A stretch of 64,000 bases of DNA, taken from the IMG/VR virus record IMGVR_UViG_3300032116_012976, one strand, 5' to 3'. This document shows, in pieces, positions 1 through 64,000 of this stretch (the first letter of the stretch is position 1; the number at the start of each line of letters is the position of its first letter). Under the pieces are notes generated by a model, which saw only the letters and a list, made by a program, of their open reading frames with translations, was not told where the DNA came from and ran no database searches. Both the position numbers and the translations under genes were made by a program. The DNA is from a virus (taxonomy: Duplodnaviria; Heunggongvirae; Uroviricota; Caudoviricetes).

Positions 1-612
1 TATGTCAAGCAGTTGTGCGACGGGCGCATAGAACACTTCATGCAGTACGTGAGTTTAGACGGCTGGGGCTCACAAGCAGAATACATGCGTCACGGTATGG
101 ACTTCAATTTACTATGGGACAGGGTAAATCAATTTCTAACAGAAGTACCCAGCTACAACAGTCTAACGTTTATTGTGACCATGAACAATCTATCAGTAAC
201 CAGCTTGGAAAACCTGTTTGCTGGCATTCTAGGTCTGCGTAAAACCTATAGCAAAACCTATCAACGTGTGTGGTTTGATACACCTGTACTACGCGAACCG
301 GCTTGGCAGAGTTTGCAAATACTGCCAGAAAGCTATGCTGAACGACTGGAATATCTCTGGGCGTGGATGATACGTTGGACAGAAACTGCCGAAGATCCAT
401 TCCACGGATTCAAAGACTACGAACTTGCTAGACTGGACAGAGACATTGCATGGATGCGAGCAGGCCAAGGACAAGATCATTCCGCAGCAAAGGCAGACTT
501 TTATAGATTCTTTCGAGAACACGATCGCCGCAGAGGCACTGACTTTTTAAAGACCTTTCCAGAAATGAAAAGCTGGTGGGCAGAATGTGCATATCATGCT
601 AGGAACACATAA
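1..612 (+). CDS. C-terminal part of a radical-SAM-family paralog (5' end outside window)
   Basis: Frame is open from base 1. Tail FYRFFREHDRRRGTDFLKTFPEMKSWW aligns by eye with the tail of ORF 1686..3017 (FKQFHTQYDQRRNKDFGTAFPNLQAWY). Confidence 0.5.
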   Translation, partial: YVKQLCDGRIEHFMQYVSLDGWGSQAEYMRHGMDFNLLWDRVNQFLTEVPSYNSLTFIVTMNNLSVTSLENLFAGILGLRKTYSKTYQRVWFDTPVLREPAWQSLQILPESYAERLEYLWAWMIRWTETAEDPFHGFKDYELARLDRDIAWMRAGQGQDHSAAKADFYRFFREHDRRRGTDFLKTFPEMKSWWAECAYHARNT

Positions 613-1699
613 GCTCATAGTAGACGAATGGGCCGAAGTCTGGGACTTGCTCAAGCCATATGCTGACAGCAGTTTTTGGCAGTTGCCCAGCTTGGATCCT
701 GCCAATGTGTATGTTGTTGGCCGTGTGATATTGAAAGACAACTGGCAGACAATAACTGACTGGGCCACTCAGCACCCTGGACGCATTGTGTTCTCCAACC
801 CTGCAGAAGGATCAGAAACCATACTGCTACAGCTCAAGCGACTGCGCATTGCTGACTTGGTCCAAGACGGGCGCATAGGACTGTTGACGTCTGGGGATTT
901 AGAACCAGGGTGGAGCTATTGTAAAACAGACTGTTACTTTTCAAACATAGTGGAATACACAGAAAACAAATCGGCGCAACTACAAGCTGACATGGATTCA
1001 AAAGCGCATCGCCCATATGATTTTCTTTTTTTAAATGGCCGCCTGCGCCCACATCGCAAAGCACTGATAGACGGCCTGCGTGAAAATCAGCTGTTGGATC
1101 ATGCATTATGGACCAACCTGGGCAGTTCTGTTGAAATGGCATTTACTTCTGCACTGCAAACCAATCAGCTTGAGCCTATTAGACTGTTGCCCCCAGAATA
1201 TGAAATTGAACGTGCTGTACCCAACATGGAATCAGCGTATGCACACAGTTTTTGCAAGCATCATTTGTTTGGCAATACCTGGGGCGATGCCATTGTTAAT
1301 CCTGCTTGCTACACAAGCACATGGTTCTCAGTGGTAACAGAAACCATATTTGATTACCCGCACACATTTAGAACAGAAAAGATATGGAAGCCCATATTAA
1401 TGGCACACCCATTTGTGGCAGCTGCCAACAGGGGTTACTTGCGAGACTTGCGCAACGCAGGATTCCGCACGTTCCACAACTACATCGACGAATCCTACGA
1501 CCAAATTGATTGTCCAAGCAAGCGAATAGATAGTATAATAGCAACAATTGGCGAGATCTGTCAGAACGGTGCTGCTGAATTCTGGACAGCCGCCCAGGAT
1601 ATCTGTAAATATAATCAACAGCACCTAGTGGAGCACAATCAATTGGAACGTGCCCAACTCCCCATCAATTTAGAAAAGTATTTAGATGAACGATCTTGA
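587..1699 (+). CDS. putative glycosyltransferase, fucosyltransferase (GT10)-like 'TEK-motif' family, paralog 1 of 6
   Basis: C-terminal block VVTETIFDYPHTFRTEKIWKPILMAHPFV...GFRTFHNYIDESYD recurs in ORFs 5478, 13420, 14594, 55318 and 58621. It resembles the E-x(n)-[ST]EK motif of alpha-1,3-fucosyltransferases. Start 587 or 596 is ambiguous. Confidence 0.5.
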   Translation: MHIMLGTHKLIVDEWAEVWDLLKPYADSSFWQLPSLDPANVYVVGRVILKDNWQTITDWATQHPGRIVFSNPAEGSETILLQLKRLRIADLVQDGRIGLLTSGDLEPGWSYCKTDCYFSNIVEYTENKSAQLQADMDSKAHRPYDFLFLNGRLRPHRKALIDGLRENQLLDHALWTNLGSSVEMAFTSALQTNQLEPIRLLPPEYEIERAVPNMESAYAHSFCKHHLFGNTWGDAIVNPACYTSTWFSVVTETIFDYPHTFRTEKIWKPILMAHPFVAAANRGYLRDLRNAGFRTFHNYIDESYDQIDCPSKRIDSIIATIGEICQNGAAEFWTAAQDICKYNQQHLVEHNQLERAQLPINLEKYLDERS

Positions 1700-3017
1700 G
1701 TTCCGTCAGCAAGTATTAGACCCTCTCTCAGCCAGCTTTTGTGCGGCAAAATGGTATAACGCAACCATTTGGTTAGGAAGTGGACAGACCACAAGTTGTC
1801 ATCACCCGCCAGCTCATTTGATCGACAAAGATAAAGTCAGCATCAACCCTAGGCTACTGCACAATACTGATCAAAAGAAGGCAGATCGCCAACAAATGAT
1901 CAACGGGGAGCGTCCCCCTGGCTGTGAGTACTGTTGGAAAATAGAAGACATGGGTCGCAATGCCATTTCAGACCGTGTGTATAAGAGTAAGATATATCCC
2001 ATAGAGGCATTACATGAAGCTAGAAATACACCATACACTGAAGACGTCAACCTCCGTACACTTGAGATCGCTTTTGATCGCACTTGTCAGTTTGCTTGTA
2101 GCTATTGTAATCCAGCTTTCAGTTCAACATGGGTTAAAGACATCCGACGCAACGGAGCTTACCAGAACTTGGTCAGTGATGGTCGCAACCATTTTACCCA
2201 TGATCATGCTAACGCACAACTTTGGGATTATGGAGAACACAATCCTTACATTGATGCATTTTTTAAGTGGTGGGAGTCGGATCTGCATCGCACACTGCAA
2301 GAGCTCCGTATCACAGGAGGAGAGCCCCTCATGTCTGGTCACACATGGAAGCTCATTGACTGGTTTCGAACAAATTCAGGCAAGAGTTCAACACGCCTGG
2401 CTATCAACAGTAACCTAGGCACAGACGTAGACATTGACCGCTTGCTAGATGCAACGCAAAACATGGCAATTGACATATACACTTCAAACGAAGCTGTGGG
2501 TGTGCAAGCAGAGTACATACGCGACGGGTTGGTCTGGGCGGACTGGATGAACAATGTCAACCGCTTGTTAAGTTCCAAGCAGTTCCGTAGCATACATGTG
2601 ATGTGTACCATCAATGCCCTGTGCCTAGACAGCTTGGATCAATTGCTAGAGTGCATAGTGAAATGGAAGCTGGAGTATGGGCGTGATGCTATATCATTCA
2701 CACTAAACATCTTGCGTTTTCCCAGCTTTCAAAGTCCGTTGATACTGCCTGCGGAGTTGAAAACACACTACAAAACAGTGTTGGAAACTTGGCTCACAAA
2801 TCACAGCCACAGTGAATACCTGCACGAACACGAAATCAATCATTTACAAAGATTGATTGATTACCTGGATGTGGTGAAAACACCGCATTCAGACACATTT
2901 GAAATGCCCAAGCTATTGAATGATTTCAAACAATTCCACACACAGTATGACCAGCGTCGCAACAAAGACTTTGGCACAGCGTTCCCAAATCTGCAGGCCT
3001 GGTATAATTCACTATAA
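1686..3017 (+). CDS. radical SAM enzyme (type A)
   Basis: CxxxCxxC motif CQFACSYC, GGEPLM motif, N-terminal Cys-rich FCAAKW...SCHHPP. Overlaps the upstream ORF. Confidence 0.85.
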   Translation: MNDLEFRQQVLDPLSASFCAAKWYNATIWLGSGQTTSCHHPPAHLIDKDKVSINPRLLHNTDQKKADRQQMINGERPPGCEYCWKIEDMGRNAISDRVYKSKIYPIEALHEARNTPYTEDVNLRTLEIAFDRTCQFACSYCNPAFSSTWVKDIRRNGAYQNLVSDGRNHFTHDHANAQLWDYGEHNPYIDAFFKWWESDLHRTLQELRITGGEPLMSGHTWKLIDWFRTNSGKSSTRLAINSNLGTDVDIDRLLDATQNMAIDIYTSNEAVGVQAEYIRDGLVWADWMNNVNRLLSSKQFRSIHVMCTINALCLDSLDQLLECIVKWKLEYGRDAISFTLNILRFPSFQSPLILPAELKTHYKTVLETWLTNHSHSEYLHEHEINHLQRLIDYLDVVKTPHSDTFEMPKLLNDFKQFHTQYDQRRNKDFGTAFPNLQAWYNSL

Positions 3018-3038
3018 TTCACTATAATGTCATATAAT
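3003..3038 (+). repeat. 10-nt tandem duplication TATAATTCAC x2 plus two further TATAAT hexamers across a stop/start junction
   Basis: Direct reading: tataattcac tataattcac tataatg tca tataat. Contains the stop of ORF 1686 and the ATG of ORF 3027. Confidence 0.8.
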
Positions 3039-4286
3039 TACAACTCTACAGATCTAGTAAGACCCACAGAATTAACTGAGCGTGAGGAATTCTTACTAAA
3101 AGATTCAAAGACATTTTGCATTTATCCCTGGATCCATTTGCACGCCTATCCCACAGGCGAGGCATATCCCTGCTGTCATGCTGAAATGAAGCCAGGCATA
3201 GTAGGCAACTGTAGAACAAATACCTTAGAAGAAATATGGCAGGATGCACCCATGCAGAAGCTACGTGCAGACATGCTGAGCGAAACGCCACACGCTGCCT
3301 GCACACGTTGTTATGAGCAGGAAGAATCAGGATTCTTTTCAGGCCGTAAGAGTGCCAACAAACATCACGGACATCACATAAAGAAGCTGGATCAAAATCC
3401 TTTTGAAATGACCTACTGGGACATTCGTTTCTCAAACTTGTGCAATCTAAAATGCCGTAGCTGCGGATACATATTCAGCTCACAATGGTATCAGGATCAA
3501 GCCAAACTTGCTGGCGGCGACTGGAAAGCCCGCAACACAGTGCTAAACTATGCAGGGCGTACTGAAACTGACATGTGGGAACAATTAAAGCCTCATTTGG
3601 ACTATGTGGAACAGATCTACTTTGCTGGCGGTGAACCCTTGCTTATGGCGGAACACTACAATATTCTAGACGAGCTGGTGCGAAGAAAACGCTTTGACGT
3701 TAGACTCATATACAACACCAACTTCACACACACGGATCTCAAGGGTCGTTCAGTATTTGAATACTGGCGCCAGTTCGATTCAGTTGCTGTGGGTGCCAGC
3801 CTGGATGCGTCGGGCGCACGTGGGGAATACATTAGAAAAGGCACAGACTGGGCCGTAGTAGAACAGAACAGACGTGATATGTTGCGTGTGTGCCCTGAAG
3901 TGGATTTTTACATTTCACCTACCTTGAGCATAATGAATGCCTGGCACCTGCCTGATTTCCACCGTGACTGGGTGGAAAAAGGCCTGATCCGCGCACAGGA
4001 TTTAAATATAAATATCCTACAAGATCCTGCGCACTATAGAATAGACATTGCCACAGCCGAATACAAACACTCACTCACAGCACTGTATCAAAATCATATC
4101 CATTGGCTTAAAGGTCAGGACCCGCTAAATCGTGCCACACAAGGCTTTGAATCAGCCATTACCTTTATGATGGCCACAGACAACACACACTTGATAGATA
4201 CATTCTGGCGCAAAACAAATGAACTAGATTCAATAAGAAATGAATCAATATTGGATATAATTCCAGAATTGGCGGCACTAAAATGA
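3027..4286 (+). CDS. radical SAM enzyme (type B, SPASM/twitch-like)
   Basis: N-terminal FCIYPWIHL...PCC motif, CNLKCRSCG cluster motif, AGGEPLL. Confidence 0.85.
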   Translation: MSYNYNSTDLVRPTELTEREEFLLKDSKTFCIYPWIHLHAYPTGEAYPCCHAEMKPGIVGNCRTNTLEEIWQDAPMQKLRADMLSETPHAACTRCYEQEESGFFSGRKSANKHHGHHIKKLDQNPFEMTYWDIRFSNLCNLKCRSCGYIFSSQWYQDQAKLAGGDWKARNTVLNYAGRTETDMWEQLKPHLDYVEQIYFAGGEPLLMAEHYNILDELVRRKRFDVRLIYNTNFTHTDLKGRSVFEYWRQFDSVAVGASLDASGARGEYIRKGTDWAVVEQNRRDMLRVCPEVDFYISPTLSIMNAWHLPDFHRDWVEKGLIRAQDLNINILQDPAHYRIDIATAEYKHSLTALYQNHIHWLKGQDPLNRATQGFESAITFMMATDNTHLIDTFWRKTNELDSIRNESILDIIPELAALK

Positions 4287-5500
4287 ATATTCCACACGAT
4301 CAATTTTGCGTATTGCCCTGGGTGAGTTTAGAAGCCTCTCCCATTGGCACTGTACGCCCATGTTGTCTGGCAGATGATGAACTGACGGATGACTCTGGCA
4401 CAAAGTTCTCGCTATTGAATGCTAACTTTGCTGACATACAAAACTCACGTGCAATGACACGCCTGCGTGAACAGTTTCTTGCAGGCGAAAAGCCACAGAC
4501 CTGCCGCAAGTGCTGGATGGAAGAACGTGCTGGCCGCACATCAAAACGCATGCACACCTTGGACAGAATGAAACACATGGGCATATCAGGAGAATGGACC
4601 ACTGACGCCAAGCCGCTGATGTTCCTGGATTTGAAGCTGGGCAACATCTGCAATTTAAAATGTCGTATATGCGGATCATGGTCATCAAGCCAATTTGCCA
4701 CAGAAGAATTAAATGACATGCATCCAGATGACGATAAGAAAAAGACATTTCCCTATCAGATGCTGCGAGCAGGTGCGTGGCCCAGGGAAAATCAATCATT
4801 TTGGACAGAAATTGATGCCTGTTTAAATGACATACGCTACATTGAATTTACAGGTGGCGAGCCATTCATGATTGATCAGCACTTTGACATGTTGCAGGGC
4901 ATTGTGGATCGCGGAATTGCACATCAAGTGGAAATACACTACAACACAAATGGCACACAATGGCCTGCTCGCGGCCCGGACATCTGGCGCCATTTTAAAA
5001 CAGTAGAAGTGGCGTTCTCAATAGATGATGTGGGTGAACGCTTTGAATATCAACGCACCAATGCAGACTGGGCATTGGTGCTGGACACAATCACAAGTTT
5101 TCAATATCTTAGAGATCAACTGCCCAACCTGCGTTTACAATGCTGTAGTACCGTGAATGTGTTTAATGTGCGGTACATTGATCAACTAGCACACTGGATA
5201 GCACTGCAACGCTTTGACTTTGTGTACTGGAACATGATGCATGATGCCTGGTACTTTTCAATTGCCACACTGCCTGACACAGCCAAAGCTGCTGTCACAG
5301 AACACCTACGTTCAGCAGATGTGCCCGCACAATATCGTGAGGAGTTTGATAGAATCACAGACTTTATGAATGGGGGTGCGTCAACGGACGGCTTTATGTT
5401 GCGAATGAAAGTACGTGATTTAGATCGCAAAAGAAAACAAAATTTACGTGATGTAGCGCCAGAATTTGCTGAAATAATTGGGTATGACTATGACCAGTAA
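4283..5500 (+). CDS. radical SAM enzyme (type B paralog)
   Basis: FCVLPWVSL...RPCC, CNLKCRICG, TGGEPFM. ATGA overlap with the upstream ORF. Confidence 0.85.
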   Translation: MNIPHDQFCVLPWVSLEASPIGTVRPCCLADDELTDDSGTKFSLLNANFADIQNSRAMTRLREQFLAGEKPQTCRKCWMEERAGRTSKRMHTLDRMKHMGISGEWTTDAKPLMFLDLKLGNICNLKCRICGSWSSSQFATEELNDMHPDDDKKKTFPYQMLRAGAWPRENQSFWTEIDACLNDIRYIEFTGGEPFMIDQHFDMLQGIVDRGIAHQVEIHYNTNGTQWPARGPDIWRHFKTVEVAFSIDDVGERFEYQRTNADWALVLDTITSFQYLRDQLPNLRLQCCSTVNVFNVRYIDQLAHWIALQRFDFVYWNMMHDAWYFSIATLPDTAKAAVTEHLRSADVPAQYREEFDRITDFMNGGASTDGFMLRMKVRDLDRKRKQNLRDVAPEFAEIIGYDYDQ

Positions 5501-6497
5501 TCTGGTATTGATGCACGACACCAGACTGGTTCCTGCCAATTTGTCAAGGCATTTTCCTGTGGACTATGAGTTTTTTGATCCTGGCAAAACATATCCCAGC
5601 AACACAGTTTTTGTTTATGATCATTATCTCAGTGAAATTGCAGTCAAACAGCATCTTGACAGTCATCTGCAAGCTGGCTACAGAGTAATATACGACAACA
5701 AAAATGAACATTGGTTTACCACTGACCAATGGTGGATTGTTGAGCTGCTACAAAAATATCCACAACAACACCTTTTGTTTAGTTTGGGATCACAGCCTGG
5801 CGCATTGCCTGGACTCAGAGTGCAGGCTGTGCCTGCTTGGATATGGCTGCGTTGCCGAGACTATTGGGAAAAATTGAACTATCACAATATTGCATATACT
5901 CCAACTGCACGGTATAAAACATTGTGTATGATCAACTACACACGACCCTGGCGAGACCTGGTGTGGCAAGCATTGAATCCCATGGAGGCAGATGTGATGC
6001 GTAGTTATTTGTCCCAGGGGATCAGCATGCCCGACGATGTTACAGGTGATGGACACTTGTGGCAGGTAAATCCACGTTGGTTTCATATTTCTGCAATGAG
6101 CTTGGTGTGCGAAAGTTCAATTGGTGCTGTTTCTGGAGAAATTTCAGTCACTGCACCGTCAGGTGTGTTTGTGAGCGAAAAAAGTCTAAAGCCCATGGCC
6201 ATGCAACATCCATTTATTGTGGTAGCAACCCCGGGTACCCTAGCAGAGATACAGAGTTTTGGATTTGAAACATTCCCAGAGTTATGGGACGAAAGCTACG
6301 ATTCAATTGTGGACTTTGGTCAGCGATTAAACGTCATTATGCAACAAGTGCAACAGTTTGATACAGCACAATTAAACCAGCTGGTAGTGCAACAAAAACT
6401 CCAACACAATCAGCACAGGATTTTTGATCCTGCGGTAACACAGCAATTGCTACAGCAACAGGTGTTGGATCCCATATTAGAATTTTTAAATGAATAA
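5478..6497 (+). CDS. putative glycosyltransferase, GT10-like TEK-motif family, paralog 2
   Basis: LVCESS...VFVSEKSLKPMAMQHPFIVVATPGTLAEIQSFGFETFPELWDESYD. Confidence 0.5.
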   Translation: MGMTMTSNLVLMHDTRLVPANLSRHFPVDYEFFDPGKTYPSNTVFVYDHYLSEIAVKQHLDSHLQAGYRVIYDNKNEHWFTTDQWWIVELLQKYPQQHLLFSLGSQPGALPGLRVQAVPAWIWLRCRDYWEKLNYHNIAYTPTARYKTLCMINYTRPWRDLVWQALNPMEADVMRSYLSQGISMPDDVTGDGHLWQVNPRWFHISAMSLVCESSIGAVSGEISVTAPSGVFVSEKSLKPMAMQHPFIVVATPGTLAEIQSFGFETFPELWDESYDSIVDFGQRLNVIMQQVQQFDTAQLNQLVVQQKLQHNQHRIFDPAVTQQLLQQQVLDPILEFLNE

Positions 6498-7779
6498 ACC
6501 TGATACCATGTGCCTGGCACCTTGGGTGCATACCTATCTAAGCCCGCAAACTGAACGGCGCATGTGCTGTGCGTCACGCGAGCCTGCACAGAATTTTCGG
6601 CAGTACATAGACACTGAGTCAGGTACTGGTCAGTATATTCCTGTCACACTTGAAGAACATTGGAATTCAAATCACATGCGATCAGTGCGTCGCAGAATGA
6701 TGGCCGGAGAAACTTTACCTGAATGCGAAGTATGCAATGACCGACTCCTTAACACTAGCGTTTACCGCACCTACTTCGATCATTTATTTCAGCACAAACT
6801 GCCAGAAGTATACGCTAACACACAGCCCGATGGCACTACGACTATGGAACCTGTTTCATGGGATTATAGGTTCTCAAACTTATGTAACTTCAAATGCAGA
6901 ACCTGCGGAGATATGCTTTCAAGTGCCTGGGAGAGTGAACAAAAACAGAACAACATGGTCAACTGGGCTGATCCTAAAAACAATTGGATGCGAGACAGTA
7001 TACGTGACAGCATCTCCCAATTTCAGGATAGTCAAATTGAAGCCGAATTTGCTGCCGCCGTTGAACAACATCGTGTAGAAGAAATCTACTGGGTGGGCGG
7101 AGAGCCGCTAATGTACGAACAGCATTGGCGCCACATGAAAAGAATTGTTGAACTAGGAGATGGACCACGTGTTTATGCTAGATATAATACTAATCTCAGC
7201 CGTGTGCGTTACGGCGGTGTGGATCTATTTGATGATATCCTGGCGCACATTCGCGATTGGCAAATATGTGCTTCCCTGGATGGAACTGAGCAGATCGGGG
7301 AATATATTCGTACAGGATTGGATTATGCACAGTTCTGTCGTAATTTTGAACACGGACTCAAATACGCTACCAACCCTAGACAGATGCGTCTTGACTTTAC
7401 CCTCACACTGCCCGGCATGTTCGAGACTGGCGCAATGGAAAAGTTATCACAGACGTATGGGGTACAATTGTTAGCCAAAGTGATATTCAGCTTTAGTCCA
7501 GACATTGTTATGAGTCCACTTGCGCTGCCCAGACACTTGTTGGATCCATGGGTTGACGAACTAGCAGGCCGCTCCGCAGGTGACATGCGTGATGTACTGC
7601 TACAATTAAAGAACCGTCCATGCTTTGAGGAACAATGGCCGGATACATATCGCGCAGGACTTGCAAAAGGCAAAGCTCGTGTGTTACAATTAGAAAGCAT
7701 ACGCACACAGAAGATTACTATGGCAGAAATACTTGCTCAAAGACCAGCAGTGCTAGAATGGTGGAATAAAATTGCTTGA
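6490..7779 (+). CDS. radical SAM enzyme (type B paralog)
   Basis: MCLAPWVHT...RMCC, CNFKCRTCG, VGGEPLM. Confidence 0.85.
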   Translation: MNKPDTMCLAPWVHTYLSPQTERRMCCASREPAQNFRQYIDTESGTGQYIPVTLEEHWNSNHMRSVRRRMMAGETLPECEVCNDRLLNTSVYRTYFDHLFQHKLPEVYANTQPDGTTTMEPVSWDYRFSNLCNFKCRTCGDMLSSAWESEQKQNNMVNWADPKNNWMRDSIRDSISQFQDSQIEAEFAAAVEQHRVEEIYWVGGEPLMYEQHWRHMKRIVELGDGPRVYARYNTNLSRVRYGGVDLFDDILAHIRDWQICASLDGTEQIGEYIRTGLDYAQFCRNFEHGLKYATNPRQMRLDFTLTLPGMFETGAMEKLSQTYGVQLLAKVIFSFSPDIVMSPLALPRHLLDPWVDELAGRSAGDMRDVLLQLKNRPCFEEQWPDTYRAGLAKGKARVLQLESIRTQKITMAEILAQRPAVLEWWNKIA

Positions 7780-8833
7780 TCACATTGAAATAGACCTACG
7801 CGGACAAAACAGCCTACTAACTGTGCATATAGATGTGGCGGACAACACACTAAGTCGCAAATGGCTAACCGCGCTAAATGACATCATTAGAACTGATCTT
7901 CATTTGGAAAAGAATTACTGTTGGATGGGATGGACTGAAAGTGAACGAAATGCACAATACCTTTGTGAGCAAATTAATGCTAGTATTGATCACATCAATC
8001 GAAGTGGTATTGGCTATTGTATTGATTGTGATGCTTATACTGTAGAGAATACCATTGAGCCAGGAATCATTGGCACCAATCTAATCATCGGTGGCGTGGT
8101 GCATGAAAAAATGAACAATCTACACAGGTATTTTGAAGACCTACAAGGGTGGTCAGGTGGCATTTCAAATTATTATACTCGTGCAGATCCTGCTACACGC
8201 TGGCACATACGTCAACTAAATCTCCTGTGTCATGAATATGAAAGTCTTGTATTGAGCATGCGCAAGGCTGTGCATGCCCCTGAATGGCGCAGACCCTCAC
8301 AGTTGATGTGTTGGCTTAATGCACCGCGTTTTGCACTAGAACCCGCGGACTATGAATTGTTTGGCGTAGAAACCATCAACAGAACTCTAGGCGGTGTTTA
8401 TTTGGGTGTAAATAAAGCAGTTGGCAAACATCACTGGGAGGTGTTCAATGATGAAGGTAGGGATTCGCGTGTTGGCGAGCTTGTTACTACAGGACTGCGT
8501 GCTCAAACTGAAGCCGCTGGCGACTTTGATATCGAATGGGCCCGTGACCCAGGAGCATATCACTGGCAAATCAAAAAGTTACAAGAATTCCGCGCCTGGC
8601 TATTGGACAATGGGTTTGATCCAGAGGACAAAAGTCTCACCATTGGTCACCCAAAGGTGGCACAAGTTGACGTGATGCGAACATTTGGAACAACGGATTA
8701 TGAAAAGATTTGGGCGCAGTTGGCTCAACATCTTGATGTGTTGAGCATACGTACCGGGTGGGGCGAAGCTACATACAACTATCGCTGGAGCGATCCAGAC
8801 TATCATGAACAGCAAATAAGGAGATTGAAATGA
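7772..8833 (+). CDS. hypothetical protein
   Basis: 353-aa ORF in operon context, overlapping its neighbours. No motif recognised. Confidence 0.6.
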   Translation: MLDHIEIDLRGQNSLLTVHIDVADNTLSRKWLTALNDIIRTDLHLEKNYCWMGWTESERNAQYLCEQINASIDHINRSGIGYCIDCDAYTVENTIEPGIIGTNLIIGGVVHEKMNNLHRYFEDLQGWSGGISNYYTRADPATRWHIRQLNLLCHEYESLVLSMRKAVHAPEWRRPSQLMCWLNAPRFALEPADYELFGVETINRTLGGVYLGVNKAVGKHHWEVFNDEGRDSRVGELVTTGLRAQTEAAGDFDIEWARDPGAYHWQIKKLQEFRAWLLDNGFDPEDKSLTIGHPKVAQVDVMRTFGTTDYEKIWAQLAQHLDVLSIRTGWGEATYNYRWSDPDYHEQQIRRLK

Positions 8834-8931
8834 ATTGGATTAGACAAATTTGGGATAGAATTACACTAGAGTATCGTTATCGTAAAAAACTAAAAGAGCT
8901 ACGCAAAAGAGATCCTTTTATCTACAAATGA
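8830..8931 (+). CDS. small basic protein (33 aa), below the ORF-track cutoff
   Basis: MNWIRQIWDRITLEYRYRKKLKELRKRDPFIYK. ATGA overlaps at both ends (8830-8833 and 8928-8931) fill an otherwise empty gap. Confidence 0.5.
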   Translation: MNWIRQIWDRITLEYRYRKKLKELRKRDPFIYK

Positions 8932-9575
8932 AAAATCAGTTACTCACAATAGGTGATAGCTTTACACATGGTGACGAATTGTCAGATGTGTATCAAGCCT
9001 GGCCCTATCGTCTGTCAGACAAACTAGGATACGAAGTCCACAATCTTGGACAGTCAGGGTGCAGTAACGCTAGTATTTTGCGTAGAACATTAGAAGAACT
9101 TGCGACCAATCATTATGATTTAGTTATTATAGGGTGGACTTATCCGGGTAGAATTGAATGGAAAGATGACATTGGCATAGCGTATGATTTATGGCCAGGT
9201 GTGCCCAACGATACTAAATTTTTTAAAGATCATCCTTGGAGAGTTGATTTTTTAAACTTTATAAGTCAACATCACAATTCTGCTTATCTATACCAACAGT
9301 ATCTGATACAAACAATTTTGTTGCAATCGTTTTGCCAAGTCAACAGCATTGATTATAGAATGTTAGATGTACAATGGCACAATTACTACAGAAAAGTTGG
9401 ATCAGAAATGCATGATAAGTTAGAAGCAAAAATAGATACAACAAAATTTATAGGTTGGCAAAAGTTTGGTATGAGAGAACTAGTGGCTGATTTACCAAAA
9501 GGTCCTCAAAATCATCCGCTAGAACAAGGACATGAGAGAATAGCAAATGAAATCGCAAAACATATTGGGAATTAG
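8928..9575 (+). CDS. SGNH/GDSL-family hydrolase
   Basis: N-terminal LLTIGDSFTHGDE (GDS block). C-terminal H in ...LEQGHERIANE. Confidence 0.6.
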   Translation: MKNQLLTIGDSFTHGDELSDVYQAWPYRLSDKLGYEVHNLGQSGCSNASILRRTLEELATNHYDLVIIGWTYPGRIEWKDDIGIAYDLWPGVPNDTKFFKDHPWRVDFLNFISQHHNSAYLYQQYLIQTILLQSFCQVNSIDYRMLDVQWHNYYRKVGSEMHDKLEAKIDTTKFIGWQKFGMRELVADLPKGPQNHPLEQGHERIANEIAKHIGN

Positions 9576-11037
9576 TGCAGGCTTTCATGACGCTGCCTTG
9601 ACCTTGTTAGACCAGCACGGCAAGATTGTGTTTGCCGGCCATTCAGAACGTTACAGCAAGCAAAAAAATGATGCTGATATTTCATCAGCCATGCTTGACG
9701 AAATTGACATGAGTCAGGTAGGTACCATTGCGTACTACGAACGTCCGTGGATGAAACAACTGCGTCAATGGTATGCAGGACAGGGTATTGAGTGGAACAA
9801 AGTAACCACAAGACAAATACTAGAGCAACAGCTTGGCGCTGACCAAGTCAATGGCAAACGCATTAAAAACTACAATCATCATTTGTGTCATGCTGCTGCT
9901 GGTTTTCAAACAAGCCCTTATCCCATAGCCACAGTGGTTGTGATAGATGCTGTGGGCGAATGGGACACAGTGTCAATCTGGGGAGCAATGTATGATAAAA
10001 ATCTTAAAGCAACGTATACTCGACTTTGGTCGCAGAGTTATCCACATTCAATTGGATTATTCTACAGTGCTATTACTAAGCGCATTGGCCTACACCCACT
10101 AGACGAAGAATACATCACCATGGGCATGGCCGGATGGGGAACACCTCGATGGACCGAAGTCATGCGTGATGTACTCGTGGACAATCCAGAACAACTGCGG
10201 TTTAGATCAAACTTACACACAGGACTTGATTCAAGTTTTTTAGATTGTGCAACCAATGAAGATATTGCTGCTTCGGCACAACAACTCACAGAGTATCTAA
10301 TACACCAAGTTATGACCAAGGCCAAAAACTTTGGGTGGAGTGACAACTTGGTTTACATGGGCGGAGTGGCGCTAAACTGTTTGGCCAATAGGAGGTTAGG
10401 TGAATACTTTGATAACATATGGATTATGCCTTGTCCTGGTGATGCTGGCAGTAGCCTGGGCGCCGCCGCTCTTGCACACGGCGGTTGTGTTCAGTGGACT
10501 AGTGCTAGTCTTGGCCATAATATACCTGGTGATTACCCTGTTTACAATGCCATGGCTGCTCTTCTCACTGATCGTATTGTGGGTGTGGCATCGGGCCGAG
10601 CAGAATTCGGACCCAGAGCCCTAGGCAATAGATCATTGCTAGCAGACCCCCGTGGCGCTGACATAAAAGACCAAGTGAATTCGATCAAACGCAGACAAAA
10701 ATTTAGACCTTTTGCCCCAGTTATTCTGGAGGAGTTGGCTGACGATTACTTTGATATGCCTCGTTGCTGGAGTGACAGTAGGTATATGCAAATTGTCGCT
10801 CGTTGCCGGCATCCTGACTTATTTCCCGCTGTTATTCATGTTGACGGCACTAGTCGTGTACAGACTGTGCCCCGCGACGGATCAGGCATAAGAAAGCTGT
10901 TGGAAGCATGGTACGCCGAGACAGGTTGCCCTATGTTGCTTAATACAAGTTTAAACATACGTGGGGAGCCAATGGTAAACGACAGAGCAGACGCAGACCG
11001 ATTTGAAACACTGTATGGTGTAAAGGTATGTTCATGA
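9547..11037 (+). CDS. carbamoyltransferase (NodU/CmcH family)
   Basis: ILGISAGFHDAALTLL, NHHLCHAAAGF, LNTSLNIRGEPMV are typical of O-carbamoyltransferases. Confidence 0.8.
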   Translation: MKSQNILGISAGFHDAALTLLDQHGKIVFAGHSERYSKQKNDADISSAMLDEIDMSQVGTIAYYERPWMKQLRQWYAGQGIEWNKVTTRQILEQQLGADQVNGKRIKNYNHHLCHAAAGFQTSPYPIATVVVIDAVGEWDTVSIWGAMYDKNLKATYTRLWSQSYPHSIGLFYSAITKRIGLHPLDEEYITMGMAGWGTPRWTEVMRDVLVDNPEQLRFRSNLHTGLDSSFLDCATNEDIAASAQQLTEYLIHQVMTKAKNFGWSDNLVYMGGVALNCLANRRLGEYFDNIWIMPCPGDAGSSLGAAALAHGGCVQWTSASLGHNIPGDYPVYNAMAALLTDRIVGVASGRAEFGPRALGNRSLLADPRGADIKDQVNSIKRRQKFRPFAPVILEELADDYFDMPRCWSDSRYMQIVARCRHPDLFPAVIHVDGTSRVQTVPRDGSGIRKLLEAWYAETGCPMLLNTSLNIRGEPMVNDRADADRFETLYGVKVCS

Positions 11038-11720
11038 TTATAATTATGGGCGATAGTTGGGGCGTGGGAGAATGGGGATCGGATAAAGATCGCAGTTGTT
11101 GTTTAACGGGTCCGGGAATAGGTCAATTGTTTTCTTTGCATGGCAAAGTAATAAATTTTAGTCAGGGCGGTGCTAATAATTTTGAACAACAACAGGAGTT
11201 TGAACGGTTGTTGGCAAAATTCAAACCAGATGACAATGATCAATTTTATTGGATAGTTACAGATCCTTTAAGAAATGTTGTACCTAGCACGTTACTAGAA
11301 ACTGCTTCAAGTATTGAATCTGCCGCACAAGAACTGTTAAATTTGTTTTTTAAAAATATTAATTTCATTGCAACTAGTCGCAATATAACCATTAGGTTAA
11401 TTGGAGGGCTCTGTGATCTTGAACCTATATCTTACAGCCATTTAAAAGTGGTTGTTCCAAGTTGGTGCAAAATGCTTAATGCAACTCATACATCATCAAT
11501 TTTTGTAGATGACACAATTAAAGAGCTTGCACCATATATTGCAGCGCATAGGCCTGATTTAAAACATGAATGGACAGAAATAGCCAAAACTGCATTGGAC
11601 AAAAGAAAAAGTGTTAAGTACTTAGAATCTTGTGGGCTAATAGTGGCAGACCATCCTTCAAGACAAGCGCACAGATTACTAAGAGATTATTTGTCACCGG
11701 GCAACGAAAATGTTTTTTAA
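11028..11720 (+). CDS. SGNH-like hydrolase (divergent)
   Basis: N-terminal IIIMGDSWGVGEWG. Confidence 0.45.
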   Translation: MFMIIIMGDSWGVGEWGSDKDRSCCLTGPGIGQLFSLHGKVINFSQGGANNFEQQQEFERLLAKFKPDDNDQFYWIVTDPLRNVVPSTLLETASSIESAAQELLNLFFKNINFIATSRNITIRLIGGLCDLEPISYSHLKVVVPSWCKMLNATHTSSIFVDDTIKELAPYIAAHRPDLKHEWTEIAKTALDKRKSVKYLESCGLIVADHPSRQAHRLLRDYLSPGNENVF

Positions 11721-11768
11721 AAACATTGGTGTTAATATAATGCTAATTCAATCAGTTGATTCTTGTGG

Positions 11769-11865
11769 GAGTTTGACCTTGCACATACGTGGTGAGCCCA
11801 TGGTCAACGATAGAGCAGATGCAGATAGATTTGAACGTGAGTATGGTGTCAAGGTCTGTTCATGA
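11769..11865 (+). pseudogene. duplicated 3'-end remnant of the carbamoyltransferase gene
   Basis: Translates ...LHIRGEPMVNDRADADRFEREYGVKVCS*, versus the true gene end LNIRGEPMVNDRADADRFETLYGVKVCS* at 10951..11037. It keeps the same gttcATGA junction to the next ORF and has no start codon. Confidence 0.75.
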
Positions 11866-12407
11866 ATGTGCATGCAATTCATTTGCCCAATCAGGCTCGA
11901 TGTTTTTTAATTGACAGCTTTTTCCCACAAAGTCATCTAGCCAGCATACATGAAATATGTGAGGCTTTCAGCAAAGAGTCTGTGGCCTGGCAGCATCCTG
12001 AGTGGACCACGTATCGTTACATATATCAAAACTGCTCACCTGAATGGCAGTCAGTTGTGGACTATCTAAAAGTTCCCAACCCAGAACTCACTCAAGCACT
12101 GGGCTATGCTGTGACATGTGATGAAGTGTTGTTATGGGCAGAGTTTCAAGGCATTGGAATATTGCAACCGCATGTTGAAATACCCGGCGGTAAAAATCTC
12201 AGTCAGTTGTATATTACCAAACAGCCAGTGCCCAATAACGGCACTACCATCTATACCGATCAAAAAGAAATATTATGCTTGTTGCCGTATCGTGACAACT
12301 TTGGATGGTTCTTTGATGACAGTGGTCGAGTCATGCATGGGCGTGACAATGACGTACCACCAGACATCATACGTTTTACCATGATGATGCACTGGTCTAA
12401 AGTGTAA
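11862..12407 (+). CDS. hypothetical protein
   Basis: 181-aa ORF starting at the ATGA junction of the remnant. Confidence 0.55.
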   Translation: MNVHAIHLPNQARCFLIDSFFPQSHLASIHEICEAFSKESVAWQHPEWTTYRYIYQNCSPEWQSVVDYLKVPNPELTQALGYAVTCDEVLLWAEFQGIGILQPHVEIPGGKNLSQLYITKQPVPNNGTTIYTDQKEILCLLPYRDNFGWFFDDSGRVMHGRDNDVPPDIIRFTMMMHWSKV

Positions 12408-13448
12408 TTACAGATAAGTTTCTAAACCGCCACGACGGCGGATATCCTGTGTGCAACAAGATATACCGCCGTCCCAGAAGTAGCTGTGACGCAACTCACA
12501 TATAATGGGTTCAATCCCATGCTTCCTACAGTAATCAAAAACTTCTTTGTTGTACGCACTAAAGATCACGTGCGATTCATCTAACACAAGACAGTTGACA
12601 TCAAACACAGTTTCGGCCACAAAGCCAGTCCATTTGGTCAGATAAGTGTTCACAAAGTCTGTGAACTCAGGTGTGGGTGTTTGGCCTTGCACATACCATG
12701 CGCCAGGTGATTGTTCGTACTTGAACTTGCCCACTTCCATAGCGGCCCAGATTGAACTGTCCCAGATCTTACATACGTCCCAGCCAGGAAAGTCTTTGGC
12801 TAGATCCAAGTTAACATCGTGCTTGCTGGACAGTAACACACCGGGTTTGAGAATAGCAAACACAGCATCACCGTGTCCATCTGTAACAGCTTCGTGTATG
12901 CGATACTCTGGACCTAGGCAATTGTCCACAATCCAACGAGTTTGATCAGGACGCAAAAAGTCTGAGTTGTCAAAGAACACATCACGCCCCACACGCACAA
13001 TACAACTTGCACTTGCACCATTTAGTATGCAATCTGGATCCCAGGCGCTTTTGTGTGGGTTAATGACTGCATCTCCGTAGCCTCGGCAAACGTTATCCAG
13101 TTCAGGCATGGCCAACACACGCAACAATTTGCCGCCCAAGGTGATTTGCCAGTCGCGTGGTGTGAGTGGCGGCAGCGGAGCACCTCCTCCTTCAGTTTGG
13201 AACCATACAAATTGATCTTTTGCAGGTAGATCTGGACGACGAACTTGAGCTCCAAACTGCTCAATGGTCTTGGACAAGTTAGCAAGATCTTCTTCAGTTT
13301 CATGGAGAATCTGTTGCAGTTGATTGCGCACTTGTGGATTGTCTATGAAATCAAAGTAGTCAGGCGAGTAAGCACGACCCACAATTACTTCTTCAAGTGG
13401 TTGCCAGCTGGTGTAGGAGTTAACGATATTGCTCATGTATTTTCTCAA
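12408..13448 (-). CDS. amidinotransferase (glycine / inosamine-phosphate amidinotransferase family)
   Basis: N-terminal WQPLEEVIVG. C-terminal active-site block FWDGGISCCTQDIRRRG matches the GG-x-HC-x-T-x-D-x-RRRG signature of AGAT/StrB1-type enzymes. Confidence 0.75.
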   Translation of the reverse strand: MRKYMSNIVNSYTSWQPLEEVIVGRAYSPDYFDFIDNPQVRNQLQQILHETEEDLANLSKTIEQFGAQVRRPDLPAKDQFVWFQTEGGGAPLPPLTPRDWQITLGGKLLRVLAMPELDNVCRGYGDAVINPHKSAWDPDCILNGASASCIVRVGRDVFFDNSDFLRPDQTRWIVDNCLGPEYRIHEAVTDGHGDAVFAILKPGVLLSSKHDVNLDLAKDFPGWDVCKIWDSSIWAAMEVGKFKYEQSPGAWYVQGQTPTPEFTDFVNTYLTKWTGFVAETVFDVNCLVLDESHVIFSAYNKEVFDYCRKHGIEPIICELRHSYFWDGGISCCTQDIRRRGGLETYL

Positions 13449-14610
13449 TCAAGCTATTTAAACGCTTGCTCTTGTTGGCAACAAATAATTGCTGGTTGTG
13501 TTCTATGTCTGCTCTGGCAGCTTCGAACAACTGCGGTAACCTGGGTTGAGCGGCTGCTATGCTGTCACGCAAGCTCTCCCAACGCTGTGTGTGGTTTGCA
13601 ATTTTATCGTAACTGTTATCCAGTATGCCATCAAACACACGATAGCCCAGATCACGCAACACTTGCAAACTACCAGCACCACCGCCCACAAAAAACAACT
13701 GCCCGTGTTTGATAGGTTTGAATGTTTTTTCTGTAACAAATGCACCATTTGACTGATCCACATCAAATTGACTTTCCAACACTATGTTACAGTATGCGTT
13801 TGCAAAATATTTTGGTTCCATTACAGAATGATTGTTGCGATCGCTATCACTTAGTTCATCGCTGATGTAAGGTGCCTGATCCAGGAACCGTTTGCGATCA
13901 TAACGCAGCTGACTGATCATATCTACTTCTATTGGGCAGTCGGTATCTTCACCGTAAGGTTCTTCACAATAACTCCAATAACTGTTGCTCAGTATACCAG
14001 AGCGATGCAGGTCTGCCATGGCAGTGGCCCGCCACCATTTGTGCAGTCTGCTCAAACAAGTAAAATCTCGTTCTCGTGGCAAGTTGTGAATTTCTAAAGG
14101 CGCACTGTTGATGTTGCGCTGATAATACCACAGTTCAAAGTCGTGAAATGTAACAAAGCCGGGCAACTGGTCTGCGGATGTATTACTGCTGACAAATATA
14201 TAACAGTCTGGTGGCAACAGGTGTTGTTCGGCTAATGCGTCCAGTCTGTTTTTGATTCGTCTAGGACTGTCACCTTCGTGGTACATGAACAACACACGTA
14301 ACTCACTGCGGTGCAGTTTTTTTCTTACAGCAACTGTCATTAATTCAAAGTAGTCAATGTCAAAGTCAAAGAATCCCAAGCAAACAGGATAGTATGTGTT
14401 GGCTGGCAAGCTGTGGTCGATGTTGTGAACTGTTAAATCAATACCATGTTGACCACAGTATTCTTGTATTCGCACAGGAGTAGTGTATGGCCAGTGCTCG
14501 CCAAACTGTCTCCAGCCGGGAGTGTAAGGTCTAGCTTCGTGCCGTGCCAGGGCAGGATATATTTTACCTTTGATGGTTTGATCAGCAACAAGATTAAGTT
14601 TGTAATTCAT
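13420..14610 (-). CDS. putative glycosyltransferase, GT10-like TEK-motif family, paralog 3
   Basis: NIVLESQFDVDQSNGAFVTEKTFKPIKHGQLFFVGG...LGYRVFDGILDNSYD. Confidence 0.5.
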   Translation of the reverse strand: MNYKLNLVADQTIKGKIYPALARHEARPYTPGWRQFGEHWPYTTPVRIQEYCGQHGIDLTVHNIDHSLPANTYYPVCLGFFDFDIDYFELMTVAVRKKLHRSELRVLFMYHEGDSPRRIKNRLDALAEQHLLPPDCYIFVSSNTSADQLPGFVTFHDFELWYYQRNINSAPLEIHNLPRERDFTCLSRLHKWWRATAMADLHRSGILSNSYWSYCEEPYGEDTDCPIEVDMISQLRYDRKRFLDQAPYISDELSDSDRNNHSVMEPKYFANAYCNIVLESQFDVDQSNGAFVTEKTFKPIKHGQLFFVGGGAGSLQVLRDLGYRVFDGILDNSYDKIANHTQRWESLRDSIAAAQPRLPQLFEAARADIEHNQQLFVANKSKRLNSLIEKIHEQYR

Positions 14611-15790
14611 ACAACATGTTTTGTAGTTCAGGCCAAAGTATGCTAGTCAATCCGCCTTGGTAAAAATGATGAAAGTTGTGTTCTACTAAGGGCACACATG
14701 CACGATGAATTTGCTCACGTTCTTTCAACGACAAACTGTCAAGGTCCTTGAGTAATTTTACTACCTTTTCCACACGCAGTTGATCATCGGTTTCTTGGTC
14801 GTAACTTTCGTCAAACACAGAATCAAATGTTTTGAAACCATAACTGCGCATGTATTCCAAACTGCCAGCAGGCGCCATCAACACAAACGGCATTTCTAAT
14901 GCAATGGCCTTGAATGTTTTTTCAGTAATGTGCAATCGACGTCCAAAATAAACTGTTTCAGTTGGCACATACACAAGAGAATCCTGCGCTTCTGTAAAAT
15001 TGGTAAGCCAACAGCTGGCCATCTGTTGAGTTTCTTCGCCAGCAAACAGTCTAGGCAATTCAGCAGTTCGAAACACTTGCTCAATGTCTGGATATATGTT
15101 ATTATACTTCTTAGCAATGTCAACAATGTCAACATTTTCATACACACAGACTCGTGGAGCTGAAATGTGATTGTGTTCCAATTGCTGTTTGAACACATGA
15201 TACAAAAACAACACTCGATGATCACGTTTGCCAGCAACAATCCGATTGGGACTCATGAACGTTTTGGTAGGAGCACGATCACGTGCTCTAGGAATCAAAA
15301 AAGACTTATCGTATCCACGAAACCAATCTTGACAGGCCCATCCATGATAAAAATAGTAATGACTTTTCCAGCCATATATATCACACAACTGTTCAACTTG
15401 TTCTCCATGCTCGCTAACAATAACATGTCCTTGTGATGTTTTTATTTGTTTGTTTTTAATAATGTTTGCTAAATTTAGATCAGTATAATTTGCAATTAAA
15501 AAATCAGCCATGTTAATGTAGTTGCTGTCAGGATCGTTAAGTCTGTACACAACATCAGCCATGCGATCTAACACTTCGTTAAACAATCCTCCATGTGCAT
15601 CTAAATGAACTGGTTCTTGATCATGAAAAAATATATAATCTTCTTCCTCGATGCCATCATACCCAAAATTCAACAATGCGTTGGGGCTGGTATCACCAGG
15701 TGGATCACAAAAGAACATGCGTGTGCCAGGAACATTTTGCTTGATCCAAGGCCAAAATGTATTGTTGTAAATTTCGTCTATTCTAATCAT
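14594..15790 (-). CDS. putative glycosyltransferase, GT10-like TEK-motif family, paralog 4
   Basis: VYVPTETVYFGRRLHITEKTFKAIALEMPFVLMAPAGSLEYMRSYGFKTFDSVFDESYD. Its start codon shares the CATG at 15788-15791 with the divergent ORF. Confidence 0.5.
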   Translation of the reverse strand: MIRIDEIYNNTFWPWIKQNVPGTRMFFCDPPGDTSPNALLNFGYDGIEEEDYIFFHDQEPVHLDAHGGLFNEVLDRMADVVYRLNDPDSNYINMADFLIANYTDLNLANIIKNKQIKTSQGHVIVSEHGEQVEQLCDIYGWKSHYYFYHGWACQDWFRGYDKSFLIPRARDRAPTKTFMSPNRIVAGKRDHRVLFLYHVFKQQLEHNHISAPRVCVYENVDIVDIAKKYNNIYPDIEQVFRTAELPRLFAGEETQQMASCWLTNFTEAQDSLVYVPTETVYFGRRLHITEKTFKAIALEMPFVLMAPAGSLEYMRSYGFKTFDSVFDESYDQETDDQLRVEKVVKLLKDLDSLSLKEREQIHRACVPLVEHNFHHFYQGGLTSILWPELQNMLYELQT

Positions 15791-18700
15791 GTTTGATGTT
15801 TTTTATTCGGGGAAAAAACCCAATGTTGTGGTGGGAGTACAAGAAGCTGAATCGATTGATCATGCACGTCAGTTGAGTCGCACACGATATTTTTGGTGGA
15901 TACACTACTTAGCAGATCTCGAGCACTGGGATTTTTCTTGGGAGCCTGTACCGTGGCAAAGTCACCAACGCCACGCCTGGGCCAACCAACATCAACCTGA
16001 CGCTGGCATATATCTTGTGCCTGCAAACTGGGATGGGCAAGAAACCAATTATCACTCTGCTCCTGCAATACATCACGGGGTTGATGCAAACTACTGGCAC
16101 ATTCCCGGCTGGATTGATGCTACCAGCATAGATCCACAATGGAGTCCAGACCCAATGGATCCACCTTATATCTACGAGTTTCCTGTGGAGTGGGGATGGG
16201 ATAGAATTGGTGGGCCACAGTATCGAGTTCCTGGTGCTAGTGAAATCAAATACGTCAACGCTTTTGTAACAAAAACTCAGCACAATCCATTGCCTTGGTT
16301 TCAGCATTGTGAGTTTAACTGGACTGACGAAGCCTATCGTTGGCGCCCATGTCCCGAAGATCCTCCTTACATCTATGTGTTTGGTAATCAATGGTATCCA
16401 GCTGAAGTCATGCCTACTGTGGAATATCGAGTTCCTGGCGCCACAGAACGCAAATACATGGATCTGCGTGTGCAGTTACCAGAACGTCACACTAACCACT
16501 GGCACACTTTGCATGATTGCGAATGGGATTATTCATGGGTGCCAGACCCAGGAGATCCACCTTATATCTATGTTTTTGGCAATCAACATTGGCCTGCTGA
16601 AAAAATGCCCACAGTGGAATATCATGTGCCAGGCGCTACCGAGCGCAAGTACATGCACATGACTGCAAGATTACTCAGTGACAAAACCAATTGGACCATA
16701 CACGAATACATCAAACGATGGGACTATTCATGGGTGCCGGATCCAGGAGACCCACCATACATCTACATATGGGGCAATCAACATTGGCCCGGCGAGATCA
16801 TGCCCACCTTAACATATACAATGCCTGGTGCAACAGATATCAAATACGTAGATGGACCACAACCTGAGTTGGGCAGTTGCATGGGCAATTGGGAATGGTG
16901 CGAAGATATCAACGACAGTGAGTGGGATTGGACGTGGGTACCCAACCCCAAGGACCCTCCCTATATCTATGTGTTTGGCAATCAATGGAATCCGCCAGAA
17001 TTAAAAGCCAGTATCAAGTATCATGTAGATGGTGCTACAGAAGTCAAGTATATGGATCGACGCACCACAAGATTGCCGCAGCCTGATCTTTTTACTAATG
17101 TTCTTCCAGTGACGCAGTTTGATTACTCTTGGGAACCTGATCCCACAGATCCGCCAATGACCTATGTGTTTGGTAGTCAGTGGAATCCTGGTGTGCTAGA
17201 ACCCGCTGTAACATACAGCACTGGAGGCACAGAAATCAAGTATGTAGACAACATAATTGCTCAAGTGGCACCAAACCCTGAGTCCTGGACACTGCTGGAC
17301 GATGTGATAGAGTTTGACTACAGTTGGAGACCAAATCCCACAGATCCCCCTTACATTTATGTGTTTGGTAATCAATGGCTAAGTGCAGAAGTCCGACCTG
17401 CACTAGAGTATCATGTGCCAGGTGCTACAGAACGCAAGTACATGGATCATCCACGGGCTCAACGTCGTGGCAACCCAGAGTTATTTGTGAAGTTACATCC
17501 TTGTGCGTTTGATTGGTCGTGGGAACCAGAACCAGGATCGCCTCCTTACAAGTATGTGTTTGGTAATCAATGGCACGCCGCAGAAATCATGCCCACAGTT
17601 GAATACAACATGCCAGGTGCTACTGAACTCAAGTATATGGACGAGCCAAAAGCTAAACTACCCGAAAACCCCAATCGACCTTGGTACAATGTAGTTGAGA
17701 GCGACATGGATTATTCATGGGTACCGGATCCCGGAGATCCTCCATATATCTATGTGTTTGGCAATCAATGGCACTCAGCTGAAATCATGCCCACAGTAGA
17801 ATATCGCATGCCCGGCGCTACAGAACGCAAGTACGTGGATATATCCGCACAATTGCTACCTGACTTGACACACTGGCACATACCTGATCATGTTGATGTC
17901 ACGGACATGGACTTCTCTTGGGTACCTGATCCAGGTGAGCCGCCCTACATCTATCAGTTTGCCACACAGCACCAAAAAACAGGCGGCCCGCAATATCGGG
18001 TGCCATGTGCTAGTGAAGTCAAGTATGTGGATATGATGCGAGCCGAAGTCAAACGTGAGGCTGTGCCTATTTTTGAAATTGATCACATGGACGGCAATGC
18101 TGGTCAGATCCCTAACGTGGTCAAAAAGATTCGATATTTTGACAACTATAGAGACACTCTAATACGTCTGGCCAAGAGTCTAGTGGGCGAATACGAGCAT
18201 GTGTGGGTGTGTAGCAGTATATGCGATTACACTGACTTTGATTTTTCATGGCATCCAGAAACATGGCAAAGCACCATGCTCCATGTGTTCCCTAGCAACA
18301 AACAAAAGTTTGGGGACACATTCTACATGCATGTGCCTACCTTTGCTGAACGAGCAGAAAAGAAACAGTTGTTAGAATGGTATTCGGTAAACTATGTGTC
18401 ACGACGGGCAGTGCCACGCAGACCTATGCCTGTGATTGTGCATGATGGCGACAGTCAAGTTGATGCTGTAAAGTCACAAGACTTTGTGGGTCCATTGGCC
18501 ATGTTTACCAATCATGACTATGTGCCTAGCGACCTTGTTACAGTGCCCTTGTGGCGGCAAGAAACCAAGACTATTGTGCCTGTAAGTTCAGGCGCTGGCA
18601 GTGTAGTTGTGCCTAAAGTGGCTGTGCCCTTTATCAAGACACAGTTGTATGACTATCCGCACATAGACAAAACACAACGAATGTTGAAAGACAAGCCATT

Positions 18701-19388
18701 AGACATTGTGTTTATCAGCAATGGTGAAATCAACGCTAATCGACACTTTGAACATCTAGCCAGTGCGACTTGTAATTTAAAAAATAAACTGCATCGTGTG
18801 GATGGTGTGAATGGACGTGTGGCTGCTTATCATGCTGCCGCACAGGTCAGCGGTACACCTTGGTTCTTTGCAGTATTTGCTAAGTTGCAGGTCAATAAAG
18901 AATTTGACTGGAACTGGCAACCTGACCGCATGCAACAGGCCAAACACTATATCTTTCATGCCAAGAATCCTCTCAATGGACTGGTATACGGACACCAGGC
19001 CATGATTGCATACAACAAGAAGTTAGTGCTAGAGAACAAAGGTCTGGGCCTAGACTTCACACTAGACCAGCCACACGAAGTAGTACCCATCTTGTCAGGC
19101 ACAGCATGGTACACTGACTCACCGTGGATGGCCTGGCGTACTGCTTTCCGTGAAGTAATTAAACTGATGACCACTTTGCCTGATGTGGAAAGTGAATACC
19201 GCTTGAACAAATGGCTTGATATCAACAGCGACGAAGCGGACCCGCAGTGGAGTCGACTTGGTGCAGAAGATGCTGAGGAATATTACAACTCAGTCAACGG
19301 AGACTTTGCAGAACTGCGAAAGAGTTATGATTGGGCTTGGCTGGCTAGCTATGCGTTTATTAAACGATCTCTAACAACTGATCAATAA
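15789..19388 (+). CDS. 1199-aa tandem-repeat protein (W-x-W-x-P-x-P-x-DPPYIYVFGNQW...PGATERKYMD repeats) with a distinct C-terminal domain
   Basis: About 10 well-conserved repeats of roughly 65 aa plus degenerate copies at both ends. C-terminal ~450 aa are non-repetitive (IVFISNGEINANRHFEHL..., FDWNWQPDR...). Confidence 0.8.
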   Translation: MFDVFYSGKKPNVVVGVQEAESIDHARQLSRTRYFWWIHYLADLEHWDFSWEPVPWQSHQRHAWANQHQPDAGIYLVPANWDGQETNYHSAPAIHHGVDANYWHIPGWIDATSIDPQWSPDPMDPPYIYEFPVEWGWDRIGGPQYRVPGASEIKYVNAFVTKTQHNPLPWFQHCEFNWTDEAYRWRPCPEDPPYIYVFGNQWYPAEVMPTVEYRVPGATERKYMDLRVQLPERHTNHWHTLHDCEWDYSWVPDPGDPPYIYVFGNQHWPAEKMPTVEYHVPGATERKYMHMTARLLSDKTNWTIHEYIKRWDYSWVPDPGDPPYIYIWGNQHWPGEIMPTLTYTMPGATDIKYVDGPQPELGSCMGNWEWCEDINDSEWDWTWVPNPKDPPYIYVFGNQWNPPELKASIKYHVDGATEVKYMDRRTTRLPQPDLFTNVLPVTQFDYSWEPDPTDPPMTYVFGSQWNPGVLEPAVTYSTGGTEIKYVDNIIAQVAPNPESWTLLDDVIEFDYSWRPNPTDPPYIYVFGNQWLSAEVRPALEYHVPGATERKYMDHPRAQRRGNPELFVKLHPCAFDWSWEPEPGSPPYKYVFGNQWHAAEIMPTVEYNMPGATELKYMDEPKAKLPENPNRPWYNVVESDMDYSWVPDPGDPPYIYVFGNQWHSAEIMPTVEYRMPGATERKYVDISAQLLPDLTHWHIPDHVDVTDMDFSWVPDPGEPPYIYQFATQHQKTGGPQYRVPCASEVKYVDMMRAEVKREAVPIFEIDHMDGNAGQIPNVVKKIRYFDNYRDTLIRLAKSLVGEYEHVWVCSSICDYTDFDFSWHPETWQSTMLHVFPSNKQKFGDTFYMHVPTFAERAEKKQLLEWYSVNYVSRRAVPRRPMPVIVHDGDSQVDAVKSQDFVGPLAMFTNHDYVPSDLVTVPLWRQETKTIVPVSSGAGSVVVPKVAVPFIKTQLYDYPHIDKTQRMLKDKPLDIVFISNGEINANRHFEHLASATCNLKNKLHRVDGVNGRVAAYHAAAQVSGTPWFFAVFAKLQVNKEFDWNWQPDRMQQAKHYIFHAKNPLNGLVYGHQAMIAYNKKLVLENKGLGLDFTLDQPHEVVPILSGTAWYTDSPWMAWRTAFREVIKLMTTLPDVESEYRLNKWLDINSDEADPQWSRLGAEDAEEYYNSVNGDFAELRKSYDWAWLASYAFIKRSLTTDQ
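16131..18032 (+). repeat. in-frame coding tandem repeats (period roughly 190-210 nt)
   Basis: Repeated DNA such as ccagg(a/t)gatccaccttatatctatgt(g/t)tttggcaatcaa, read directly. Confidence 0.85.
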
Positions 19389-20460
19389 TGTATTCTACCT
19401 CTAAGTCTGTAAGCTCAGGGTAGATAGGCAAACTCAAACATCTGCGGCTAAGTGCATAACTGGCACTCAACATGTCTGGCCCTTGGTACTGTTGGAATAC
19501 AGGCAGTTCCTGTAGTGGTTCGGCATAGTGGATCTTGGTTTCAATCTTGCGCAAAGAGAGATTGCGTTGCACAATGTCACGTTGATCCACTTCAATCACA
19601 AACTTGTGATAGCAATGTTTGTCAAAATTGCTTTTGTCAATCAATGATCGTATGGGTGACTTTTCCAAGCGGTTCATCCAATAGGCAGCAATAGTACTTC
19701 TACGACTTTGCCATGCAGCCAAGTGCCGGGTCTTGATCATCATTTGCGCACAGTCCACCTCACTCATGCGTGAGTTGGTGCCTATTTCGCTGTGCTTGAG
19801 ATACTTGCCGTTGTTTACATAGTCTCTAGCAAACTCTTGCAGTTCATACCTGTTGGTCACTACAGCACCACCGTTGCCGTAGTTGGCAAAGTTTTTTGTA
19901 GGGTCAAAACTTATAGCGGCTGATTCGCTATGTCTATGGCATTTGTCGGCCAACCAGTGCTGTGCGGCATCTTCCACAATGATGTCGCCGTGATTGCGCC
20001 AGTGCTGATGAACACTCTGTCCATACAGGCCAACAAGGCACACTGCTTGATAACTTAGGTCTCGAGGCAACTTTCTATAGTCCATTTGCCCATAGTTGTC
20101 TGTGTCCAAGATGTAGATATTCCAGCCGGCTCGAATCCAAGCATTGGCAGTGGCTGGATAGGTCAGCGCAGGTATGACCACTGTGGGTGGTGTGATGCCG
20201 ATCTTGCTTCTAAAGTATTCAGCAATGATCTCTAGGGCATGTGTGCCTGAGTGACACAAGGTAGCATACTTGACACCGTTCTTTCTGCTGATCCAATGCG
20301 CAAACTCAGCAGTATAGTTGCCATCCATCAGTTGTCCCGAACGCAACACTTCATCAGTCACGTCCAGGATTTCCTGTCGGAGATTGTTATACTGCTTGCG
20401 GAGACCAGTAAACGGAATTGTTAAGCCAGTGGTAGTAATTTTCAAATCCTTCTTGAACAT
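19360..20460 (-). CDS. DegT/DnrJ/EryC1/StrS-family PLP sugar aminotransferase
   Basis: IPFTGLRKQY...VLRSGQLMDG, ...AISFDPTKNF... The start must lie upstream of the IPF motif, so it overlaps the epimerase 3' end by about 50-90 nt. Converges on, and overlaps, the end of ORF 15789. Confidence 0.8.
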   Translation of the reverse strand: MFKKDLKITTTGLTIPFTGLRKQYNNLRQEILDVTDEVLRSGQLMDGNYTAEFAHWISRKNGVKYATLCHSGTHALEIIAEYFRSKIGITPPTVVIPALTYPATANAWIRAGWNIYILDTDNYGQMDYRKLPRDLSYQAVCLVGLYGQSVHQHWRNHGDIIVEDAAQHWLADKCHRHSESAAISFDPTKNFANYGNGGAVVTNRYELQEFARDYVNNGKYLKHSEIGTNSRMSEVDCAQMMIKTRHLAAWQSRRSTIAAYWMNRLEKSPIRSLIDKSNFDKHCYHKFVIEVDQRDIVQRNLSLRKIETKIHYAEPLQELPVFQQYQGPDMLSASYALSRRCLSLPIYPELTDLEVEYIIDQLLEIV

Positions 20461-21355
20461 CAACCCGGGGATCAAAGCCTAATACTTGTCTGGCCTTGTC
20501 GATATTTAGTGCGCCACGGCTGGGAAAGTCTGCGTCTTTGTCTTTTACTTCTATTGAGCCCGAGCCCACAATGTCAACCACCATTTGGGCGGCCTGGAGG
20601 AGTGAGACTGAATGAGATTTAGTGATATTGTAAGTGTCGTTCGCAGCACCCACTTCCAATGCAGCCGCCACAATGCCATCCGCAGCGTCATCAACATAGG
20701 TAAAGTCAAGAGTCTCTCCCGCTCCGTTGACATTGAGAACTTGACCACGCATGGCTCGGAGCATAAATTTTGCCACAACACGATCTTCAACATCCAACGG
20801 ACCGTATACCGCTGAGGGGCGTATAATAACATATTCCATTCCTGTTCGACGAGCATAATCTTTTACCAGCCATTCTCCTGCAAGTTTCATGATGCCGTAT
20901 TGTCCAATTGGATTGCACGGAGCATCCTCAGTTACCTGATCGTCGAAGTCTCCGTACACCATTGAGCTTGAGATGTACACAAAGCGTCTAACACCGTATC
21001 TTTTGGCACTCTCAAGAACGTTGATCAGGCCACGCATCATTACATCAGCGCCGTGTGCAGGATTGGCGTTGACAACTTTCTGACGTGGAAATGAGGCCAT
21101 ATGGACAATCACTTCAGGCTGTTGAACTCTGATCACATAGTCAATGGTGTCCGCAGTTTCAATTGAGGCTGCATACAAAGGATGCCGATCAATCTTGACG
21201 GCTCGTTCTTCCATCAAGTAGTCTAATTCGGCCTGTGGAATAATGCCATAGTTGGTTTTGTTGTCAATGATGCTGACTGTGTGACCCTGGCGTTTGAGCC
21301 TTTGCACCACATTGTGTCCAATTAGGCCGTAGCCACCAGTTGTTAGTATTTTCAT
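20387..21355 (-). CDS. NAD-dependent epimerase/dehydratase (SDR)
   Basis: MKILTTGGYGLIGHNVV Rossmann motif; YxxxK region ...QYGIMKLAGE. Start moved to the ATGA junction at 21355. Confidence 0.85.
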   Translation of the reverse strand: MKILTTGGYGLIGHNVVQRLKRQGHTVSIIDNKTNYGIIPQAELDYLMEERAVKIDRHPLYAASIETADTIDYVIRVQQPEVIVHMASFPRQKVVNANPAHGADVMMRGLINVLESAKRYGVRRFVYISSSMVYGDFDDQVTEDAPCNPIGQYGIMKLAGEWLVKDYARRTGMEYVIIRPSAVYGPLDVEDRVVAKFMLRAMRGQVLNVNGAGETLDFTYVDDAADGIVAAALEVGAANDTYNITKSHSVSLLQAAQMVVDIVGSGSIEVKDKDADFPSRGALNIDKARQVLGFDPRVDVQEGFENYYHWLNNSVYWSPQAV

Positions 21356-21651
21356 TTGTTTCTCCACTTCATTTGATACCACATATAGACTCGTTCGTCC
21401 ATTATGGTAAAGTTGCCTGCTCTACTGTAGTCCCAAAAACGCCCATTGATATATTGTCCTGGATAGCCATAAGTTTCGATCAACCAACGCTCTTGCTCTA
21501 TAGTATGCACACCTTTGTGTTTGTACAGTGTCATTGGCACAAACTTTTCACCATCCCATACCTGCTTGCGCACCGGAGGTGGGAGAACTATATCTGACTC
21601 GTCGGCATATTCTATTACTGGTTGCCACCCCATTTGAGCCTCCAGAAACAT
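21352..21651 (-). CDS. hypothetical protein
   Basis: 99-aa ORF, coupled to the downstream gene. Confidence 0.5.
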   Translation of the reverse strand: MFLEAQMGWQPVIEYADESDIVLPPPVRKQVWDGEKFVPMTLYKHKGVHTIEQERWLIETYGYPGQYINGRFWDYSRAGNFTIMDERVYMWYQMKWRNK

Positions 21652-21944
21652 TCATTCTGTTCGCTGAGTCTGGCCACAATATCATAACGATGCCCGTAAC
21701 TGGCATAGTCAGTAGTTCTGTGCCAGTAAGGTTTTTCCACAGCATGTTCCATGACGAATTTACCAGCATCACTTTCTTGCCATTCGTAAATGGGCTGTGC
21801 CACAAACAGGTCTGGATCTTCAACATCGCCCATGCGGATGGTGTGTACTATAACATCACGGAAACTGATCCATTTACCATCAACCCATTTGGTTTGAGAT
21901 GGTTGCCAGTGAGTGGGTTTGGTATGATCTTGTGTGATGCCCAT
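21615..21944 (-). CDS. hypothetical protein
   Basis: 109-aa ORF. Confidence 0.5.
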   Translation of the reverse strand: MGITQDHTKPTHWQPSQTKWVDGKWISFRDVIVHTIRMGDVEDPDLFVAQPIYEWQESDAGKFVMEHAVEKPYWHRTTDYASYGHRYDIVARLSEQNECFWRLKWGGNQ

Positions 21945-21950
21945 GTGCTA

Positions 21951-21978
21951 GTATAGCACACCGACTATGATTGTGCAA
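21951..21978 (-). promoter_or_regulatory. possible sigma70-type promoter (TTGCAC-N16-TATACT)
   Basis: Minus-strand reading of gtgcaa...agtata. Weaker match than the main promoter family. Confidence 0.3.
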
Positions 21979-22657
21979 CCAAGTCTGCAGCCATTGGAAA
22001 GATTGCAGTAATGGCCTGGGCACAAGCACGGGCAATATCCATGTGTTCTTTTTGGGTGCCATTGCTGGCACGAAGTTCGATGTAATGTATCCACGAGCGC
22101 AATGTACCGTTCATGTACATGCGGCTAACAGTGAGACCTTCGGGCAACACTGCACGAGCTTGTTCTTTGGCAATACCGTTGTCAATAGCCCACTTGTACT
22201 CTTTCTTCACAGCATACAACACACGCTTTTGAGCACGTTCCCACTCGTAAGCAAGAAGCTTCTGCTCCTCATCCTCCATGTCCAAGTCTACGCTGTTCTG
22301 TCTATTCCGGGTGTCTTGGAATCGTGCCTCACGTAACACAAACGCCTCATCGAGTTCAGCTGTAGGATCAGCATATCGCTGGGAGAACTCTTGAAAGCTG
22401 AAACTTCTGTGACGTAGAATCTGTCGCGCAATGTCACGGGTGGTGACAATTTCCATGCAGGCAGAGACCATTTCGAGTGGGCTCCAGTGCTGGTGCTTGA
22501 TAAGGTATCTGATGAGTCGTTCGCTTGTGTCTGTGTTGAATTGATTGGCTGGGTTGGACACACGGGCGCAATACGCAATGAGTTCCTGAGCGTCATCAAC
22601 ACCTTGGGATCTAAATGATTCAGTTGGTTGACTGTAGGAAAGTAGCTTAACATTCAT
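21965..22657 (-). CDS. thyX: flavin-dependent thymidylate synthase
   Basis: ThyX signature RHRSFSFQEFSQRY plus ...ELRASNGTQKEH... Confidence 0.9.
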   Translation of the reverse strand: MNVKLLSYSQPTESFRSQGVDDAQELIAYCARVSNPANQFNTDTSERLIRYLIKHQHWSPLEMVSACMEIVTTRDIARQILRHRSFSFQEFSQRYADPTAELDEAFVLREARFQDTRNRQNSVDLDMEDEEQKLLAYEWERAQKRVLYAVKKEYKWAIDNGIAKEQARAVLPEGLTVSRMYMNGTLRSWIHYIELRASNGTQKEHMDIARACAQAITAIFPMAADLVAQS

Positions 22658-22959
22658 TTTAATTTGATAAGAATTTTATCAGTTTCGGGTTGTACAATTT
22701 CGGCAACAGCCGCGGCATCAACAATAAAGTTAACGGTATGAAGATCAGCTTCAATTTCACTAAGTGTGCGGCCCACAACAATCTCTAGTTCTTCACTGTC
22801 GAGACCCTGGCGCCGCAGTGTCTGCAGATTGATGGTTTTCTGTTTGCCACCTTTCTGCCGAATCACCACTTTTTTAATACATTCAAGTGGAATTTGTGTT
22901 TTGGTAACCTCATCAATGAGGTGCTCCCACTTGGCTAGAAATTCGTCACTGAACGGCAT
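22654..22959 (-). CDS. hypothetical protein
   Basis: 101-aa ORF, ATGA-coupled. Confidence 0.5.
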   Translation of the reverse strand: MPFSDEFLAKWEHLIDEVTKTQIPLECIKKVVIRQKGGKQKTINLQTLRRQGLDSEELEIVVGRTLSEIEADLHTVNFIVDAAAVAEIVQPETDKILIKLK

Positions 22960-23674
22960 GTGCGGTTACCTTGGCAGGTCGACCACGTTTCTTTGCTGGT
23001 GCAGCCACAGGTGCTTGCACGGTGTTGTTTACAACCACTCCAGGAAACATACGTTCAGCTTCTTTTTTCATTCTAGCAGCTTCGTTGATCAAGCCCTGTG
23101 CGTCAGCTTCCATGCGCTTGGCTTGCGTTAACATATTTGATGCAAGTGTTTTGTCATCCAGTGCATTGGAGGCATCGGCTTGCATGACTGGCATGCCGGC
23201 ACGTTGTTGAGCAGCTTCTTGTTCTAAACGTTGACGTTTGAACTCTTGCTCGGCCTGGCGCTTTTGCGCAGGATCAACCAAGCCAGAATTTGAATCTAGA
23301 TCAGCCATGCGTTTGGCAGCATCTTGACCTGATTCCATTTCTTTGACCAGTCGATTGAGTTCGTCTAGCTTGACTGAACTGGTTGTGGTAGGAGTAACAA
23401 TAACTTGATTGGTAGGAATCTTTTTAAGCATGCCTTCTTTGTGCAATGCTTCAAGGATTGCACGACCATCAGGCAGCAAGCTACGATGTAATGCATTGGC
23501 TAATGAAGTTTCTTGTTGTCCTGTTGGACTTTCTAACACTCTCATTACGGTATCATGAATGTGTGTGGGCAACACATCTGGATAAATTACAAGGCACATG
23601 TGATCTTCGCCAGGTATCTCTCTGAATATAATTGCGACCTTTCGATCGCCGTGACGTCCTACGTGTTTAAGCAT
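22946..23674 (-). CDS. hypothetical protein with C-terminal AT-hook-like KKRGRPAK
   Basis: Start moved to MLKHVGRHG (RBS aaggagatcaaaATG). The longer ORF-track version overlaps the upstream ORF. Confidence 0.55.
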   Translation of the reverse strand: MLKHVGRHGDRKVAIIFREIPGEDHMCLVIYPDVLPTHIHDTVMRVLESPTGQQETSLANALHRSLLPDGRAILEALHKEGMLKKIPTNQVIVTPTTTSSVKLDELNRLVKEMESGQDAAKRMADLDSNSGLVDPAQKRQAEQEFKRQRLEQEAAQQRAGMPVMQADASNALDDKTLASNMLTQAKRMEADAQGLINEAARMKKEAERMFPGVVVNNTVQAPVAAPAKKRGRPAKVTAHAVQ

Positions 23675-23861
23675 TTTGATCTCCTTGTGCTTGTTGTGCT
23701 TGTAGTTGAGCTTGACTATGGTCGAGAAACTTAGACAGTTTGTCATAGAGTCCACCAACAGTGCTCATTTCGGCTGCTTTGAATGCACCCCGATTGCAAG
23801 CCGCTTCGAGAAGCGACTTCATTGAAGCCATATCGGCTAGGGTAAGTTGTACATTTTCCAT
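23667..23861 (-). CDS. hypothetical protein
   Basis: 64-aa ORF. Confidence 0.45.
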   Translation of the reverse strand: MENVQLTLADMASMKSLLEAACNRGAFKAAEMSTVGGLYDKLSKFLDHSQAQLQAQQAQGDQNA

Positions 23862-23899
23862 ACAGATATTTAATATATAAACATCTGACGGAAATGTTT

Positions 23900-24106
23900 T
23901 TATGGGGTATTTTGGAAGAATTTGTTGGCCTTTTGGACAGCCTCTTCAATGGTCAGCGCAGGCACTATCACAAATGCCTGGTTGCTCACTATCTCCATGT
24001 CGTAAGGTATGCTACCAGTAAAACAAAAATCTTCTGGCACTTCCACCTGCACTTCAAAGTCCTGCATGCGGCGTGCTCGATCAATTACGTCAAGATGATC
24101 GCTCAC
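23900..24106 (-). CDS. hypothetical protein
   Basis: 68-aa ORF in a coupled chain. Confidence 0.45.
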   Translation of the reverse strand: MSDHLDVIDRARRMQDFEVQVEVPEDFCFTGSIPYDMEIVSNQAFVIVPALTIEEAVQKANKFFQNTP

Positions 24107-24291
24107 AGGATCTTACGCTCGTGGATCAGTGTTTCAAAGGTATCCCAGACTTTTTGGAACTTGCGTTCGTAGTAGTCAATCAGGACCTTGGTGTCTTCAA
24201 TGCTGGCACCTTGATCAATGTACATTTGCAAATCATTCGTGATCTTCCAGCACTCCATAATTTCTTGCTCAAAATCAAAACGGTCACTCAT
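24103..24291 (-). CDS. hypothetical protein
   Basis: 62-aa ORF, ATGA-coupled. Confidence 0.45.
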   Translation of the reverse strand: MSDRFDFEQEIMECWKITNDLQMYIDQGASIEDTKVLIDYYERKFQKVWDTFETLIHERKIL

Positions 24292-24569
24292 TTGAACTCC
24301 TTTAGTTCTTTGGGTTTCACAAAAATAAAATTATGCACTCGGCCATCCAGCTTGATAGGCAAATCCAAATGCACACTCACACGCGGACCTTCTACTAAGT
24401 TTATCTGCGTGTCATTGCCTACAGTGCCTCGGAATGGAATTTTGTTCCAAGTGCCTTGCACACGGTCTCCTATAAACCAAGTTGGCTTATATCCCACACG
24501 ATTAAAATAATCAGTTTGATTACCCACGGGGCTGACTCCATTCATCACGTGCCAGTTTGAACTCTGCAT
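24288..24569 (-). CDS. hypothetical protein
   Basis: 93-aa ORF, ATGA-coupled. Confidence 0.5.
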   Translation of the reverse strand: MQSSNWHVMNGVSPVGNQTDYFNRVGYKPTWFIGDRVQGTWNKIPFRGTVGNDTQINLVEGPRVSVHLDLPIKLDGRVHNFIFVKPKELKEFK

Positions 24570-24663
24570 ACACTCGGCGGAGCATGGTCACCACAGGAAT
24601 AAAGAAAAAGCCCGCAATAAATCCATACAGCAACCACTTTACGGCTTCCCATAAATCCATCAT
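24520..24663 (-). CDS. possible 47-aa membrane peptide (below ORF-track cutoff)
   Basis: MMDLWEAVKWLLYGFIAGLFFIPVVTMLRRVYAEF... has one hydrophobic helix. ATGA overlap with ORF 24660, but about 50 nt overlap with the next ORF. Confidence 0.35.
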   Translation of the reverse strand: MMDLWEAVKWLLYGFIAGFFFIPVVTMLRRVYAEFKLARDEWSQPRG

Positions 24664-24893
24664 ACAATTTGTCCTAGTCCTGCATAGATAAGTTGATCCA
24701 GCTCTGTTTGATAATCTGTACGACCCATTCTGCGTTTAAGCCAAATAGCGTTCAACAAATCTTTGGCACCATGCGAACTGTCAACAGGCAACTCGGCTCT
24801 AGACTCTAGTTCTTCTAAGAGATCTTCAGTATCAAAGTCACCAAGATCAACATCTACTTCTACTTCTGTGGTAATAGTTCTATACATCTTCAA
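24660..24893 (-). CDS. hypothetical protein
   Basis: 77-aa acidic ORF. Confidence 0.45.
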   Translation of the reverse strand: MKMYRTITTEVEVDVDLGDFDTEDLLEELESRAELPVDSSHGAKDLLNAIWLKRRMGRTDYQTELDQLIYAGLGQIV

Positions 24894-25104
24894 TTCCTAA
24901 TGTTGCAGGAGCATGATCCAACACATCTTGATCATCGCGGCGATAAAAATGCGCATCTGGATCTGTTATGGTCACACACAAATCACTGTGAGCGATGTCG
25001 TAGTCAACAAAGTCTCCACTGCTATTGTATACTCTAAACAAATAGGTGTCAAGTAATGCACTGTAGATCAAATGCCCTTCCACGCCGTTTGCAGATTGTG
25101 TCAT
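24880..25104 (-). CDS. hypothetical protein
   Basis: Shortened from ORF 24880..25395 to the Met at 25104, immediately after the stop of the vWA gene. Confidence 0.45.
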   Translation of the reverse strand: MTQSANGVEGHLIYSALLDTYLFRVYNSSGDFVDYDIAHSDLCVTITDPDAHFYRRDDQDVLDHAPATLGIEDV

Positions 25105-25105
25105 C

Positions 25106-26416
25106 TTACTTTTCCTCGTAGTAGGCGTATTGACCCCAGGGCGGAACAATGCTGTCGGTGCCATGCAGTATCCATACAGTGTCTGCATAATTCTCATCAC
25201 CCCACGAACCAAACGGGTAGCCGTCTGTAAACACAACCAGACGCTTGGGCTCAATTTCATTTTCTTTGAGATAGCGGAAGATAGCATCAAAGTCTGTTCC
25301 GCCGCCACCTGCGACTTCGTAATCACAAATACCGTCCAAATTGTCCGAGTCGTATTGTGCAGGGTTATAACACTCGGTATCAAAGGTAACCACATGGATT
25401 CGGTATGCAGGGAACGATTCCATGATGCCTTGGATTTCGCTTAAGAAGTCCTTGAGCATGCTCTCGCTAATGGATCCACTTGCATCCAACGCCACTGCAA
25501 TATCAATCATAGGATCCAGCTTCATGCCTGGCATCACAGCATCCATGTGCCAACCTTTGCGGCTGGCTCGCATCCATGTGTAGTCTGACTTGATGGTTGA
25601 CTCCAATTGCATACGGAGCAATTCGCGCCAGTTCATCTTGGGCTCGGTCAAGTCCTGAATCAGACGTTTGACACCTGCGGGCAAGTTACCTGCTCCATCC
25701 ACTGTAGCGGCAGCCGCTAACATGGCTTCCTTGATCTCGTCCTTAATTGCTTGACGCTCTTCGGGTGTGAGTTTGGGGCGACCCTTGCCTTTGCCTTCCT
25801 CGTCTCCGTCTCCGTCACCATCTGCGGGATCGCCATCACCGTCCAGATGGTCGTCCAACAACTTGTCAACAAGGTCGCTCAAGTTAATTTTCTTGGCGTT
25901 CTTCATCAAGTCATCATACACTTCCTCCGAACTCATACCCTCATACTTCTTGTCATACAGGCAAGGCACGGAAGTAATGAACTCACCCACATTGTGCTTT
26001 TTCAAGTCTGCGTTAACACAGAAGTCATTGGCAACGTTCCAAATCTGCGGGTCCCGCTCGCCACGGCGTCCAAAGTGGTCATACACACAATGCAACACCT
26101 CATGTCCAAACAAGAATTCAACTTCTTTGGGCTTGAGCAATTTAATGAACTTGCAGTTATAGTAGAAATTGCGTCCATCCGTTGCGGCAGTAGGACACCA
26201 TTCGTCAGCGTTCACCAACTTCAAACGAGTAGCAAGATTGCCAAAGAAACTGGCCTTAAGCAACAAACCCACACGGGCAGTAATCAATTGTTCACGCACC
26301 TCGCGATCCAGTTTGGGATCCATCTTGCCCAATAGATTTTTAAACTTGTCTGCTTCTTTGGAGTCAGCAGTGGTGCCTGCTTTGGCATATAACATGTCTG
26401 GATTGAAATATTGCAT
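25106..26416 (-). CDS. vWA-domain protein with HExxH metallopeptidase-like N-domain (CobT-like partner of the AAA+ ATPase)
   Basis: FGHEVLHCVYDHF (HExxH), and a vWA MIDAS-like block IDIAVALDASGSIS. Start moved to MQYFNPDM (RBS aaggaa) because the longer ORF runs into the promoter at 26442..26470. Confidence 0.7.
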   Translation of the reverse strand: MQYFNPDMLYAKAGTTADSKEADKFKNLLGKMDPKLDREVREQLITARVGLLLKASFFGNLATRLKLVNADEWCPTAATDGRNFYYNCKFIKLLKPKEVEFLFGHEVLHCVYDHFGRRGERDPQIWNVANDFCVNADLKKHNVGEFITSVPCLYDKKYEGMSSEEVYDDLMKNAKKINLSDLVDKLLDDHLDGDGDPADGDGDGDEEGKGKGRPKLTPEERQAIKDEIKEAMLAAAATVDGAGNLPAGVKRLIQDLTEPKMNWRELLRMQLESTIKSDYTWMRASRKGWHMDAVMPGMKLDPMIDIAVALDASGSISESMLKDFLSEIQGIMESFPAYRIHVVTFDTECYNPAQYDSDNLDGICDYEVAGGGGTDFDAIFRYLKENEIEPKRLVVFTDGYPFGSWGDENYADTVWILHGTDSIVPPWGQYAYYEEK

Positions 26417-26441
26417 GGGCTGTTCCTTAGTTGATGTGTAT

Positions 26442-26470
26442 ATTATAGCAAAAGATGATTTATTCGTCAA
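26442..26470 (-). promoter_or_regulatory. sigma70-type promoter TTGACG-N17-TATAAT with TGn extended -10
   Basis: Minus strand: ttgacgaataaatcatcttttgcTATAAT. Confidence 0.65.
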
Positions 26471-26775
26471 CTTACGACTTCAGTATTAGTTGTGGGTCTG
26501 TTCAGGTATTTGAGCTGGAACCAACTTTGTGCGGCTTCGCTAAAGAAGTCAACATGCACTTGCTGTTCGTAGTGCATGCTGGGACCGTCTTTGTATGGAT
26601 GCTCGTTTGCAACCAAGCCACGATGGTGCCGATACGTGAAACCCATCTCTTTTCGAAGCTGAGTCCGCAGTGCCATTTTCATGCCAAAGTCTCGAAGAAT
26701 CATGGCATAGATGTCCGACCACTCTCCGGGGTTGTGAAAGATGATCAAGTTCTTTTTGACAGTTACTTTGGACAT
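26467..26775 (-). CDS. hypothetical protein
   Basis: 102-aa ORF. Confidence 0.5.
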   Translation of the reverse strand: MSKVTVKKNLIIFHNPGEWSDIYAMILRDFGMKMALRTQLRKEMGFTYRHHRGLVANEHPYKDGPSMHYEQQVHVDFFSEAAQSWFQLKYLNRPTTNTEVVS

Positions 26776-26778
26776 ACT

Positions 26779-26838
26779 CTAAAAAGAGAGAGCCGTGTAG
26801 TCCACAGCCCGTGTATTTAATCTACACAGCCCTCTCTT
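26779..26838 (-). terminator. 17-bp hairpin plus T-run between the AAA+ gene and the next ORF
   Basis: Arms 26784..26800 / 26822..26838. The two imperfect positions are G:U on the minus-strand RNA but C:A on the plus strand. Followed by ttttt on the minus strand only 6 nt before the next ATG. Confidence 0.6.
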
Positions 26839-26841
26839 ATA

Positions 26842-27927
26842 TTAGGCTGATGCCTGCAAGATGTACTTGCCGTATTTGCTGTGGAACTCGTCAAAGTTCT
26901 TGAGCTTGGTGGGCAAGAACGGCAAGTCGTATGTGGTAAGTGCAATACGAGCACCCATCACAGTGAGCTCAGTCTCAAAGTTCTTCATCATGAAACCCAG
27001 GAAGTTATCCGCCATCTCATGGAACTTCTTGTCCTCAACCTTCTTCTCCACTGCATCCTTGAGCTCATAGCACATGGAGATAACCAGTGAGTACATGGCA
27101 CTGACCTCTTTCACGTTCAAGTCCTTGACCTTGCCTGCCAACACATCTGCAGGGTTGGGCATCTTGCTGGACACCTTGCGGTGGGCCATGAACTTAACTG
27201 CAAGACCTTCGCCCACAGTACCAGCAATCAAGTTGGTAAGGGTATCATTGTCTCCATCCTCGTCCTCCAACAGCTGGCTCACAAAGGTCCAGGTACGTGG
27301 AGTAGCAAAGGCACGGCTAGAACTCTTGGCATCAAAGTCGTACAAGTCCTGCTTGGCAAAACTCAAGTAACCCACCACGTCCTTGTGGATTTTGTTTTTA
27401 ACAGCCCAGTCTTGGTAGCTGGCAAAGTCCACTTTCATTTCCTGGTGCAGGAAACGGTTTGCAAGCGGAGTAGGCATGCGGTAGGTAACACCCTTGTCCG
27501 ACTCACGGTTACCTGCGGCAACCATCACAACGTTCTTGGGCAAGTGGTACTTGCCAATGCGTCGATTCAGAATCAACTGGTATGCGGCACTCTGCACTGA
27601 CGGAGCCGCAGAGTTGAGCTCGTCCAAGAACAGTACCACAATGGGATACTGGCTGGCAGTAGCCTCATCAGGCAATTCCACAGGAGGTGCCCAATCCATG
27701 ACACCTTTGTCTTTGTTGTAATAGGGAATGCCACGGATGTCTGTGGGCTCCATCTGACCCAAGCGGAGGTCAATCATGAGTCCGTCAAGTTCTTTAGTAA
27801 TGCCCTCAACCAGCTCTGACTTGCCGATGCCGGGAGGACCCCACAGGAACAACGGACGCTGAACTTTAAATGCTTTGAGCAGGCTTTTACGTGCCTGGAC
27901 GGAATTGACGGTGCGGGTATCTGACAT
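26842..27927 (-). CDS. AAA+ ATPase, MoxR/CobS-like
   Basis: Walker A LWGPPGIGKSEL, Walker B VLFLDELN. Size and pairing with the vWA protein are typical of phage cobS/cobT-like pairs. Confidence 0.85.
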   Translation of the reverse strand: MSDTRTVNSVQARKSLLKAFKVQRPLFLWGPPGIGKSELVEGITKELDGLMIDLRLGQMEPTDIRGIPYYNKDKGVMDWAPPVELPDEATASQYPIVVLFLDELNSAAPSVQSAAYQLILNRRIGKYHLPKNVVMVAAGNRESDKGVTYRMPTPLANRFLHQEMKVDFASYQDWAVKNKIHKDVVGYLSFAKQDLYDFDAKSSSRAFATPRTWTFVSQLLEDEDGDNDTLTNLIAGTVGEGLAVKFMAHRKVSSKMPNPADVLAGKVKDLNVKEVSAMYSLVISMCYELKDAVEKKVEDKKFHEMADNFLGFMMKNFETELTVMGARIALTTYDLPFLPTKLKNFDEFHSKYGKYILQASA

Positions 27928-27961
27928 GGGCTGTGTCCTTAAAATGTGTTAGTAAGCCGTT

Positions 27962-27990
27962 AGTATAACTGAAGTTGATTTATTGGTCAA
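27962..27990 (-). promoter_or_regulatory. sigma70-type promoter TTGACC-N17-TATACT
   Basis: Minus strand: ttgaccaataaatcaacttcagtTATACT. Confidence 0.6.
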
Positions 27991-28163
27991 CTATTGCAAG
28001 TCTCAAAAGGACTAAACAATTCTTCGTGATTGTCGCTTTCTTGCGACAGTTGTTCGTAGACCCACTCCACAGGGATCTCAAGATATCGTGCAATGGCACG
28101 AGGTTCGTGGCCTTCTTCCAGCATGGATTGGATGTCAATGCTAAGTTCGCTCATTCTACTCAT
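27987..28163 (-). CDS. 58-aa protein (below ORF-track cutoff)
   Basis: MSRMSELSIDIQSMLEEGHEPRAIARYLEIPVEWVYEQLSQESDNHEELFSPFETCNS. TAATG overlap with ORF 28163. Confidence 0.5.
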   Translation of the reverse strand: MSRMSELSIDIQSMLEEGHEPRAIARYLEIPVEWVYEQLSQESDNHEELFSPFETCNS

Positions 28164-28465
28164 TATACAGTTCCTTCAAGGTAAGGTTGAATTCGTTTGG
28201 CTTGACGGAAATCTTTTTCGGTCCACAACAGCCAGCTGTCAATGTCTTTTCTAGAGTCAGACAGTGTCATGTAATAACAAATATGGTGTCCACTGGGTGA
28301 TTTGGCAAGCAGAGTATTTTTATAATCTTCGTATGTGACAGCGGCTGGATTAAACACCTTGACAAGGCGAGTGTAAGGATCGTAAAAATGCGTCTGTGTG
28401 ACCAGCTCCACGTAGAAATCTCTTAGTTCAGAAAAATTACTCATTATGCAGTCTCCTTCATGCAA
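28163..28465 (-). CDS. hypothetical protein
   Basis: 100-aa ORF. Confidence 0.5.
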   Translation of the reverse strand: MHEGDCIMSNFSELRDFYVELVTQTHFYDPYTRLVKVFNPAAVTYEDYKNTLLAKSPSGHHICYYMTLSDSRKDIDSWLLWTEKDFRQAKRIQPYLEGTV

Positions 28466-28707
28466 TATTCAAACAAAACCCACTTGGCGCGGTTCAAAAA
28501 TTGACGAGCATAGTCGGCACGCTTGGCGTTAACCTTACCATATTCCGAGTCGATCATTTCCTGGGCATCACTCATCAAACTGGCTACCAACGTAGCAGGA
28601 CTAGAATAACGATAGATCAGGTCTTGCTCAACTTCTTCGCGCAATTCTGCTTCGGTCATGCCATACATGTGGATATCGCGTTTTTGACTTTCATTTAGTT
28701 GCTTCAT
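28444..28707 (-). CDS. hypothetical protein
   Basis: 87-aa ORF downstream of the promoter at 28738. Confidence 0.5.
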   Translation of the reverse strand: MKQLNESQKRDIHMYGMTEAELREEVEQDLIYRYSSPATLVASLMSDAQEMIDSEYGKVNAKRADYARQFLNRAKWVLFEYCMKETA

Positions 28708-28737
28708 TCCAGGCTCCTTTTTGCTTTGTATGCCACT

Positions 28738-28766
28738 ATTGTAGCAGATAGGGATTTATTGGTCAA
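28738..28766 (-). promoter_or_regulatory. sigma70-type promoter TTGACC-N17-TACAAT (TGn)
   Basis: Minus strand: ttgaccaataaatccctatctgcTACAAT. Confidence 0.6.
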
Positions 28767-28768
28767 AC

Positions 28769-28797
28769 CAAAAAAAAAGCCCTACATGTTGTAGGGC
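28769..28797 (-). terminator. rho-independent terminator
   Basis: gccctaca-tgt-tgtagggc hairpin followed, on the minus strand, by a T9 run. Confidence 0.8.
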
Positions 28798-28843
28798 TAT
28801 TGTAACACTTGAGTATTACCTTTTGAAATGTAGTACTCTAGTA

Positions 28844-29575
28844 TTACATTGGGATCAAATGCTCCAGCTCGCTTTGCCCATGCACATCAATGATAAAGTG
28901 CAGTCTTGGATGTGGGCTGTTATTTTTTACCCAGTGCTTTAGACCTGCGTTGAAAAAATAAACACGACCGTCTGCTGGTAGGTGCTGTTCTTGTATGCCT
29001 TGTTTGGTTAGCATAAACATACTGACGTCAGGGTGAGTCAGCACAGGAATGTGAAACCTTGTGACATAACTGGGGTCATAATCAAAGTGCGGTTTGATTT
29101 CGTGACCTGCTCCTAGGTATGCCAGTCTTGCTCTAGTAATTCGACTGGTAAACATGTCAAAAATCCGTTCAATCTCACCAGTCACCATGTTGGTGCGTAC
29201 TCCGTAGTTGAGATCGTCAGCTTCGGGCACATACCGAGGATCATTGGGATCCTGACGCTTGACTCGTTCTATCATGGTTGTGGCTTTAACTTCCACAGGC
29301 CCACGGCTTTTTGATTTGTCAAACTCAGTAAGTTGTATCTGTCTAAATTTTTCACTTTCCAAACTGGGTGCATCTGCTTCTTTAAACAAATTATCCAAGG
29401 TCCATTGGTTGGCTTTGATGAATGGAGTGAATGCACCATCAGTACTGGCCTTGACATCAACATAGTGATCCCAGTCTAGGAGACTGTTGTCTTTCAAGTG
29501 TTTGATCAATTGTGGTGTGTCTATGTGAAAATTGTTCAGATAGCCAAACGCTGGAAGTTGTTTTCGTGTTTTCAT
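28844..29575 (-). CDS. aspartyl/asparaginyl beta-hydroxylase-family (LpxO-like) 2OG-Fe(II) oxygenase
   Basis: HFDYDPSYVTRFHIPVLT...FFNAGLKHWVKNNSPHPRLHFIID matches the H-x-D...R-x-H-x-P...H-x-V-x-N-x-S...R-x-H pattern of that family. Confidence 0.55.
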   Translation of the reverse strand: MKTRKQLPAFGYLNNFHIDTPQLIKHLKDNSLLDWDHYVDVKASTDGAFTPFIKANQWTLDNLFKEADAPSLESEKFRQIQLTEFDKSKSRGPVEVKATTMIERVKRQDPNDPRYVPEADDLNYGVRTNMVTGEIERIFDMFTSRITRARLAYLGAGHEIKPHFDYDPSYVTRFHIPVLTHPDVSMFMLTKQGIQEQHLPADGRVYFFNAGLKHWVKNNSPHPRLHFIIDVHGQSELEHLIPM

Positions 29576-30303
29576 TGTTTGACCAGTCTAATTAAATATC
29601 CAGCAACATCAATTTGCCACCACTTTAGTCCAAAGCGCCAGTCACTGGGATTGGCATGATGATTGTTGTGCCATCCTTCGCCCCACACAAGTACACCTAA
29701 AATAGGATTGTTAACACTGGTATCTTTGCCAGGATAATCTTGCCAGCCTATGGTGTGACCAATGTTGTTGATCAAACCGCCTGCATGGAATAAAAACAAA
29801 GCAGGCACCAAGTGAGCATAGACCACAGCCATTGGATCTATAGCATACAGTATCACAGCATACGCACCGTGTATGGCCCAATAGTAATTGTGCATGAATG
29901 CATGAAATCTACTGCGCATGAGATCAGTAACCATTCTAAGACTGGGCTGATTGAACATGATTAAAAATTGCACACGGAAGAATCCTTTGTGCAAGGGACT
30001 GTGGGGATCGCGTTCGGTATCCACAAATTTATGATGTTCACGATGTATGGCAACCCAAGCAATACTAGAGCCCACTCCACCGAGAGTGCCAATTATGGTG
30101 CCAAGGTATTCCCACCAAGCAGGTGCTTTATAACTTCTATGACTCAATAGTCTGTGAAAAGTTGCACTGGCACCAATACTGCCAGTTACAACGTATACGC
30201 CAAACGCTACGGCCCATTGCCACCATTCACCATTCACCATTAGGCACACCAAGGCAGCTATGCACATGGTTTGAAAAACAAACAACCAGTTTATGCGTTT
30301 CAT
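29572..30303 (-). CDS. membrane fatty-acid desaturase (acyl-CoA/lipid delta-9-like)
   Basis: Three His boxes: HRLLSHRSY, HREHHKFVDTERDPHSP, GEGWHNNHHANP. Confidence 0.85.
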   Translation of the reverse strand: MKRINWLFVFQTMCIAALVCLMVNGEWWQWAVAFGVYVVTGSIGASATFHRLLSHRSYKAPAWWEYLGTIIGTLGGVGSSIAWVAIHREHHKFVDTERDPHSPLHKGFFRVQFLIMFNQPSLRMVTDLMRSRFHAFMHNYYWAIHGAYAVILYAIDPMAVVYAHLVPALFLFHAGGLINNIGHTIGWQDYPGKDTSVNNPILGVLVWGEGWHNNHHANPSDWRFGLKWWQIDVAGYLIRLVKQ

Positions 30304-31001
30304 GATCTTACTACCTCGCCATAGATTCTTCTAGTGTTGTTGCCACCAGCCAAAGAAACAATCTCTCCCGGTTCTACATCTCTAGTAACAGTGATTCGAG
30401 GATGTAGTTCAGCATTACTACCAATATTTGGTCCGCGCTCATTGTTAAATTTGCCGTACCCTACAATTGCAGTGTCAGGGTGAATTAACACATTGTCACC
30501 TAATGTTACTCTACTACAAATTTTTACAAATTCATGTAGGATGCAATTTTTTCCAATAGTGGTATGATGCGCAACAGTAGTAGAATTATGTATTCGGCTG
30601 TGAGCACCAATCTTTGTATAATGTGCTACTCCGGCGTTGAATCCAATATAGCACCCTGGGCCAATTTCTGCTTCGTCATACACCTCACTGGCTGGATGTA
30701 TCAGCGTTGCACAGTTGAGTTTATGTTGATCAATCAGATCAATATACGCAAGTCTTTTGGATTTCGATCTTAGATCAAGACTTGACCAAGACATTCCAAC
30801 AAAAAAATCATACTGGTCTCGAGCAGCCTCAAAATCAAACGAGTCTTCGCTTCCAATCACAGGCAATCCATTTTTAGTATCAGTGTTCCTGTAATAATCA
30901 CTGTCAACAATACCTGCAACGGGTATGTTACGAAGAGTACACACTCTTATAAAAATTTCTAAGTTTGTACTGGTGCCTAAAAAAACAATTGGTTTGTGCA
31001 T
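30300..31001 (-). CDS. hexapeptide-repeat sugar acetyltransferase (NeuD/PglD-like)
   Basis: N-terminal KPIVFLGTSTNLEI...VAGIVDSD, plus a left-handed beta-helix repeat region. Start moved to MHKPIVF. Confidence 0.65.
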   Translation of the reverse strand: MHKPIVFLGTSTNLEIFIRVCTLRNIPVAGIVDSDYYRNTDTKNGLPVIGSEDSFDFEAARDQYDFFVGMSWSSLDLRSKSKRLAYIDLIDQHKLNCATLIHPASEVYDEAEIGPGCYIGFNAGVAHYTKIGAHSRIHNSTTVAHHTTIGKNCILHEFVKICSRVTLGDNVLIHPDTAIVGYGKFNNERGPNIGSNAELHPRITVTRDVEPGEIVSLAGGNNTRRIYGEVVRS

Positions 31002-31042
31002 GCGATTATTTAAGTTAGTGTGCGAGCAAATAAATATTTCAT

Positions 31043-31825
31043 ATGAAAATCTCTCGCTCCTTGATCGACCCAGTGGCACTCAGTTCCGTTGGCATGTTAT
31101 TTCCAATTTGGACAGTGATCTGGTTGACAATAAACTGGTCATGGACTACATTTTTTGTTGTGCTATTGACCAGTTGGTTTATGGGAATTCACATCACTAT
31201 GTTTGCGCATCGCGCCTGGTGTCATCGCGCCTGGAAACCTAGTTCAGTAGTTGATTTGTATGGACTTGTTGTATTTACCTTGTGCCTAGTAGGCAACAGC
31301 ATTGGATGGGTGGGAATTCATCGCGAACATCATGCACATTGTGACACTGACCGTGATCCACATTCTCCATATCATAAGAGTCGGTGGGCTATTCAATTTT
31401 TGAGCTATTTCAATCAAGTCAAAACCAAATACATTGTGGACCTTGGTAGAGATTCTCGCCATCTTTGGTTTTATCATTGGTACTGGGCCCTCAACATAGT
31501 TTGGTTTGCATTGTTATTTGCAATTGATCCTGCCCTGGTAGGATTATGGATAGCAGTAATTGGACTCACAGTGTTCAAACTTCACACAATCAATTCATTG
31601 TGTCATCGCACACCTTGGTTCTTGCTACCTATACACAATGATGACACCAGCAGTAACAGTGTGCTGATGGTGTTATTAAACATCAACAATGGCGAAGCTT
31701 GGCACAAGAACCATCATCAAAATGCAGCCAACTATAGATTCAGTCAACGCTGGTATGAAATTGACCCACCTGCCAGAATAATTGAACTACTGGCGCAATT
31801 CAAGCTGGCCAGTATCAATCGCTGA
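31043..31825 (+). CDS. membrane fatty-acid desaturase (second copy, plus strand)
   Basis: HRAWCHRAW, HREHHAHCDTDRDPHSP, GEAWHKNHHQN. Confidence 0.85.
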   Translation: MKISRSLIDPVALSSVGMLFPIWTVIWLTINWSWTTFFVVLLTSWFMGIHITMFAHRAWCHRAWKPSSVVDLYGLVVFTLCLVGNSIGWVGIHREHHAHCDTDRDPHSPYHKSRWAIQFLSYFNQVKTKYIVDLGRDSRHLWFYHWYWALNIVWFALLFAIDPALVGLWIAVIGLTVFKLHTINSLCHRTPWFLLPIHNDDTSSNSVLMVLLNINNGEAWHKNHHQNAANYRFSQRWYEIDPPARIIELLAQFKLASINR

Positions 31826-32698
31826 CCCATCAAATGGGCTAACATAGCCCATGGCTCTCCACAACAGACGGTTTTCAATATTTTCAAATGCAGGACGAGC
31901 ATGCATGCTCAACCACTGGCAATTGATAATTATTTCATAGTCTTGCCAATGATGAGCGTACTGGTACTTGGGCTGAGTTAGAAATTTGTACAGATAACTG
32001 AACCATGCTTGTTGTCCAGCGTTTGGAACTGGTGTTTTGCCAATATAGAATATTGGATTTTGCATGGGTGACCAATGGATGCCCGTGGCCCCTGATTTGT
32101 TTTGAGTAACAAATTTGTTAAATCCTGTTCTGCCTTGATAGTTAACGTCTGCAGCCATAGGCCCGTTATCTGTACTGCCTGAGTAATTGTAATAACACAT
32201 GAGCTGATCCAGACTTCTTAATAGTCCAACTGGTGTATCGGTTGCTTGCCTAAGATCGTTTAATGCTTGTATGCTGTTGGTAAATCCTGTGATGCTGCCT
32301 TCAGTATGTTCTACCCCGTACAAACACAAAGCATCGGGACGTTCTGCGGCAGTTCTTCCTGGTTCGTTGCAGTGCCAAGGCAAATCATCTGGCATGCCAA
32401 ATAATCCAGTGATTTCACCGTGGACATCTTTCTTACCAGTGACTCTGATAATTTCTTTGTTGGTTTGTTCGACAAATATTTTTTCTTTGGCTGGAAGATC
32501 GTTATTGAGATCATCAAACACACCAGAAGTAAATTGATGATATTGATCAATGGTTAACGGTTGCGTGTTATGGATTACAACCAGCAAGTTGGTATAAGGT
32601 AGCGTTCTTAATTGATCGCGTTCGGTGCTGTTTACATCTAGCACGTTTAGTTGATCTACATGCACTACCCAGCCGTTTGGATCTAAAGTTAATTTCAT
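31787..32698 (-). CDS. TauD/TfdA-like 2OG-Fe(II) dioxygenase (paralog A)
   Basis: DLPWHCNEPG... resembles the HxD region of TauD-like enzymes. Paralogous to ORF 33739. Confidence 0.4.
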   Translation of the reverse strand: MKLTLDPNGWVVHVDQLNVLDVNSTERDQLRTLPYTNLLVVIHNTQPLTIDQYHQFTSGVFDDLNNDLPAKEKIFVEQTNKEIIRVTGKKDVHGEITGLFGMPDDLPWHCNEPGRTAAERPDALCLYGVEHTEGSITGFTNSIQALNDLRQATDTPVGLLRSLDQLMCYYNYSGSTDNGPMAADVNYQGRTGFNKFVTQNKSGATGIHWSPMQNPIFYIGKTPVPNAGQQAWFSYLYKFLTQPKYQYAHHWQDYEIIINCQWLSMHARPAFENIENRLLWRAMGYVSPFDGSAIDTGQLELRQ

Positions 32699-32817
32699 AA
32701 TTGTAATAAAATTACCGGTTACGACTCCGGTGCTGAACTATGGTGTCAGCCGTTCTGATCTGTACCCTATCACTTCACCATACTTTCACAAGCAGAGGGC
32801 TAGGCAGAAAGCCGCCT

Positions 32818-33438
32818 TTAATCTACATGATGCTCAGTTTTGAAATTGCCGTTTTGCAAGCCAATCCGTCCACCTTCTGCTTCAATGCGTTTGTACACAT
32901 CTTCCAACAAGATAGGCGCAAAATCAGTCTGCTCCACACATACGCAATGATACCGCACATCCAGTTCTGTGCCATACAAGATCTCTCCTGTACGGGCATC
33001 AACACCACGAGCTTTCTTAACTCGAGTGGCGTGCAAGTGTCCGTGGATGTTTACACCAAAGCGACCCAAGCTAGATTCATGCACAGGAATGTGACTCAAG
33101 ATCATTCCGTTCAACACATGATATGCTCGCAATTCACGAAAGTACCTGCGGTACTCATCATCACGGAAGATATCATGGTTGCCGCGGATCAATACCTTGT
33201 CGCCGTTCAAGCGATGTAACGTAGGCAATGCCTTGCGGTTAATAACCACGTCACCCAAATGGTAGACCTTGTCTGATGGACGAACACGGTCGTTCCAACG
33301 GCGGATCATTTCCTCATCCATCTCTGCAGGATCATCCCACGGACGCAATTTCACAGTGTCATCATCTGGGTGTGTAAACTTGCACACGCCAACATGACCA
33401 AAATGCGTGTCGCTTACCAAAAATGTTGCTGGCATCAT
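32818..33438 (-). CDS. metallophosphoesterase (calcineurin-like)
   Basis: VSDTHFGH, LGDVV, RGNHD, GHLH motifs. Confidence 0.8.
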   Translation of the reverse strand: MMPATFLVSDTHFGHVGVCKFTHPDDDTVKLRPWDDPAEMDEEMIRRWNDRVRPSDKVYHLGDVVINRKALPTLHRLNGDKVLIRGNHDIFRDDEYRRYFRELRAYHVLNGMILSHIPVHESSLGRFGVNIHGHLHATRVKKARGVDARTGEILYGTELDVRYHCVCVEQTDFAPILLEDVYKRIEAEGGRIGLQNGNFKTEHHVD

Positions 33439-33449
33439 GTGCCTCCTTT

Positions 33450-33683
33450 TTATTCTACTACTTTACAATAACGGCACTGAAATGCAAATGCTAATTTTTG
33501 ATGAGTTTTTCTCTCACCATTGTCTTGCCATTCGTATTCAATCCAGTCACCGTCTACTGTGACAATTTTGACTTCGCGGTTACTGCCGTCGGCAGGTGCC
33601 CAGCGTTGACCGCTTGCAAGCTCGTCGGCCGGGAAGAAGTGGCCACAAACAAGGTTGCGACCGTTTACAGTTTCAATTCTCAT
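33450..33683 (-). CDS. hypothetical protein
   Basis: 77-aa ORF downstream of the promoter at 33710. Confidence 0.5.
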   Translation of the reverse strand: MRIETVNGRNLVCGHFFPADELASGQRWAPADGSNREVKIVTVDGDWIEYEWQDNGERKTHQKLAFAFQCRYCKVVE

Positions 33684-33709
33684 TTTGCACTCCTTTCTGT
33701 TAATGTGTA

Positions 33710-33738
33710 ATTATAGCAGATCAGGAATTTTTGGTCAA
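33710..33738 (-). promoter_or_regulatory. sigma70-type promoter TTGACC-N17-TATAAT (TGn)
   Basis: Minus strand: ttgaccaaaaattcctgatctgcTATAAT. Confidence 0.65.
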
Positions 33739-34608
33739 TCACACTAAAGTATTAGAAATGTTGCAGTGATCAAAGTTAAGAGCAATGCGATGCACCACTC
33801 GATTCTGAATGTTTTCACAGCGCCATCTTTTGTGAATACTTAACCATTGTTCACTTAACACAATGTCACCGTCTTGCCAATCGTGGTGATATGTGTATTT
33901 TTCTTGCTCCACATGTTGTCGTAATTTTTGAATTAGGGCATCGCTTTTGTCTTTGTCAAAACCCAGTATCTGATGAATTTGTAAAAACGAAAAAAACATG
34001 CCTGTGACACCAGCCTGGTTGGTGTGTAACAAACTTGGATACCAATTGTGGTTGATGGCATTTGAATCTCGACTGGTGATTGTGTAAGTGTCTTCAGAGA
34101 TCACCCTAGCATCAAACCCCATGACCAGTTTTAAATCTTTGATTTGTTCTTTGAGTTCTTGGTCAAGATCTTGATAACTCAAAATGTTGTTGATCCAACT
34201 GGTTCGGCTGCCAACAGAATCTTTTACTGAATACAACCAAATCAACGGATCTCGGTCTTCACTACCGGTTCTATTGCAGTGCCAATCTAGATCACTCACA
34301 TGTTCAAACACACCTGGTTGTCCATGATGGTGACCACCGCCACCTACTCTGACAATTTTACCACGCCCGCCTTGTACTAATTTTGTGCCCGGTGTTGGCG
34401 TATTAGCCGGCGCCACTTGCTCACATGCACCAATTTTTTCACAGATGTCAACTTCGTCTCCGGGCAAAAGGTGTTGATCGCGTATCACAACCACGGTGTC
34501 TTTGGCAGCAAGCCAAGCAATGGTATTCATCTCTTGCTGTGAAGCAGAACGTAAATCAATATCAGTAATGATTGAAGTCCAACCATTTTCGTGTAGTTGT
34601 ATTTTCAT
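33739..34608 (-). CDS. TauD/TfdA-like 2OG-Fe(II) dioxygenase (paralog B)
   Basis: LDWHCNRTGSEDRDP... Same N-terminal MK(L/I)xLxxNGW as ORF 31787. Confidence 0.4.
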   Translation of the reverse strand: MKIQLHENGWTSIITDIDLRSASQQEMNTIAWLAAKDTVVVIRDQHLLPGDEVDICEKIGACEQVAPANTPTPGTKLVQGGRGKIVRVGGGGHHHGQPGVFEHVSDLDWHCNRTGSEDRDPLIWLYSVKDSVGSRTSWINNILSYQDLDQELKEQIKDLKLVMGFDARVISEDTYTITSRDSNAINHNWYPSLLHTNQAGVTGMFFSFLQIHQILGFDKDKSDALIQKLRQHVEQEKYTYHHDWQDGDIVLSEQWLSIHKRWRCENIQNRVVHRIALNFDHCNISNTLV

Positions 34609-35030
34609 GTGTCTAATTGCACTTCTTGCCAGGTCGAGTCGCCGAGCATTTTAACTGCCATCACGTAGGTGTGCTGTTCTCCAGGGCCAGCGCACCAGTG
34701 ATGCGGATGATTCATACTCAACCAATGCTCGTTTTTTATTGAGTTAAAATACACATAGTAAGTTTTACCATGTCGAGGTTGTAAGCCGTACTTGACGCCG
34801 TGCATGATCTCACTAACATGCAGGCGTTGTTGAAGTGCGTCGGCCTGTTGTTTTAACACTTCAACTTGTTGCATGATCCTGTCATATTCTTGTTGAGCAT
34901 GCATTCGCCCTACATTGAGTATGACATCTTTTTCTCGTTCAACAGGAACAGGGGCAAACGCAGGACTGCCCAACTCCATTGGGTAAGGCAGACTGTTTCT
35001 TCTATCTCCGTCTTCTTTAGATAGATCCAT
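34605..35030 (-). CDS. hypothetical protein
   Basis: 141-aa ORF, ATGA-coupled. Confidence 0.5.
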   Translation of the reverse strand: MDLSKEDGDRRNSLPYPMELGSPAFAPVPVEREKDVILNVGRMHAQQEYDRIMQQVEVLKQQADALQQRLHVSEIMHGVKYGLQPRHGKTYYVYFNSIKNEHWLSMNHPHHWCAGPGEQHTYVMAVKMLGDSTWQEVQLDT

Positions 35031-35286
35031 TGGTTCTACGTCTACGTCGGGGTTCTAAATCTTGTTCGCGATAGAGATAGTCTCTTGTGATTTTGCCTTG
35101 TTCAATTTCTTCAAGTACTGCCACTGAGTTGCTGTTTTTACTTGCAACTTTTCGCATGTCGCCGCGATTGAGTTCGCGCAATCGTCGAGAAGCCACTAGC
35201 ACCAAGTCATAGCGATTGCCAATTGCGGCTACTGCGGCTTCGCTGGTCAACCCGGCTGTTCTGTCGTTACTGTGAATAATTTTCAT
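35017..35286 (-). CDS. rpoZ: RNA polymerase omega-subunit-like protein
   Basis: AAIGNRYDLVLVASRRLRELN...AVLEEIEQGKI closely mirrors the bacterial omega core (IGNRFDLVLVAARRARQ...AL(R/E)EIEEG). Confidence 0.6.
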   Translation of the reverse strand: MKIIHSNDRTAGLTSEAAVAAIGNRYDLVLVASRRLRELNRGDMRKVASKNSNSVAVLEEIEQGKITRDYLYREQDLEPRRRRRTNGSI

Positions 35287-35572
35287 TGTTGTTTCCGTTT
35301 GAGTGATGGTGGTTGAGGGAATCTAAATCTTGAAATAGTTTTTTCTCTTGGGCTGTAAGTTTGTCTTTATGTGTCTTACGTGGATTGCCACACAAGTAAC
35401 ATGCAGGATTGCCGCAGTCCATGGCATGATGTTTGGCCAGGCGATGTGTTTGCCTAATGCTTCGTAAGTTGTAGGTGCTATGACTTTTGGCAATTTTGAC
35501 TTGTCTAGCAATTGCAACATCTGTTTTATGACGGCGAGCTGAGTTTTTGAATTTAGCAAAGTCGTTAGCCAT
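35267..35572 (-). CDS. hypothetical protein (Cys/His-containing, basic)
   Basis: 101-aa ORF. Confidence 0.5.
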   Translation of the reverse strand: MANDFAKFKNSARRHKTDVAIARQVKIAKSHSTYNLRSIRQTHRLAKHHAMDCGNPACYLCGNPRKTHKDKLTAQEKKLFQDLDSLNHHHSNGNNNENYSQ

Positions 35573-35760
35573 CAGCCACCTCTTCCGCTGGCTTTTCTAA
35601 CAGGTGCTCCTTTGATCATTGGTGCGCCGTAGTTTTGTTTGGTCTTGGTAGTTTTGGTTTTTACTGTGGGTCGAGCAGCCTCATGCTTTTTGGCAAGAGC
35701 CTCTCGCACAGCGTCAGTGAGTTTGGAAGATTTTGGATCGTTCATATAACTATTTAACAA
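35572..35760 (-). CDS. hypothetical basic protein
   Basis: 62-aa ORF downstream of the promoter at 35770. Confidence 0.45.
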   Translation of the reverse strand: MLNSYMNDPKSSKLTDAVREALAKKHEAARPTVKTKTTKTKQNYGAPMIKGAPVRKASGRGG

Positions 35761-35769
35761 TGTAGAACC

Positions 35770-35798
35770 AGTATAACACAGTTCTACATTGTTGTCAA
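35770..35798 (-). promoter_or_regulatory. sigma70-type promoter TTGACA-N17-TATACT overlapped by an 8-bp inverted repeat
   Basis: Minus strand: ttgacaacaatgtagaactgtgtTATACT. The inverted repeat tgtagaac/gttctaca (35761..35788) spans the spacer and -10. Confidence 0.55.
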
Positions 35799-35799
35799 G

Positions 35800-35928
35800 T
35801 TACATTGCCTGGAATTCTTCCTTACCGCAACCACACTCTGGACAGTTATAGTATTTTGGCAAATCGTCAAATTTACCATCTGTCTCTTCATTGTGGACAT
35901 GGCCACATACAGTGCATACGTATTCCAT
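35800..35928 (-). CDS. rubredoxin-like domain protein (42 aa)
   Basis: MEYVCTVCGH...YNCPECGCGKEEF has two CxxC pairs. RBS aaggagacggaaATG. The longer ORF-track version overlaps the rubrerythrin ORF. Confidence 0.65.
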   Translation of the reverse strand: MEYVCTVCGHVHNEETDGKFDDLPKYYNCPECGCGKEEFQAM

Positions 35929-35938
35929 TTCCGTCTCC

Positions 35939-36376
35939 TTATTGTGCTTCTTTGTGAGCAGCCAGGGCTTTGGTGAAACGATTGGCATGTGAGCGTTCGG
36001 CTTTGGCCAGTGTTTCAAACCAGTCAGCAATCTCGTCTAAGCCTTCGTCTCTGGCAGTTTTGGCCATGCCAGGATACATGTCAGTGTATTCATGTGTTTC
36101 GCCATGAATAGCACTTTCCAGAGCCTGCTCAACAGATTTGGCACTCATGCCAGTGGCGGGATCTCCAGCACCACCTTCGATCAAGTATTCCATATGACCG
36201 TGTGCATGTCCAGTTTCGCCTTCGGCAGTTGAACGGAACAAGGCAGCAACGTCATTGTCGCCTGCTACGTCGGCCATGTTTGCGAAATACAAGTATCGAC
36301 GATTGGCTTGCGATTCTCCGGCAAATGCCGCCTTCAAGTTTTCTTCGGTACGGGTACCTTTTACAGATTGTGTCAT
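35939..36376 (-). CDS. rubrerythrin diiron (ferritin-like) domain protein
   Basis: [27 protein letters not shown]...[10 protein letters not shown]...HGETHEY...AERSHANRF. Confidence 0.85.
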
Positions 36377-36400
36377 GTTTCCTCCTATAGTGACATCACT

Positions 36401-36430
36401 AGTATATAGTATAGAACATACCTAAGTCAA
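36401..36430 (-). promoter_or_regulatory. sigma70-type promoter TTGACT-N18-TATACT
   Basis: Minus strand: ttgacttaggtatgttctatactaTATACT. Confidence 0.45.
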
Positions 36431-36478
36431 GGCATTTTGCTATTGTATTTTTCTATGACGGAGTTTGAGGTTTTTTAT

Positions 36479-36553
36479 TGGCCGGCCCTGAGAGGATCGA
36501 ACTCCCACCGCTTGTTTCGAAGACAAGCATGATATCCATTTCACCAAGGGCCG
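36479..36553 (-). tRNA. tRNA-Arg(TCG)
   Basis: Hand-folded cloverleaf: 7-bp acceptor (cggccct/agggccg on plus), T-arm, anticodon loop CTTCGAA, CCA encoded. Confidence 0.8.
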
Positions 36554-36558
36554 AGAAT

Positions 36559-36632
36559 TGGTGCTCCCAACTGGTAACGATCCAGTGTTTCTACATTACC
36601 AATGTAGTGTAATGCCTTTATACTATGAGAGC
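36559..36632 (-). tRNA. tRNA-Thr(GGT)
   Basis: Acceptor with one G:U, anticodon loop TTGGTAA, atypical T-loop ATCGTTA, CCA encoded. Confidence 0.7.
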
Positions 36633-36636
36633 TAAG

Positions 36637-36710
36637 TGGAGCAGGATACCAGAATCGAACTGGTGACTGGACCTTGGCAAGGTTCTATTTTACCCCTAAA
36701 CTAATCCTGC
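36637..36710 (-). tRNA. tRNA-Gly(GCC)
   Basis: Acceptor gcaggat/atcctgc, anticodon loop TTGCCAA, CCA encoded. Confidence 0.8.
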
Positions 36711-36723
36711 ATTCCGTTACTTA

Positions 36724-37200
36724 TTAGGCAGCTCGTAAACTCTTAAATCTATCTGCCGCGTATGATGCTGCAAATGCTTCTGGCTTCACAAACGGAATCA
36801 CATTGCATGTTCCTTTGATGTAGCCCACAGCTTGCGAGATCACACAACTTGAACCGTATTGTTCGTCTGGGTTGATGTCCAAGTGAACTTCAACTTGACG
36901 GCCTTCTAGTACGTCAGCCAGTTTCAAATACAGTTCTGAAACCTTGTACACTTCGGTCATCAAACGCATGGCAGGTTTGCCTGGTTTCACGTCCCACACA
37001 CGCTCGCGTTGAACTTCGCCAAACAGTTTGCAGCCGTTGTTGCCGTTGATGTGTACCACAATGGCCAACACATAGTCGGCATACCAGGTACCGTCAATTT
37101 TGATTCGTTCAGAGTCGCAGCCAAGGTAGATGCGAGTTTCGGGCGTTTGTTTCTGGATAAATTCTGCTACTGATGCTATATCGAGCTTTTTCATTTTCAA
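36724..37200 (-). CDS. YkuK/DUF458-like predicted RNase H-fold protein
   Basis: IYLGCDSERIKIDGTWYADYVLAIVVHINGNNGCKLF...EVHLDINPDEQYGS recalled as the ykuK-family pattern. From memory only. Confidence 0.45.
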   Translation of the reverse strand: MKMKKLDIASVAEFIQKQTPETRIYLGCDSERIKIDGTWYADYVLAIVVHINGNNGCKLFGEVQRERVWDVKPGKPAMRLMTEVYKVSELYLKLADVLEGRQVEVHLDINPDEQYGSSCVISQAVGYIKGTCNVIPFVKPEAFAASYAADRFKSLRAA

Positions 37201-37223
37201 CTTTCAAAAATATTTATTGATAG

Positions 37224-37300
37224 TGGTACCCCAGGAGGGATTCGAACCCTCAGAATTCTCCTTTTGAGAGAGACACGTATTCCAGTTCCGTCACCGGGGC
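37224..37300 (-). tRNA. tRNA with Leu anticodon CAA but class-I (short variable loop) architecture, 77 nt
   Basis: GCCCCGG TG ACGG AACTGGAAT ACGT G TCTCT CTCAAAA GGAGA ATTCT GAGGG TTCGAAT CCCTC CTGGGGT A CCA. Confidence 0.7.
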
Positions 37301-37306
37301 ATTTGC

Positions 37307-37341
37307 AAAAAAAAAAACAGTAGGACTGGCCTACTGTTTTT
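37307..37341 (-). terminator. rho-independent terminator (bidirectional shape)
   Basis: acagtagg-actgg-cctactgt hairpin flanked by A11 and T5. On the minus strand it is followed by a long T-run. Confidence 0.8.
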
Positions 37342-37371
37342 ATAACTTGTGTCAGACAATCTGATCATGCG

Positions 37372-37671
37372 TTATTCTGTATAATCTTCTACAGTAAATG
37401 ACACAGGAACAACACTAAAAGTTGAAAGTTGTGCAGTCATCCATTCAACAAAGTCTTCTGCATTTTTTTTGTTTTCCCATTTTCGAGTTACAGTTAAATG
37501 GGTGGGACCTAGTTCTGACGGGTCGAGACCTGCGGTACCAACCACAGTAAAGTCATCATGCCCACCGTCTCCAACAATTTGTAAATAATTACTCCAAGGG
37601 ATAATAGTTCTTGCTGTTTCTCGATCTTCTACAGACGCATACACCAACACAGTTTTAGCAACTATAGCCAT
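37372..37671 (-). CDS. hypothetical protein
   Basis: Start moved to MAIVAKTV, preceded by ggagat. Confidence 0.5.
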   Translation of the reverse strand: MAIVAKTVLVYASVEDRETARTIIPWSNYLQIVGDGGHDDFTVVGTAGLDPSELGPTHLTVTRKWENKKNAEDFVEWMTAQLSTFSVVPVSFTVEDYTE

Positions 37672-37690
37672 AATAATCTCCTTTTTGTAT

Positions 37691-38464
37691 TTATTGCTTT
37701 GCGGCAATCACGCTTAAATGCCAACCTAGCTGTTGATTGACAGCCTGGCGTTGTGCATCGCTCATGGCAGCAAACCATGGTTCCAACACATAATTTCCTT
37801 GTTTGTACTGCTCTACATTGTACATAAAACAGTAATCTTGCTTGATGCTTTTGATATCAAAGTGTACGTCCAGCAGTTTTTGTATTTCTCCTTGACTGTA
37901 AACTCTGGCATATGGGCAGTTGTCTTGCGCTTCAAACTGGTCCAGCCCAGACTGAATCATTGCCCATTTCCAACTGTTGCGAGCATACACTAGGAAACGA
38001 AACTCCCCATCAGATGCTAGACTTGCGTAAGCATTGCTGACCACTTGTTCTACATTGGGATAGTGATGCAATACACCACAAGCATACACCATATCAAATT
38101 GTCCTAGCCCTGCAACACGCTGACTGTCGCCTGCGTCCATGTGATAGAATTCAGCATCTAATCCCATAACAGTAAATCTCTGCTCACAAAGTTCTATGCT
38201 ACGACTGCTAAGATCAATCCCAACGTATTCAGCACCATGCCGTACAAATTGTTCAGCATCAGATCCAATGCCGCATCCTAGTTCTAGCACCCGCCGTCCC
38301 TTGCAGTTTTCAAAGTCGGCCAACTGCCACAAATGCGGCCCAACAAACCATCTACGACGATTGATGTTGTTCCAAAATTCTTCTGTGCCTTCTGGTGCCA
38401 ACCCATGCTTTATATTACAAGGTTGTTGATCCCAGTACTGTTCTATTTGAGTAATTGTAGCCAT
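37691..38464 (-). CDS. class I SAM-dependent methyltransferase
   Basis: Motif I VLELGCGIGSD. Post-I VGIDLS. Confidence 0.75.
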   Translation of the reverse strand: MATITQIEQYWDQQPCNIKHGLAPEGTEEFWNNINRRRWFVGPHLWQLADFENCKGRRVLELGCGIGSDAEQFVRHGAEYVGIDLSSRSIELCEQRFTVMGLDAEFYHMDAGDSQRVAGLGQFDMVYACGVLHHYPNVEQVVSNAYASLASDGEFRFLVYARNSWKWAMIQSGLDQFEAQDNCPYARVYSQGEIQKLLDVHFDIKSIKQDYCFMYNVEQYKQGNYVLEPWFAAMSDAQRQAVNQQLGWHLSVIAAKQ

Positions 38465-38502
38465 ACAGTGTATTTAAAAGTCTGTGCAAGCTACATTAAA
38501 TT

Positions 38503-38579
38503 TGGTGCCCCAGAGGAGACTCGAACTCCTAAAATTTGGCTTCTAAGACCAACACGTATACCAATTCCGTCACCGGGGC
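38503..38579 (-). tRNA. tRNA with Leu anticodon TAG but class-I architecture, 77 nt
   Basis: GCCCCGG TG ACGG AATTGGTAT ACGT G TTGGT CTTAGAA GCCAA ATTTT AGGAG TTCGAGT CTCCT CTGGGGC A CCA. Confidence 0.7.
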
Positions 38580-38590
38580 TTAAATACATC

Positions 38591-38794
38591 ATGCAAACCA
38601 AACAAGACTCCATCAAAAAAATAGAGCGTTTGCTTGCAATGGAAACATTGGGCAAAACGTTTGTGACCAAACAACAACAGTTGGCCTACGAGCGCGGATA
38701 TCTAACAGGCTTGCTGGCTGCTATGGCCTACAACGACAATTCAGTCGAGCATGTGGTGAATCAACGCATCAAACATCTTACACCTAAAATCTAA
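38591..38794 (+). CDS. possible 67-aa ORF on the opposite strand within the tRNA array
   Basis: MQTKQDSIKKIERLLAMETLGK... Internal Met of ORF 38333..38794, whose upstream part overlaps a tRNA. No obvious RBS. Confidence 0.3.
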   Translation: MQTKQDSIKKIERLLAMETLGKTFVTKQQQLAYERGYLTGLLAAMAYNDNSVEHVVNQRIKHLTPKI

Positions 38795-38795
38795 C

Positions 38796-38871
<76 letters not shown>

Positions 38872-38876
38872 ATGAA

Positions 38877-38951
38877 TGGTGGGTGATGAGAGGATCGAAC
38901 TCCCGACAAACTGCGTGTAAGGCAGCGACTCTACCGCTGAGCTAATCACCC
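38877..38951 (-). tRNA. tRNA-Val(TAC)
   Basis: Acceptor gggtgat/atcaccc, anticodon loop CTTACAC, CCA encoded. Confidence 0.8.
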
Positions 38952-38956
38952 GTATA

Positions 38957-39047
38957 TGGTGGAAGTGGTGAGATTCGAACTCACGGACCCCTTTCGGAGC
39001 CGGCAGTTTTCAAGACTGCTGCAATCAACCAACTCTGCCACACTTCC
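38957..39047 (-). tRNA. tRNA-Ser(TGA), class II
   Basis: 91 nt, acceptor ggaagtg/cacttcc, anticodon loop CTTGAAA, long variable arm, CCA encoded. Confidence 0.8.
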
Positions 39048-39241
39048 TAAAAAATTAAAAAAGATACTGCTTTGCGTTTAAAGGTACTGAACATCCTTTC
39101 GGGTAGCTCACATCCTTCCTGGCACATGGTTCGACTGTGACTAGCAGTCTGGAACTTAATCCCAGCGGCACCTGGATAACGTTAAGGTCCCTAGCAGTTG
39201 GGCCCATAGTCAATGAGTTTTTCACACATCTTTTCTAAACT
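39048..39241 (-). other. unassigned 194-nt spacer in the tRNA array (possible small RNA)
   Basis: No ORF. Contains the direct repeat ggtactgaacatcc / ggtagctcacatcc and a duplicated ctagcagt. The minus strand ends in a T-rich run before tRNA-Ser. Confidence 0.25.
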
Positions 39242-39317
39242 TGGAGTAGGTGACAGGACTCGAACCTGCATTATACGGATTTGCAATCCGGCGCCTAGCC
39301 ATTCGGCACACACCTAC
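39242..39317 (-). tRNA. tRNA-Cys(GCA)
   Basis: Anticodon loop TTGCAAA, discriminator U73 as expected for Cys, CCA encoded. Confidence 0.8.
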
Positions 39318-39323
39318 ATCTAT

Positions 39324-39400
39324 TGGTCGGAGTACGAGGGTTCGAACCTCGGACCTCCTGGTCCCAAACCAGGCGCACTACCAGGCTGTGCTATACTCCG
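39324..39400 (-). tRNA. tRNA-Pro(TGG)
   Basis: Acceptor cggagta/tactccg, anticodon loop TTTGGGA, CCA encoded. Confidence 0.8.
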
Positions 39401-39406
39401 TGTATT

Positions 39407-39625
39407 TTATTTTACTTTGGGTTCTTGACTTTTGTCAAGTTCATGGGGTTCAGCAAATCTTGTGCCGTGGCCCAGATTCCAACTGTCTGCTGTGAAAATT
39501 TTTACAGGCTTCCAGTAACGACTTATGATGTTGTTGACAGCAACAGCCGCCGCCACAATCACTACAAATCCTATTGCTGTCAAAATACTACCAGCTAAGA
39601 ATACAGCCGCTTGATCCATGTCCAT
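39407..39625 (-). CDS. small membrane protein (72 aa) inside the tRNA array
   Basis: One clear hydrophobic helix AAVFLAGSILTAIGFVVIVAAAVAV. Confidence 0.5.
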   Translation of the reverse strand: MDMDQAAVFLAGSILTAIGFVVIVAAAVAVNNIISRYWKPVKIFTADSWNLGHGTRFAEPHELDKSQEPKVK

Positions 39626-39638
39626 TGTTTGTTCCTTG

Positions 39639-39712
39639 TGGAGCAGGGTAGGGGAATCGAACCCCTCGCTTTAGCTTGGAAGGCTAAGGTATTACCACTA
39701 TACGAACCCTGC
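39639..39712 (-). tRNA. tRNA-Gly(TCC)
   Basis: Acceptor gcagggt/accctgc, anticodon loop CTTCCAA, CCA encoded. Confidence 0.8.
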
Positions 39713-39760
39713 GTTAAAATACTTATTATACAACACTCAGACACTGTTGTAAAGATCATT

Positions 39761-39835
39761 TGGTTGCCATGGACAGTTTCGAAATGTCGACCTATCGCTT
39801 ATCAAGCGATTGCTCTTCCTCTGAGCTACACGGCA
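39761..39835 (-). tRNA. tRNA-Ile(GAT)
   Basis: Anticodon stem atcgc/gcgat, loop TTGATAA, CCA encoded. Confidence 0.75.
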
Positions 39836-39841
39836 AAAACT

Positions 39842-39915
39842 TGGCACGGGTACTAGGGCTCGAACCTAGAATGACAGAGTCAAAGTCTGTAGTGTTACCA
39901 TTACACTATACCCGA
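39842..39915 (-). tRNA. tRNA-Gln(TTG)
   Basis: Anticodon loop CTTTGAC, unpaired U1-U72 and G73 (Gln-like identity features), CCA encoded. Confidence 0.75.
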
Positions 39916-39927
39916 ACAAAAACTATT

Positions 39928-40002
39928 TGGTGGATGTAAGTAGAGTCGAACTACCACTTGACTCCGTATGAAGGAGGCGCACTACCATTATGCTATACAT
40001 CC
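39928..40002 (-). tRNA. tRNA-Met or Ile2 (CAT)
   Basis: GGATGTA...CCTCC TTCATAC GGAGT... Full cloverleaf. Met versus lysidine-Ile cannot be decided by eye. Confidence 0.7.
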
Positions 40003-40006
40003 ATGT

Positions 40007-40098
40007 TGGTACCCCCACCGGGAGTCGAACCCAGATGAACCAATTATCTGTTGCTTACGGGATATAAATCCGCCGTTTTACCATTAAACTATAGGGGC
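40007..40098 (-). tRNA. 92-nt tRNA with a 22-nt variable region; best-fit anticodon TAT (identity undetermined)
   Basis: GCCCCTA TA GTTT AATGGTA AAAC G GCGGA TTTATAT CCCGT AAGCAACAGATAATTGGTTCAT CTGGG TTCGACT CCCGG TGGGGGT A CCA. The A31-C39 pair is a mismatch. Confidence 0.55.
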
Positions 40099-40103
40099 AT
40101 GTC

Positions 40104-40178
40104 TGGGGTGTCGTATGAGAATCGAACTCATGACAGCGGAATCACAACCCGCGGTTTTGCCACTAAACTAACGTCACC
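40104..40178 (-). tRNA. tRNA-His(GTG)
   Basis: Anticodon loop TTGTGAT, C73 and an encoded G-1 (His hallmarks), CCA encoded. Confidence 0.8.
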
Positions 40179-40267
40179 ATATAGGAACACACTCAGGCGT
40201 AGTAGTTCGTTAGCCCACTAAGATACACGGCTACCACCCGTGTCATTAGTTGAATGTGTTTTTATAT
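40179..40267 (-). ncRNA. clamp-stem element filling the His-Lys tRNA spacer (89 nt)
   Basis: Arms atataggaacacactc (40179..40194) and gaatgtgtttttatat (40252..40267) pair around a ~57-nt insert with an internal hairpin acacgg/ccgtgt. Confidence 0.5.
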
Positions 40268-40341
40268 GGTAGGGGCGCCGGGATTCGAACCCGAAATTGG
40301 CAGATTAAAAGTCTGCTGTGATACCGTTTCACCACACCCCC
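40267..40341 (-). tRNA. tRNA-Lys(TTT)
   Basis: Anticodon stem gcaga/tctgc, loop CTTTTAA, CCA encoded. Confidence 0.8.
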
Positions 40342-40402
40342 GGTATCTTGTCACTCTTGTCACTATTCATGACAGACTCTCCTTTTTAAAATAAGTATTT
40401 GA

Positions 40403-41527
40403 ATGAACAAATATTGTCCAAAACCATTTGTTAGTATTCATATGTATACTGATAAAGATCTCAATCCAACTGTTAGGCCTTGTTGCAATTACAAACCTAT
40501 CAAGCAGTACGCAACGATTAATGATTATTTGCAATCATCTGAACTAGCGTCTCTTCAGCAACATTTGCTTACAAAAGAATCATTGCCAGATGGATGCAAG
40601 GCATGCAAAGTAGACGAAGATAATAACTTGCCTAGTATCCGAAACAAGTATATTAAAGTGTTTGAGCATGAAACCAAAACTAAAATTGTTGACTTGGAAA
40701 TTTTCCCTGGCAACGCATGTAATCTCAGTTGCTTGTCGTGCAATCCTTCTCATAGTACCAAATCAGGTCAGGAATATGCCAAACTTGGATGGATTAAACA
40801 ATCAATAGTGATCAATCACGAAGATCATGCACTTGAAGTTATTAAACAGTTGCCAGACCTTAAATCAATAGGTTTTATTGGCGGCGAATTTTTTGTAACC
40901 AAACACAATATTGAATTGCTCGATGCGGTTATTGAAAAAAATCTTAAAACACGAATTATTACCAATGCCACTCAACTAACCAAAAAACATCTTGAGCGGT
41001 TACAAAAAATATCTGACCTTGATGTGATGGTTAGTGTAGACGGTACTGGGCCAACATTTGAATTTTTACGCTATCCGGCACAATGGTCAGTTGTGCAATC
41101 AAACATTGTTGCACTACAACAGGCATTGCCCGGAGCAAAGATACATTTGTCGGCAGTGTTGCAATTTTTAAATTTGCAAAATATCATTGAACTGTTTGAA
41201 TACGCCAATGTCCGTCGACTGCCATTTAATGTGATCCCTTTATCTTATCCTGTTTGGCTACAGTCAGAAGTGCTTACCACTCTCGAACGTCAGCAGTTGA
41301 TTGCAGTTATACAAAAACAACTAACAGTTGCAAAACTTACCAAAACACAAAAACAGTTAATGACTGATACATGTAGTATGCTAGAAACAATACAGCACTC
41401 ACCTGCTCAACGAGAACAGTTTGTGTCTCGAACAAGCCAGCTGATTCGACTGCGCAACATCACACAACACACAATCAACTCAGTGTTTGGTGTGCTAGAA
41501 AATTTAGCGCAAGAAGTTATACAATAG
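40403..41527 (+). CDS. radical SAM enzyme (type B paralog) embedded in the tRNA array
   Basis: YCPKPFVSI...RPCC, CNLSCLSCN, IGGEFFV. Confidence 0.8.
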   Translation: MNKYCPKPFVSIHMYTDKDLNPTVRPCCNYKPIKQYATINDYLQSSELASLQQHLLTKESLPDGCKACKVDEDNNLPSIRNKYIKVFEHETKTKIVDLEIFPGNACNLSCLSCNPSHSTKSGQEYAKLGWIKQSIVINHEDHALEVIKQLPDLKSIGFIGGEFFVTKHNIELLDAVIEKNLKTRIITNATQLTKKHLERLQKISDLDVMVSVDGTGPTFEFLRYPAQWSVVQSNIVALQQALPGAKIHLSAVLQFLNLQNIIELFEYANVRRLPFNVIPLSYPVWLQSEVLTTLERQQLIAVIQKQLTVAKLTKTQKQLMTDTCSMLETIQHSPAQREQFVSRTSQLIRLRNITQHTINSVFGVLENLAQEVIQ

Positions 41528-41567
41528 CCAGGGACCTAACTCGTCAAGGGAGAGTATGGCTATGTGT

Positions 41568-41645
41568 TGGTACCACCTGAGAGATTCGAACTCCCCGCCC
41601 CTGCGTTCGTAGCACAGTGCTCTAATCCAAATGAGCTAAGGTGGT
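41568..41645 (-). tRNA. tRNA-Arg(ACG)
   Basis: Acceptor accacct/aggtggt, anticodon loop CTACGAA, CCA encoded. Confidence 0.75.
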
Positions 41646-41653
41646 GTATTGAA

Positions 41654-41853
41654 TTTGAGAGTAGTAGCATCACTGTTATTGCTACCATTGACCCGTGTAA
41701 TAAAGCCGGCCGGGAGGGTGATACGTCACTTGGAATACTTAACACACAGATTGATTACTTAGTTGTGTACGGAATCACGCCGCCCGTGCTTTACACTAGG
41801 TTGACCTTCGAAGAATCTTCCTAGCGTGTCTTTCTCTTGCTGACACTCTCAAA
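41654..41853 (-). ncRNA. 200-nt clamped spacer element between tRNA-Arg(ACG) and tRNA-Thr(TGT)
   Basis: Arms tttgagagt (41654..41662) and actctcaaa (41845..41853) pair. No ORF. Internal hairpins include gtagca/tgctac and ctagg/cctag. Confidence 0.4.
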
Positions 41854-41856
41854 ACT

Positions 41857-41930
41857 TGGTGCCCCACGACAGAATCGAACTGCCATCACAGGATTACAAA
41901 ACCAGTGTACTACCATTGTACTAGTAGGGC
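41857..41930 (-). tRNA. tRNA-Thr(TGT)
   Basis: GCCCTAC TA GTAC AATGGTA GTAC A CTGGT TTTGTAA TCCTG... Two U-U mismatches in the anticodon stem. CCA encoded. Confidence 0.65.
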
Positions 41931-41936
41931 GAATTG

Positions 41937-42026
41937 TGGTGGAAGACTAGGGAGTCGAACCCTATGACCCTATTACTAGAATCTACAGATTAGCAATCTG
42001 CTGCATTACCGTCCTGCCCGTCTTCC
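41937..42026 (-). tRNA. tRNA-Ser(GCT), class II
   Basis: 90 nt, acceptor ggaagac/gtcttcc, anticodon loop TTGCTAA, CCA encoded. Confidence 0.8.
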
Positions 42027-42031
42027 TGACT

Positions 42032-42107
42032 TGGCTCCCCAGCGTGGGATCGAACCACGGACACCTTGATTAACAGTCAAGTGCAACTACCGCTGTGCTA
42101 CTAGGGA
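42032..42107 (-). tRNA. tRNA-Asn(GTT)
   Basis: Anticodon stem cttga/tcaag, loop CTGTTAA, G73, CCA encoded. Confidence 0.8.
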
Positions 42108-42147
42108 ATAATCTACTTAGTAGGCACTCGAGCCTACTACAAAAATA

Positions 42148-42240
42148 TGGTGGAGCAACTTGGAGTCGAACCAAGAATGTTTACCACGAGGGGACGGATT
42201 TACAGTCCGCCGATGCACACGCCATAGCATCAATTGCTCC
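42148..42240 (-). tRNA. tRNA-Tyr(GTA), class II
   Basis: 93 nt, acceptor ggagcaa/ttgctcc, D stem GATG/CATC, anticodon loop CTGTAAA, 18-nt variable region, CCA encoded. Confidence 0.75.
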
Positions 42241-42245
42241 ATATT

Positions 42246-42320
42246 TGGTGGACCGGCGGGGGATCGAACCCCGACTAAAGGCTTGCAAAGCCCCTGTGCT
42301 CCCATTATCACTACCAGCCC
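42246..42320 (-). tRNA. tRNA-Ala(TGC)
   Basis: Anticodon loop TTTGCAA. The acceptor stem carries the G3:U70 Ala identity pair. CCA encoded. Confidence 0.8.
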
Positions 42321-42326
42321 AAATTT

Positions 42327-42400
42327 TGGCATCCCGGGAGGGACTCGAACCCCCACGAACGGTTTTGGAGACCGTCATGCTGCCATTACACCACCGAGAC
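42327..42400 (-). tRNA. tRNA-Trp(CCA)
   Basis: Anticodon stem acggt/accgt, loop CTCCAAA, G73, CCA encoded. Confidence 0.8.
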
Positions 42401-42408
42401 ATAATTTT

Positions 42409-42431
42409 AACACACTCTTGCGAATGTGTGT
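42409..42431 (-). ncRNA. GCAA-capped hairpin, minimal member of the clamp-stem family, 8 nt 5' of tRNA-Trp
   Basis: Minus strand acacattc-GCAA-gagtgtgt: 8 bp with one G:U. The same position is a C:A mismatch on the plus strand. Confidence 0.6.
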
Positions 42432-42432
42432 A

Positions 42433-42482
42433 TTAAAACATTCTAAACTACTTAGGCTGCCTGTTTGTAAAGAATGTTTTAA
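42433..42482 (-). ncRNA. 12-bp perfect clamp hairpin with 26-nt loop
   Basis: ttaaaacattct (42433..42444) pairs with agaatgttttaa (42471..42482). Confidence 0.5.
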
Positions 42483-42582
42483 TACGCTCGGATTTTTTTA
42501 TGTACAAGAACATAAGCCATCCCCGAGGCCGCCCATTTGTAGTTTAGAGTGATACAGGCTCGCGTTGCCGTTGCACTAAATG

Positions 42583-42610
42583 AAAAAACCCAGGGTTTTT
42601 ACGCCTGGGT
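42583..42610 (-). terminator. rho-independent terminator inside the ORF-free block
   Basis: acccagg...cctgggt hairpin followed, on the minus strand, by TTTTTT. Confidence 0.65.
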
Positions 42611-42818
42611 CCTTGGGTAAGATACGGTTGTATACTACTTAGGACCCTCTGCCTCCTGGAATGCTATTCATGCGACCATAGGCGTGTGACCAAACTGGTG
42701 TCTGGGCAAACTTGGGTAGCAGTGAACAATATTGTGTTTTCATCATAAGTCCTATTGTACAGTATTTACCTTTTGAGGTCAACCACTGTGTTAAAGTTAT
42801 TTAGCCTTTCGGCTGAAT

Positions 42819-42893
42819 TGGTTGCGGGGGAAGGAATCGAACCTCCGTCTCCCAGGTTATGAGCCTGGTGGTCTACCGCTGACGTACCCCGCG
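42819..42893 (-). tRNA. initiator tRNA-fMet(CAT)
   Basis: C1-A72 mismatch at the acceptor end (bacterial initiator hallmark), anticodon loop CTCATAA with a G-C-rich stem base, CCA encoded. Confidence 0.75.
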
Positions 42894-42904
42894 ATTGAAT
42901 TATT

Positions 42905-42986
42905 TATATAGAAACACACTCTATGCTTGGGGAACAATTCATTGAATTGAGCAACCACCAACGGGTACGGAGTGCGTTTGTATATA
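42905..42986 (-). ncRNA. clamp-stem element 11 nt 5' of tRNA-fMet (82 nt)
   Basis: Arms tatatagaaacacactc (42905..42921) and gagtgcgtttgtatata (42970..42986), 15 of 17 positions paired. Confidence 0.5.
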
Positions 42987-42993
42987 AAGTGGC

Positions 42994-44010
42994 GGACTGA
43001 GAATACATCCTAACCCAGTAACACCTCGGACATTATTACAAACCTTGCGAGTCTGCTTTCTTCCGATTTCCACTGCAACCATATTGCTATGTATCACAGT
43101 CTGTTACCAGTATCGCCGTTTTTAAAGACAGGCAGTAGTCTTGTCATCACATGCTACTCTACACCATCTATCCCGTTGACCTTTAGAGCCATTCACTGTC
43201 GCTAAACAGTTACGAAACTTCCAGTATAAACAGATTTCACCTTGCGAGTTACGTCTGACTGTATTGCCTTGCGGCTACAGCATTAGATACTTTTCACACA
43301 TGACCGAGTCAGTCTTTGCTTTTATGTTAGATAGTGGTTTTGAAGCCACAGCCTATTCCTTAACAGGGAATTGCTCTACGATGAGCTATATCAACCTACT
43401 GCGATGTGCTGACTCAGTTGCTTCATACTCTTTTGGAATACAAAATACAACACACCACGTTCCTTTTGTCTTGCGAACTACTCAGACGTCTTTTGCGATC
43501 AGTGTCGGGTCTCGGCTTTCGCGTACCTCCACCAACCACTCAAACTGCATACGAGCCCTTGGGTGCAACCCCTCGGACCGATACGCTACCCTTTCTCATA
43601 CCAATTAACTGGGCTGGTTTTGTATAGAAGTCAGCACCACCTGTTACTTTTCTGCAACTCCGGTTACCCTTGCGGGCCGGTAAGTTACAGCTCTTTCCTA
43701 TACTCCCAGCGTCATTGTTACAACCACCGGTCTTATCAGTGATCGGATCCTCACGGACCTGAGCAGGCTTGTTTACATGAACCATTGCTGGCGGACTTAT
43801 GTAGGCATACATCCTTTGGCTGGGTCACCCCAGTTATTCTTCGTACAGCTGGGCGAACCATACTGCACAGGACAATAAACTGCCCTATGTATCTATTGTA
43901 AGACAAACGTCTTTTGTTGTCAAACAGTTTTGGATAAATTTGTTGTTTATCTATCCAAAATAGTCTGTAACAGTTTTCTGCAGTCGTGTTACAGTGGGCA
44001 AATAAGTACC
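42994..44010 (-). ncRNA. candidate large structured ncRNA (~1 kb), class unknown (GOLLD/ROOL-like context)
   Basis: No credible ORF in an otherwise gene-dense window. Five CGCAAG (GCAA tetraloop) and two GTGA-capped hairpins on the minus strand, plus many local stems. Flanked by tRNAs. Confidence 0.4.
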
Positions 44011-44014
44011 CCAC

Positions 44015-44986
44015 ATGATCACTGAAATCTTAACCTATCACCACAGTCTCGACTGGAACATTGAACAATTCGTTGATAGCACATGTCTAGCAAACATTGT
44101 TCAGCCACACTGGCCAATGGTAACTTCTTCCAAAGGAGGATTGATACCAACAAATAAACCCAGCCGAGACTTTTTTGAGCTCAATAAAAAACGAGGACGT
44201 CCTACTGAACTTAGGAACAGTACCATTGACGCCTTGGTCAGTCTTGTGGCAACAAAATTGCATCTCAACGGATTTGTTACGAATGTGGTAGCAGAATGCA
44301 GTGGAAGCATGCATGCCTTGTACACTGCATCCATGGTGAGCTTGCAACACCAATTACCAGTGATTGTTTTTTGTGCTGATAATTTAGTTGATGACGAACT
44401 TCACATGTGGCGATTTGCCAGTATGGGTGCATTGGATCAATCCTCAGGAAGAGCATTTGACTCAACCAGTACTGGATTTCGAATGGGTAGAGGCATGGCT
44501 GCAATGTTGATAAAACATCCAAGTGTAAAATTCAACATGAGTGCATTTGCCACAATCAGCAATTATATCTTTCGTACCAACCCCACACTCATAGCCAATC
44601 CAGGTGATGCGCACCAATTGGCCAGAGATATTTCTGGCATCAATTTTGACACCATTGATTTTTGGAATGCACATGCAACAGGCACTCCAGTGGGAGATCA
44701 ATTTGAGTACAATGTTTTTAATTCTTTAGTTCACAAAGACATACCTATTGTCAGCTACAAAAGCCGCATAGGGCACTGTATCTCAGCCAGCGGCGCCATT
44801 GAAATGTGCATGAGTTTTGACGATTACCGTGCAAAAACCCTAAGACCCAATGTGTTAGCTGGTGATCTCATAGTCAAAGATTCAAGGATCATCGTAGATG
44901 CTGTGCCGTTTCCGGGCAAACGCATACTCAAGGCCAATTTTGGATTTGGCGGCAAAAACAGTTTTTGCCAAATTGACATTGAATAG
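44015..44986 (+). CDS. beta-ketoacyl-ACP synthase I/II-like (short, 323 aa)
   Basis: Cys-His-His triad context: AECSGSMHALY, NAHATGTPVGD, KSRIGHCISASGAIE. C-terminal FGFGGKNS. N-terminal region is shorter than FabB/FabF. No obvious RBS. Confidence 0.75.
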   Translation: MITEILTYHHSLDWNIEQFVDSTCLANIVQPHWPMVTSSKGGLIPTNKPSRDFFELNKKRGRPTELRNSTIDALVSLVATKLHLNGFVTNVVAECSGSMHALYTASMVSLQHQLPVIVFCADNLVDDELHMWRFASMGALDQSSGRAFDSTSTGFRMGRGMAAMLIKHPSVKFNMSAFATISNYIFRTNPTLIANPGDAHQLARDISGINFDTIDFWNAHATGTPVGDQFEYNVFNSLVHKDIPIVSYKSRIGHCISASGAIEMCMSFDDYRAKTLRPNVLAGDLIVKDSRIIVDAVPFPGKRILKANFGFGGKNSFCQIDIE

Positions 44987-44990
44987 ATTC

Positions 44991-45140
44991 TATAGTCAAG
45001 CACCGAGAGATGCTCAATTTATGCGTCCTCCGCTAAGAGTGCAATAGCCGATAGCAGTTATATTAGGATCCGTTCCCGGCCGGTTGGACCCGAATAGCGT
45101 AAGCGTCCTTACACGATACCTTTATCGGTGCTTGACTATA
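44991..45140. ncRNA. 150-nt element closed by a perfect 16-bp clamp, directly after the KAS stop codon
   Basis: tatagtcaagcaccga (44991..45006) pairs with tcggtgcttgactata (45125..45140). The interior has gc-GTAA-gc, ccggccgg and gcg/cgc stems. Confidence 0.45.
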
Positions 45141-45173
45141 AAAACTAAAAGTTCGGATTTGAAAATCAAATCC
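45141..45173 (-). terminator. possible terminator of the upstream minus-strand RNA
   Basis: ggatttga-aaa-tcaaatcc hairpin (45155..45173) followed, on the minus strand, by T-rich gaacTTTTagTTTTTat. Confidence 0.45.
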
Positions 45174-45590
45174 TCCCACTGCTAACTACTGCTTCCCAAT
45201 TTATCGTCCATCGGCACCCGTGGTAGGGCTTGCGATGCTCATCGGCCCTGAGTTCTGGCTCAGGTGATCCTTGGGATAGGACTGCTGGGCCTTGTCCTGC
45301 CCAGCATCAGGAAAATTAGTTGCTCTGCATCCCCCGGCGGTAATTGTAGTGCATCATCTCTTGGGTTGCCCCGCAATTCTCACACACCTTCCACCCGCTT
45401 CCCGACAGGGACCGCTATCGTGTTGCTAACGGCCTTTCGGTAAGAAGACTACCACCCTTGAGAGTCACCTCACTTCTTATCCTGCGGGTCACAGTATCCG
45501 CTAACCAAGCGGAACGTCGGGGAGAAGCCACGGTTGCAGGACCTAGTGCTCTTGCGAGGAAGTGTCCAGGCGATGTGGCTTCAAACTTGA
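45174..45590 (-). ncRNA. candidate structured ncRNA (~420 nt), class unknown
   Basis: ORF-free. Hairpins cctgag/ctcagg, tgctggg/cccagca, agggc/gccct, tccgc/gcgga. Two more CGCAAG on the minus strand (plus CTTGCG at 45229 and 45551). Confidence 0.35.
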
Positions 45591-45679
45591 GGCATCATGT
45601 GGGATTCGAACCCACGCAAGAAAACCTTGATGATCATTCAAGGTTGAAGCAAACCACACTCCGTTACATCCTATGACGC
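45591..45679 (-). ncRNA. tRNA-like element A (89 nt; canonical acceptor and T arm, non-canonical core, no CCA)
   Basis: GCGTCAT...GTGGG TTCGAAT CCCAC ATGATGC C. The core is an 8-bp hairpin with loop ATGATCA. No D-arm could be folded. Confidence 0.4.
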
Positions 45680-45687
45680 CATAAACT

Positions 45688-45778
45688 TGGTGGACAACAA
45701 TGGGAATCTAACCCACTTCTTCCTCGTATGCTATTACGAAGTTTCATACCAGCCTCAGGTAATTGACACATCATGTCC
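45688..45778 (-). ncRNA. tRNA-like element B (91 nt; degenerate)
   Basis: T-arm GTGGG TTAGATT CCCAT, 5-bp acceptor, CCA encoded. No canonical anticodon arm (7-bp stem CTTCGTA/TACGAGG with a 6-nt loop). Confidence 0.35.
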
Positions 45779-45785
45779 ATAAACT

Positions 45786-45860
45786 TGGCGGTCCCAGGGG
45801 GTAACGATCCCCCTCCTCAGCAGTGACAGTGCTGTGTGCGTCCATGAACACCTTGAGACC
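45786..45860 (-). tRNA. tRNA-Asp(GTC)
   Basis: GGTCTCA AG GTGT TCATGGAC GCAC A CAGCA CTGTCAC TGCTG AGGA GGGGG ATCGTTA CCCCC TGGGACC G CCA. Confidence 0.75.
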
Positions 45861-46063
45861 AAATTAGGATAAGCTACTGGGTTCCACGCCAGCCCTTAAT
45901 TGAGCAGTTACTCTGTCCATCTCATTTATTCAAAGTCTGTGTGCAGTGAGATTCTGCCTATCAGAGTCTGTAAGGGTAGTCTCCATCCTTACGCTTACGG
46001 TCTTCTGCCACCGGATCTCTATCGCTAATCAAACGCTACTTTAACGAAAGTAGTAACGGGATT

Positions 46064-46138
46064 TGGTAGAGCGTAGGGGAATCGAACCCCTCTTACAGGC
46101 GTGAAAGGCTTGTGTCCTAACCGATAGACGAACGCTCC
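46064..46138 (-). tRNA. tRNA-Glu(TTC)
   Basis: G1:U72, T-arm agggg/cccct, anticodon loop CTTTCAC, CCA encoded. Confidence 0.8.
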
Positions 46139-46147
46139 ATAGTTCAC

Positions 46148-46376
46148 TATATGAAAACACATTAGGGAAGTTCTTGACACGCATCACCAACTTGCATCAA
46201 GACCTCATTACAGGCCCAGTAGTTCCGCCGCCTTCCTGGAGTTTGGTGTAGCCTTATCCCTCACGCTCGATGGTGTCTCGCGCTACTCTTAGGCCCTCCT
46301 GCTTCATGGGTATCCGGCTCGAATCAGCCTTTGTTCACCCCTAACGGACTAGGTAACCCTAATGTGTTTACATATA
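46148..46376 (-). ncRNA. clamp-stem element 9 nt 5' of tRNA-Glu (229 nt)
   Basis: Arms tatatgaaaacacattaggg (46148..46167) and ccctaatgtgtttacatata (46357..46376), 19 of 20 paired, enclosing ~190 nt without an ORF. Confidence 0.5.
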
Positions 46377-46473
46377 GTGCCCAGAACTTAATCTGGGGCA
46401 CTATACAAAATTAAATTTTTAACGAACTTCAAAGTAGTTTCGATCAACTGCCTTTGTTTTCTAACTAGTCTCT

Positions 46474-46502
46474 AGTATAGCATCTCCTGCTTTACTGGTC
46501 AA
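46474..46502 (-). promoter_or_regulatory. sigma70-type promoter TTGACC-N17-TATACT (TGn) reading into the tRNA/ncRNA array
   Basis: Minus strand: ttgaccagtaaagcaggagatgcTATACT. Confidence 0.6.
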
Positions 46503-46571
46503 CTTGTTTTGTAAATGCCCCGCCTTGTTGCAGGGTCTTTACAAACTTCGCTGTTTTTCTAACTTGTGTCT

Positions 46572-46600
46572 AGTATAGCACCAATCCAATTATTGGTCTA
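46572..46600 (-). promoter_or_regulatory. tandem second copy of the promoter (TAGACC-N17-TATACT)
   Basis: Minus strand: tagaccaataattggattggtgcTATACT. About 98 nt upstream of the first copy, with shared flank ttttctaact.gt.tctagtatagca. Confidence 0.45.
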
Positions 46601-46607
46601 CTGCCAT

Positions 46608-46637
46608 AAAAAAACCCGCCTACTTGGCGGGTTTTTT
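46608..46637 (-). terminator. rho-independent terminator after the porin gene (bidirectional shape)
   Basis: acccgcc-tactt-ggcgggt flanked by an A-run and a T-run. Confidence 0.85.
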
Positions 46638-46656
46638 GGTTTGTACTACTTCTGTT

Positions 46657-47547
46657 TTAGAACTGTACGACCAACCCGCCTGCTACTTGTTTGACATCAG
46701 TGGCTGCTGAGGTTCCCTCAACTGTACGATACAAAACTTGTGCATAGGTCTTTTTGCTGAAAGCATACTCAGCACCTACGTTGTAACTCTTGATGCCATT
46801 TTCAATGCGACCATAGCTGGCCTTCACTGTGACTGGTCCACCAAGTTTGTGTGCCACGCCGACCAACTGAGCACGGTTGGTGTTGGCAGCAACGCCTTTG
46901 TTGTCGCTTGCGCTGGCAAACACAGTGGTTGCACCAAATTTAGCACGAGCAGCCAACACGTCACTGGTTTCTGCGCCAGCTTCGTAACGAGCATAAGTCA
47001 ACACAGCAGGTCCAACTGCGGCAATCACGGATGCGGCATAAGGATCAGCGGCAGTGCCAACAGCACCAGTGCTACGATCAAAGTTAGCAGAGACATTGCC
47101 AAAGTTCACAGAAGTGAAAGCGGCATTGCTCAAACGCAAACCACGCAGGTTATGCACGTCGGCAGCTGAGCTACCAATCAATGTGCCAAATGGATCATTG
47201 TCGCTGATGGCCAAGAAGTGAGTGTGAACATTGCGACCAAGATCAACGCTACCCATTTTGTGAGCAATACCCACGGTGCTTTGGCGATCGCCAAGTCTAG
47301 TGTCAGTACCAGTGTCTGGGCTGTTGGCTTGGATGCCGGTCTCGTATGTGGCACGAGCTGTTAATCCGCCACCTAAGTTTTCAGTAGCACGAATGCCAAA
47401 GTGACTCAAGTCATTGGCCATGCCTTGCACGGTGGAAGCACCAGTTTTGGTGTTGTCAAGGTAAGTGCCAACACGACCATAGATACCAACTTGTGCGCTT
47501 GCAACACCAGCAACTGCCAGGGTCAACGCAATTAGAACTTTCTTCAT
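46657..47547 (-). CDS. outer-membrane porin (Gram-negative trimeric porin family)
   Basis: Signal peptide MKKVLIALTLAVAGVASAQV, alternating beta-strand pattern, C-terminal ...GGLVVQF with terminal Phe. RBS aaggaaa. Confidence 0.8.
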   Translation of the reverse strand: MKKVLIALTLAVAGVASAQVGIYGRVGTYLDNTKTGASTVQGMANDLSHFGIRATENLGGGLTARATYETGIQANSPDTGTDTRLGDRQSTVGIAHKMGSVDLGRNVHTHFLAISDNDPFGTLIGSSAADVHNLRGLRLSNAAFTSVNFGNVSANFDRSTGAVGTAADPYAASVIAAVGPAVLTYARYEAGAETSDVLAARAKFGATTVFASASDNKGVAANTNRAQLVGVAHKLGGPVTVKASYGRIENGIKSYNVGAEYAFSKKTYAQVLYRTVEGTSAATDVKQVAGGLVVQF

Positions 47548-47595
47548 AAGTAATTTTTCCTTGTTAATGAAATGATCAAATGTCGATCATAGAGT

Positions 47596-47625
47596 ATTAT
47601 ATAGCACAAACACTGAGAATGTCAA
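47596..47625 (-). promoter_or_regulatory. sigma70-type promoter TTGACA-N18-TATAAT for the porin gene
   Basis: Minus strand: ttgacattctcagtgtttgtgctaTATAAT. Confidence 0.55.
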
Positions 47626-47651
47626 AGAAAATGGCTACTTTCGCAGCCATT
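47622..47651 (-). terminator. terminator at the end of the tmRNA coding piece
   Basis: aatggct-gcgaaagt-agccatt hairpin followed, on the minus strand, by ttttcttt. Confidence 0.65.
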
Positions 47652-47813
47652 TTGGTGGTTTCTGTTACGAGGTATTTCCTACCCTAGACGACCTTAAGCG
47701 GCCATCAAGAATTTTTCATCATTTGCAGATAAAAGTTTTGCTTGATTTACGGTCATCGCCTACCGTGCTGTCCACTCTGTTACTCTTTGCCCTGTCGAAT
47801 CTAGGTCAGGCCC
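47630..47813 (-). ncRNA. ssrA: tmRNA coding piece (two-piece / permuted ssrA)
   Basis: Starts GGGCCTGACCTAGATTCGAC (compare the standard GGGGCUGAUUCUGGAUUCGAC). Contains the tag frame. The 3' boundary is approximate. Confidence 0.8.
47694..47726 (-). other. ssrA: tmRNA tag reading frame ANDEKFLMAA*
   Basis: GCA AAT GAT GAA AAA TTC TTG ATG GCC GCT TAA. The ANDE...AA pattern is typical of proteobacterial tags. Confidence 0.8.
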
Positions 47814-48028
47814 ATCATAAAGAAACTTAATCTACGCTTAATGTTGTTAACAACAAGCATAATATTGGAAAAACAATTAATAAAAATTTTGCTAAATTTT
47901 CCATATTACCATAACTCACAGTTTTTTATTTTCTCTTCGTCCAATGTGGTATCACGTGTAAAATAAAATACACCAAACACTAACCAAAATAACAAAAATA
48001 AAACATAACCTATCATTAAACTTCCTTA

Positions 48029-48093
48029 TGGTGGACCTGGGGGGATTCGCACCCCCGTCCAGAACACTTTTCTCTCGGCTTCATACAGCAATA
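48029..48093 (-). ncRNA. ssrA: tmRNA acceptor piece (T-arm + 3' acceptor strand + ACCA)
   Basis: ...GGAC GGGGG TGCGAAT CCCCC CAGGTCC A CCA. Pairs with GGGCCTG of the coding piece, giving G3:U70. The 5' boundary is inferred from the promoter. Confidence 0.75.
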
Positions 48094-48099
48094 ACTCGC

Positions 48100-48128
48100 A
48101 GTATATATTTATTCTTTGGGCTTGTCAA
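48100..48128 (-). promoter_or_regulatory. sigma70-type promoter TTGACA-N17-TATACT for the tmRNA precursor
   Basis: Minus strand: ttgacaagcccaaagaataaataTATACT. Confidence 0.6.
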
Positions 48129-48278
48129 CTGCTTTGGAGATGATGTCATACACTTGTGCGTATGCATCAGTAATTTTGTCTAGTTGTTGTTCCGACACCA
48201 AGTCTGTGTCCTCCAGACTGACCAAGTCTCGGGCTAGATTTTCTTGTAGTTTTTTTATGGGATTGAGCACATACCTAT

Positions 48279-48812
48279 TTATTCATCCCCGCTATCTACT
48301 GGGATCCAGCCCAACTTAAAAAAGTCTTCCTGGATTTCTTCTGTGACATGTCCTTCGGGTACATATCTTTTAACACCGTCAGCATCACCATTGCCCAGTC
48401 CATCGCCTATGCCCGAACAGTACCAATCAATATAGTCACCTTGTTCACGCATGTCGGCAACAATACCCCCGGCATAGCGCCACGAACAACTGTAGGTCTC
48501 TCCCTTTAGCAAAGGCCATACTTCGTTGCGTTGCCAGTCTTGATTGCACAAGGCTGCGTAGATGTTTTGAGCGTAGGTATCGCTGGCCTTGGCTTTGTCG
48601 CAAACCCACTTGGTGCTACGCAAATCATATTCAAGATTGTTTTCTCGCCACCGTTCGTCGGCTTCGCGTTGAGCCTGATGTTCGTTGATCATGCGTTCAA
48701 GATCTAAAGCTCGTTGAACATCTTCGTCAGTGGCAGGATCTCCTCCTTCCGCAATGACATCTTCAATTCTGCATTGACTGTGAAAGGTTCCGCGAGTAGG
48801 ACTTTTGTTCAT
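48279..48812 (-). CDS. hypothetical protein
   Basis: Start moved to MNKSPTRG, because the longer ORF-track version (to 48890) runs through tRNA-Leu(TAA). Confidence 0.55.
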   Translation of the reverse strand: MNKSPTRGTFHSQCRIEDVIAEGGDPATDEDVQRALDLERMINEHQAQREADERWRENNLEYDLRSTKWVCDKAKASDTYAQNIYAALCNQDWQRNEVWPLLKGETYSCSWRYAGGIVADMREQGDYIDWYCSGIGDGLGNGDADGVKRYVPEGHVTEEIQEDFFKLGWIPVDSGDE

Positions 48813-48818
48813 AATGTT

Positions 48819-48904
48819 TGGTACCAGAGACGGGACTCGAACCCGTATGCCCTTGCAAGCGGCAGATTTTAAGTCTGCTGTGTATACCATTCCACCACTC
48901 TGGC
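48819..48904 (-). tRNA. tRNA-Leu(TAA), canonical class II
   Basis: 86 nt: GCCAGAG TG GTGG AATGGTATA...GCAGA CTTAAAA TCTGC + 15-nt variable arm + ACGGG TTCGAGT CCCGT CTCTGGT A CCA. Confidence 0.8.
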
Positions 48905-48922
48905 TTTGCGTTATTTAATACA

Positions 48923-48997
48923 TGGTCCGGCGTAGAGGAATCGAACCTCTATAATGACTTTAGAAGAATCATGTCCTATCCGTTGAACGAACGCCAG
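48923..48997 (-). tRNA. tRNA-Arg(TCT)
   Basis: CTGGCGT TC GTTC AACGGATA GGAC A TGATT CTTCTAA AGTCA TTAT AGAGG TTCGATT CCTCT ACGCCGG A CCA. Confidence 0.8.
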
Positions 48998-49002
48998 ATG
49001 TT

Positions 49003-49077
49003 TGGTGGGCCAACTTGGAATTGAACCAAGACTCGACCGATTATGAGTCGGTTGCTTTACCATTAAGCTATTGGCCC
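49003..49077 (-). tRNA. tRNA-Met or Ile2 (CAT)
   Basis: GGGCCAA TA GCTT AATGGTA AAGC A ACCGA CTCATAA TCGGT CGAGT CTTGG TTCAATT CCAAG TTGGCCC A CCA. Confidence 0.75.
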
Positions 49078-49100
49078 TGTGCTACATTGTAGCAGGAAAA

Positions 49101-49481
49101 CTATTTAGTGTCAACTGTTCCGTCGGCCAGGTGGTCATGTTTGATTTCTTTTACAGGATGCCCTAAAATGCTGGCAACAGAATTTTTGTAAGCAATACGT
49201 TTGTTGTTATGATCTCTAATGGCAATGGCTCGGCGACCAATCTCCTGAAGGCTCAACATTTGCTCCACGCCTGATTTGAGCTGCCATTCTAGATCCCAGA
49301 TAGCATGATGGATGTCGGTCATTGCTTGAATGTCCTCATCTAGTTCTGCGCTTTGTGGTAGTTGTCGAAACTTGTCCTCGTACCAATCAAGTTCAACTTG
49401 GTTGGCGCCTTTGGTTCGTGCATGTTTTACTCTGGCAATGCAGAGTCGATCAATTAGTTCTAATACTGGAAGAAATTCCAT
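49101..49481 (-). CDS. hypothetical protein
   Basis: 126-aa ORF downstream of the promoter at 49511. Confidence 0.55.
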   Translation of the reverse strand: MEFLPVLELIDRLCIARVKHARTKGANQVELDWYEDKFRQLPQSAELDEDIQAMTDIHHAIWDLEWQLKSGVEQMLSLQEIGRRAIAIRDHNNKRIAYKNSVASILGHPVKEIKHDHLADGTVDTK

Positions 49482-49510
49482 AGCATACCCTTTCTATTTT
49501 GTATAGAATT

Positions 49511-49539
49511 ATTATACAAAAATGCTAAGTGTTTGTCAA
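49511..49539 (-). promoter_or_regulatory. sigma70-type promoter TTGACA-N17-TATAAT
   Basis: Minus strand: ttgacaaacacttagcatttttgTATAAT. Overlaps the 3' end of the desaturase ORF. Confidence 0.55.
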
Positions 49540-50300
49540 CGGTCTTTGTCAGTTCTTACCAATTGAATTAAGCGGTATCCAGGATCAAATTCCCACCATT
49601 TTTTGCCAAACTGTGGATCTGCGGCAGCGGCGTGATGATTGTTGTGCCAGCCCTCTCCACCAGTCAAATATCCTACCAGCAGGTTATTTGAACTTTGATC
49701 ACGTGTGTCAAAATTTCTATATCCTGATGGACTGTGAGTGAGAGAGTTGGTCAGTGAACTGGCATGTTGCAACAATAGTGACGGAACCAAATAAGCATAC
49801 ACTACTGCATAAGGATCTATCATGTAAACTGCCACCCCGACCAAGATAGTGTACAACCAATGATTGTAGTACATGTGCATGTGAAATTTGGATTTCACAA
49901 TCTCTGGAGCATAACTTAATTTTGGAGTAGCAGGTGTGAGTCTAAATTGCACGGCTAGATAACCGTATACCGCAGGTGAGTGCGGATCATCTTTTGTGTC
50001 AGAGTGTCTATGATGCGCTCGATGTATTGCTACCCAATACAACATTGGTAAAGTTGTGCCAGGAATAGCAATCAATGTTCCTAGATATTCAAACCATTTT
50101 GGTGCTTGAAAAGAACGATGGGTGATCAGCCGATGAACTGTTACAGTTCCGACTACCATCTTGATATAGTAGACCAACAGACATATTGCCCACTGCCATG
50201 CTTCACTGTTGAAGATAAAGTAGACCAGGATCACATGTAGACAGGCACTGTATGCAATCATTTCGTTGTGCGAAGGCACAAACCAGTTTTTCTTTTTCAT
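49536..50300 (-). CDS. membrane fatty-acid desaturase (third copy)
   Basis: HRLITHRSF, HRAHHRHSDTKDDPHSP, GEGWHNNHHAA. Confidence 0.85.
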   Translation of the reverse strand: MKKKNWFVPSHNEMIAYSACLHVILVYFIFNSEAWQWAICLLVYYIKMVVGTVTVHRLITHRSFQAPKWFEYLGTLIAIPGTTLPMLYWVAIHRAHHRHSDTKDDPHSPAVYGYLAVQFRLTPATPKLSYAPEIVKSKFHMHMYYNHWLYTILVGVAVYMIDPYAVVYAYLVPSLLLQHASSLTNSLTHSPSGYRNFDTRDQSSNNLLVGYLTGGEGWHNNHHAAAADPQFGKKWWEFDPGYRLIQLVRTDKDR

Positions 50301-50308
50301 GCAGATAC

Positions 50309-50467
50309 TTATGCATCTACTTGCAGTAGGTCAGCCTCTTGATCCATTTCCATTTCGGTAATCAGCAGGTCAGCAAATTGCTGACAGAAGATAGCAAACC
50401 AAAGTTGGTCCATCGCTTCTTCGGGTGCGCCAGCGGCCCGCACCAGGCGTTCAAGTTCAGTATTCAT
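50309..50467 (-). CDS. 52-aa acidic protein (below ORF-track cutoff)
   Basis: MNTELERLVRAAGAPEEAMDQLWFAIFCQQFADLLITEMEMDQEADLLQVDA. ATGA overlap with ORF 50464. Confidence 0.45.
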   Translation of the reverse strand: MNTELERLVRAAGAPEEAMDQLWFAIFCQQFADLLITEMEMDQEADLLQVDA

Positions 50468-50760
50468 AGCCTGGAATCATAAGTGAAGGCAGCAAGATAT
50501 CGCATGCTGGCACGGCTGGGAATGTGCTGATTACAGAACCGTTGGTATGCCGCACGCCAACGCTTTTGGACAGGTGCTGGCGCATGGCAAGCAAGATAAT
50601 GCAAGTGGCCAAATCTGCGCCCAATGCTGATGTGATTGGGCTTCCAGCCTGCAGGATACCATTTGTCGCGAGTTTGCCAATTGTAGTTTACCCAGACACC
50701 CATTCGGCGTTCTTGCATGATATACTTTTTAGATATATCTTGTGGTCTAAATCGGTTCAT
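50464..50760 (-). CDS. hypothetical protein
   Basis: 98-aa basic ORF, ATGA-coupled. Confidence 0.5.
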   Translation of the reverse strand: MNRFRPQDISKKYIMQERRMGVWVNYNWQTRDKWYPAGWKPNHISIGRRFGHLHYLACHAPAPVQKRWRAAYQRFCNQHIPSRASMRYLAAFTYDSRL

Positions 50761-51551
50761 TTTTGCATCATCAGCGCATTGAAGTTTGCAGGAACAACAA
50801 TTGTTTGCACACGACCGTTCTTGATACCTTCTGAGATATTCATCATAGCCTGCGCTTGCATGTAAGCAATTGACTGAGCACCTTGATTACTCAATGCTTG
50901 CATACGTTCTGCTTCCATCTTAGCAGTCTTAACTTCAACTTCTTTTTGTTTCAATTCATTCTTGGCACGAACCAACTCATTTGCACTCGCAACCACAGAA
51001 TCTGCAGGTACAATATTCCGAATCAACACTTGACCAACAACCAAACTACCATCAAGTTTTTCATCAGCCAAACTCTTTTGAATTTGTTCTTTAATTGCTT
51101 GTTCCATCACTTGGCGATTATCAGCCATGTCTAGTGCCTCGTACTTTCGGGCTTCTTTGTAGATGGCATTACGAGTGGTTTGAACCATATAGTTGTACAT
51201 CAAGTAGATGTCGCCGTTGTGCCGAGCATGGAATGCTTGACTCTTTTGGCTATACAACTCGGCTACCTGTGCTTGATTGATGTTATAGATAACCACTGCA
51301 TCAAAGTCTTTCATTGTTGAGTTATCTTTAGCAACAGGTGTCATGTCCTCCAGTTTGACATTAACGTCCTTGATTGGGAATGTAAGAACATCACCCCAAA
51401 AGGTTTGATTAAACGAGCCAGGCATTAATTCACCTTGCTGGACTTGTTTATCAAAGCCAACACGTACACCAACTTCACCTGTTTCGATACGAGTACAACC
51501 TGTTGCCAGCACAGCCGCGGCAAGAACGGAGAGAGTCAAAATACGTTTCAT
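50757..51551 (-). CDS. SPFH/band-7 (prohibitin-like) lipoprotein
   Basis: Lipobox LATGC after the signal peptide. SPFH-like GEVGVRVGFDKQV...DFDAVVIYNI... followed by a coiled-coil tail. Confidence 0.7.
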   Translation of the reverse strand: MKRILTLSVLAAAVLATGCTRIETGEVGVRVGFDKQVQQGELMPGSFNQTFWGDVLTFPIKDVNVKLEDMTPVAKDNSTMKDFDAVVIYNINQAQVAELYSQKSQAFHARHNGDIYLMYNYMVQTTRNAIYKEARKYEALDMADNRQVMEQAIKEQIQKSLADEKLDGSLVVGQVLIRNIVPADSVVASANELVRAKNELKQKEVEVKTAKMEAERMQALSNQGAQSIAYMQAQAMMNISEGIKNGRVQTIVVPANFNALMMQK

Positions 51552-51560
51552 TTTATTTCC

Positions 51561-51749
51561 TTAAAAAAGTACCACAAGGGCAAGTAGACTACCAAAAGTA
51601 AGTATAGCACAAAATGCACTGTAAGTCAAGAGTTTTACCAAACTCCACGATTCTTTTCCGGACATGTTCCGTAGGTACTGAATGCCGAAAAAGAACATGC
51701 CAAACACAACAACAAAAGCCAATAGGATTCTAATCATCACACTCTCCAA
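51561..51749 (-). CDS. small two-helix membrane protein
   Basis: MESVMIRILLAFVVVFGMFFFGIQY...AFCAILTFGSLLALVVLF. Confidence 0.5.
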   Translation of the reverse strand: MESVMIRILLAFVVVFGMFFFGIQYLRNMSGKESWSLVKLLTYSAFCAILTFGSLLALVVLF

Positions 51750-52210
51750 ATTTCTTCAAAACCTTCCGACAAGTCTGGCTCTTCCCAGTCCCGAATCATG
51801 CGAGCAATCACCTCAGATGGGATTGTTTTGCCCGGACGGCCGGCCAATCGTCTAGCCAATTCTTCAGGCTCGGGCGTTCGAAATACCACAGCAATGGCCG
51901 AGTATTCCGGCAACATGCGAAACTTTTTGGCCCGGCTTGCCCGTGTGGTGCTGGTCTGATCCCAGATGATGTCGTTGTTGTTAGCCTGTGCAGTCAACGC
52001 ATGGTTGGTCATCAGGCGAACAGCAATAGGCATGTATTCTTCAAACACTTCTGAATAGGTCTTGCCTTGGCTCCGGGCATAATCTTCCACCCAGGGGTCT
52101 GTGCTGACCACACTCAAGCCCAAGGCCCAGACCTGGTCTTTGATCCAGGTGCTTTTGCCTGATCCTGGCACTCCTACCAACATGTACAATTTAGGCACTT
52201 TCAACTCCAA
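51737..52210 (-). CDS. P-loop kinase/ATPase (AAA_33 / polynucleotide-kinase-like)
   Basis: Walker A LVGVPGSGKST at the N-terminus. Confidence 0.6.
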   Translation of the reverse strand: MELKVPKLYMLVGVPGSGKSTWIKDQVWALGLSVVSTDPWVEDYARSQGKTYSEVFEEYMPIAVRLMTNHALTAQANNNDIIWDQTSTTRASRAKKFRMLPEYSAIAVVFRTPEPEELARRLAGRPGKTIPSEVIARMIRDWEEPDLSEGFEEIWRV

Positions 52211-52418
52211 AATGTTCTTTGATATTCTTTGCAGAAAAGGTCAACGCTCTATCCCATTGATTATTACCGTGCCCGTTACCAATGCTTGCTTGTTCAATAC
52301 ATTCTCTCACAATCAACTCGGCGAATTTTTTACACTCTGGCATATCCCAGTGTCCAATGCCAAACATATCTTTTTCGTAGCCAGCCTGTTCAGCAAGTTG
52401 TCGAATTCGTTCGTTCAT
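52191..52418 (-). CDS. hypothetical protein (KFAELIVREC family, copy 1)
   Basis: Shares ...LAEQAG...KFAELIVRECIEQA with ORF 52785. Confidence 0.5.
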   Translation of the reverse strand: MNERIRQLAEQAGYEKDMFGIGHWDMPECKKFAELIVRECIEQASIGNGHGNNQWDRALTFSAKNIKEHFGVESA

Positions 52419-52624
52419 ATCATACCCTCAAACAATTTTTTAACCGATATCGCCTGACCTGTAGTATAAACAATATCAAAACTATCATTCTCAATGTGAT
52501 ACCGATTGCGGTTGCAATTTACATACTCACCCTTGTCATCAGTATACACTTGTCGCATCTGTGTATAGGTTTTATCCACAGCACCATCAAAGATAACCCG
52601 TGTAGTGATTTTACGCTTGTTCAT
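52415..52624 (-). CDS. hypothetical protein
   Basis: 69-aa ORF, ATGA-coupled. Confidence 0.45.
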   Translation of the reverse strand: MNKRKITTRVIFDGAVDKTYTQMRQVYTDDKGEYVNCNRNRYHIENDSFDIVYTTGQAISVKKLFEGMI

Positions 52625-52788
52625 TCTTCAACCTCTGTTTCAAAAGTAGAAATTTCTTGATCTTCTGTCAGATCCAGACTTTCTAGTGCGTATTCTAAAT
52701 TGTTCCTGGATGCAAACACACGGACACTCACATCGGGCACTTCACTGTCTTTGTCAAATGTTTGAACAGCATAGCCGTAGACTTTCAT
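52621..52788 (-). CDS. 55-aa acidic protein (below ORF-track cutoff)
   Basis: MKVYGYAVQTFDKDSEVPDVSVRVFASRNNLEYALESLDLTEDQEISTFETEVEE. ATGA overlaps at both ends. Confidence 0.5.
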   Translation of the reverse strand: MKVYGYAVQTFDKDSEVPDVSVRVFASRNNLEYALESLDLTEDQEISTFETEVEE

Positions 52789-53078
52789 TCTTCAACTCCA
52801 AATTTCTTTTTCGCTAATTCTTGTTCGCATTGAGCAATGGAGGCGTCAAGCATAGCAGTTGTGATTTCTTTGGGATTCATTCCAAAATGCAATTTAATCA
52901 AATCTACTCCCTGACCGCGACTGATCATGTCACGCAACATGGGATTCAATGCTATGCAACATTCCCGCACAATCAACTCGGCGAACTTTTCAATTTCGTC
53001 ATCTAACAATGAAACAGCATGGTCATTGCTGTATACTGCGCCAGCCTCAACCGCAAGTAGTTTAATTTGTTCGTTCAT
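52785..53078 (-). CDS. hypothetical protein (KFAELIVREC family, copy 2)
   Basis: LAVEAG...KFAELIVRECCIAL. Confidence 0.5.
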   Translation of the reverse strand: MNEQIKLLAVEAGAVYSNDHAVSLLDDEIEKFAELIVRECCIALNPMLRDMISRGQGVDLIKLHFGMNPKEITTAMLDASIAQCEQELAKKKFGVEE

Positions 53079-53182
53079 TTTACATCCTTATATAACCATC
53101 GGCGGAATCTTGTTGATACTGTTGTTAGCACATTTATGCCAATAATAACAACGACTGCAATAACAATAACAATTTCAATCAT
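53075..53182 (-). CDS. 35-aa membrane peptide (below ORF-track cutoff)
   Basis: MIEIVIVIAVVVIIGINVLTTVSTRFRRWLYKDVK. ATGA overlaps at both ends. Confidence 0.45.
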   Translation of the reverse strand: MIEIVIVIAVVVIIGINVLTTVSTRFRRWLYKDVK

Positions 53183-53289
53183 TCTTTAACTCCAAAATGT
53201 TTTTTACATTTGTGAAATGGCATAATACGACCAAGCCATCCAATCAGTTCACCGCAATTTTGGCAACAGTATGATGGGTATTTCTTCAT
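53179..53289 (-). CDS. 36-aa zinc-ribbon-like peptide
   Basis: MKKYPSYCCQNCGELIGWLGRIMPFHKCKKHFGVKE. Start moved to the ATGA junction with ORF 53286. Confidence 0.45.
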   Translation of the reverse strand: MKKYPSYCCQNCGELIGWLGRIMPFHKCKKHFGVKE

Positions 53290-53564
53290 TTCAAATCGCC
53301 ACGCAGGGTGTGCCACATTTTGGGATCGGTGCCCAAGTAGATGCGATACTTTTGATAATTGCGCCACTGGCTCAGTCGGTTCACACCACGCTCGACCCAG
53401 TCAAACATGGCACTGCGGAACCACAAGGGATTCACAATGGCCACAATCAGTGCTGCCGCCACAGGCACAATCAGCACAGCCACAACCACCCAATGAAATG
53501 TCATGGCACGGTAGTAACGGCCACCACCAGGCACCAGTTCAATTTCTTTACTCATATTTGCCAT
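53286..53564 (-). CDS. membrane protein
   Basis: Hydrophobic segment AMTFHWVVVAVLIVPVAAALIVAIV. Confidence 0.5.
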   Translation of the reverse strand: MANMSKEIELVPGGGRYYRAMTFHWVVVAVLIVPVAAALIVAIVNPLWFRSAMFDWVERGVNRLSQWRNYQKYRIYLGTDPKMWHTLRGDLK

Positions 53565-53965
53565 TCCTTTTTTGTTTTGCGTTTGAAAGTTGTTGGGTCA
53601 ATCACTGCCGACAGGGCTTGCGTGACATCTTCCGCAGTGTCTGGGTCAGTGCTCTTTTTGAGTCCTAGTGCAACCTTTTCTTCTGCTGTGAGTTTACGCA
53701 GGGCCGCACGCCGCAGGCGCAGACGCTCTTGTTTGCGTTCTTCCTTTTCGCGGGCCTTGCGGTCTGCTTCTTTGTGTTTAGCCCACCATTCACGCACCTC
53801 GTCATCACGGAGCAACAACAGATCTTCAATCTTGTTGTTTTCCAGTTCAGTCATGGCCTTGCAGGCAATGCGAGCCAGCATGTCAGCACGGTCTTTGAGA
53901 TCGCGATACTGCCAACTGTCAGTGGGGCTGGAATAACTGTCTGATGCATAATCTCTACAGGGCAT
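53552..53965 (-). CDS. hypothetical protein (charged coiled-coil-like)
   Basis: 137-aa ORF, KEADRKAREKEERKQERLRLRR. Confidence 0.5.
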   Translation of the reverse strand: MPCRDYASDSYSSPTDSWQYRDLKDRADMLARIACKAMTELENNKIEDLLLLRDDEVREWWAKHKEADRKAREKEERKQERLRLRRAALRKLTAEEKVALGLKKSTDPDTAEDVTQALSAVIDPTTFKRKTKKEWQI

Positions 53966-53966
53966 G

Positions 53967-54359
53967 TTACTCTCCTTGTGTCTGCAGGGCTTTCAAAAAC
54001 TCCACACATGCGGCCTCGGTGCGCTTGGTCACTACCACCCGGCCACCCCAGAAGCCCACATACAGACTGCGGTGCTCCACAAACTTCACTTCACCGTCAG
54101 CACCAGTATGCTTTTGACGAGCCGCTGGCTTTGCAGGCACTGCCTTTTTTGCAGGTGCTTTAGGCACTGCGGCCACCACAGGCTTTGCTGTCACTGCCTT
54201 TGCAGGTGCAGGCACTGCAAGCGGACGATGCTCAAAGCCATGTTTCTTATCATACTTGGCAATGGCTTTTTCATCCATGCCCCATGTGGCCAGTAGTCGG
54301 CGAACTTCAGTGCCGGGCAGTTGATTCCAGTGTATGATAGGGTCAGTCCAGTTGGTCAT
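53967..54359 (-). CDS. hypothetical protein
   Basis: 130-aa ORF with an Ala/Pro/Lys-rich linker. Confidence 0.5.
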   Translation of the reverse strand: MTNWTDPIIHWNQLPGTEVRRLLATWGMDEKAIAKYDKKHGFEHRPLAVPAPAKAVTAKPVVAAVPKAPAKKAVPAKPAARQKHTGADGEVKFVEHRSLYVGFWGGRVVVTKRTEAACVEFLKALQTQGE

Positions 54360-54369
54360 GTTGGGCTCC

Positions 54370-54570
54370 TTAATAAGATTGATGTGAATGTCCGATACGA
54401 TACACGGGTGCGCCTGGCGTCAAATCATTTTCCGGAGTATACACTTCCGGCAACATGATATCCGCAAACTCACCGTAGGAGTAATAACCAGACTCGGTCA
54501 CTACCAAGCGAGCATCAGCGGGCAGGGCACGGAGTGCCTCAATCATTTGTGCTACAGTTATAGTGGTCAT
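54370..54570 (-). CDS. hypothetical protein (66 aa)
   Basis: Start moved to MTTITVAQ (RBS taaggag), 21 nt downstream of the predicted start site of promoter 54598. Confidence 0.5.
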   Translation of the reverse strand: MTTITVAQMIEALRALPADARLVVTESGYYSYGEFADIMLPEVYTPENDLTPGAPVYRIGHSHQSY

Positions 54571-54597
54571 CTCAAGCTCCTTAGTGTCTATGTGTGT

Positions 54598-54626
54598 ATT
54601 ATAGCAAATTGGGAATTTTTGGTCAA
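54598..54626 (-). promoter_or_regulatory. sigma70-type promoter TTGACC-N17-TATAAT (TGn)
   Basis: Minus strand: ttgaccaaaaattcccaatttgcTATAATacacaca. Confidence 0.7.
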
Positions 54627-54823
54627 CCGTGCAGAGCAGTCCAGGTTTCCCAGGGCTGATCGCGAATGTATTGTATTGCCTTAACACCACCTTTAACCCT
54701 GCAGGCATACTGCATGGCTGTGGCAAATTTGCCACGCTGACGATGTGTTTTGCGAGCTAATCCTACCGGATTGAGCTTCCATTTCCACAGCGAGTCATAT
54801 TTGCCGCGAATCATCTTGTGCAT
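54623..54823 (-). CDS. hypothetical basic protein (66 aa)
   Basis: ORF with RBS gaggag downstream of promoter 54851. Confidence 0.5.
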   Translation of the reverse strand: MHKMIRGKYDSLWKWKLNPVGLARKTHRQRGKFATAMQYACRVKGGVKAIQYIRDQPWETWTALHG

Positions 54824-54850
54824 GGTGGCTCCTCTGTTGTCTATGTGTGT

Positions 54851-54879
54851 ATTATAGCAAAACGGTGATTTGGTGTCAA
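54851..54879 (-). promoter_or_regulatory. sigma70-type promoter TTGACA-N17-TATAAT (TGn)
   Basis: Minus strand: ttgacaccaaatcaccgttttgcTATAATacacaca. Confidence 0.7.
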
Positions 54880-55205
54880 CCGTTTTGCTTCACGCGAACG
54901 TCCGTGTTCAGCGCAGGTGCATACTTTTGTATTAACTCGCGCTCCAACTTATGTGCGGCATCTTTGCCACGCACAATGTCCACGATAGCCACGTTCATTG
55001 CTTCAGTACCGTTTGCGCGAATTGCTTCGTACAAGTTCCAGCCTTTGTCTTCTGTGCGGCTACGGTAGATGTGCTTGTTCACACGGCTACGGAGCGACAT
55101 GTTGATTGTGCGCTGGGTTTTTGCGGTAATACCAATGTAGTACTCAAATCCAATTTGGATCATGTACACTATGTGGCTGCGATCAGTACGTTTCTTTCTC
55201 ATCAT
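54876..55205 (-). CDS. GIY-YIG nuclease-domain protein (109 aa, free-standing)
   Basis: [17 protein letters not shown] (GIY...YIG), [16 protein letters not shown]. The ATG lies 6 nt after the -10 hexamer. Confidence 0.6.
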
Positions 55206-55211
55206 GTGTGT

Positions 55212-55240
55212 ATTATAGCATTTTGGGCATTTTTGGTCAA
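55212..55240 (-). promoter_or_regulatory. sigma70-type promoter TTGACC-N17-TATAAT (TGn), apparently leaderless
   Basis: Minus strand: ttgaccaaaaatgcccaaaatgcTATAATacacacATGATG. Confidence 0.7.
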
Positions 55241-55267
55241 CCGAAATGCCTGTTGCAAAAATACAAC

Positions 55268-55307
55268 AAAAGTACTACTTTTTTTAGCCCTAAAAGTAGT
55301 ACTTTTT
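55268..55307. terminator. 12-bp perfect hairpin flanked by A- and T-runs (bidirectional terminator shape) between divergent units
   Basis: agtactactttt (55271..55282) pairs with aaaagtagtact (55292..55303). Confidence 0.55.
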
Positions 55308-55317
55308 TCAGCAAAAA

Positions 55318-56433
55318 TTGAATATTTGGTCAACCAAAGTGTGGGCTATAAGTAACAGCATGGACACTGATCTTTACCACGACATTTACACTAGCGAAAT
55401 TTTTGACACCAGCCAATGCATATGGCACGAAAATAATACCATGAATTTCTTTCACAGTTTGTTGATCAAACTGGGATATGAGCCTGTGCAAGATGGACAC
55501 AAAACATGGCGCCGTGGAGACCGTACTGTGGTGCTGTGTCTGGTAGACGACTACATCTCTACCACATACGACTATGACACACCAGTGGCATATCGATTTG
55601 ATCGCAATACCACAGTGATCACAGACAACTATGTTACCAGTCCAACCTTGTACAAGGTGTTTCAACTGCCATCCAGTTTCTTTGGCATCTATCATTATGA
55701 ACCCAAGCTGACCAATTTCAATCCCACACGCAGATTTAATTTTTCAGTCAATCGCATTGATTCCAAACGCATGTTGACCATGCTGGAAATTGCGTTGCGT
55801 TGTGAAAAGTATCCAGATGCTGAAACGTTGGACTTTATCAATTTCAACTGCTGGAGTTGGGAAGGTGACAATTCCACAGCTGAAGGATGCAATCAAAATT
55901 TCAGAGATGCCTACGAAAAACTAGAGCCACAATACAAAGCAGTGTATGGTGACACTTTTGAACGCATTGCTCAAACCATGCCATTTAAAAATCATGACAT
56001 GTCAGTTGAGCAGGCACACCTCAGTGCTTATGTGAACATGGTAATTGAAACCTACTCCAGTGACAGTTCAATTGCTCTCAGCGAGAAGATATTCCGTGCA
56101 TTGGTCACTCCGGCACCCTGGCAAGTGTATGCTGGCCGCCATGCAGTGGCCTATCTGGAAAGTCTAGGATTTGACACACTCAAAGACATTGTCAATCACA
56201 GTTACGATGTCATGATGGAAAACAAAACTGCTGCCTATGGTGACAAACTGGTTGAATACATCTTTGCTGGCGCAGATACATTTACCAAACTCAGTGCTAT
56301 GGATCGCACAGAACTGCGACATCGTTGCCTTACTGCCAGCAGACAAAATCAAAAGGTGCTCAAAGACATGAGTGCTCGTTGGCCTGCAGAGTTTGCCGCT
56401 TGGTTGCCGGCTGTTATAGACCATATCAAATAA
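55318..56433 (+). CDS. putative glycosyltransferase, GT10-like TEK-motif family, paralog 5
   Basis: VNMVIETYSSDSSIALSEKIFRALVTPAPWQVYAGRHAVAYLESLGFDTLKDIVNHSYD. Start 55318 or 55360 is ambiguous. Confidence 0.45.
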   Translation: MNIWSTKVWAISNSMDTDLYHDIYTSEIFDTSQCIWHENNTMNFFHSLLIKLGYEPVQDGHKTWRRGDRTVVLCLVDDYISTTYDYDTPVAYRFDRNTTVITDNYVTSPTLYKVFQLPSSFFGIYHYEPKLTNFNPTRRFNFSVNRIDSKRMLTMLEIALRCEKYPDAETLDFINFNCWSWEGDNSTAEGCNQNFRDAYEKLEPQYKAVYGDTFERIAQTMPFKNHDMSVEQAHLSAYVNMVIETYSSDSSIALSEKIFRALVTPAPWQVYAGRHAVAYLESLGFDTLKDIVNHSYDVMMENKTAAYGDKLVEYIFAGADTFTKLSAMDRTELRHRCLTASRQNQKVLKDMSARWPAEFAAWLPAVIDHIK

Positions 56434-56434
56434 C

Positions 56435-57976
56435 ATGTGTGGTGTTCTATACGTAAAAAGCACCACTGATATACCGCTAGAAAAGCACAACCAAGCTCTA
56501 GAAATTTTAAAAGATCGCGGTCCAGATTTTACCTGTTACCAACATCATGGTCGTGTGTTCTGTGCGCAAACAGTTCTGCACATCACTGGCAACACACAAT
56601 TTTACAATCGACAGTCAGATGATTTTTTTGCATTCAATGGCGAAATCTACAACTATCGCTGGTTTGGTTCCTACAGCAACGACACTGAGCTGATGTATCG
56701 TGCTGTAAAAGACGCACCAGTAAAAAAACTCAAATACTTTGAAGGACCGTGGGCGTGGGTGTATGCTCAAGGCGACCAAGTGATATATGCCACTGATCCA
56801 CAAGGCGAAAGATGCCTGTACAGATATCAAGACAACAACATACTGATTGTGAGTTCTGAGGTGGCAGCTATTTTGGTATACATCCGACCAAAATTACAAG
56901 ACATTGATTACACAACCAAACACTATCCAATTTGGCAAAACACGCCTTGGCAAGGAATTGAACGATGTGTGCCAGGTGTGATGTATGATCAGTCGGGCAA
57001 CACCACAGTGATTGACAGTATCTTTTCATGGGCCAAACCCAGTAGTATTCAAACATTGGACCAGGCCTGGGAAGAATATCAACCCTTGTGGGAACGGGTA
57101 ATCACTGACATGCGGCCAGAAACATCTTATGCCTGCACATTCAGTGGTGGGCTTGATTCTGGCGTGGTTGCAAAAAGTCTTCCACAAAGTCAGCACTATT
57201 ATACCACCAACATGCTGGGCAAAGACCCAGTGAGTGAACAATCTCAACGTATGTTGGAAGGCAGTCAACGAGACAAAATCATCAACATTGGTGTTACAGA
57301 ACAGCAATGGGCCGATGCATTTGAGCAAGTGTGTCGTCGCACACTGATGCCAGTTCAAAGCTACAGTTTTGTTGGCCAGTGGATAATTGCTCAACACTGC
57401 AAAGAACGTGTGTTGTTTACTGGTGTAGGCGCTGATGAACTGTTTGGTGGCTATGGCGTTTACTCACAGCTTGAATACACCACACAAACAAGTGCAAGTC
57501 CTTACAGTTCATTTGGCAATGACACTCACGCTCAACAACTGTGGCAACAATGTTTGCATGCACATCAAGGTCAAGCAGAGCCAGCCACTCTGTTGATGGA
57601 TTATATCACTCAAATTTGTGCAATAGACATGCGTGGCATTGACGTTTGTACCATGGCACATGGCATTGAACCACGCTCGCCATTTGTGCATCCTAAGATC
57701 ATTCGGTTTGCACTTGGCCTTCCCATGCACCTGAGGCGCGGCAAACCTTTGATTCGTCGACAGTTTTTGGCCTCCTGGCCTGAAGAAATGATACTTCCCA
57801 AAAAAGGATTCACTGGACATTGCAATGATTCATTGCCTTGGATGAAATTCACTGTGCCAGATCAGGCTCGGGCACCACAGTGGAAGCAAATTGTCAAAAC
57901 TGGATTTAGATATTATGCCAATCAATATCTTGATCAAACCACTCAGGACTTATCCGCACATGCGGATGTTGCTTGA
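56435..57976 (+). CDS. asparagine synthase-like (class II glutamine amidotransferase + ATP-PPase domain)
   Basis: N-terminal MCG(V) nucleophile Cys. PP-loop-like FSGGLDSGVVA. Confidence 0.8.
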   Translation: MCGVLYVKSTTDIPLEKHNQALEILKDRGPDFTCYQHHGRVFCAQTVLHITGNTQFYNRQSDDFFAFNGEIYNYRWFGSYSNDTELMYRAVKDAPVKKLKYFEGPWAWVYAQGDQVIYATDPQGERCLYRYQDNNILIVSSEVAAILVYIRPKLQDIDYTTKHYPIWQNTPWQGIERCVPGVMYDQSGNTTVIDSIFSWAKPSSIQTLDQAWEEYQPLWERVITDMRPETSYACTFSGGLDSGVVAKSLPQSQHYYTTNMLGKDPVSEQSQRMLEGSQRDKIINIGVTEQQWADAFEQVCRRTLMPVQSYSFVGQWIIAQHCKERVLFTGVGADELFGGYGVYSQLEYTTQTSASPYSSFGNDTHAQQLWQQCLHAHQGQAEPATLLMDYITQICAIDMRGIDVCTMAHGIEPRSPFVHPKIIRFALGLPMHLRRGKPLIRRQFLASWPEEMILPKKGFTGHCNDSLPWMKFTVPDQARAPQWKQIVKTGFRYYANQYLDQTTQDLSAHADVA

Positions 57977-58622
57977 AATATTTTTCAACCCAATCCAAGC
58001 ATTGTGATTCGCTAGGAGTCACTGACCTAGTGCGAGAACTGTTGAATTCATACCAGTACAACCCGTATGGTGCCTGAGAATCTGTAAATCTAAAAGTAAA
58101 CAACTGTCCGGGATCTGCTCCGCACAGTTTGGCAAATCTATCAAAAGTTGTGATTGGTTCAAAGTCTGAATACAAGTGTGCTCGACTGTGATGTGTGGTA
58201 ATAAATCCTGGCACAGTTTGTATTTCGGGCAATCGTTCTAGACATCGCAATCGTGAATCTCCATTGCCAGCAAGATATGTGCCATCACCCTGATCTAACA
58301 CCAAAAATGGTTTTATAATGCCCTGTGCTCGTATGTCTCGTATCCACATGTTGAGCTTGACAAGATTGGCAATGTCATAGTGATTGCGCGGCTCAGCTAG
58401 AAACCCTGCTGGCCCATCATGATCTAGCCACTGATTGGCCCATTCGCAAAGATCATTCAGTCGTTGGTTGGTTGAAAAGTGTCGAAATTCGCAACTGGGA
58501 TTCCAGAACAAGCAATGCATGCCTTGATTTGAACTGATCTGAATGGGATCTTGTTTGCTGGGCCAGTGAAATTCCACAAGAGGATTATTCCAATACATAG
58601 ATCTACTTAGTAAATAGGTCAT
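57906..58622 (-). CDS. hypothetical protein
   Basis: 238-aa ORF. Converges on and overlaps the AsnB-like 3' end by 71 nt, and shares CATG (58620-58623) with the divergent ORF 58621. Confidence 0.5.
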   Translation of the reverse strand: MTYLLSRSMYWNNPLVEFHWPSKQDPIQISSNQGMHCLFWNPSCEFRHFSTNQRLNDLCEWANQWLDHDGPAGFLAEPRNHYDIANLVKLNMWIRDIRAQGIIKPFLVLDQGDGTYLAGNGDSRLRCLERLPEIQTVPGFITTHHSRAHLYSDFEPITTFDRFAKLCGADPGQLFTFRFTDSQAPYGLYWYEFNSSRTRSVTPSESQCLDWVEKYFKQHPHVRISPEWFDQDIDWHNI

Positions 58623-59580
58623 GGACTATACATCTTTGTTTGCCAACACACTCTCTGGCTTGGGGTTTGATCTGCATGCAGTTTACAACTGCTTTGATCC
58701 GCCATATCGTCCAGAAACTGGTTGGCCGTTAAAGTTGCCCAACATTGAATTCAAACACAACACACTGCTGTTGTTGCATTTTCAAGATTTCATAACACCA
58801 TGTCAGGGTCGCATACTTGAACTGGAACAAGTAGAACGCCACTATGGCGCCAATGCACATCGTGTGCTGGTAACTTATTGGAGTCATAATTTACAAAAAT
58901 ACTATCAAGGACCAGTGAACCTTATCGAATTCAGCAATCACAACATGGCCACTGTGACTGCTATCCAAGCTCGTGAGTCACAATGGACCAATTCAATAAA
59001 TGCAAAAACTTCAGCATGGCAATGCCTCAATGGTCGCATGTGCTTGCATCGTCGACGTGCTGTGGACATCTTGCAACATTGGCCTAATGGTGTGTTAAGT
59101 TACGGCAACGACATTCCACTTGATGCTTGGGCTTATGACACCTATCGCGGCACAGAAAACGAAGATAACTTCATGCGACTGTTGCCGGTATATGCAAAAT
59201 GTCAAGTGAACATTGTGACTGAAACACAGTATGATGAGCCGCCAGGCATTGTGAGCGAAAAAACATTGATGGCGATGATTGCACAGCAGGTACCCATTGT
59301 GATTGGTCACCAAGGTATTGTGCAAGACTGTAGAGAGCTTGGGTTTGACATGTTTGACGACCTGGTGGACACCAGCTATGATAGCATGTCCAATGACGTT
59401 CGAGTCGAACAAGCCATAATGAAAAATCAAGATCTCATACTGGGAAAAATTAACCTTGCGCCATACCAAGAGCGACTGCAAAAACAAAGAAGTTTTTTGC
59501 TTGATGAATTTATAACTGGCACACAACAACGGTACATTCAAGACGTTGAACAGTTGGCTAAAAAACTAAGTGCGATTTAA
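58621..59580 (+). CDS. putative glycosyltransferase, GT10-like TEK-motif family, paralog 6
   Basis: VNIVTETQYDEPPGIVSEKTLMAMIAQQVPIVIGHQGIVQDCRELGFDMFDDLVDTSYD. Confidence 0.5.
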   Translation: MDYTSLFANTLSGLGFDLHAVYNCFDPPYRPETGWPLKLPNIEFKHNTLLLLHFQDFITPCQGRILELEQVERHYGANAHRVLVTYWSHNLQKYYQGPVNLIEFSNHNMATVTAIQARESQWTNSINAKTSAWQCLNGRMCLHRRRAVDILQHWPNGVLSYGNDIPLDAWAYDTYRGTENEDNFMRLLPVYAKCQVNIVTETQYDEPPGIVSEKTLMAMIAQQVPIVIGHQGIVQDCRELGFDMFDDLVDTSYDSMSNDVRVEQAIMKNQDLILGKINLAPYQERLQKQRSFLLDEFITGTQQRYIQDVEQLAKKLSAI

Positions 59581-59931
59581 AAACTTCAACCACTTTTCTA
59601 GATCGCCGTACATGGCCAACATCACTGCCTGCTGACTGCCAAACAAAACAATTTGCGGATGCTTGCCAATTTTAATGTAGTAAGGGCAATCTAACTTTTT
59701 ATCCAAGGTCAGTAAATGTTTGGGTTTAGCAACCAAGTCAGAAGGAGCATCAAATGCGTATGTTTCTAAGTCACAAGTACCAATTGCTGTATATCCAGCA
59801 TTGGTCAGTCTGAATCCGCCGCCATCTCTAAAGTTCATCCACCATGACTTGCAGGCTTCGTCGTAGGTCAGTTGGTCTTCCGACGGAAGACCTGTCAGTA
59901 TGCGTTCGGTAATCTGTTGTTTAGTTAACAT
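59566..59931 (-). CDS. hypothetical protein
   Basis: 121-aa ORF. Confidence 0.5.
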   Translation of the reverse strand: MLTKQQITERILTGLPSEDQLTYDEACKSWWMNFRDGGGFRLTNAGYTAIGTCDLETYAFDAPSDLVAKPKHLLTLDKKLDCPYYIKIGKHPQIVLFGSQQAVMLAMYGDLEKWLKFLNRT

Positions 59932-60229
59932 TGGGGTACACTTGTTCCCCTTGTGTTAACAGCATGACTGTGAATTTGTCAGTCTTGAACTGTGCATTTA
60001 ATTTTTTTGCCAAATTTTTAGCATGCCCTGGATTTGAGAAACTGACTTTTTTGTACTTGGGTCCGGGGTATTGCGTAAGCATGTTACCAGTCTTGAGATT
60101 GATTGGCTTTTGATCGTAAAAGACCGCCCACACACCTTCAGAGGCCAATACTTGTTCGGTCTTATAGGTTTGTTTCTCAGTGTGCTCAATTAGAACTAGC
60201 GGTTTGGGTCTACTCATATTTTCTCCCAA
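59921..60229 (-). CDS. hypothetical protein
   Basis: 102-aa ORF. Confidence 0.5.
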   Translation of the reverse strand: MGENMSRPKPLVLIEHTEKQTYKTEQVLASEGVWAVFYDQKPINLKTGNMLTQYPGPKYKKVSFSNPGHAKNLAKKLNAQFKTDKFTVMLLTQGEQVYPNVN

Positions 60230-60247
60230 GTTTATTTATCTAATAAA

Positions 60248-60463
60248 CTAGGTGTTTTTGAAGCTTCCGCCTGCGAGTTCTACCGTAATCACTTCATTGG
60301 AATTTGTAGCAGTGTTTGACCGTAGTTCTTCCAAAGTTACCAATAGCTTGGTAATGTCTGCATGCAGATCCTTAGCGTCACGAAGTGTCATGATAAAATC
60401 ACGTTGGTTGCGTGACTCATGCGCCTTGATAGAATCAACAAATCGGTGTATGTGTAAACTCAT
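60248..60463 (-). CDS. hypothetical protein
   Basis: 71-aa ORF, ATGA-coupled. Confidence 0.45.
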   Translation of the reverse strand: MSLHIHRFVDSIKAHESRNQRDFIMTLRDAKDLHADITKLLVTLEELRSNTATNSNEVITVELAGGSFKNT

Positions 60464-60828
60464 TTTTTAAGATATGGGTTGAGATCAGGTGGCGTCCAGC
60501 CTACAGGTTTGAGTACCTTACCATCTTCGCGCTTGCGAACCTTGCCGGTGTCTCGATCAATCTTGGCAAAGTTAGTTTTCATGACTTCTTTCCAAGCACC
60601 TTCGGCATCTGCGCCCATACTGTGTAATGCACCAATAGTAACAACCAAAATGTCAATAAGTGCATCAACAGTTTCGACTTGGTCGTGTGCTGTGATTGCA
60701 TCAGCCAATTCGTTGGCTTCTTCTTCAATCAATGTAACATACAAGTTAAATTGATCTTTGTTAAACTCGTTGACACTTTGGTCGCAAGCCTTCATAAATT
60801 TTTCTTGATCTCTAAACGGATTGGTCAT
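60460..60828 (-). CDS. mazG: MazG-like nucleoside triphosphate pyrophosphohydrolase
   Basis: LIEEEANELADAI...VDALIDILVVTIGALHSMG (EExxE...D pattern). Start moved to the ATGA junction at 60828. Confidence 0.6.
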   Translation of the reverse strand: MTNPFRDQEKFMKACDQSVNEFNKDQFNLYVTLIEEEANELADAITAHDQVETVDALIDILVVTIGALHSMGADAEGAWKEVMKTNFAKIDRDTGKVRKREDGKVLKPVGWTPPDLNPYLKK

Positions 60829-61451
60829 AAGTTCTCCCGAAGTTCCCAAAGTGCTACCCAGCCATTAGATTTTGGAAAATAACTGGTTTGTAATTTATGT
60901 GATATTTTTAAATCATATCCCATATTTGACAGTGATTGATTAATAATAAAGAAGGGAGTTTTAAAATTGACCCCACAATGCTTCCAAGATTTTCGAAGTT
61001 GTCTCGACCCGCTGATATTAATATCTTCTGGTAGATAAGCTAACGGATGCTCGGCAGTTACACAATCAAGCATTATGTATTTTGGTGTATTATAATTTAC
61101 AAATAGTTCCAACAGATGCAATGAACTATGATGATGATACAACACACCAAAACAAATTACAACATCAAATGGTTTAGCATCTCTCATAAGCCAAACATCA
61201 TCAACCACAACTTTGTCTACTCCAGGAATATCTTCTAATGTAGATTGGTGAACTATATTCCCTTCAATGCATTCTAAGTAACATGGTGCATGTTTTGCAA
61301 TTAATTTAGTGTGTTTTCCAACATGCGGCCCTACTTCAAGTACTCGAGCATTAGCACATACCTTCAAATAGTTTTCATCTATAAAATTATAATATTCAGT
61401 CTCATTACCAGTAACAGTTTTTACATCTTCTTTAAAGTCATAAGGATGCAT
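60825..61451 (-). CDS. putative class I methyltransferase
   Basis: Motif-I-like VLEVGPHVGKHT, then DVVICFGVLYHH. Confidence 0.45.
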   Translation of the reverse strand: MHPYDFKEDVKTVTGNETEYYNFIDENYLKVCANARVLEVGPHVGKHTKLIAKHAPCYLECIEGNIVHQSTLEDIPGVDKVVVDDVWLMRDAKPFDVVICFGVLYHHHSSLHLLELFVNYNTPKYIMLDCVTAEHPLAYLPEDINISGSRQLRKSWKHCGVNFKTPFFIINQSLSNMGYDLKISHKLQTSYFPKSNGWVALWELRENL

Positions 61452-61881
61452 TTGCTTGCTCCTCGGTGTAAAATGGTCCTTGATAGGTATAACGTTCTAG
61501 CACAATTAGTTTGGGATTCTGTAGCACTTTCCAACTGCGATGTTGTTTGATCGAATACCATCCGGCAGCAAACCATGATTTGCTTTTGGTTGTTTTGGTA
61601 AACAACGGCAATTTTAACTGCACATTCCACATGCCATTGTGTGTTCGGCAACCTGTAGGATAACCATGCACACAATCTTTTGGAATAGGCGTGACATGTT
61701 CTGGTTCAGCAAATTCAATGTTGGCCTGTCGGCGCAACATTCGAATGGTTTTAAATTTAGCAACCTTGTTGCGGATGGTAAGAGCAAACCCACCATCTAC
61801 AGCTTGAACGTTGCCAATTTTTTCATCGTCTTGTTTGAGTATCCAGTATTGATTGTCAATTACCGGTTTTGCTACTATCAT
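61438..61881 (-). CDS. hypothetical protein
   Basis: 147-aa ORF. Confidence 0.5.
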   Translation of the reverse strand: MIVAKPVIDNQYWILKQDDEKIGNVQAVDGGFALTIRNKVAKFKTIRMLRRQANIEFAEPEHVTPIPKDCVHGYPTGCRTHNGMWNVQLKLPLFTKTTKSKSWFAAGWYSIKQHRSWKVLQNPKLIVLERYTYQGPFYTEEQANASL

Positions 61882-62912
61882 TTTAACACTCCTTGATATG
61901 TTTGATTCAGCCAGCGACCAATTGGTTCGGCTTGGTCACTCAGCTTGGTAAGCTCATACTTGCCACAGAACTTGAGAAAGTGTGCGCCCACCATCCCTAT
62001 GTCTTTGTTACTGACTTGTTCACCAATCACAGCATCCACAGTATCTTTTACTTCTTGTGGTTGTGCAGTAAGGTCAATTAGTGTGACATTGCGTTCGTAG
62101 TCTTCGAGCACCTTGTGTTCTTTTTCTTCGTGGTCGGTCCAACGTTGCAACATGAGATTGTTCCAATTGTAGCCTTTTTTGTTGCGATCTTCAAATGCTT
62201 CTGTAATGCCTACACGATTCTTTGTGCCTTTTACTGGTGCACCAGGGTATGCTGAGAACACATTGTCGCCGGGATCACCGCGCACACATTTCAAGAACAG
62301 CACCCATTTCTGATAGTCAGTTGGGGCCACAAAGCTCCGGTCGGCTTTGCCTACTTTGATCTTTGAATTGCTTTCGATTGTGAAACTCAATTTGTTGCCT
62401 TTGGCATCAGTTACGCCATCAATACTGAACAGGTGGTCGTTTATGCCATTGTACAATTGCACATTTGGTGCAACCAACTGAACGAAGTCTGAATCACTGC
62501 TGACAATAATATGTTCATCTTGGGGGTGTAGTGCAATCCAGCGGCCTATGATATCGTCCGCTTCTGCTGTTGCGCAACGAATCACGCTACAATTTGTTTT
62601 CTCAGACAAGTATTTAGTCAGCTCATCATAGGTTTCCCAAAACAACTTGTCCTCTTCTGCTTCAGTTTCACTCATGGCACCACGGGCCACAGCACGATTA
62701 GCTTTGTAGGGCTTGTAGTGATCTTTACGCCAGCTACGCCCTTCTAGTGCAAAAACCACATGGTCTACACCAAAACGCCTAGCTACTTTATTTGCACTCA
62801 TCATGGTCAAGTGCAGTGCAAAGCCTAATTTAGTCCATGTGTCGCTGGCCCTGTGTGCTGAATGGCGGGCACGGAAAAACATGTTAGCAGTATCAATCAG
62901 TAGATATTTCAT
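61878..62912 (-). CDS. 5'-3' exonuclease / flap endonuclease (T4 RNase H-like)
   Basis: N-terminal YLLIDTANMFFRARH PIN-like motif, EADDIIG, SSDSDFVQL acidic clusters. Confidence 0.8.
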   Translation of the reverse strand: MKYLLIDTANMFFRARHSAHRASDTWTKLGFALHLTMMSANKVARRFGVDHVVFALEGRSWRKDHYKPYKANRAVARGAMSETEAEEDKLFWETYDELTKYLSEKTNCSVIRCATAEADDIIGRWIALHPQDEHIIVSSDSDFVQLVAPNVQLYNGINDHLFSIDGVTDAKGNKLSFTIESNSKIKVGKADRSFVAPTDYQKWVLFLKCVRGDPGDNVFSAYPGAPVKGTKNRVGITEAFEDRNKKGYNWNNLMLQRWTDHEEKEHKVLEDYERNVTLIDLTAQPQEVKDTVDAVIGEQVSNKDIGMVGAHFLKFCGKYELTKLSDQAEPIGRWLNQTYQGVLK

Positions 62913-63621
62913 TAGGGCGGTCCAGAAGTTTGTGTTCCTTCAAGTATTGTAACACATATTCCGACCAAAATCTATGACCATCGGCTCCAAAGTGATAACT
63001 TTTGGGATTCACATGCTCAAATCCGTTGTTTTTTAGTATGGCATTCCAACTGTGGTCTCTTGAATATGGCTCAATGTAATGCCCTTGCCAATCTCTTAGA
63101 TTAAATAAATCACTAAATGTACTGTTGCCACTGTAGAATAAATGTCGTACATTTAGATCTTTCAACCGACAATGCAGGTGCCATATTTTGTTATGCCATT
63201 CATCTGTTTTTTGAGTCCAGTTGACATCCAAAATGTACTGACGATACCTATCTTCAAGCTCTGGTGGTACCATGTCCACACCACTGGCGTTTACTTGATA
63301 GCATCGGCCTTCATACTCCCATTCTTCTCGTTCCCAAGTGGTCCATTGGATTACCATCACAGTGTCATACAAACGGCTATAGTTCTCATGAATCCACTTG
63401 TTAGTGGTACGCAGTATGCGGTCATTGCTGGCTGCTGACTCAGCATCACAGTAAAATTCAGTGTTGAGCATTCGGCTCAATTGCTTGCCCCAGCTGGCTT
63501 CCAAGTTGATTGGATGAGGTCTACGGTCAATGCCATATCTACCATCATCCACAGCAAAGCAATCAGGCACCACTGCTTCGGCAGCCGCTGTATGGCTGCA
63601 TCCATTTACATACAAGATCAT
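62893..63621 (-). CDS. hypothetical protein, possible divergent SGNH-like hydrolase
   Basis: N-terminal MILYVNGCSHTAAAE resembles a GDS block with Cys in place of Asp. C-terminal ...FGADGH. Confidence 0.35.
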   Translation of the reverse strand: MILYVNGCSHTAAAEAVVPDCFAVDDGRYGIDRRPHPINLEASWGKQLSRMLNTEFYCDAESAASNDRILRTTNKWIHENYSRLYDTVMVIQWTTWEREEWEYEGRCYQVNASGVDMVPPELEDRYRQYILDVNWTQKTDEWHNKIWHLHCRLKDLNVRHLFYSGNSTFSDLFNLRDWQGHYIEPYSRDHSWNAILKNNGFEHVNPKSYHFGADGHRFWSEYVLQYLKEHKLLDRPNEISTD

Positions 63622-64000
63622 TTTTGTAGCAGTACTTTTTCGGTCTCTGCGGCAACCACACGCTTGCGCAGGCTACTGGATGAGAATGAGTGATCTCGGC
63701 CGTTGAATACTAGTTCAATCCCGCGGTCATAGCATTCGTCGCGACCGGTAAAGTCTTTGTGTTCGTATTCTACTCCCAGTACTCGAACATCTAATGGCAG
63801 AATTAGTAGAAGGTCACGTAGATCTTGTTCGGTTTGGTACACAACAACTTCATCAACGTAACGGCATGCAGCCAGCTGTATCTGTCTCTCCACAATACTT
63901 TGTATCGGACGATTCTTAGTCTCAGGCCTATCGATAGTTGGGTCCGTTTGGAGCCCACAGATGAGGTAGTCACAGTGATTTTTTGCTTCAGAAAGCATGG
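63618..64000 (-). CDS. cytidylyltransferase-family nucleotidyltransferase (RfaE-II/TagD-like), 5' end outside window
   Basis: ...YLICGLQTDPTIDRPETKNRPIQSIVERQIQLAACRYVDEVVVY. The upstream HxGH motif region is missing, so the gene probably continues past base 64000. Confidence 0.6.
   Translation of the reverse strand, partial: MLSEAKNHCDYLICGLQTDPTIDRPETKNRPIQSIVERQIQLAACRYVDEVVVYQTEQDLRDLLLILPLDVRVLGVEYEHKDFTGRDECYDRGIELVFNGRDHSFSSSSLRKRVVAAETEKVLLQK

Follow-up and report, generated by a model that had tools for sequence, protein, structure and literature searches.

The DNA examined here is a window of 64,000 nucleotides from an uncultured and very abundant freshwater jumbo-phage lineage. 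An ARAGORN scan of the whole window returns exactly 30 tRNA genes and one two-piece tmRNA gene within 36479-49077, the outer limits drawn in the first-pass annotation, every one of them on the minus strand (Table 1). Chance cannot account for 30 tRNAs packed into 12.6 kb. The hand folding behind that annotation withstands automated scanning, with Rfam backing 29 of the 30 genes: RF00005 reaches its gathering score for 28 in a scan of the whole window, and a narrower scan gives tRNA-Asp 36.2 bits against a gathering score of 29. The sole failure against the Rfam tRNA model is tRNA-Tyr (42148-42240). Its only Rfam match is a weak one to tRNA-Sec (29.8 bits); alignment with relatives shows that it keeps the acceptor stem of its family, the CUGUAAA anticodon loop, the T-loop, and the CCA end.

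Table 1. Features of the tRNA island and its surroundings, with coordinates in the window.
Feature	Coordinates	Strand	Evidence
tRNA(CAU), probably tRNA-Ile2 (lysidine type)	49003..49077	-	ARAGORN; Rfam 75.5 bits, top tRNA score of the window
tRNA-Arg(UCU)	48923..48997	-	ARAGORN + Rfam
tRNA-Leu(UAA), class II	48819..48904	-	ARAGORN + Rfam
Two-piece (permuted) tmRNA	47603..48132	-	ARAGORN; RF04321; RF01850
tRNA-Glu(UUC)	46064..46138	-	ARAGORN + Rfam
tRNA-Asp(GUC), swapped T-loop (A54/U58)	45786..45860	-	ARAGORN; Rfam; T-loop statistics
tRNA-fMet, initiator (C1xA72)	42819..42893	-	ARAGORN + Rfam
tRNA-Trp(CCA)	42327..42400	-	ARAGORN + Rfam
tRNA-Ala(UGC), G3:U70	42246..42320	-	ARAGORN + Rfam
tRNA-Tyr(GUA), 93 nt, atypical, weakest of 30	42148..42240	-	ARAGORN only
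tRNA-Asn(GUU)	42032..42107	-	ARAGORN + Rfam
tRNA-Ser(GCU)	41937..42026	-	ARAGORN + Rfam
tRNA-Thr(UGU)	41857..41930	-	ARAGORN + Rfam
tRNA-Arg(ACG)	41568..41645	-	ARAGORN + Rfam
tRNA-Lys(UUU)	40267..40341	-	ARAGORN + Rfam
tRNA-His(GUG), with encoded G-1 (40178), C73	40104..40178	-	ARAGORN + Rfam
tRNA-Ile(UAU), five-arm	40007..40098	-	ARAGORN; Rfam 53.7 bits
tRNA-Met(CAU), elongator type	39928..40002	-	ARAGORN + Rfam
tRNA-Gln(UUG), U1xU72, G73	39842..39915	-	ARAGORN + Rfam
tRNA-Ile(GAU)	39761..39835	-	ARAGORN + Rfam
tRNA-Gly(UCC)	39639..39712	-	ARAGORN + Rfam
tRNA-Pro(UGG)	39324..39400	-	ARAGORN + Rfam
tRNA-Cys(GCA)	39242..39317	-	ARAGORN + Rfam
tRNA-Ser(UGA)	38957..39047	-	ARAGORN + Rfam
tRNA-Val(UAC)	38877..38951	-	ARAGORN + Rfam
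tRNA-Phe(GAA)	38796..38871	-	ARAGORN + Rfam
tRNA-Leu(UAG), 77 nt, short variable loop	38503..38579	-	ARAGORN + Rfam
tRNA-Leu(CAA), 77 nt, short variable loop	37224..37300	-	ARAGORN + Rfam
tRNA-Gly(GCC)	36637..36710	-	ARAGORN + Rfam
tRNA-Thr(GGU), swapped T-loop (A54/U58)	36559..36632	-	ARAGORN + Rfam; T-loop statistics
tRNA-Arg(UCG)	36479..36553	-	ARAGORN + Rfam
GOLLD RNA, full-length	42994..43458	-	RF02032, 204.1 bits, E 3.5e-56
tRNA-Asn(GUU)-like element, degenerate, in GOLLD linker	43325..43395	-	RF00005, 50.6 bits; without ARAGORN call
Structured RNA 1, unclassified, ~196 nt, within tRNA arrays	45321..45516	-	Conserved in relatives
Structured RNA 2, unclassified, ~170-205 nt, directly upstream of tRNA-Trp	42403..42576	-	Conserved in 24 related loci
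Small ORF, 35 aa, MMKTQYCSLLPKFAQTPVWSHAYGRMNSIPGGRGS	42639..42746	-	Motif and frame conserved in relatives
Porin (Porin_4), Gram-negative	46657..47547	-	PF13609, E 2.8e-25
FabF-like ketosynthase, N-terminally short	44015..44986	+ (opposite)	PF02801, PF00109
Radical SAM protein, Twitch domain	40403..41527	+ (opposite)	PF04055; NF033640, 198.7 bits (cut-off 170)
72-aa ORF, one predicted transmembrane segment	39407..39625	-	Hydropathy scan
Class I SAM-dependent methyltransferase	37691..38464	-	Pfam Methyltransf_12/25/11; phrog_22502
DUF458/YkuK-like RNase H-fold nuclease, 156 aa from ATG	36724..37194	-	PF04308
Sigma70-like promoter, 11/12 with TG	49086..49114	-	-10 hexamer ends 8 nt before tRNA 5' end at 49077
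Sigma70-like promoter, 11/12, before tmRNA	48100..48128	-	Promoter scan
Tandem promoter-like sites, upstream of tRNA-Glu	46600-46572 (9/12), 46502-46474 (10/12)	-	Promoter scan
Sigma70-like promoter, 11/12, upstream of GOLLD and initiator tRNA	43895..43923	-	Promoter scan
Sigma70-like promoter, 10/12, conserved; small ORF, RNA 2, Trp cluster	42754..42782	-	Scan and relatives
Sigma70-like promoter, 11/12, upstream of tRNA-Gly(UCC)	39725..39753	-	Promoter scan
Sigma70-like promoter, 11/12, 8 nt upstream of tRNA-Pro	39409..39438	-	Promoter scan
Terminator-like hairpin and U-run, after tmRNA	47624..47653	-	Terminator scan
Terminator-like hairpin and U-run, after small ORF	42583..42612	-	Conserved in relatives
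Terminator-like hairpin and U-run, upstream of tRNA-Leu(CAA)	37308..37341	-	Terminator scan

The identity features that had been read by eye are borne out. When checked on the sequence, all 30 genes encode CCA, the bacterial-initiator mismatch C1xA72 is present in the tRNA at 42893-42819, tRNA-His carries both a genomically encoded G-1 (the complement of base 40178) and C73, tRNA-Ala contains G3:U70, and tRNA-Gln has G73 and unpaired U1/U72. Three tRNAs carry the anticodon CAU, as had been noted. The probable tRNA-Ile2 among them has the pairs C4-G69/C5-G68 and an anticodon arm that we take to be ileX-like, and in the Rfam scan its antisense strand matches Plastid-ycf2, the antisense of plastid trnI-CAU. 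Together the tRNAs serve all 20 amino acids. The anticodon table contains one U34 tRNA for each four-codon box, and under the standard rules of wobble pairing these 30 anticodons suffice for every one of the 61 sense codons. The description of a near-complete translation module is therefore sound as to the module but undersells the set.

The tmRNA is real, matching RF04321 (tmRNA_permuted, 115 bits) and RF01850 (beta_tmRNA, 111.5 bits). Its acceptor piece lies at 48060-48029 and its 5' tRNA-like domain at 47813-47787, and the tag ORF (47726-47694) encodes ANDEKFLMAA*. Two-piece tmRNAs are already known from phages, mostly aquatic ones (PMC9004378).

The most unusual part of the region is the five-arm tRNA-Ile(UAU). 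Within its 92 nt, a first anticodon arm (ASL-1, 40073-40057) presents the UAU anticodon and a second (ASL-2, 40055-40039) presents the loop CAGAUAA. Family alignments group it with a widespread family of tRNAs, 88-96 nt long, in which two anticodon arms stand in tandem. Across this family 90.8% of cells are paired, versus 59% in shuffles, the inner ASL-2 pairs covary, and the loop is conserved as CAGAUWA according to loop and linker statistics; a PWM match likens ASL-2 to the anticodon arm of tRNA-Ile(GAU). No description of a five-arm isoleucine tRNA was found in the literature searched. Bacterial MAGs, too, have five-arm tRNA(UAU) genes within their tRNA arrays. The first-pass annotation had missed this second arm, along with the GOLLD RNA, two structured RNAs, and a small ORF.

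The GOLLD match spans model positions 1-416, well above the RF02032 gathering score of 150, and GOLLD is found too in the relative L013 and in Xanthomonas phage BUDD. Earlier work places this RNA close to tRNA islands of phages and finds tRNAs within its linker (PMC12286853). The tRNA embedded in the L013 copy is canonical, whereas the element here is degenerate: it lacks CCA and G18G19, its acceptor stem is bulged, and an 8-nt T-loop caps a 4-bp T-stem. For structured RNA 1, RNAalifold predicts 40 pairs, 19 of them compensatory, from 12 sequences and 36 pairs (16 compensatory) from 40 diverse ones. A 24-nt core motif of this RNA has at least 117 exact matches in IMG/VR, and at 80 loci bearing the motif all of the tRNAs (1184/1184) share its strand. 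Structured RNA 2 folds with 35 pairs, 13 compensatory (RNAalifold). Rfam contains no match to RNA 1, and none to RNA 2 at E<=0.1. The small ORF is in frame in 11 of the 11 relatives compared, most of which share the motif W-[ST]-H-A-x-G-R-x-N-S-I-P-G.

Six protein assignments made at first sight were right: the PF04308 YkuK-like protein, the SAM methyltransferase, the radical SAM enzyme, the ketosynthase, Porin_4, and RpoZ. The rpoZ gene (35017-35286), said to lie upstream of the array, is actually downstream in the direction of transcription. The methyltransferase reaches the cut-off of no NCBIfam family, and the ketosynthase scores far under the cut-offs of FabF models. The porin has its own promoter (47625-47596) and terminator (46637-46609), and a search with it returned only phage-like metagenomic relatives. 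For most of the interspersed proteins (porin, ketosynthase, desaturase, and radical SAM enzyme), an auxiliary metabolic role looks more plausible than one as a translation factor.

DUF458 stands apart from these. It has conserved DEDD residues and an RNase H fold, and phage tRNA arrays repeatedly contain this nuclease. Its neighbours in Rhizobium phage RHph_I1_18 include a CCA-adding enzyme, Thg1, an RNA ligase, and PNK, and in RcXuper a peptidyl-tRNA hydrolase; in Vibrio phage D484 there is no tRNA within 5 kb of the homolog. From gene neighbourhood only, the embedded nuclease may assist tRNA processing.

Sigma70-like sites scoring at least 10/12 number 11 on the minus strand of 35500-50000, versus 2.1 +/- 1.45 in simulations, and the same scan finds only 1 on the plus strand. 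The tandem promoters proposed at 46474 and 46572 do exist (10/12 and 9/12), but the array has about a dozen such sites, stronger ones among them. Because terminators are internal to the array, it comprises several transcription units. The minus strand would be read from about eleven host-type promoters, with a few intrinsic terminators between. Spacers inside the sub-clusters measure 4-6 nt and CCA is encoded, so host RNase P and 3' trimming enzymes would be expected to free the mature tRNAs.

The reading of the locus as the tRNA/tmRNA translation-support module of a very large phage is upheld in its core. The sequences themselves establish the genes with their structures, conservation, and arrangement, and from these we infer that the module supports translation during infection. 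It is a known kind of system with apparently undescribed components. The best explanation, to which we assign a probability of about 0.8, is that this stable-RNA island of an uncultivated freshwater jumbo phage most likely sustains late phage protein synthesis independently of host tRNAs. Once expressed and charged, the tRNAs would form a self-sufficient decoding set, with a U34 tRNA per four-codon box, G34 tRNAs for NNY boxes, and the initiator. Isoleucine codons would have three decoders (GAU, the probable lysidine-type CAU, and the five-arm UAU), the tmRNA would rescue stalled ribosomes, and GOLLD and the two structured RNAs would be made alongside. The benefit would come late in infection. 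The host tRNA pool may poorly fit the A/U-leaning codons of the phage, may dwindle once the host is shut off, or may fall victim to defence nucleases that target tRNAs.

It is possible, though we think it the lesser possibility, that the island serves primarily counter-defence or host independence, its tRNAs, some of them altered in loops or arms, standing in for host tRNAs lost to degradation after shut-off or to nucleases that cut at the anticodon, the variable loop, or the acceptor end. The completeness of the set, initiator included, would suit such a role, as would the variants that recur in this phage group (A54/U58 T-loops, short-arm Leu, five-arm Ile) and the long V-arms of Lys, Asn, and Thr tRNAs in other phages. 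Published work describes tRNA-cleaving defence systems as well as phage tRNA loci with a counter-defence role (PMC13096335, PMC12851939). This proposal overlaps the best explanation rather than opposing it.

Pure compensation for codon usage, with tRNAs kept only for codons frequent in the phage and rare in a GC-richer host, seems unlikely. Codon counts from a rough greedy ORF call do lean that way: the window ORFs have a GC3 of 0.43, use AUA at 14/1000 and AGA at 10.5/1000 with substantial UUA and CUA, and favour NNA in the Ala, Pro, Thr, and Ser(UCN) boxes, and the set is rich in U34 tRNAs reading NNA codons. Preferences are mixed, GUG, CUG, and GGC/GGU exceeding the NNA codons of their boxes. 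But the array covers all amino acids and boxes, codons not ending in A/U included (GCC Gly, GGU Thr, ACG Arg), and codon bias leaves the initiator and the tmRNA unexplained.

We consider it improbable that the tRNA genes are for the most part selfish or decaying cargo, shuffled in by recombination or homing endonucleases and with many non-functional members. Gene order and content do vary strongly among relatives, the window contains a gene for an HNH endonuclease (25106-26470), the tRNA inside GOLLD is in decay, and tRNA-Tyr is atypical. Decay is nonetheless hard to reconcile with 29 of 30 genes well over the Rfam threshold, CCA and isotype-specific identity marks kept in all, stems that covary across relatives, and encoded CCA in ~95% of 1662 distinct tRNAs of related loci.

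It is very improbable that the locus is a non-viral tRNA array unit, from a cell or a plasmid and comparable to those known in Mycobacterium and Acidobacteriota, that was binned as viral by mistake. The 64-kb window holds no capsid, tail, terminase, or other phage structural gene, and GOLLD-bearing tRNA arrays (Morgado 2020, as relayed in PMC12286853) and five-arm tRNA(UAU) genes are found in bacteria, but all 252 related loci found lie on IMG/VR viral contigs, many of 100-340 kb and the longest 343 kb, the window has PHROG matches, and the neighbouring MoxR-like ATPase is closest to those of the jumbo phages PA5oct, Phosso, and Atu_ph07. Contigs with near-identical DUF458 genes measure 355-366 kb. 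The order Leu(CAA)-DUF458-Gly-Thr-Arg recurs in relatives, and DUF458 is likewise embedded in the arrays of the cultured phages DLP_6, BUDD, and RcXuper, in the last of which a portal gene lies 1 kb away.

The minus-strand island of stable RNAs between 36479 and 49077 is a known kind of system; the parts worth follow-up are a five-arm tRNA, two RNAs outside Rfam, and a putative nuclease linked to the array.

The tRNA-Ile(UAU) gene of the island is 92 nt long. ARAGORN draws its variable region as an unstructured loop of 22 nt; homologs show an extra hairpin there. In an alignment of 75 sequences the order of elements, 5′ to 3′, is acceptor stem, D arm plus N26, a first anticodon arm (ASL-1), a linker of 0–5 nt, a second arm (ASL-2), a further 4–5 nt, T arm and residue 73. 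The acceptor stem has 7 bp, 100% paired, the T-stem has 5 bp, 99.5% paired, and the D arm is mostly of class I type. ASL-1 is a canonical anticodon arm with the loop YUUAUAN. ASL-2 has a 7-nt loop, C-A-G-A-U-W-A, which is the same in 12 sequences gathered without the search pattern; its inner three pairs are 97–100% paired, with many double substitutions, and it lies exactly 4 nt from the T-stem in 50 of the 75 sequences and 5 nt from it in 25. RNAfold returns the five-arm cloverleaf as the minimum free energy (MFE) structure for the members from DLP_6 and from another locus of the family, L032 (z = −4.13 and −2.45, respectively). For the window copy the MFE structure is not the five-arm one, and the ASL-2 stem is weak.

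These features set the molecule apart from the known classes. An allo-tRNA, defined by an 8/4 or 9/3 branch and by G73 or U73 (PMC5389517), is ruled out by the 7/5 pairing and by A73 in 74 of the 75 members. A class II tRNA, with a short, non-conserved arm loop placed 1–2 nt from the T-stem, is ruled out by the CAGAUWA loop and the 4–5-nt spacing. Nor is it a canonical class I tRNA-Ile(UAU), which would have about 75 nt and a variable loop of 4–5 nt, since the extra hairpin, 17 nt long, is inserted between the anticodon arm and the 4–5-nt linker. From its sequence, the five-arm molecule is read as a tRNA in which the anticodon arm has been duplicated in tandem. No description of such an architecture was found in the openly searchable full-text literature.

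The family is widespread. Stenotrophomonas phage DLP_6 carries a tRNA-Ile-TAT of 92 nt, and all 13 tRNA(UAU) genes in the related loci measure 91–95 nt. A pattern scan of IMG/VR gave at least 120 stretches; in the 80 loci read, 69 matches lie within ARAGORN tRNAs, and 68 of these, in 65 distinct sequences, are tRNA-Ile(UAU) of 90–96 nt. Across the phage loci scanned the count is 81 of 81 tRNA(UAU) genes at 90–96 nt, bacterial copies measure 88–96 nt, and no UAU tRNA of ordinary length was seen in any locus analysed. Vibrio phages account for 42 records, including the V. harveyi phages Thalassa and Pontus and phage henriette 12B8. Among bacterial genomes, 37 of the 80 pattern matches read are real tRNAs. 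Copies borne on arrays occur in Acidobacteriota, Pyrinomonadaceae and Haliscomenobacter metagenome-assembled genomes, and solitary copies in cultured Xanthomonas, Pseudoxanthomonas, Microbulbifer, Marinobacter, Ruegeria and Allomesorhizobium. Because near-identical five-arm sequences recur across distant taxa, comparison of the sequences suggests that the solitary copies are horizontally mobile. Chromosomal examples are those of Xanthomonas euroxanthea (L242), Microbulbifer guangxiensis (L240), Marinobacter nauticus (L286) and the compared loci L222 and L226, among others; the Xanthomonas copy follows coaBC-radC and lies near an HNH endonuclease gene. In Xanthomonas and Microbulbifer no conserved protein partner was found, the neighbours being coaBC, radC, the HNH endonuclease, MipA and unknown proteins.

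The anticodon loop of E. coli tRNA-Ile1 is CUGAUAA, and the ASL-2 loop differs from it solely at position 33. The third stem pair of ASL-2, C-G in 67 of 75 members, matches C29-G41, a determinant for isoleucyl-tRNA synthetase (IleRS). When ASL-2 is compared with position weight matrices built from the anticodon arms of 33 isoacceptor families of the same loci, the best fit is to the Ile(GAU) arm (0.91 versus −6.9 for the next); with positions 33–36 left out, Ile(GAU) ranks second of the 33. A counterpoint is that the position equivalent to 37 in ASL-2 is U in two-thirds of the members. The preferred hypothesis is that ASL-2 may keep isoleucine identity while ASL-1 would decode AUA.

On this hypothesis arm 1, with UAU and a normal U33, would read AUA on the ribosome. 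Arm 2 would be a disabled copy of the Ile(GAU) anticodon arm, with the CAGAUWA loop, the C29-G41-like pair and A33 in place of U33, and would offer the host IleRS the identity nucleotides G-A-U. Because the variable-arm position faces away from class I synthetases in the normal L-shape, alternative stacking would be needed, perhaps with arm 2 under the D-stem. Neither lysidine synthase nor an adapted synthetase would then be needed to charge the five-arm tRNA with isoleucine, whatever the host.

UAU tRNAs are charged poorly by E. coli IleRS, and UAU decoding in Mycoplasma mobile required both an adapted IleRS (Arg865) and an adapted ribosome (PMC3575796). The M. mobile tRNA-Ile2(UAU) resembles the present family in using, for AUA, a UAU anticodon that TilS cannot modify, and in its A73 and 7/5 branch (PMC3575796). 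It is, however, of ordinary size, whereas the family described here adds the CAGAUWA hairpin and spans phages and bacteria of many lineages. The closest published oddities are allo-tRNA(UAU) and the nematode nev-tRNA-Ile(UAU), which share the UAU anticodon, a long extra arm and, often, a place in mobile or irregular clusters (PMC5389517, PMC3333845). Both differ in the defining features: allo-tRNAs have 8/4 or 9/3 branches, long D-stems and G73 or U73, and were judged probably non-translational (Mukai 2017, PMC5389517), and nev-tRNAs are eukaryotic and charged with leucine (PMC3333845).

The overall reading, tentatively put at a probability of about one in four, is that the island would carry a portable, TilS-independent five-arm AUA decoder whose second arm presents GAU, together with two array RNAs outside Rfam and a DUF458 nuclease that may process the array. 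If arm 2 does carry the synthetase identity, the five-arm tRNA would be a new solution to the long-standing problem of telling AUA from AUG in decoding, and a natural precedent for uncoupling tRNA identity from decoding that could be of use in genetic-code engineering.

The idea of a decoy anticodon arm in other long phage tRNAs was rejected, as their arms are GNRA-capped and are not copies of the tRNA's own anticodon loop. Class I Lys, Asn and Thr isoacceptors of 84–90 nt do occur in other phages, the variable region forming a hairpin of 3–4 bp with a GNRA-type tetraloop; they lie in RcXuper (L003:355-442 and 2850-2937), BUDD (L002:3218-3307 and 2626-2711) and DLP_6 (L001:3442-3527).

The remainder of the tRNA set agrees with the first-pass annotation, which had folded the genes by hand. 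The ARAGORN calls for the 64-kb window are 30 tRNA genes and one permuted tmRNA; every one lies on the minus strand within the same outer limits, and the 30 anticodons represent all 20 amino acids. Automated scanners were the check proposed: ARAGORN accepts 30 of 30, and the Rfam tRNA model (RF00005) 29 of 30. In a first Rfam scan 28 of the 30 reached the RF00005 gathering score, and tRNA-Asp scored 36.2 bits in a narrower scan. The weakest of the calls is tRNA-Tyr, 93 nt long, which falls below the RF00005 cut-off, has only a weak tRNA-Sec match in Rfam and is supported by ARAGORN only; compared with its counterparts in related phages it is odd in the D and variable regions, but its acceptor stem, anticodon loop (CUGUAAA), T-loop and CCA are conserved.

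Inspection of the sequence bears out the finer claims as well. CCA is encoded at the end of all 30 genes. tRNA-His has a genomic G−1 (base 40178) and C73, tRNA-Ala has G3:U70, and tRNA-Gln has an unpaired 1-72 position (U1×U72) and G73. The initiator has C1×A72, a CAU anticodon and the anticodon stem CCAGG/CCUGG, with two, not three, consecutive G-C pairs next to the loop; on its anticodon, its 1:72 mismatch and these loop-side G-C pairs it was counted as a bacterial initiator. Three CAU tRNAs are present, as reported. The one at the 5′ end of the array is probably tRNA-Ile2, because it has C4-G69/C5-G68 and an anticodon arm resembling that of E. coli ileX, in line with the determinants of TilS. 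Its antisense strand matches the Rfam Plastid-ycf2 model, that is, the antisense of plastid trnI-CAU.

Several tRNAs depart from the usual pattern in other ways. Bacterial tRNA-Leu is usually long-armed; tRNA-Leu(CAA) at 37224-37300 and tRNA-Leu(UAG) at 38503-38579, both on the minus strand, have just 77 nt and a variable loop of 5 nt, and short Leu tRNAs are frequent in relatives (CAA, GAG and AAG, median 76–79 nt). Two minus-strand tRNAs, at 36559-36632 and 45786-45860, have swapped T-loops, with A54 and U58 replacing T54 and A58, which reverses the reverse-Hoogsteen pair. The swap recurs across isoacceptors in the phage group (compared loci L013–L172), in 21 of 54 Ile-GAU, 10 of 46 Thr-GGU and 9 of 34 Asp genes of related loci, nearly always as a double change.

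The tmRNA is permuted and in two pieces, with the tag ANDEKFLMAA (ARAGORN) and 115 bits against RF04321. Its acceptor/T-arm piece lies upstream of the 5′ tRNA-like half, and it has a resume codon and a tag ORF with a hydrophobic end. Among lineage models the betaproteobacterial one scores highest (RF01850, 111.5 bits; alphaproteobacterial, 57.4 bits). No SmpB domain was found among the window ORFs scanned, and the tmRNA presumably uses host SmpB. Two-piece tmRNAs are known in aquatic phages, such as methylophage Melnitz (PMC9004378). The two systems are alike in having a permuted ssrA of an aquatic phage behind an early-type promoter; they differ in that the beta-type model fits best here and that Rfam scans of the window detected no glutamine riboswitch.

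Transcription of the array had been assigned to tandem promoters at 46474 and 46572. Both sites exist, with 10/12 and 9/12 matches, but they are merely two among many along the array. Between 35500 and 50000 the minus strand has 11 sigma70-like sites that reach 10/12 matches or better (2.1 ± 1.45 in simulations), whereas the plus strand has 1; several of the minus-strand sites stop 8–12 nt ahead of a tRNA 5′ end (49086, 39409, 39725). Because promoters are many and terminators lie within the array at 47653, 46637, 42612 and 37341, the island is best regarded as a set of short transcription units. The proteins interspersed with the tRNAs had been named correctly: the YkuK-like RNase H-fold protein matches PF04308 in Pfam, the SAM methyltransferase is of class I by domain search, the radical SAM enzyme is of the NF033640 twitch-domain type, the ketosynthase is FabF-like and N-terminally short, and the porin has a Porin_4 domain. 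The RpoZ call for the RNAP omega-like gene is also correct, and hydropathy shows a clear transmembrane segment in one of the small ORFs, 39407-39625.

Features of the stable-RNA island discussed in the text (L013, closest related locus; L090, distant relative)
Feature	Coordinates	Strand	Remarks
CAU tRNA, probably tRNA-Ile2	49077-49003	-	
tmRNA promoter	48128-48100	-	sigma70-like site
tmRNA terminator	47653-47624	-	own terminator of the tmRNA gene
Structured RNA 1	45516-45321	-	~196 nt; 270 nt downstream of tRNA-Asp; also L013:147-311 and L090:5614-5817
GOLLD RNA	42994-43458	-	just upstream of the initiator tRNA
tRNA-Asn(GUU)-like element	43325-43395		in the GOLLD linker
Initiator tRNA	42819-42893	-	
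Conserved small ORF	42639-42746	-	35 aa; 35-45 aa across relatives; motif W-[ST]-H-A-x-G-R-x-N-S-I-P-G
Structured RNA 2	42576-42403	-	directly upstream of tRNA-Trp; ~170-205 nt in relatives
tRNA-Tyr	42148-42240	-	
Five-arm tRNA-Ile(UAU)	40007-40098	-	
Putative DUF458 nuclease gene	36724-37194	-	

Missing from the first-pass annotation, though it is a full-length match inside the array, is a GOLLD RNA (RF02032; model positions 1–416; 204.1 bits against a gathering score of 150). The tRNA-Asn(GUU)-like element in its linker is rejected by ARAGORN: it has no CCA and no G18G19, its acceptor stem is bulged, and its T-loop has 8 nt on a 4-bp stem. The copy in the closest relative is canonical. GOLLD RNAs beside phage tRNA islands, with tRNAs within the linker, have been described, and assembly into a 14-mer nanocage has been seen solely by cryo-EM of env-38 GOLLD (PMC12286853). 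The present RNA resembles those of phage and Mycobacterium tRNA arrays in its full-length model match, its island location and its tRNA-like insert. At 465 nt, however, it is short compared with the many GOLLDs of more than 800 nt, and its insert has neither CCA nor canonical D- and T-loops.

Two further structured RNAs gave no cmscan match at E ≤ 0.1 against Rfam between 35500 and 50000. RNA 1 belongs to no Rfam family, its sole match being a spurious one to H19 (E 2.8). It is present in at least 12 related loci, mostly directly after tRNA-Tyr, and is 91% identical over 204 nt in the distant relative. The invariant blocks are ACGGTCCCTGTCGGGAAGCGGGTGGA and TACAATTACCGCCGGGGGATGCAGAGCA, and RNAalifold finds 40 pairs with 19 compensatory in 12 sequences and 36 with 16 compensatory in 40 diverse sequences. 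Exact matches in IMG/VR to an invariant core of 24 nt number at least 117. In 80 loci with this core, 79 have tRNAs (median 14), all 1184 of the 1184 tRNAs lie on the RNA 1 strand, and RNA 1 most often begins where tRNA-Ser(GCU) or tRNA-Tyr ends. RNA 2 is conserved in 24 related loci, with 35 pairs by RNAalifold, 13 of them compensatory. The nearest precedent for the two is the unexplained stable RNAs in the tRNA region of phage T5 (T5 record); those of the T4 tRNA region provide a second. With strong covariation and no place in Rfam, RNAs 1 and 2 add to the large island-linked RNAs, which include GOLLD and ROOL, and they sharpen the question of what such RNAs do there.

The gap of 418 nt that holds RNA 2 (42401-42818) was considered as a single noncoding RNA, and this was rejected in part: structured-RNA behaviour is confined to the 3′ 174 nt. 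From the initiator tRNA towards RNA 2 come, in order, a conserved promoter, the conserved 35-aa ORF and a terminator. The small ORF might encode a peptide precursor, in view of the several radical SAM genes of the window (1686-3017, 3027-4286 and 40403-41527). A 194-nt spacer between tRNA-Ser(UGA) and tRNA-Cys (39048-39241, minus strand) is also conserved, at 71–84% identity in 17 related loci.

The DUF458 protein scores above the PF04308 cut-off and has the RNase H fold and the DEDD acidic tetrad; the family has been placed with RNase H1 (PMC3985635). Relatives number 252 in IMG/VR, and the 80 analysed are 65–93% identical, on contigs up to 343 kb; in a protein collection there are more than 6000 homologs, the contigs reaching 366 kb. 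Read from a TTG start, the DUF458 protein had no exact copy in a sequence look-up. Where the 80 related loci extend far enough, the gene nearly always lies inside a same-strand tRNA array. It also lies within arrays in the unrelated phages DLP_6, BUDD (28 tRNAs plus GOLLD), RcXuper, where it adjoins peptidyl-tRNA hydrolase, and BUCT-ZZ01, where it adjoins a two-piece tmRNA. In Rhizobium phage RHph_I1_18 (L005:97-4900) it heads a cluster of CCA-adding enzyme, Thg1-like tRNA-His guanylyltransferase, RNA ligase A and PNK, which is a tRNA maturation/repair module, and in phage Astolliot it lies ~1.2 kb from the tRNA cluster. The sole exception is the Vibrio D484 group, which has no tRNA within 5 kb of DUF458. 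By analogy with these neighbours, the protein may process or repair array transcripts, a reasonable if provisional proposal. A paper that names DUF458 alongside tRNA and phage assigns it no function, and neither its occurrence inside phage tRNA arrays nor its place beside tRNA repair genes was found in the literature searched. Its recurrent placement suggests a testable role for a family without an assigned function. In BUCT-ZZ01, a Synechococcus phage of 156 kb, the tmRNA (L004:4068-4486, tag ANDETFSMALAA) and at least 10 tRNAs beside the DUF458 gene are unannotated.

Jumbo phages with large tRNA complements are known, an example being Xanthomonas phage XacN1 (cited in PMC7824862). Islands of this type and the T5 region share with the present one dozens of same-strand tRNAs, an initiator, small ORFs, promoters and stable RNAs. 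The T5 record lists ~24 tRNAs with promoters, terminators, 'stable RNAs with unknown functions' and HNH endonucleases, an arrangement that the short transcription units here resemble. The two-piece tmRNA, GOLLD, DUF458 and the five-arm tRNA(UAU) are additions of the present island; T5 reads AUA not with a five-arm tRNA but with an ordinary-length tRNA-Ile2(CAU).

The stable-RNA genes of the window form a conserved set that is complete and well formed and has promoters of host type, in a probable jumbo-phage lineage. Codon usage in the window ORFs (GC3 0.43; NNA favoured in four boxes; AUA 14 per 1000) fits a translation-support reading only partly, and the set, complete down to an initiator, speaks for something beyond codon compensation. 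The genes would be expressed as several polycistrons and matured by host enzymes, possibly with DUF458; phage translation might so be kept independent of the host tRNA pool, and the tmRNA would limit ribosome stalling. Models of host independence or of counter-defence are both consistent with the set, and tRNA-cleaving defences are documented. The island is a clean and complete example from an abundant, uncultured freshwater lineage of probable jumbo phages, and its value lies in the parts that accompany the tRNAs. Cultured phages with such parts (V. harveyi phages such as Thalassa; DLP_6; BUDD; RcXuper) make the questions about the tRNA, the RNAs and DUF458 directly testable.

By megablast the window has no DNA-level relative among GenBank phages. 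The exact porin protein occurs on freshwater-lake metagenome contigs, in blocks that include contigs of more than 200 kb. Related viral contigs reach 343–366 kb; the 64 kb of the window include no structural genes. Among phage proteins, those of jumbo phages PA5oct, Phosso and Atu_ph07 come closest to the MoxR-like ATPase. A search for the host through the porin gave only metagenomic proteins of the phage lineage, 85–96% identical and without taxonomy; the beta-type tmRNA and Porin_4 hint weakly at a betaproteobacterial host.

The flanks yielded no further translation factors and instead carry auxiliary metabolic genes, among them rubrerythrin, TauD dioxygenases, fatty-acid desaturases, an SPFH protein, asparagine synthase, a carbamoyltransferase and several radical SAM enzymes. 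These genes are dense on the minus strand at 28844-36376 and 49536-52210, with two TauD dioxygenases and two or three desaturases, and also an Asp/Asn beta-hydroxylase, a hexapeptide transferase, a metallophosphatase, SPFH/Band 7 and an AAA_33 kinase. A possible cluster for modification or biosynthesis is the plus-strand block at 13-12407, which encodes at least two radical SAM enzymes and, at 9547-11037, a Nol-like carbamoyltransferase. A large HNH endonuclease gene at 25106-26470 on the minus strand (phrog_1314, E 5e-107) possibly encodes a homing endonuclease that could bear on how array segments move.

Follow-up and report, generated by a model that had tools for sequence, protein, structure and literature searches.

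Two phage tRNA-Leu genes with short variable loops as probable leucine isoacceptors of a widespread armless family

In textbooks and in the one paper devoted to it, type I tRNA-Leu is treated as a rarity of mitochondria and Streptomyces, prokaryotic tRNA-Leu being almost all type II (PMC6614811). The phage DNA studied here contains two tRNA genes that combine Leu anticodons and a variable loop of short length, and the first-pass annotation offered two readings of them: Leu acceptors that had lost the extra arm, or tRNAs charged with another amino acid that would recode CUA and UUG. Understanding which amino acid these tRNAs carry is the question raised by this locus. Both genes lie in a tRNA array within the window, i.e., the whole 64,000-nucleotide stretch of viral DNA that was analysed, and Table 1 summarizes the corresponding features.

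Table 1. Positions of the tRNA genes and neighbouring features in the window.
Feature	Position	Strand	Basis
tRNA-Leu(CAA), type I	37224..37300	minus	ARAGORN, Rfam, sequence, fold
tRNA-Leu(UAG), type I	38503..38579	minus	ARAGORN, Rfam, sequence
tRNA-Leu(UAA), class II, 86 nt, internal comparison	48819..48904	minus	ARAGORN, Rfam (59 bits), fold
tRNA array: 30 tRNA genes, permuted tmRNA and GOLLD RNA, with protein genes interspersed	36479..49077	minus	ARAGORN, Rfam
Terminator-like hairpin with T-run	37313..37341	minus	12-bp stem, 5-nt loop; consensus scan only
SAM-dependent methyltransferase	37691-38464	minus	Pfam Methyltransf_12/25/11, E 1e-17
111-aa ORF	37372-37707	minus	ORF list

Structure and setting of the two short genes

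Both short genes measure 77 nt and have A73 and an encoded CCA; ARAGORN places the anticodon of each at position 35. In the case of the CAA gene, the anticodon loop CUCAAAA is combined with the 5-nt variable loop AUUCU; the parsed 5' half reads GCCCCGG UG ACG G AACUGGAAU A CGU G UCUCU CUCAAAA GGAGA, and the 3' half reads AUUCU GAGGG UUCGAAU CCCUC CUGGGGU A CCA. The UAG gene has the anticodon loop CUUAGAA and the 5-nt variable loop AUUUU, its 5' half being GCCCCGG UG ACG G AAUUGGUAU A CGU G UUGGU CUUAGAA GCCAA and its 3' half AUUUU AGGAG UUCGAGU CUCCU CUGGGGC A CCA. In each gene, the 7-nt anticodon loop carries U33 and a Leu anticodon (NAG or YAA), and class II tRNA-Leu's long variable arm (>10 nt with a stem) is absent from both. 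These dimensions and the shared acceptor/D region are as the first-pass annotation had described them. The 86-nt class II tRNA-Leu(TAA) that it had placed in the same array was likewise called by ARAGORN, and its fold shows the variable-arm hairpin of class II.

Using the Rfam tRNA model RF00005 (gathering score of 29), 53.2 bits (E ~3e-9) were obtained for the CAA gene and 59.6 bits (E ~5e-11) for the UAG gene, and the cloverleaf was the minimum-free-energy fold of both. The folding z-scores were weak (-0.6 and -0.9), which is usual for single tRNAs and uninformative.

The 30 tRNAs of the array form a minimal complete set in which each codon box is covered once, with the UAG gene as the sole decoder of the CUN box. 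The CAA gene reads UUG, the commonest Leu codon of the phage (32%). The terminator-like hairpin ends 12 nt upstream of the tRNA-Leu(CAA) gene and closes an upstream two-gene unit. The span 37224-38579, in which the tRNAs are on the minus strand, also holds two protein genes between the tRNAs (37372..38464); these were regarded as context only, and no tie to the tRNAs was supported. A pattern scan of the IMG/VR viral contigs yielded no relatives of the methyltransferase. The closest syntenic loci (L010 and L105) stand at ~75% nucleotide identity. With the MoxR ATPase as the measure, no cultured phage came closer than Pseudomonas jumbo phage PA5oct (50% amino-acid identity). Clues to the host are confined to a Gram-negative porin gene and the permuted tmRNA.

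The short tRNA-Leu family and its leucine identity elements

When the two short genes were used as blastn queries, 98 and 72 phage records were matched. Cultured phages from several unrelated families, including T5-like, FelixO1-like, Vequintavirinae, T4-like, Xanthomonas, and Rhodococcus phages, carry ungapped homologues of 74-78 nt under the annotation tRNA-Leu, so the rarity implied by the first-pass annotation was overstated. Some homologue records (Aeromonas Akh-2, AYO145A, and ST11) carry the label 'tRNA-Pseudo' or 'tRNA-OTHER', which is a trap for annotation pipelines.

The family was defined by a length of ~77 nt, a 5-nt variable loop ending in U48, A73, a usually encoded CCA, and a Leu anticodon, with a D arm of the type UGACGGAAYUGGNAUACGU. 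Both window genes match this pattern, and no gaps were needed to align them with 78 further representatives. The D-arm/short-loop pattern occurred in at least 119 IMG/VR contigs and at least 120 bacterial contigs, while the exact 5' half occurred in at least 117 IMG/VR contigs. Both pattern scans combined gave at least 190 IMG/VR and at least 116 bacterial contigs, and the matches lay mostly in tRNA arrays. Among the matches listed from IMG/VR and bacterial contigs, Leu anticodons were present in all of the genes called by ARAGORN (249/249), and the short family carried all six Leu anticodons and no others; the pattern had also permitted the Phe anticodons GAA and AAA, and four pattern-matching stretches were not called by ARAGORN. 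In the loci collected through these tRNAs, a sampling that introduces ascertainment bias into the family statistics, the median number of tRNAs per locus carrying a short Leu gene was 16 for viral and 10 for bacterial loci. The window array, with 30 tRNAs, has the dense phage or mobile-element setting of the family. The nearest relative of the CAA gene (IMG/VR locus L116) is 92% identical to it, and exact copies of the UAG gene occur in 51 other IMG/VR contigs, the flanks of which are mostly unrelated.

Covariation suggests that the short cloverleaf is under selection in the family. In an alignment of 80 representatives (<88% identical), 98.4% of the cells were paired and 19 of the 20 pairs showed double changes, giving a covariation score of 0.929, compared with 0.225 for the shuffled and at most 0.19 for the slid controls. 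Moreover, there is almost no variation at U33, A35, and A73, in the T loop, or in the encoded CCA. As the family-wide covariation fixes the cloverleaf, no alternative fold with a different anticodon, which the first-pass annotation had named as a ground for rejecting its reading, is supported.

The elements known to be read by E. coli LeuRS are A73, A14, the A15-U48 pair, G18G19, and A20a (PMC9976931; PMC6614811), and the complete set, with G18G19 in register, is present in both window genes. Because the search patterns themselves dictate the base at part of the D-arm positions, the frequencies were re-measured on members outside either pattern. Accordingly, A73 was found in 100% and U48 in 97% of 155 such members, and A14 (98%), A15 (99%), G18 (99%), G19 (98%), and A20a (98%) were determined from 174 non-pattern members. 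The D-arm geometry is the same as that of E. coli leuX, the sequence of which was taken from E. coli by coordinates; 5 of the 19 positions differ, and two of these form the compensatory 10-25 pair. When the UAG gene was searched against 5,426 E. coli genomes by BLAST, no match was obtained at E<=1, the database being too large for a 77-nt query.

Isotype HMMs were built with the anticodon masked, and 25 of 28 control tRNAs recovered their own isotype. The CAA gene scored 67.7 bits with LeuShort, 32.8 with LeuLong, and 29.8 with Val, the lead of LeuLong over the next isotype thus being small, and the UAG gene scored 62.4, 33.7, and 22.8 bits with LeuShort, LeuLong, and Asp, respectively. LeuLong was the best non-self model for both window genes and for 112 of 150 family members. 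Conversely, the long tRNA-Leu(UAA) of the same array was scored best by LeuLong (63.2) and second best by LeuShort (29.5). The isotype scoring proposed in the first-pass annotation hence returned leucine, and ARAGORN called one gene tRNA-Leu(caa) and the other tRNA-Leu(tag). An origin from another class I isotype through an anticodon shift was also considered and was rejected on the masked-anticodon scores and the D-arm distances.

Charging, arm loss, and codon meaning

We consider it likely that both genes are functional Leu isoacceptors of a widespread armless lineage of phage and mobile-element arrays, in which the arm was lost and which would be charged by the host LeuRS. The D arm, the identity elements, the masked-anticodon scores, and the fate of the Ser and Tyr arms all favour the first of the two original suggestions, namely Leu acceptors without the extra arm. 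The direction of change was probably loss rather than gain: an ordinary class II tRNA-Leu would have lost its variable-arm hairpin and given rise to the armless tRNA-Leu, with the discriminator A73, A14, the Levitt pair A15-U48, a Leu-type D loop containing G18G19 and A20a, and the D/T elbow retained for LeuRS. As nothing in the known E. coli recognition set of LeuRS has been lost, the host LeuRS would be expected to charge both tRNAs with leucine. If expressed during infection, the CAA tRNA would supply UUG decoding and the UAG tRNA would supply the CUN box. In the simplest view, the arm may be dispensable for LeuRS, unlike for SerRS and TyrRS, and could be deleted in compact, fast-evolving arrays.

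The numbers of short and long genes are instructive in this regard. In the viral loci, the short:long ratios were 291:118 for Leu, 1:191 for Ser, and 5:82 for Tyr, and those in the bacterial loci were 264:31, 0:100, and 2:46, respectively. The Ser and Tyr arms were kept with few exceptions and the Leu arm was lost, a natural experiment in line with 30 years of identity biochemistry. These counts suggest that the short form is the common form of tRNA-Leu in the studied phage tRNA arrays and bacterial long arrays. Among the Demerecviridae, the 85-nt tRNA-Leu(UAG) of T5 adjoins tRNA-Ala, and in TrudiRoth the corresponding place is taken by a 77-nt tRNA-Leu(UAG); the 77-nt tRNA-Leu(UAG) of Providencia PR1 is identical to the T5 gene at 54 of 77 positions outside the arm.

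Some observations weigh on this explanation. According to Fan et al. 2019 (PMC6614811), E. coli LeuRS failed to leucylate a transcript of the type I tRNA-Leu(CAA) from Streptomyces coelicolor, the recognition of which needed the specialised LSD region of the Streptomyces LeuRS. Thus, acceptance of type I tRNAs by a generic bacterial LeuRS is not to be assumed; the conservation of type I tRNA-Leu genes in coliphages contrasts with the reported rejection of one natural tRNA of this type by the E. coli enzyme. In addition, position 37 of the UAG gene is A rather than G, so that m1G37, the modification usual for CUN readers, is impossible. A37, which was found in 166 of 209 distinct short CUN readers, would be atypical for a housekeeping Leu tRNA and counts against the main explanation. 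No reports of charging, expression, or modification were found for any phage homologue, and no papers on armless tRNA-Leu in phages were found in the open-access literature, which is weak evidence of absence.

A distinctly unlikely alternative accepts leucine charging and treats the arm loss itself as adaptive, i.e., as an escape from nucleases, toxins, or inactivating enzymes that recognise or cut the class II arm, so that Leu decoding would continue while the host tRNA-Leu is attacked. Such attacks are known for other isotypes: the variable arm of tRNA-Tyr is cleaved by Retron-Eco7 and Septu, which the T5 tRNA-Tyr resists through its distinctive variable loop (PMC13096335), and the tRNA-Ser variable loop is a cutting site of VapC52 (PMC13273310). 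The dominance of short Leu genes in the studied loci, compared with the almost exclusively type II tRNA-Leu of prokaryotes in the literature, and the spread of one identical short gene over unrelated phage contexts would also agree with an escape. However, no defence system aimed at the tRNA-Leu variable arm was found in the literature, the prevalence figures are biased by the way the loci were collected, and the retention of the Ser and Tyr arms is equally explained by the synthetase requirements alone. Moreover, most tRNA-Leu(UAA) genes of the same phages are of the long form (86 long and 34 short). Bacterial Schlafen was examined as support for evasion and set aside, as its cleavage is directed at anticodon arms without specificity for class II (PMC13056530). 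By analogy with the cases above, armless tRNA-Leu in general might be an anti-defence adaptation, with Leu as the sole class II isotype that has an escape route, LeuRS not needing the arm; we regard this as rather unlikely. If evasion were true, E. coli LeuRS must charge the phage type I tRNAs despite the failure with the Streptomyces tRNA, and the phage type I tRNAs would offer a natural means of working out the smallest set of features that LeuRS needs for recognition.

It is very unlikely that the genes act outside translation, either as decaying pseudo-tRNAs or as decoys or sponges (e.g., of LeuRS or host tRNA nucleases) without productive aminoacylation. The failure of E. coli LeuRS on a natural type I tRNA-Leu, the 'tRNA-Pseudo' and 'tRNA-OTHER' labels given to homologues by some annotators, and the lack of G37 in the UAG gene would be in keeping with such a role. 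Nevertheless, the compensatory covariation is strong in every stem, with U33, A35, the T loop, A73, and CCA held nearly constant, and a conserved set of Leu anticodons would be needless for a pure decoy and fits translating tRNAs. The UAG gene is, besides, the only CUN reader of an otherwise complete set, and the identical 77-nt gene has been maintained in 51 different phage contexts. In the long array of Anabaena PCC 7120, 23 of 26 tRNAs, reported without Leu detail, were aminoacylated in vivo (PMC8421152).

The second original suggestion, that another synthetase charges these tRNAs and CUA and/or UUG is read as a different amino acid, is extremely improbable, since the two codons interchange freely with other Leu codons. 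The architecture is atypical for the isotype, as was the case for reassigning tRNAs when they were first noticed (PMC7609411), and A73 is common to several synthetase identity sets. Against this, at window UUG sites aligned with related loci (1265 aligned pairs), 48% had another Leu codon and 17% the same codon, the rest being mostly I/F/M/V; at CUA sites (230 aligned pairs), 47% had another Leu codon and 8% the same codon, with I/F/M/V also present. The remaining Leu codons behaved in the same way, with 30-43% other Leu codons and 8-20% the same codon, and UUG and CUA sites in carbamoyltransferase protein homologues showed the same Leu behaviour. No new amino acid, the mark of a reassignment, appeared at the corresponding positions of the homologues. 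If UUG and CUA were removed from the Leu codons, only ~4.5% Leu would be left in the phage proteins. The tRNA bodies also lack the marks of non-cognate synthetases, i.e., G3:U70, a long Ser-type arm as needed by SerRS, an 8-nt anticodon loop, and G-1/C73 as in His. Pair 3-70 is C-G in the window genes and never G-U among the 80 representatives; therefore, Ala identity is absent. The synthetases that also use A73 (Val, Ile, Met, Phe, Lys, Arg, Pro, Thr, and Tyr) need their own anticodon bases as well, and these bases are absent here. The body also scores as Leu when the anticodon is masked, and the family is restricted to the six Leu anticodons. For both window genes, tRNA-Leu is a suitable annotation, with no need to invoke a change in the genetic code.

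Comparison with known tRNAs

The yeast mitochondrial tRNA-Thr(UAG), the Ashbya mitochondrial tRNA-Ala(UAG), allo-tRNAs, and nematode nev-tRNAs resemble the window genes in having an architecture unexpected for the anticodon. However, these reassigning or mis-shaped tRNAs carry G3:U70, an 8-nt anticodon loop, or a Ser/Leu-type long arm, and the window genes carry none of these. The mitochondrial type I tRNA-Leu species (UUR and CUN), compared here by their features, share the short variable loop and the identity elements A73 and A14; unlike the window genes, they are organellar, structurally relaxed, and served by a dedicated mitochondrial LeuRS.

The type I tRNA-Leu(CAA) of S. coelicolor also has a 5-nt variable loop and coexists with class II Leu isoacceptors (PMC6614811). 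It is leucylated by the single LeuRS of that organism and is apparently essential, as deletion attempts failed; the length of its loop matters and the loop sequence does not (PMC6614811). Charging of type I tRNA-Leu was obtained with both ScoLeuRS and human mitochondrial LeuRS (PMC6614811). Unlike the window genes, however, it is a chromosomal housekeeping gene, and its recognition is reportedly A73-independent and LSD-dependent (PMC6614811).

Compared with class II tRNA-Leu (E. coli leuX and the long gene of the same array), the window genes have the Leu anticodons, A73, A14, A15-U48, A20a, and the T loop in common, together with G18G19 in the same D-loop register and a 3-bp D stem with a 13-22 mismatch. 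The differences are the variable region, which is a hairpin of at least 13 nt in class II and 5 nt in the window genes, and position 37, which is normally G (m1G37) in class II CUN readers and A in the window UAG gene. The T5 tRNA-Leu(UAG) of 85 nt shares the Leu-type D arm and A73 but has kept a reduced variable region of 13 nt; according to its GenBank record, it became an amber suppressor after anticodon replacement and is therefore functional.

The closest known counterparts are the short tRNA-Leu genes of cultured phages. These include Cronobacter GAP31, Escherichia 4MG, Salmonella PVP-SE1, and Klebsiella KB57 among the Vequintavirinae; TrudiRoth/Bas30, Providencia PR1, Vibrio Thalassa, and Aeromonas TS3 among the Demerecviridae; and VpaE1 (Felixounavirus), Cronobacter S13 (Straboviridae), Xanthomonas X1, and Rhodococcus Francesca. 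Their genes are 76-78 nt long (ARAGORN), with a similar short variable loop, a UGACGGAAUUGGUAUACGU-type D arm, U48, and A73, and only the Rhodococcus phage gene lacks an encoded CCA. These phages are not closely related to the window phage, and the genes align without gaps at 75-86% identity, the acceptor, anticodon, and T stems differing by compensatory changes. The window genes are further members of this existing family, whose genes many cultured-phage records already list as tRNA-Leu.

The short tRNA-Leu genes and their setting

ARAGORN identified 30 tRNA genes and a tmRNA in the array. The tRNAs formed a minimal complete decoding set in which each codon box had a single decoder, and the short tRNA-Leu(UAG) was its sole CUN reader. 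Most readers were of the U34 type, and the set included three CAU genes as well as Ile(GAU) and Ile(UAU). In the cloverleaf of both short tRNA-Leu genes, the acceptor stem had 7 bp, the D stem 3 bp, and the anticodon and T stems 5 bp each, and the 7-nt anticodon loop contained U33. The first-pass annotation, which had described two 77-nt genes with a 5-nt variable loop, A73, and an encoded CCA, was accurate in every detail according to the sequence, ARAGORN, and the fold, and the class II tRNA-Leu(UAA) it had placed in the same array was likewise confirmed. Two protein genes were located between the short genes, and everything there was on the minus strand.

Coordinates of array features and host-like genes (gathering score of the Rfam tRNA model, 29)
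Feature	Position	Strand	Description
tRNA array	36479-49077	-	30 tRNA genes and tmRNA
Short tRNA-Leu(CAA)	37224-37300	-	77 nt; 53.2 bits, Rfam tRNA model
Short tRNA-Leu(UAG)	38503-38579	-	77 nt; 59.6 bits, Rfam tRNA model
tRNA-Ile(UAU)	40007-40098	-	92 nt; variable region ~22 nt
tRNA-Tyr(GUA)	42148-42240	-	93 nt; anticodon at position 38
GOLLD RNA	42994-43458	-	Rfam RF02032, 204 bits; inside tRNA array
tRNA-like element	43325-43395		embedded in GOLLD RNA; 50.6 bits
Permuted (two-piece type) tmRNA	47603-48121	-	tmRNA_permuted 115 bits, alpha_tmRNA 57 bits
Class II tRNA-Leu(UAA)	48819-48904	-	86 nt; hairpin in variable arm
Host-like auxiliary gene	31787-34608	-	
Host-like auxiliary gene	44015-44986	+	
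Host-like auxiliary gene	46657-47547	-	
Host-like auxiliary gene	49536-50300	-	

The GOLLD RNA was identified using Rfam, which also confirmed the permuted nature of the tmRNA, whose tag peptide is ANDEKFLMAA. In the minimum-free-energy fold, tRNA-Tyr(GUA) had, besides its variable arm, a D arm of unusual length, with a 5-bp stem and a 10-nt loop. The converse oddity, a long arm on a normally class I isotype, was observed in tRNA-Ile(UAU). Of the 58 Ile(UAU) genes in the phage and array loci retrieved, 50 were 90-99 nt long, and the extra arm of the long genes was a short hairpin with the 7-nt loop (C/U)A-GAU-(A/U/G)(A/G), reading AGCAA-CAGAUAA-UUGGU in the window and most often AGCGC-CAGAUUA-GCGUU. 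GAU, the major tRNA-Ile anticodon, occupied loop positions 3-5, with A in place of U33. The hairpin thus resembles a mimic of an anticodon arm, and it could serve Ile recognition, or modification, of the UAU tRNA without TilS. AUA accounted for 27% of the Ile codons in the window and was aligned to Leu at 21% of sites, compared with 8-9% for AUU/AUC, a difference that the adjacency of these codons in the code may be enough to explain.

The window belongs to an uncultivated large phage with a GC content of ~45%, and its MoxR ATPase was 50% identical to the homologue of the Pseudomonas jumbo phage PA5oct. Its genes included radical SAM/SPASM, carbamoyltransferase, asparagine synthase, TauD, desaturase, ketoacyl-synthase, SPFH, and a Gram-negative porin. 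Host-like genes located among the tRNAs encoded a fatty-acid desaturase, a ketoacyl-synthase fragment, two TauD-family dioxygenases, and the porin (Porin_4, E 3e-25). The presence of the porin suggests that the host is Gram-negative. A Pfam scan of 20 window ORFs gave no match to an aminoacyl-tRNA synthetase.

Relatives of the short genes

When the CAA and UAG genes were searched by blastn against 50,697 phage records, 98 and 72 records were matched, respectively, and the top matches were end to end, ungapped, and annotated as tRNA-Leu. Nine of the best matches were fetched and analyzed using ARAGORN: Xanthomonas phage X1, Rhodococcus phage Francesca, Cronobacter GAP31 (Vequintavirinae), Providencia PR1, Vibrio Thalassa, Aeromonas TS3, and Escherichia TrudiRoth (Demerecviridae), VpaE1 (Felixounavirus), and Cronobacter S13 (Straboviridae). 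All nine, from unrelated lineages, carried 76-78-nt tRNA-Leu genes with the anticodon CAG, UAG, UAA, or CAA. Some GenBank records label family members 'tRNA-Pseudo' or 'tRNA-OTHER' (for example, MK318083, Aeromonas phage Akh-2; KR014248; MF370225; MN994503), presumably because isotype models penalize the absent arm, and such mislabelling is a pitfall for annotation. In X1, a tRNA-His(GUG) beside the short tRNA-Leu (389-465 of the fetched locus) had a Leu-like D arm (UGUCGGAAUUGGUAGACGA), which may have arisen through recombination or duplication among adjacent array tRNAs.

Alignment showed that the D arm UGACGGAAUUGGUAUACGU, U48, A73, and CCA were common to the window genes and their cultured-phage homologues, with CCA encoded in all but the Rhodococcus phage gene. 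A DNA pattern was composed of that D arm, a free anticodon stem, the anticodon NAR, a variable loop of 5 nt, and the T loop; it matched at least 119 contigs in IMG/VR and at least 120 contigs of bacterial genomes. For an exact match to the 5' half of the window genes, the number of IMG/VR contigs was at least 117. The bacterial matches listed were mostly from filamentous cyanobacteria (often plasmids), Variovorax, and Clostridia/Lachnospiraceae metagenome-assembled genomes. Most matched loci were dense arrays, with median tRNA counts of 10 in bacterial loci of 8 kb and 16 in viral loci.

Among the matches listed, 51 other IMG/VR contigs (e.g., the fetched loci L294, L300, L305, L306, L310, L315, L316, and L321) carried copies 100% identical to the window UAG gene, of which the 5' 27 nt were set by the search pattern and the remaining 50 nt were free. 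The neighbouring tRNAs differed, and the flanks could mostly not be aligned, at least 500 nt of flank being shared in only 15 of 946 pairs. To account for this identity, either constraint must be very strong or single tRNA genes must have spread horizontally among phage arrays in recent times. The UAG gene has A37 (loop CUUAGAA) rather than G37, the TrmD methylation target of CUN-reading Leu tRNAs. A37 was shared by 166 of the 209 distinct short Leu genes that read CUN, and it may be a sign of descent from a UAA-type gene or of a change in how maintenance of the reading frame is controlled.

In the case of 80 representatives less than 88% identical to one another, 98.4% of cells in the 5-nt-loop cloverleaf were paired, and two-sided changes occurred in 19 of 20 pairs. 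The covariation score was 0.929, compared with 0.225 after shuffling (reached in 0 of 500 shuffles) and at most 0.19 in slid registers. The short genes encode maintained, folded tRNAs rather than decaying copies, and no other fold with another anticodon was viable.

Leucine identity and codon meaning

E. coli LeuRS needs neither the anticodon nor the long variable arm, and tRNA-Leu variants without the variable and anticodon arms are still active (PMC9976931). Both window short genes carried its full identity set (A73, A14, A15-U48, G18G19, and A20a; PMC9976931, PMC6614811). Their D-arm geometry was the same as that of E. coli leuX (MG1655), with differences at 5 of 19 positions, two of which form the compensatory 10-25 pair. 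As some D-arm bases were fixed by the search patterns, conservation was re-measured on family members matching neither pattern: A73 was found in 155/155, U48 in 151/155, and, with n = 174, A14 in 98%, A15 in 99%, G18 in 99%, G19 in 98%, and A20a in 98%.

Although the search pattern also admitted the Phe anticodons GAA and AAA, a Leu anticodon was present in all 249 pattern-matching IMG/VR and bacterial genes called by ARAGORN among the matches listed, and all six Leu anticodons were represented among the short Leu genes of the fetched loci. Isotype HMMs were built from ~4,600 tRNAs of these loci with the anticodon masked and the window genes left out, and they recovered the own isotype of 25 of 28 control window tRNAs. 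The short-Leu model trivially ranked first for both short genes. Class II Leu ranked second, despite a penalty for the absent arm, with 32.8 bits for CAA (then Val, 29.8) and 33.7 bits for UAG (then Asp, 22.8), and was the top non-self model in 112 of 150 family members. The D-arm motif had a median of 7 mismatches to class II Leu and 10-11 to each other isotype.

G3:U70 was absent from the 80 representatives, and the short genes had neither the long arm for SerRS nor C73, while their anticodon loop was a normal 7 nt. Other A73-using synthetases rely on anticodon bases that are absent from the window short genes. Identity elements, anticodons, masked-anticodon HMMs, and exclusion of other identities thus support the earlier suggestion of armless Leu acceptors. 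The best reading of these sequences is that the genes are probably charged Leu isoacceptors that lost a dispensable arm; we infer that they would be expressed, modified, and charged by the host LeuRS.

The alternative offered in the first-pass annotation, that charging with another amino acid alters the meaning of CUA/UUG, was examined at the codon level. Leu codons made up 8.3% of all codons in 41 window ORFs, with UUG the commonest (32%) and CUA at 13%. Window ORFs were compared with related loci by tblastn, with codons read on both sides (161 ORF-locus pairs). UUG sites (1265 aligned pairs) faced another Leu codon in 48% and the same codon in 17%, the rest being mostly I, F, M, and V; CUA sites (230 pairs) did so in 47% and 8% (rest mostly I, F, V, and M); and the other four Leu codons (195-464 pairs each) in 30-43% and 8-20% (rest mostly I, V, M, and F). 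A similar picture was obtained for the carbamoyltransferase against 58 protein homologues less than 80% identical. As UUG and CUA sites behaved like other Leu codons, both mean Leu in this phage; recoding was therefore not supported, and a short tRNA inserting a non-Leu residue would cause mistranslation.

Probable arm loss and the Streptomyces precedent

Short and long Leu genes numbered 291 and 118 in viral loci and 264 and 31 in bacterial loci, counts inflated by the way the loci were collected. For Ser and Tyr, the counts were free of this inflation, and these other class II isotypes kept their arms in loci with short Leu (short:long, Ser 1:191 viral and 0:100 bacterial; Tyr 5:82 and 2:46). 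In viral loci, the ratio was 173:13 for UAG, 72:9 for CAA, and 34:86 for UAA, and the window combination of short UAG, short CAA, and long UAA was the commonest. Within the Demerecviridae, tRNA-Leu(UAG) of T5 is 85 nt long and adjoins tRNA-Ala, whereas a 77-nt tRNA-Leu(UAG) occupies its position in TrudiRoth, and the 77-nt tRNA-Leu(UAG) of PR1 is identical to the T5 gene at 54/77 positions outside the arm. Thus, arm length changed among related phages.

The short genes would have arisen by losing a dispensable variable arm. Neutral deletion of such an arm in compact arrays accounts for the asymmetry between Leu and Ser/Tyr without extra assumptions. Escape from nucleases aimed at the variable arm is a speculative and unlikely alternative: tRNA-Tyr is cleaved in its variable arm by Retron-Eco7 and Septu, which T5 tRNA-Tyr escapes via a different variable loop, and VapC52 cuts the tRNA-Ser variable loop, but no nuclease system aimed at the tRNA-Leu arm was found in the literature search.

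Annotations of short tRNA-Leu already exist in many phage genomes, and a bacterial precedent has been characterized. The family-level pattern seems under-described; apart from Fan et al. 2019 (PMC6614811), the open-access literature search returned no paper on it. In that study, type I tRNA-Leu in prokaryotes was termed exceptional, and a natural type I tRNA-Leu(CAA) of S. coelicolor with a 5-nt loop was leucylated by its own LeuRS; the authors did not achieve its deletion. Its transcript was not charged by E. coli LeuRS, and the authors considered dual recognition special to Streptomyces LeuRS. This failure is the main caution against charging of the phage genes by a host LeuRS. However, short Leu genes are conserved with full covariation in phages of E. 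coli, Salmonella, and Vibrio, and a host LeuRS that ignored them would make this conservation difficult to explain. Moreover, the phage short tRNAs keep the E. coli-type identity set including A73, whereas the Streptomyces system reportedly does not use A73.
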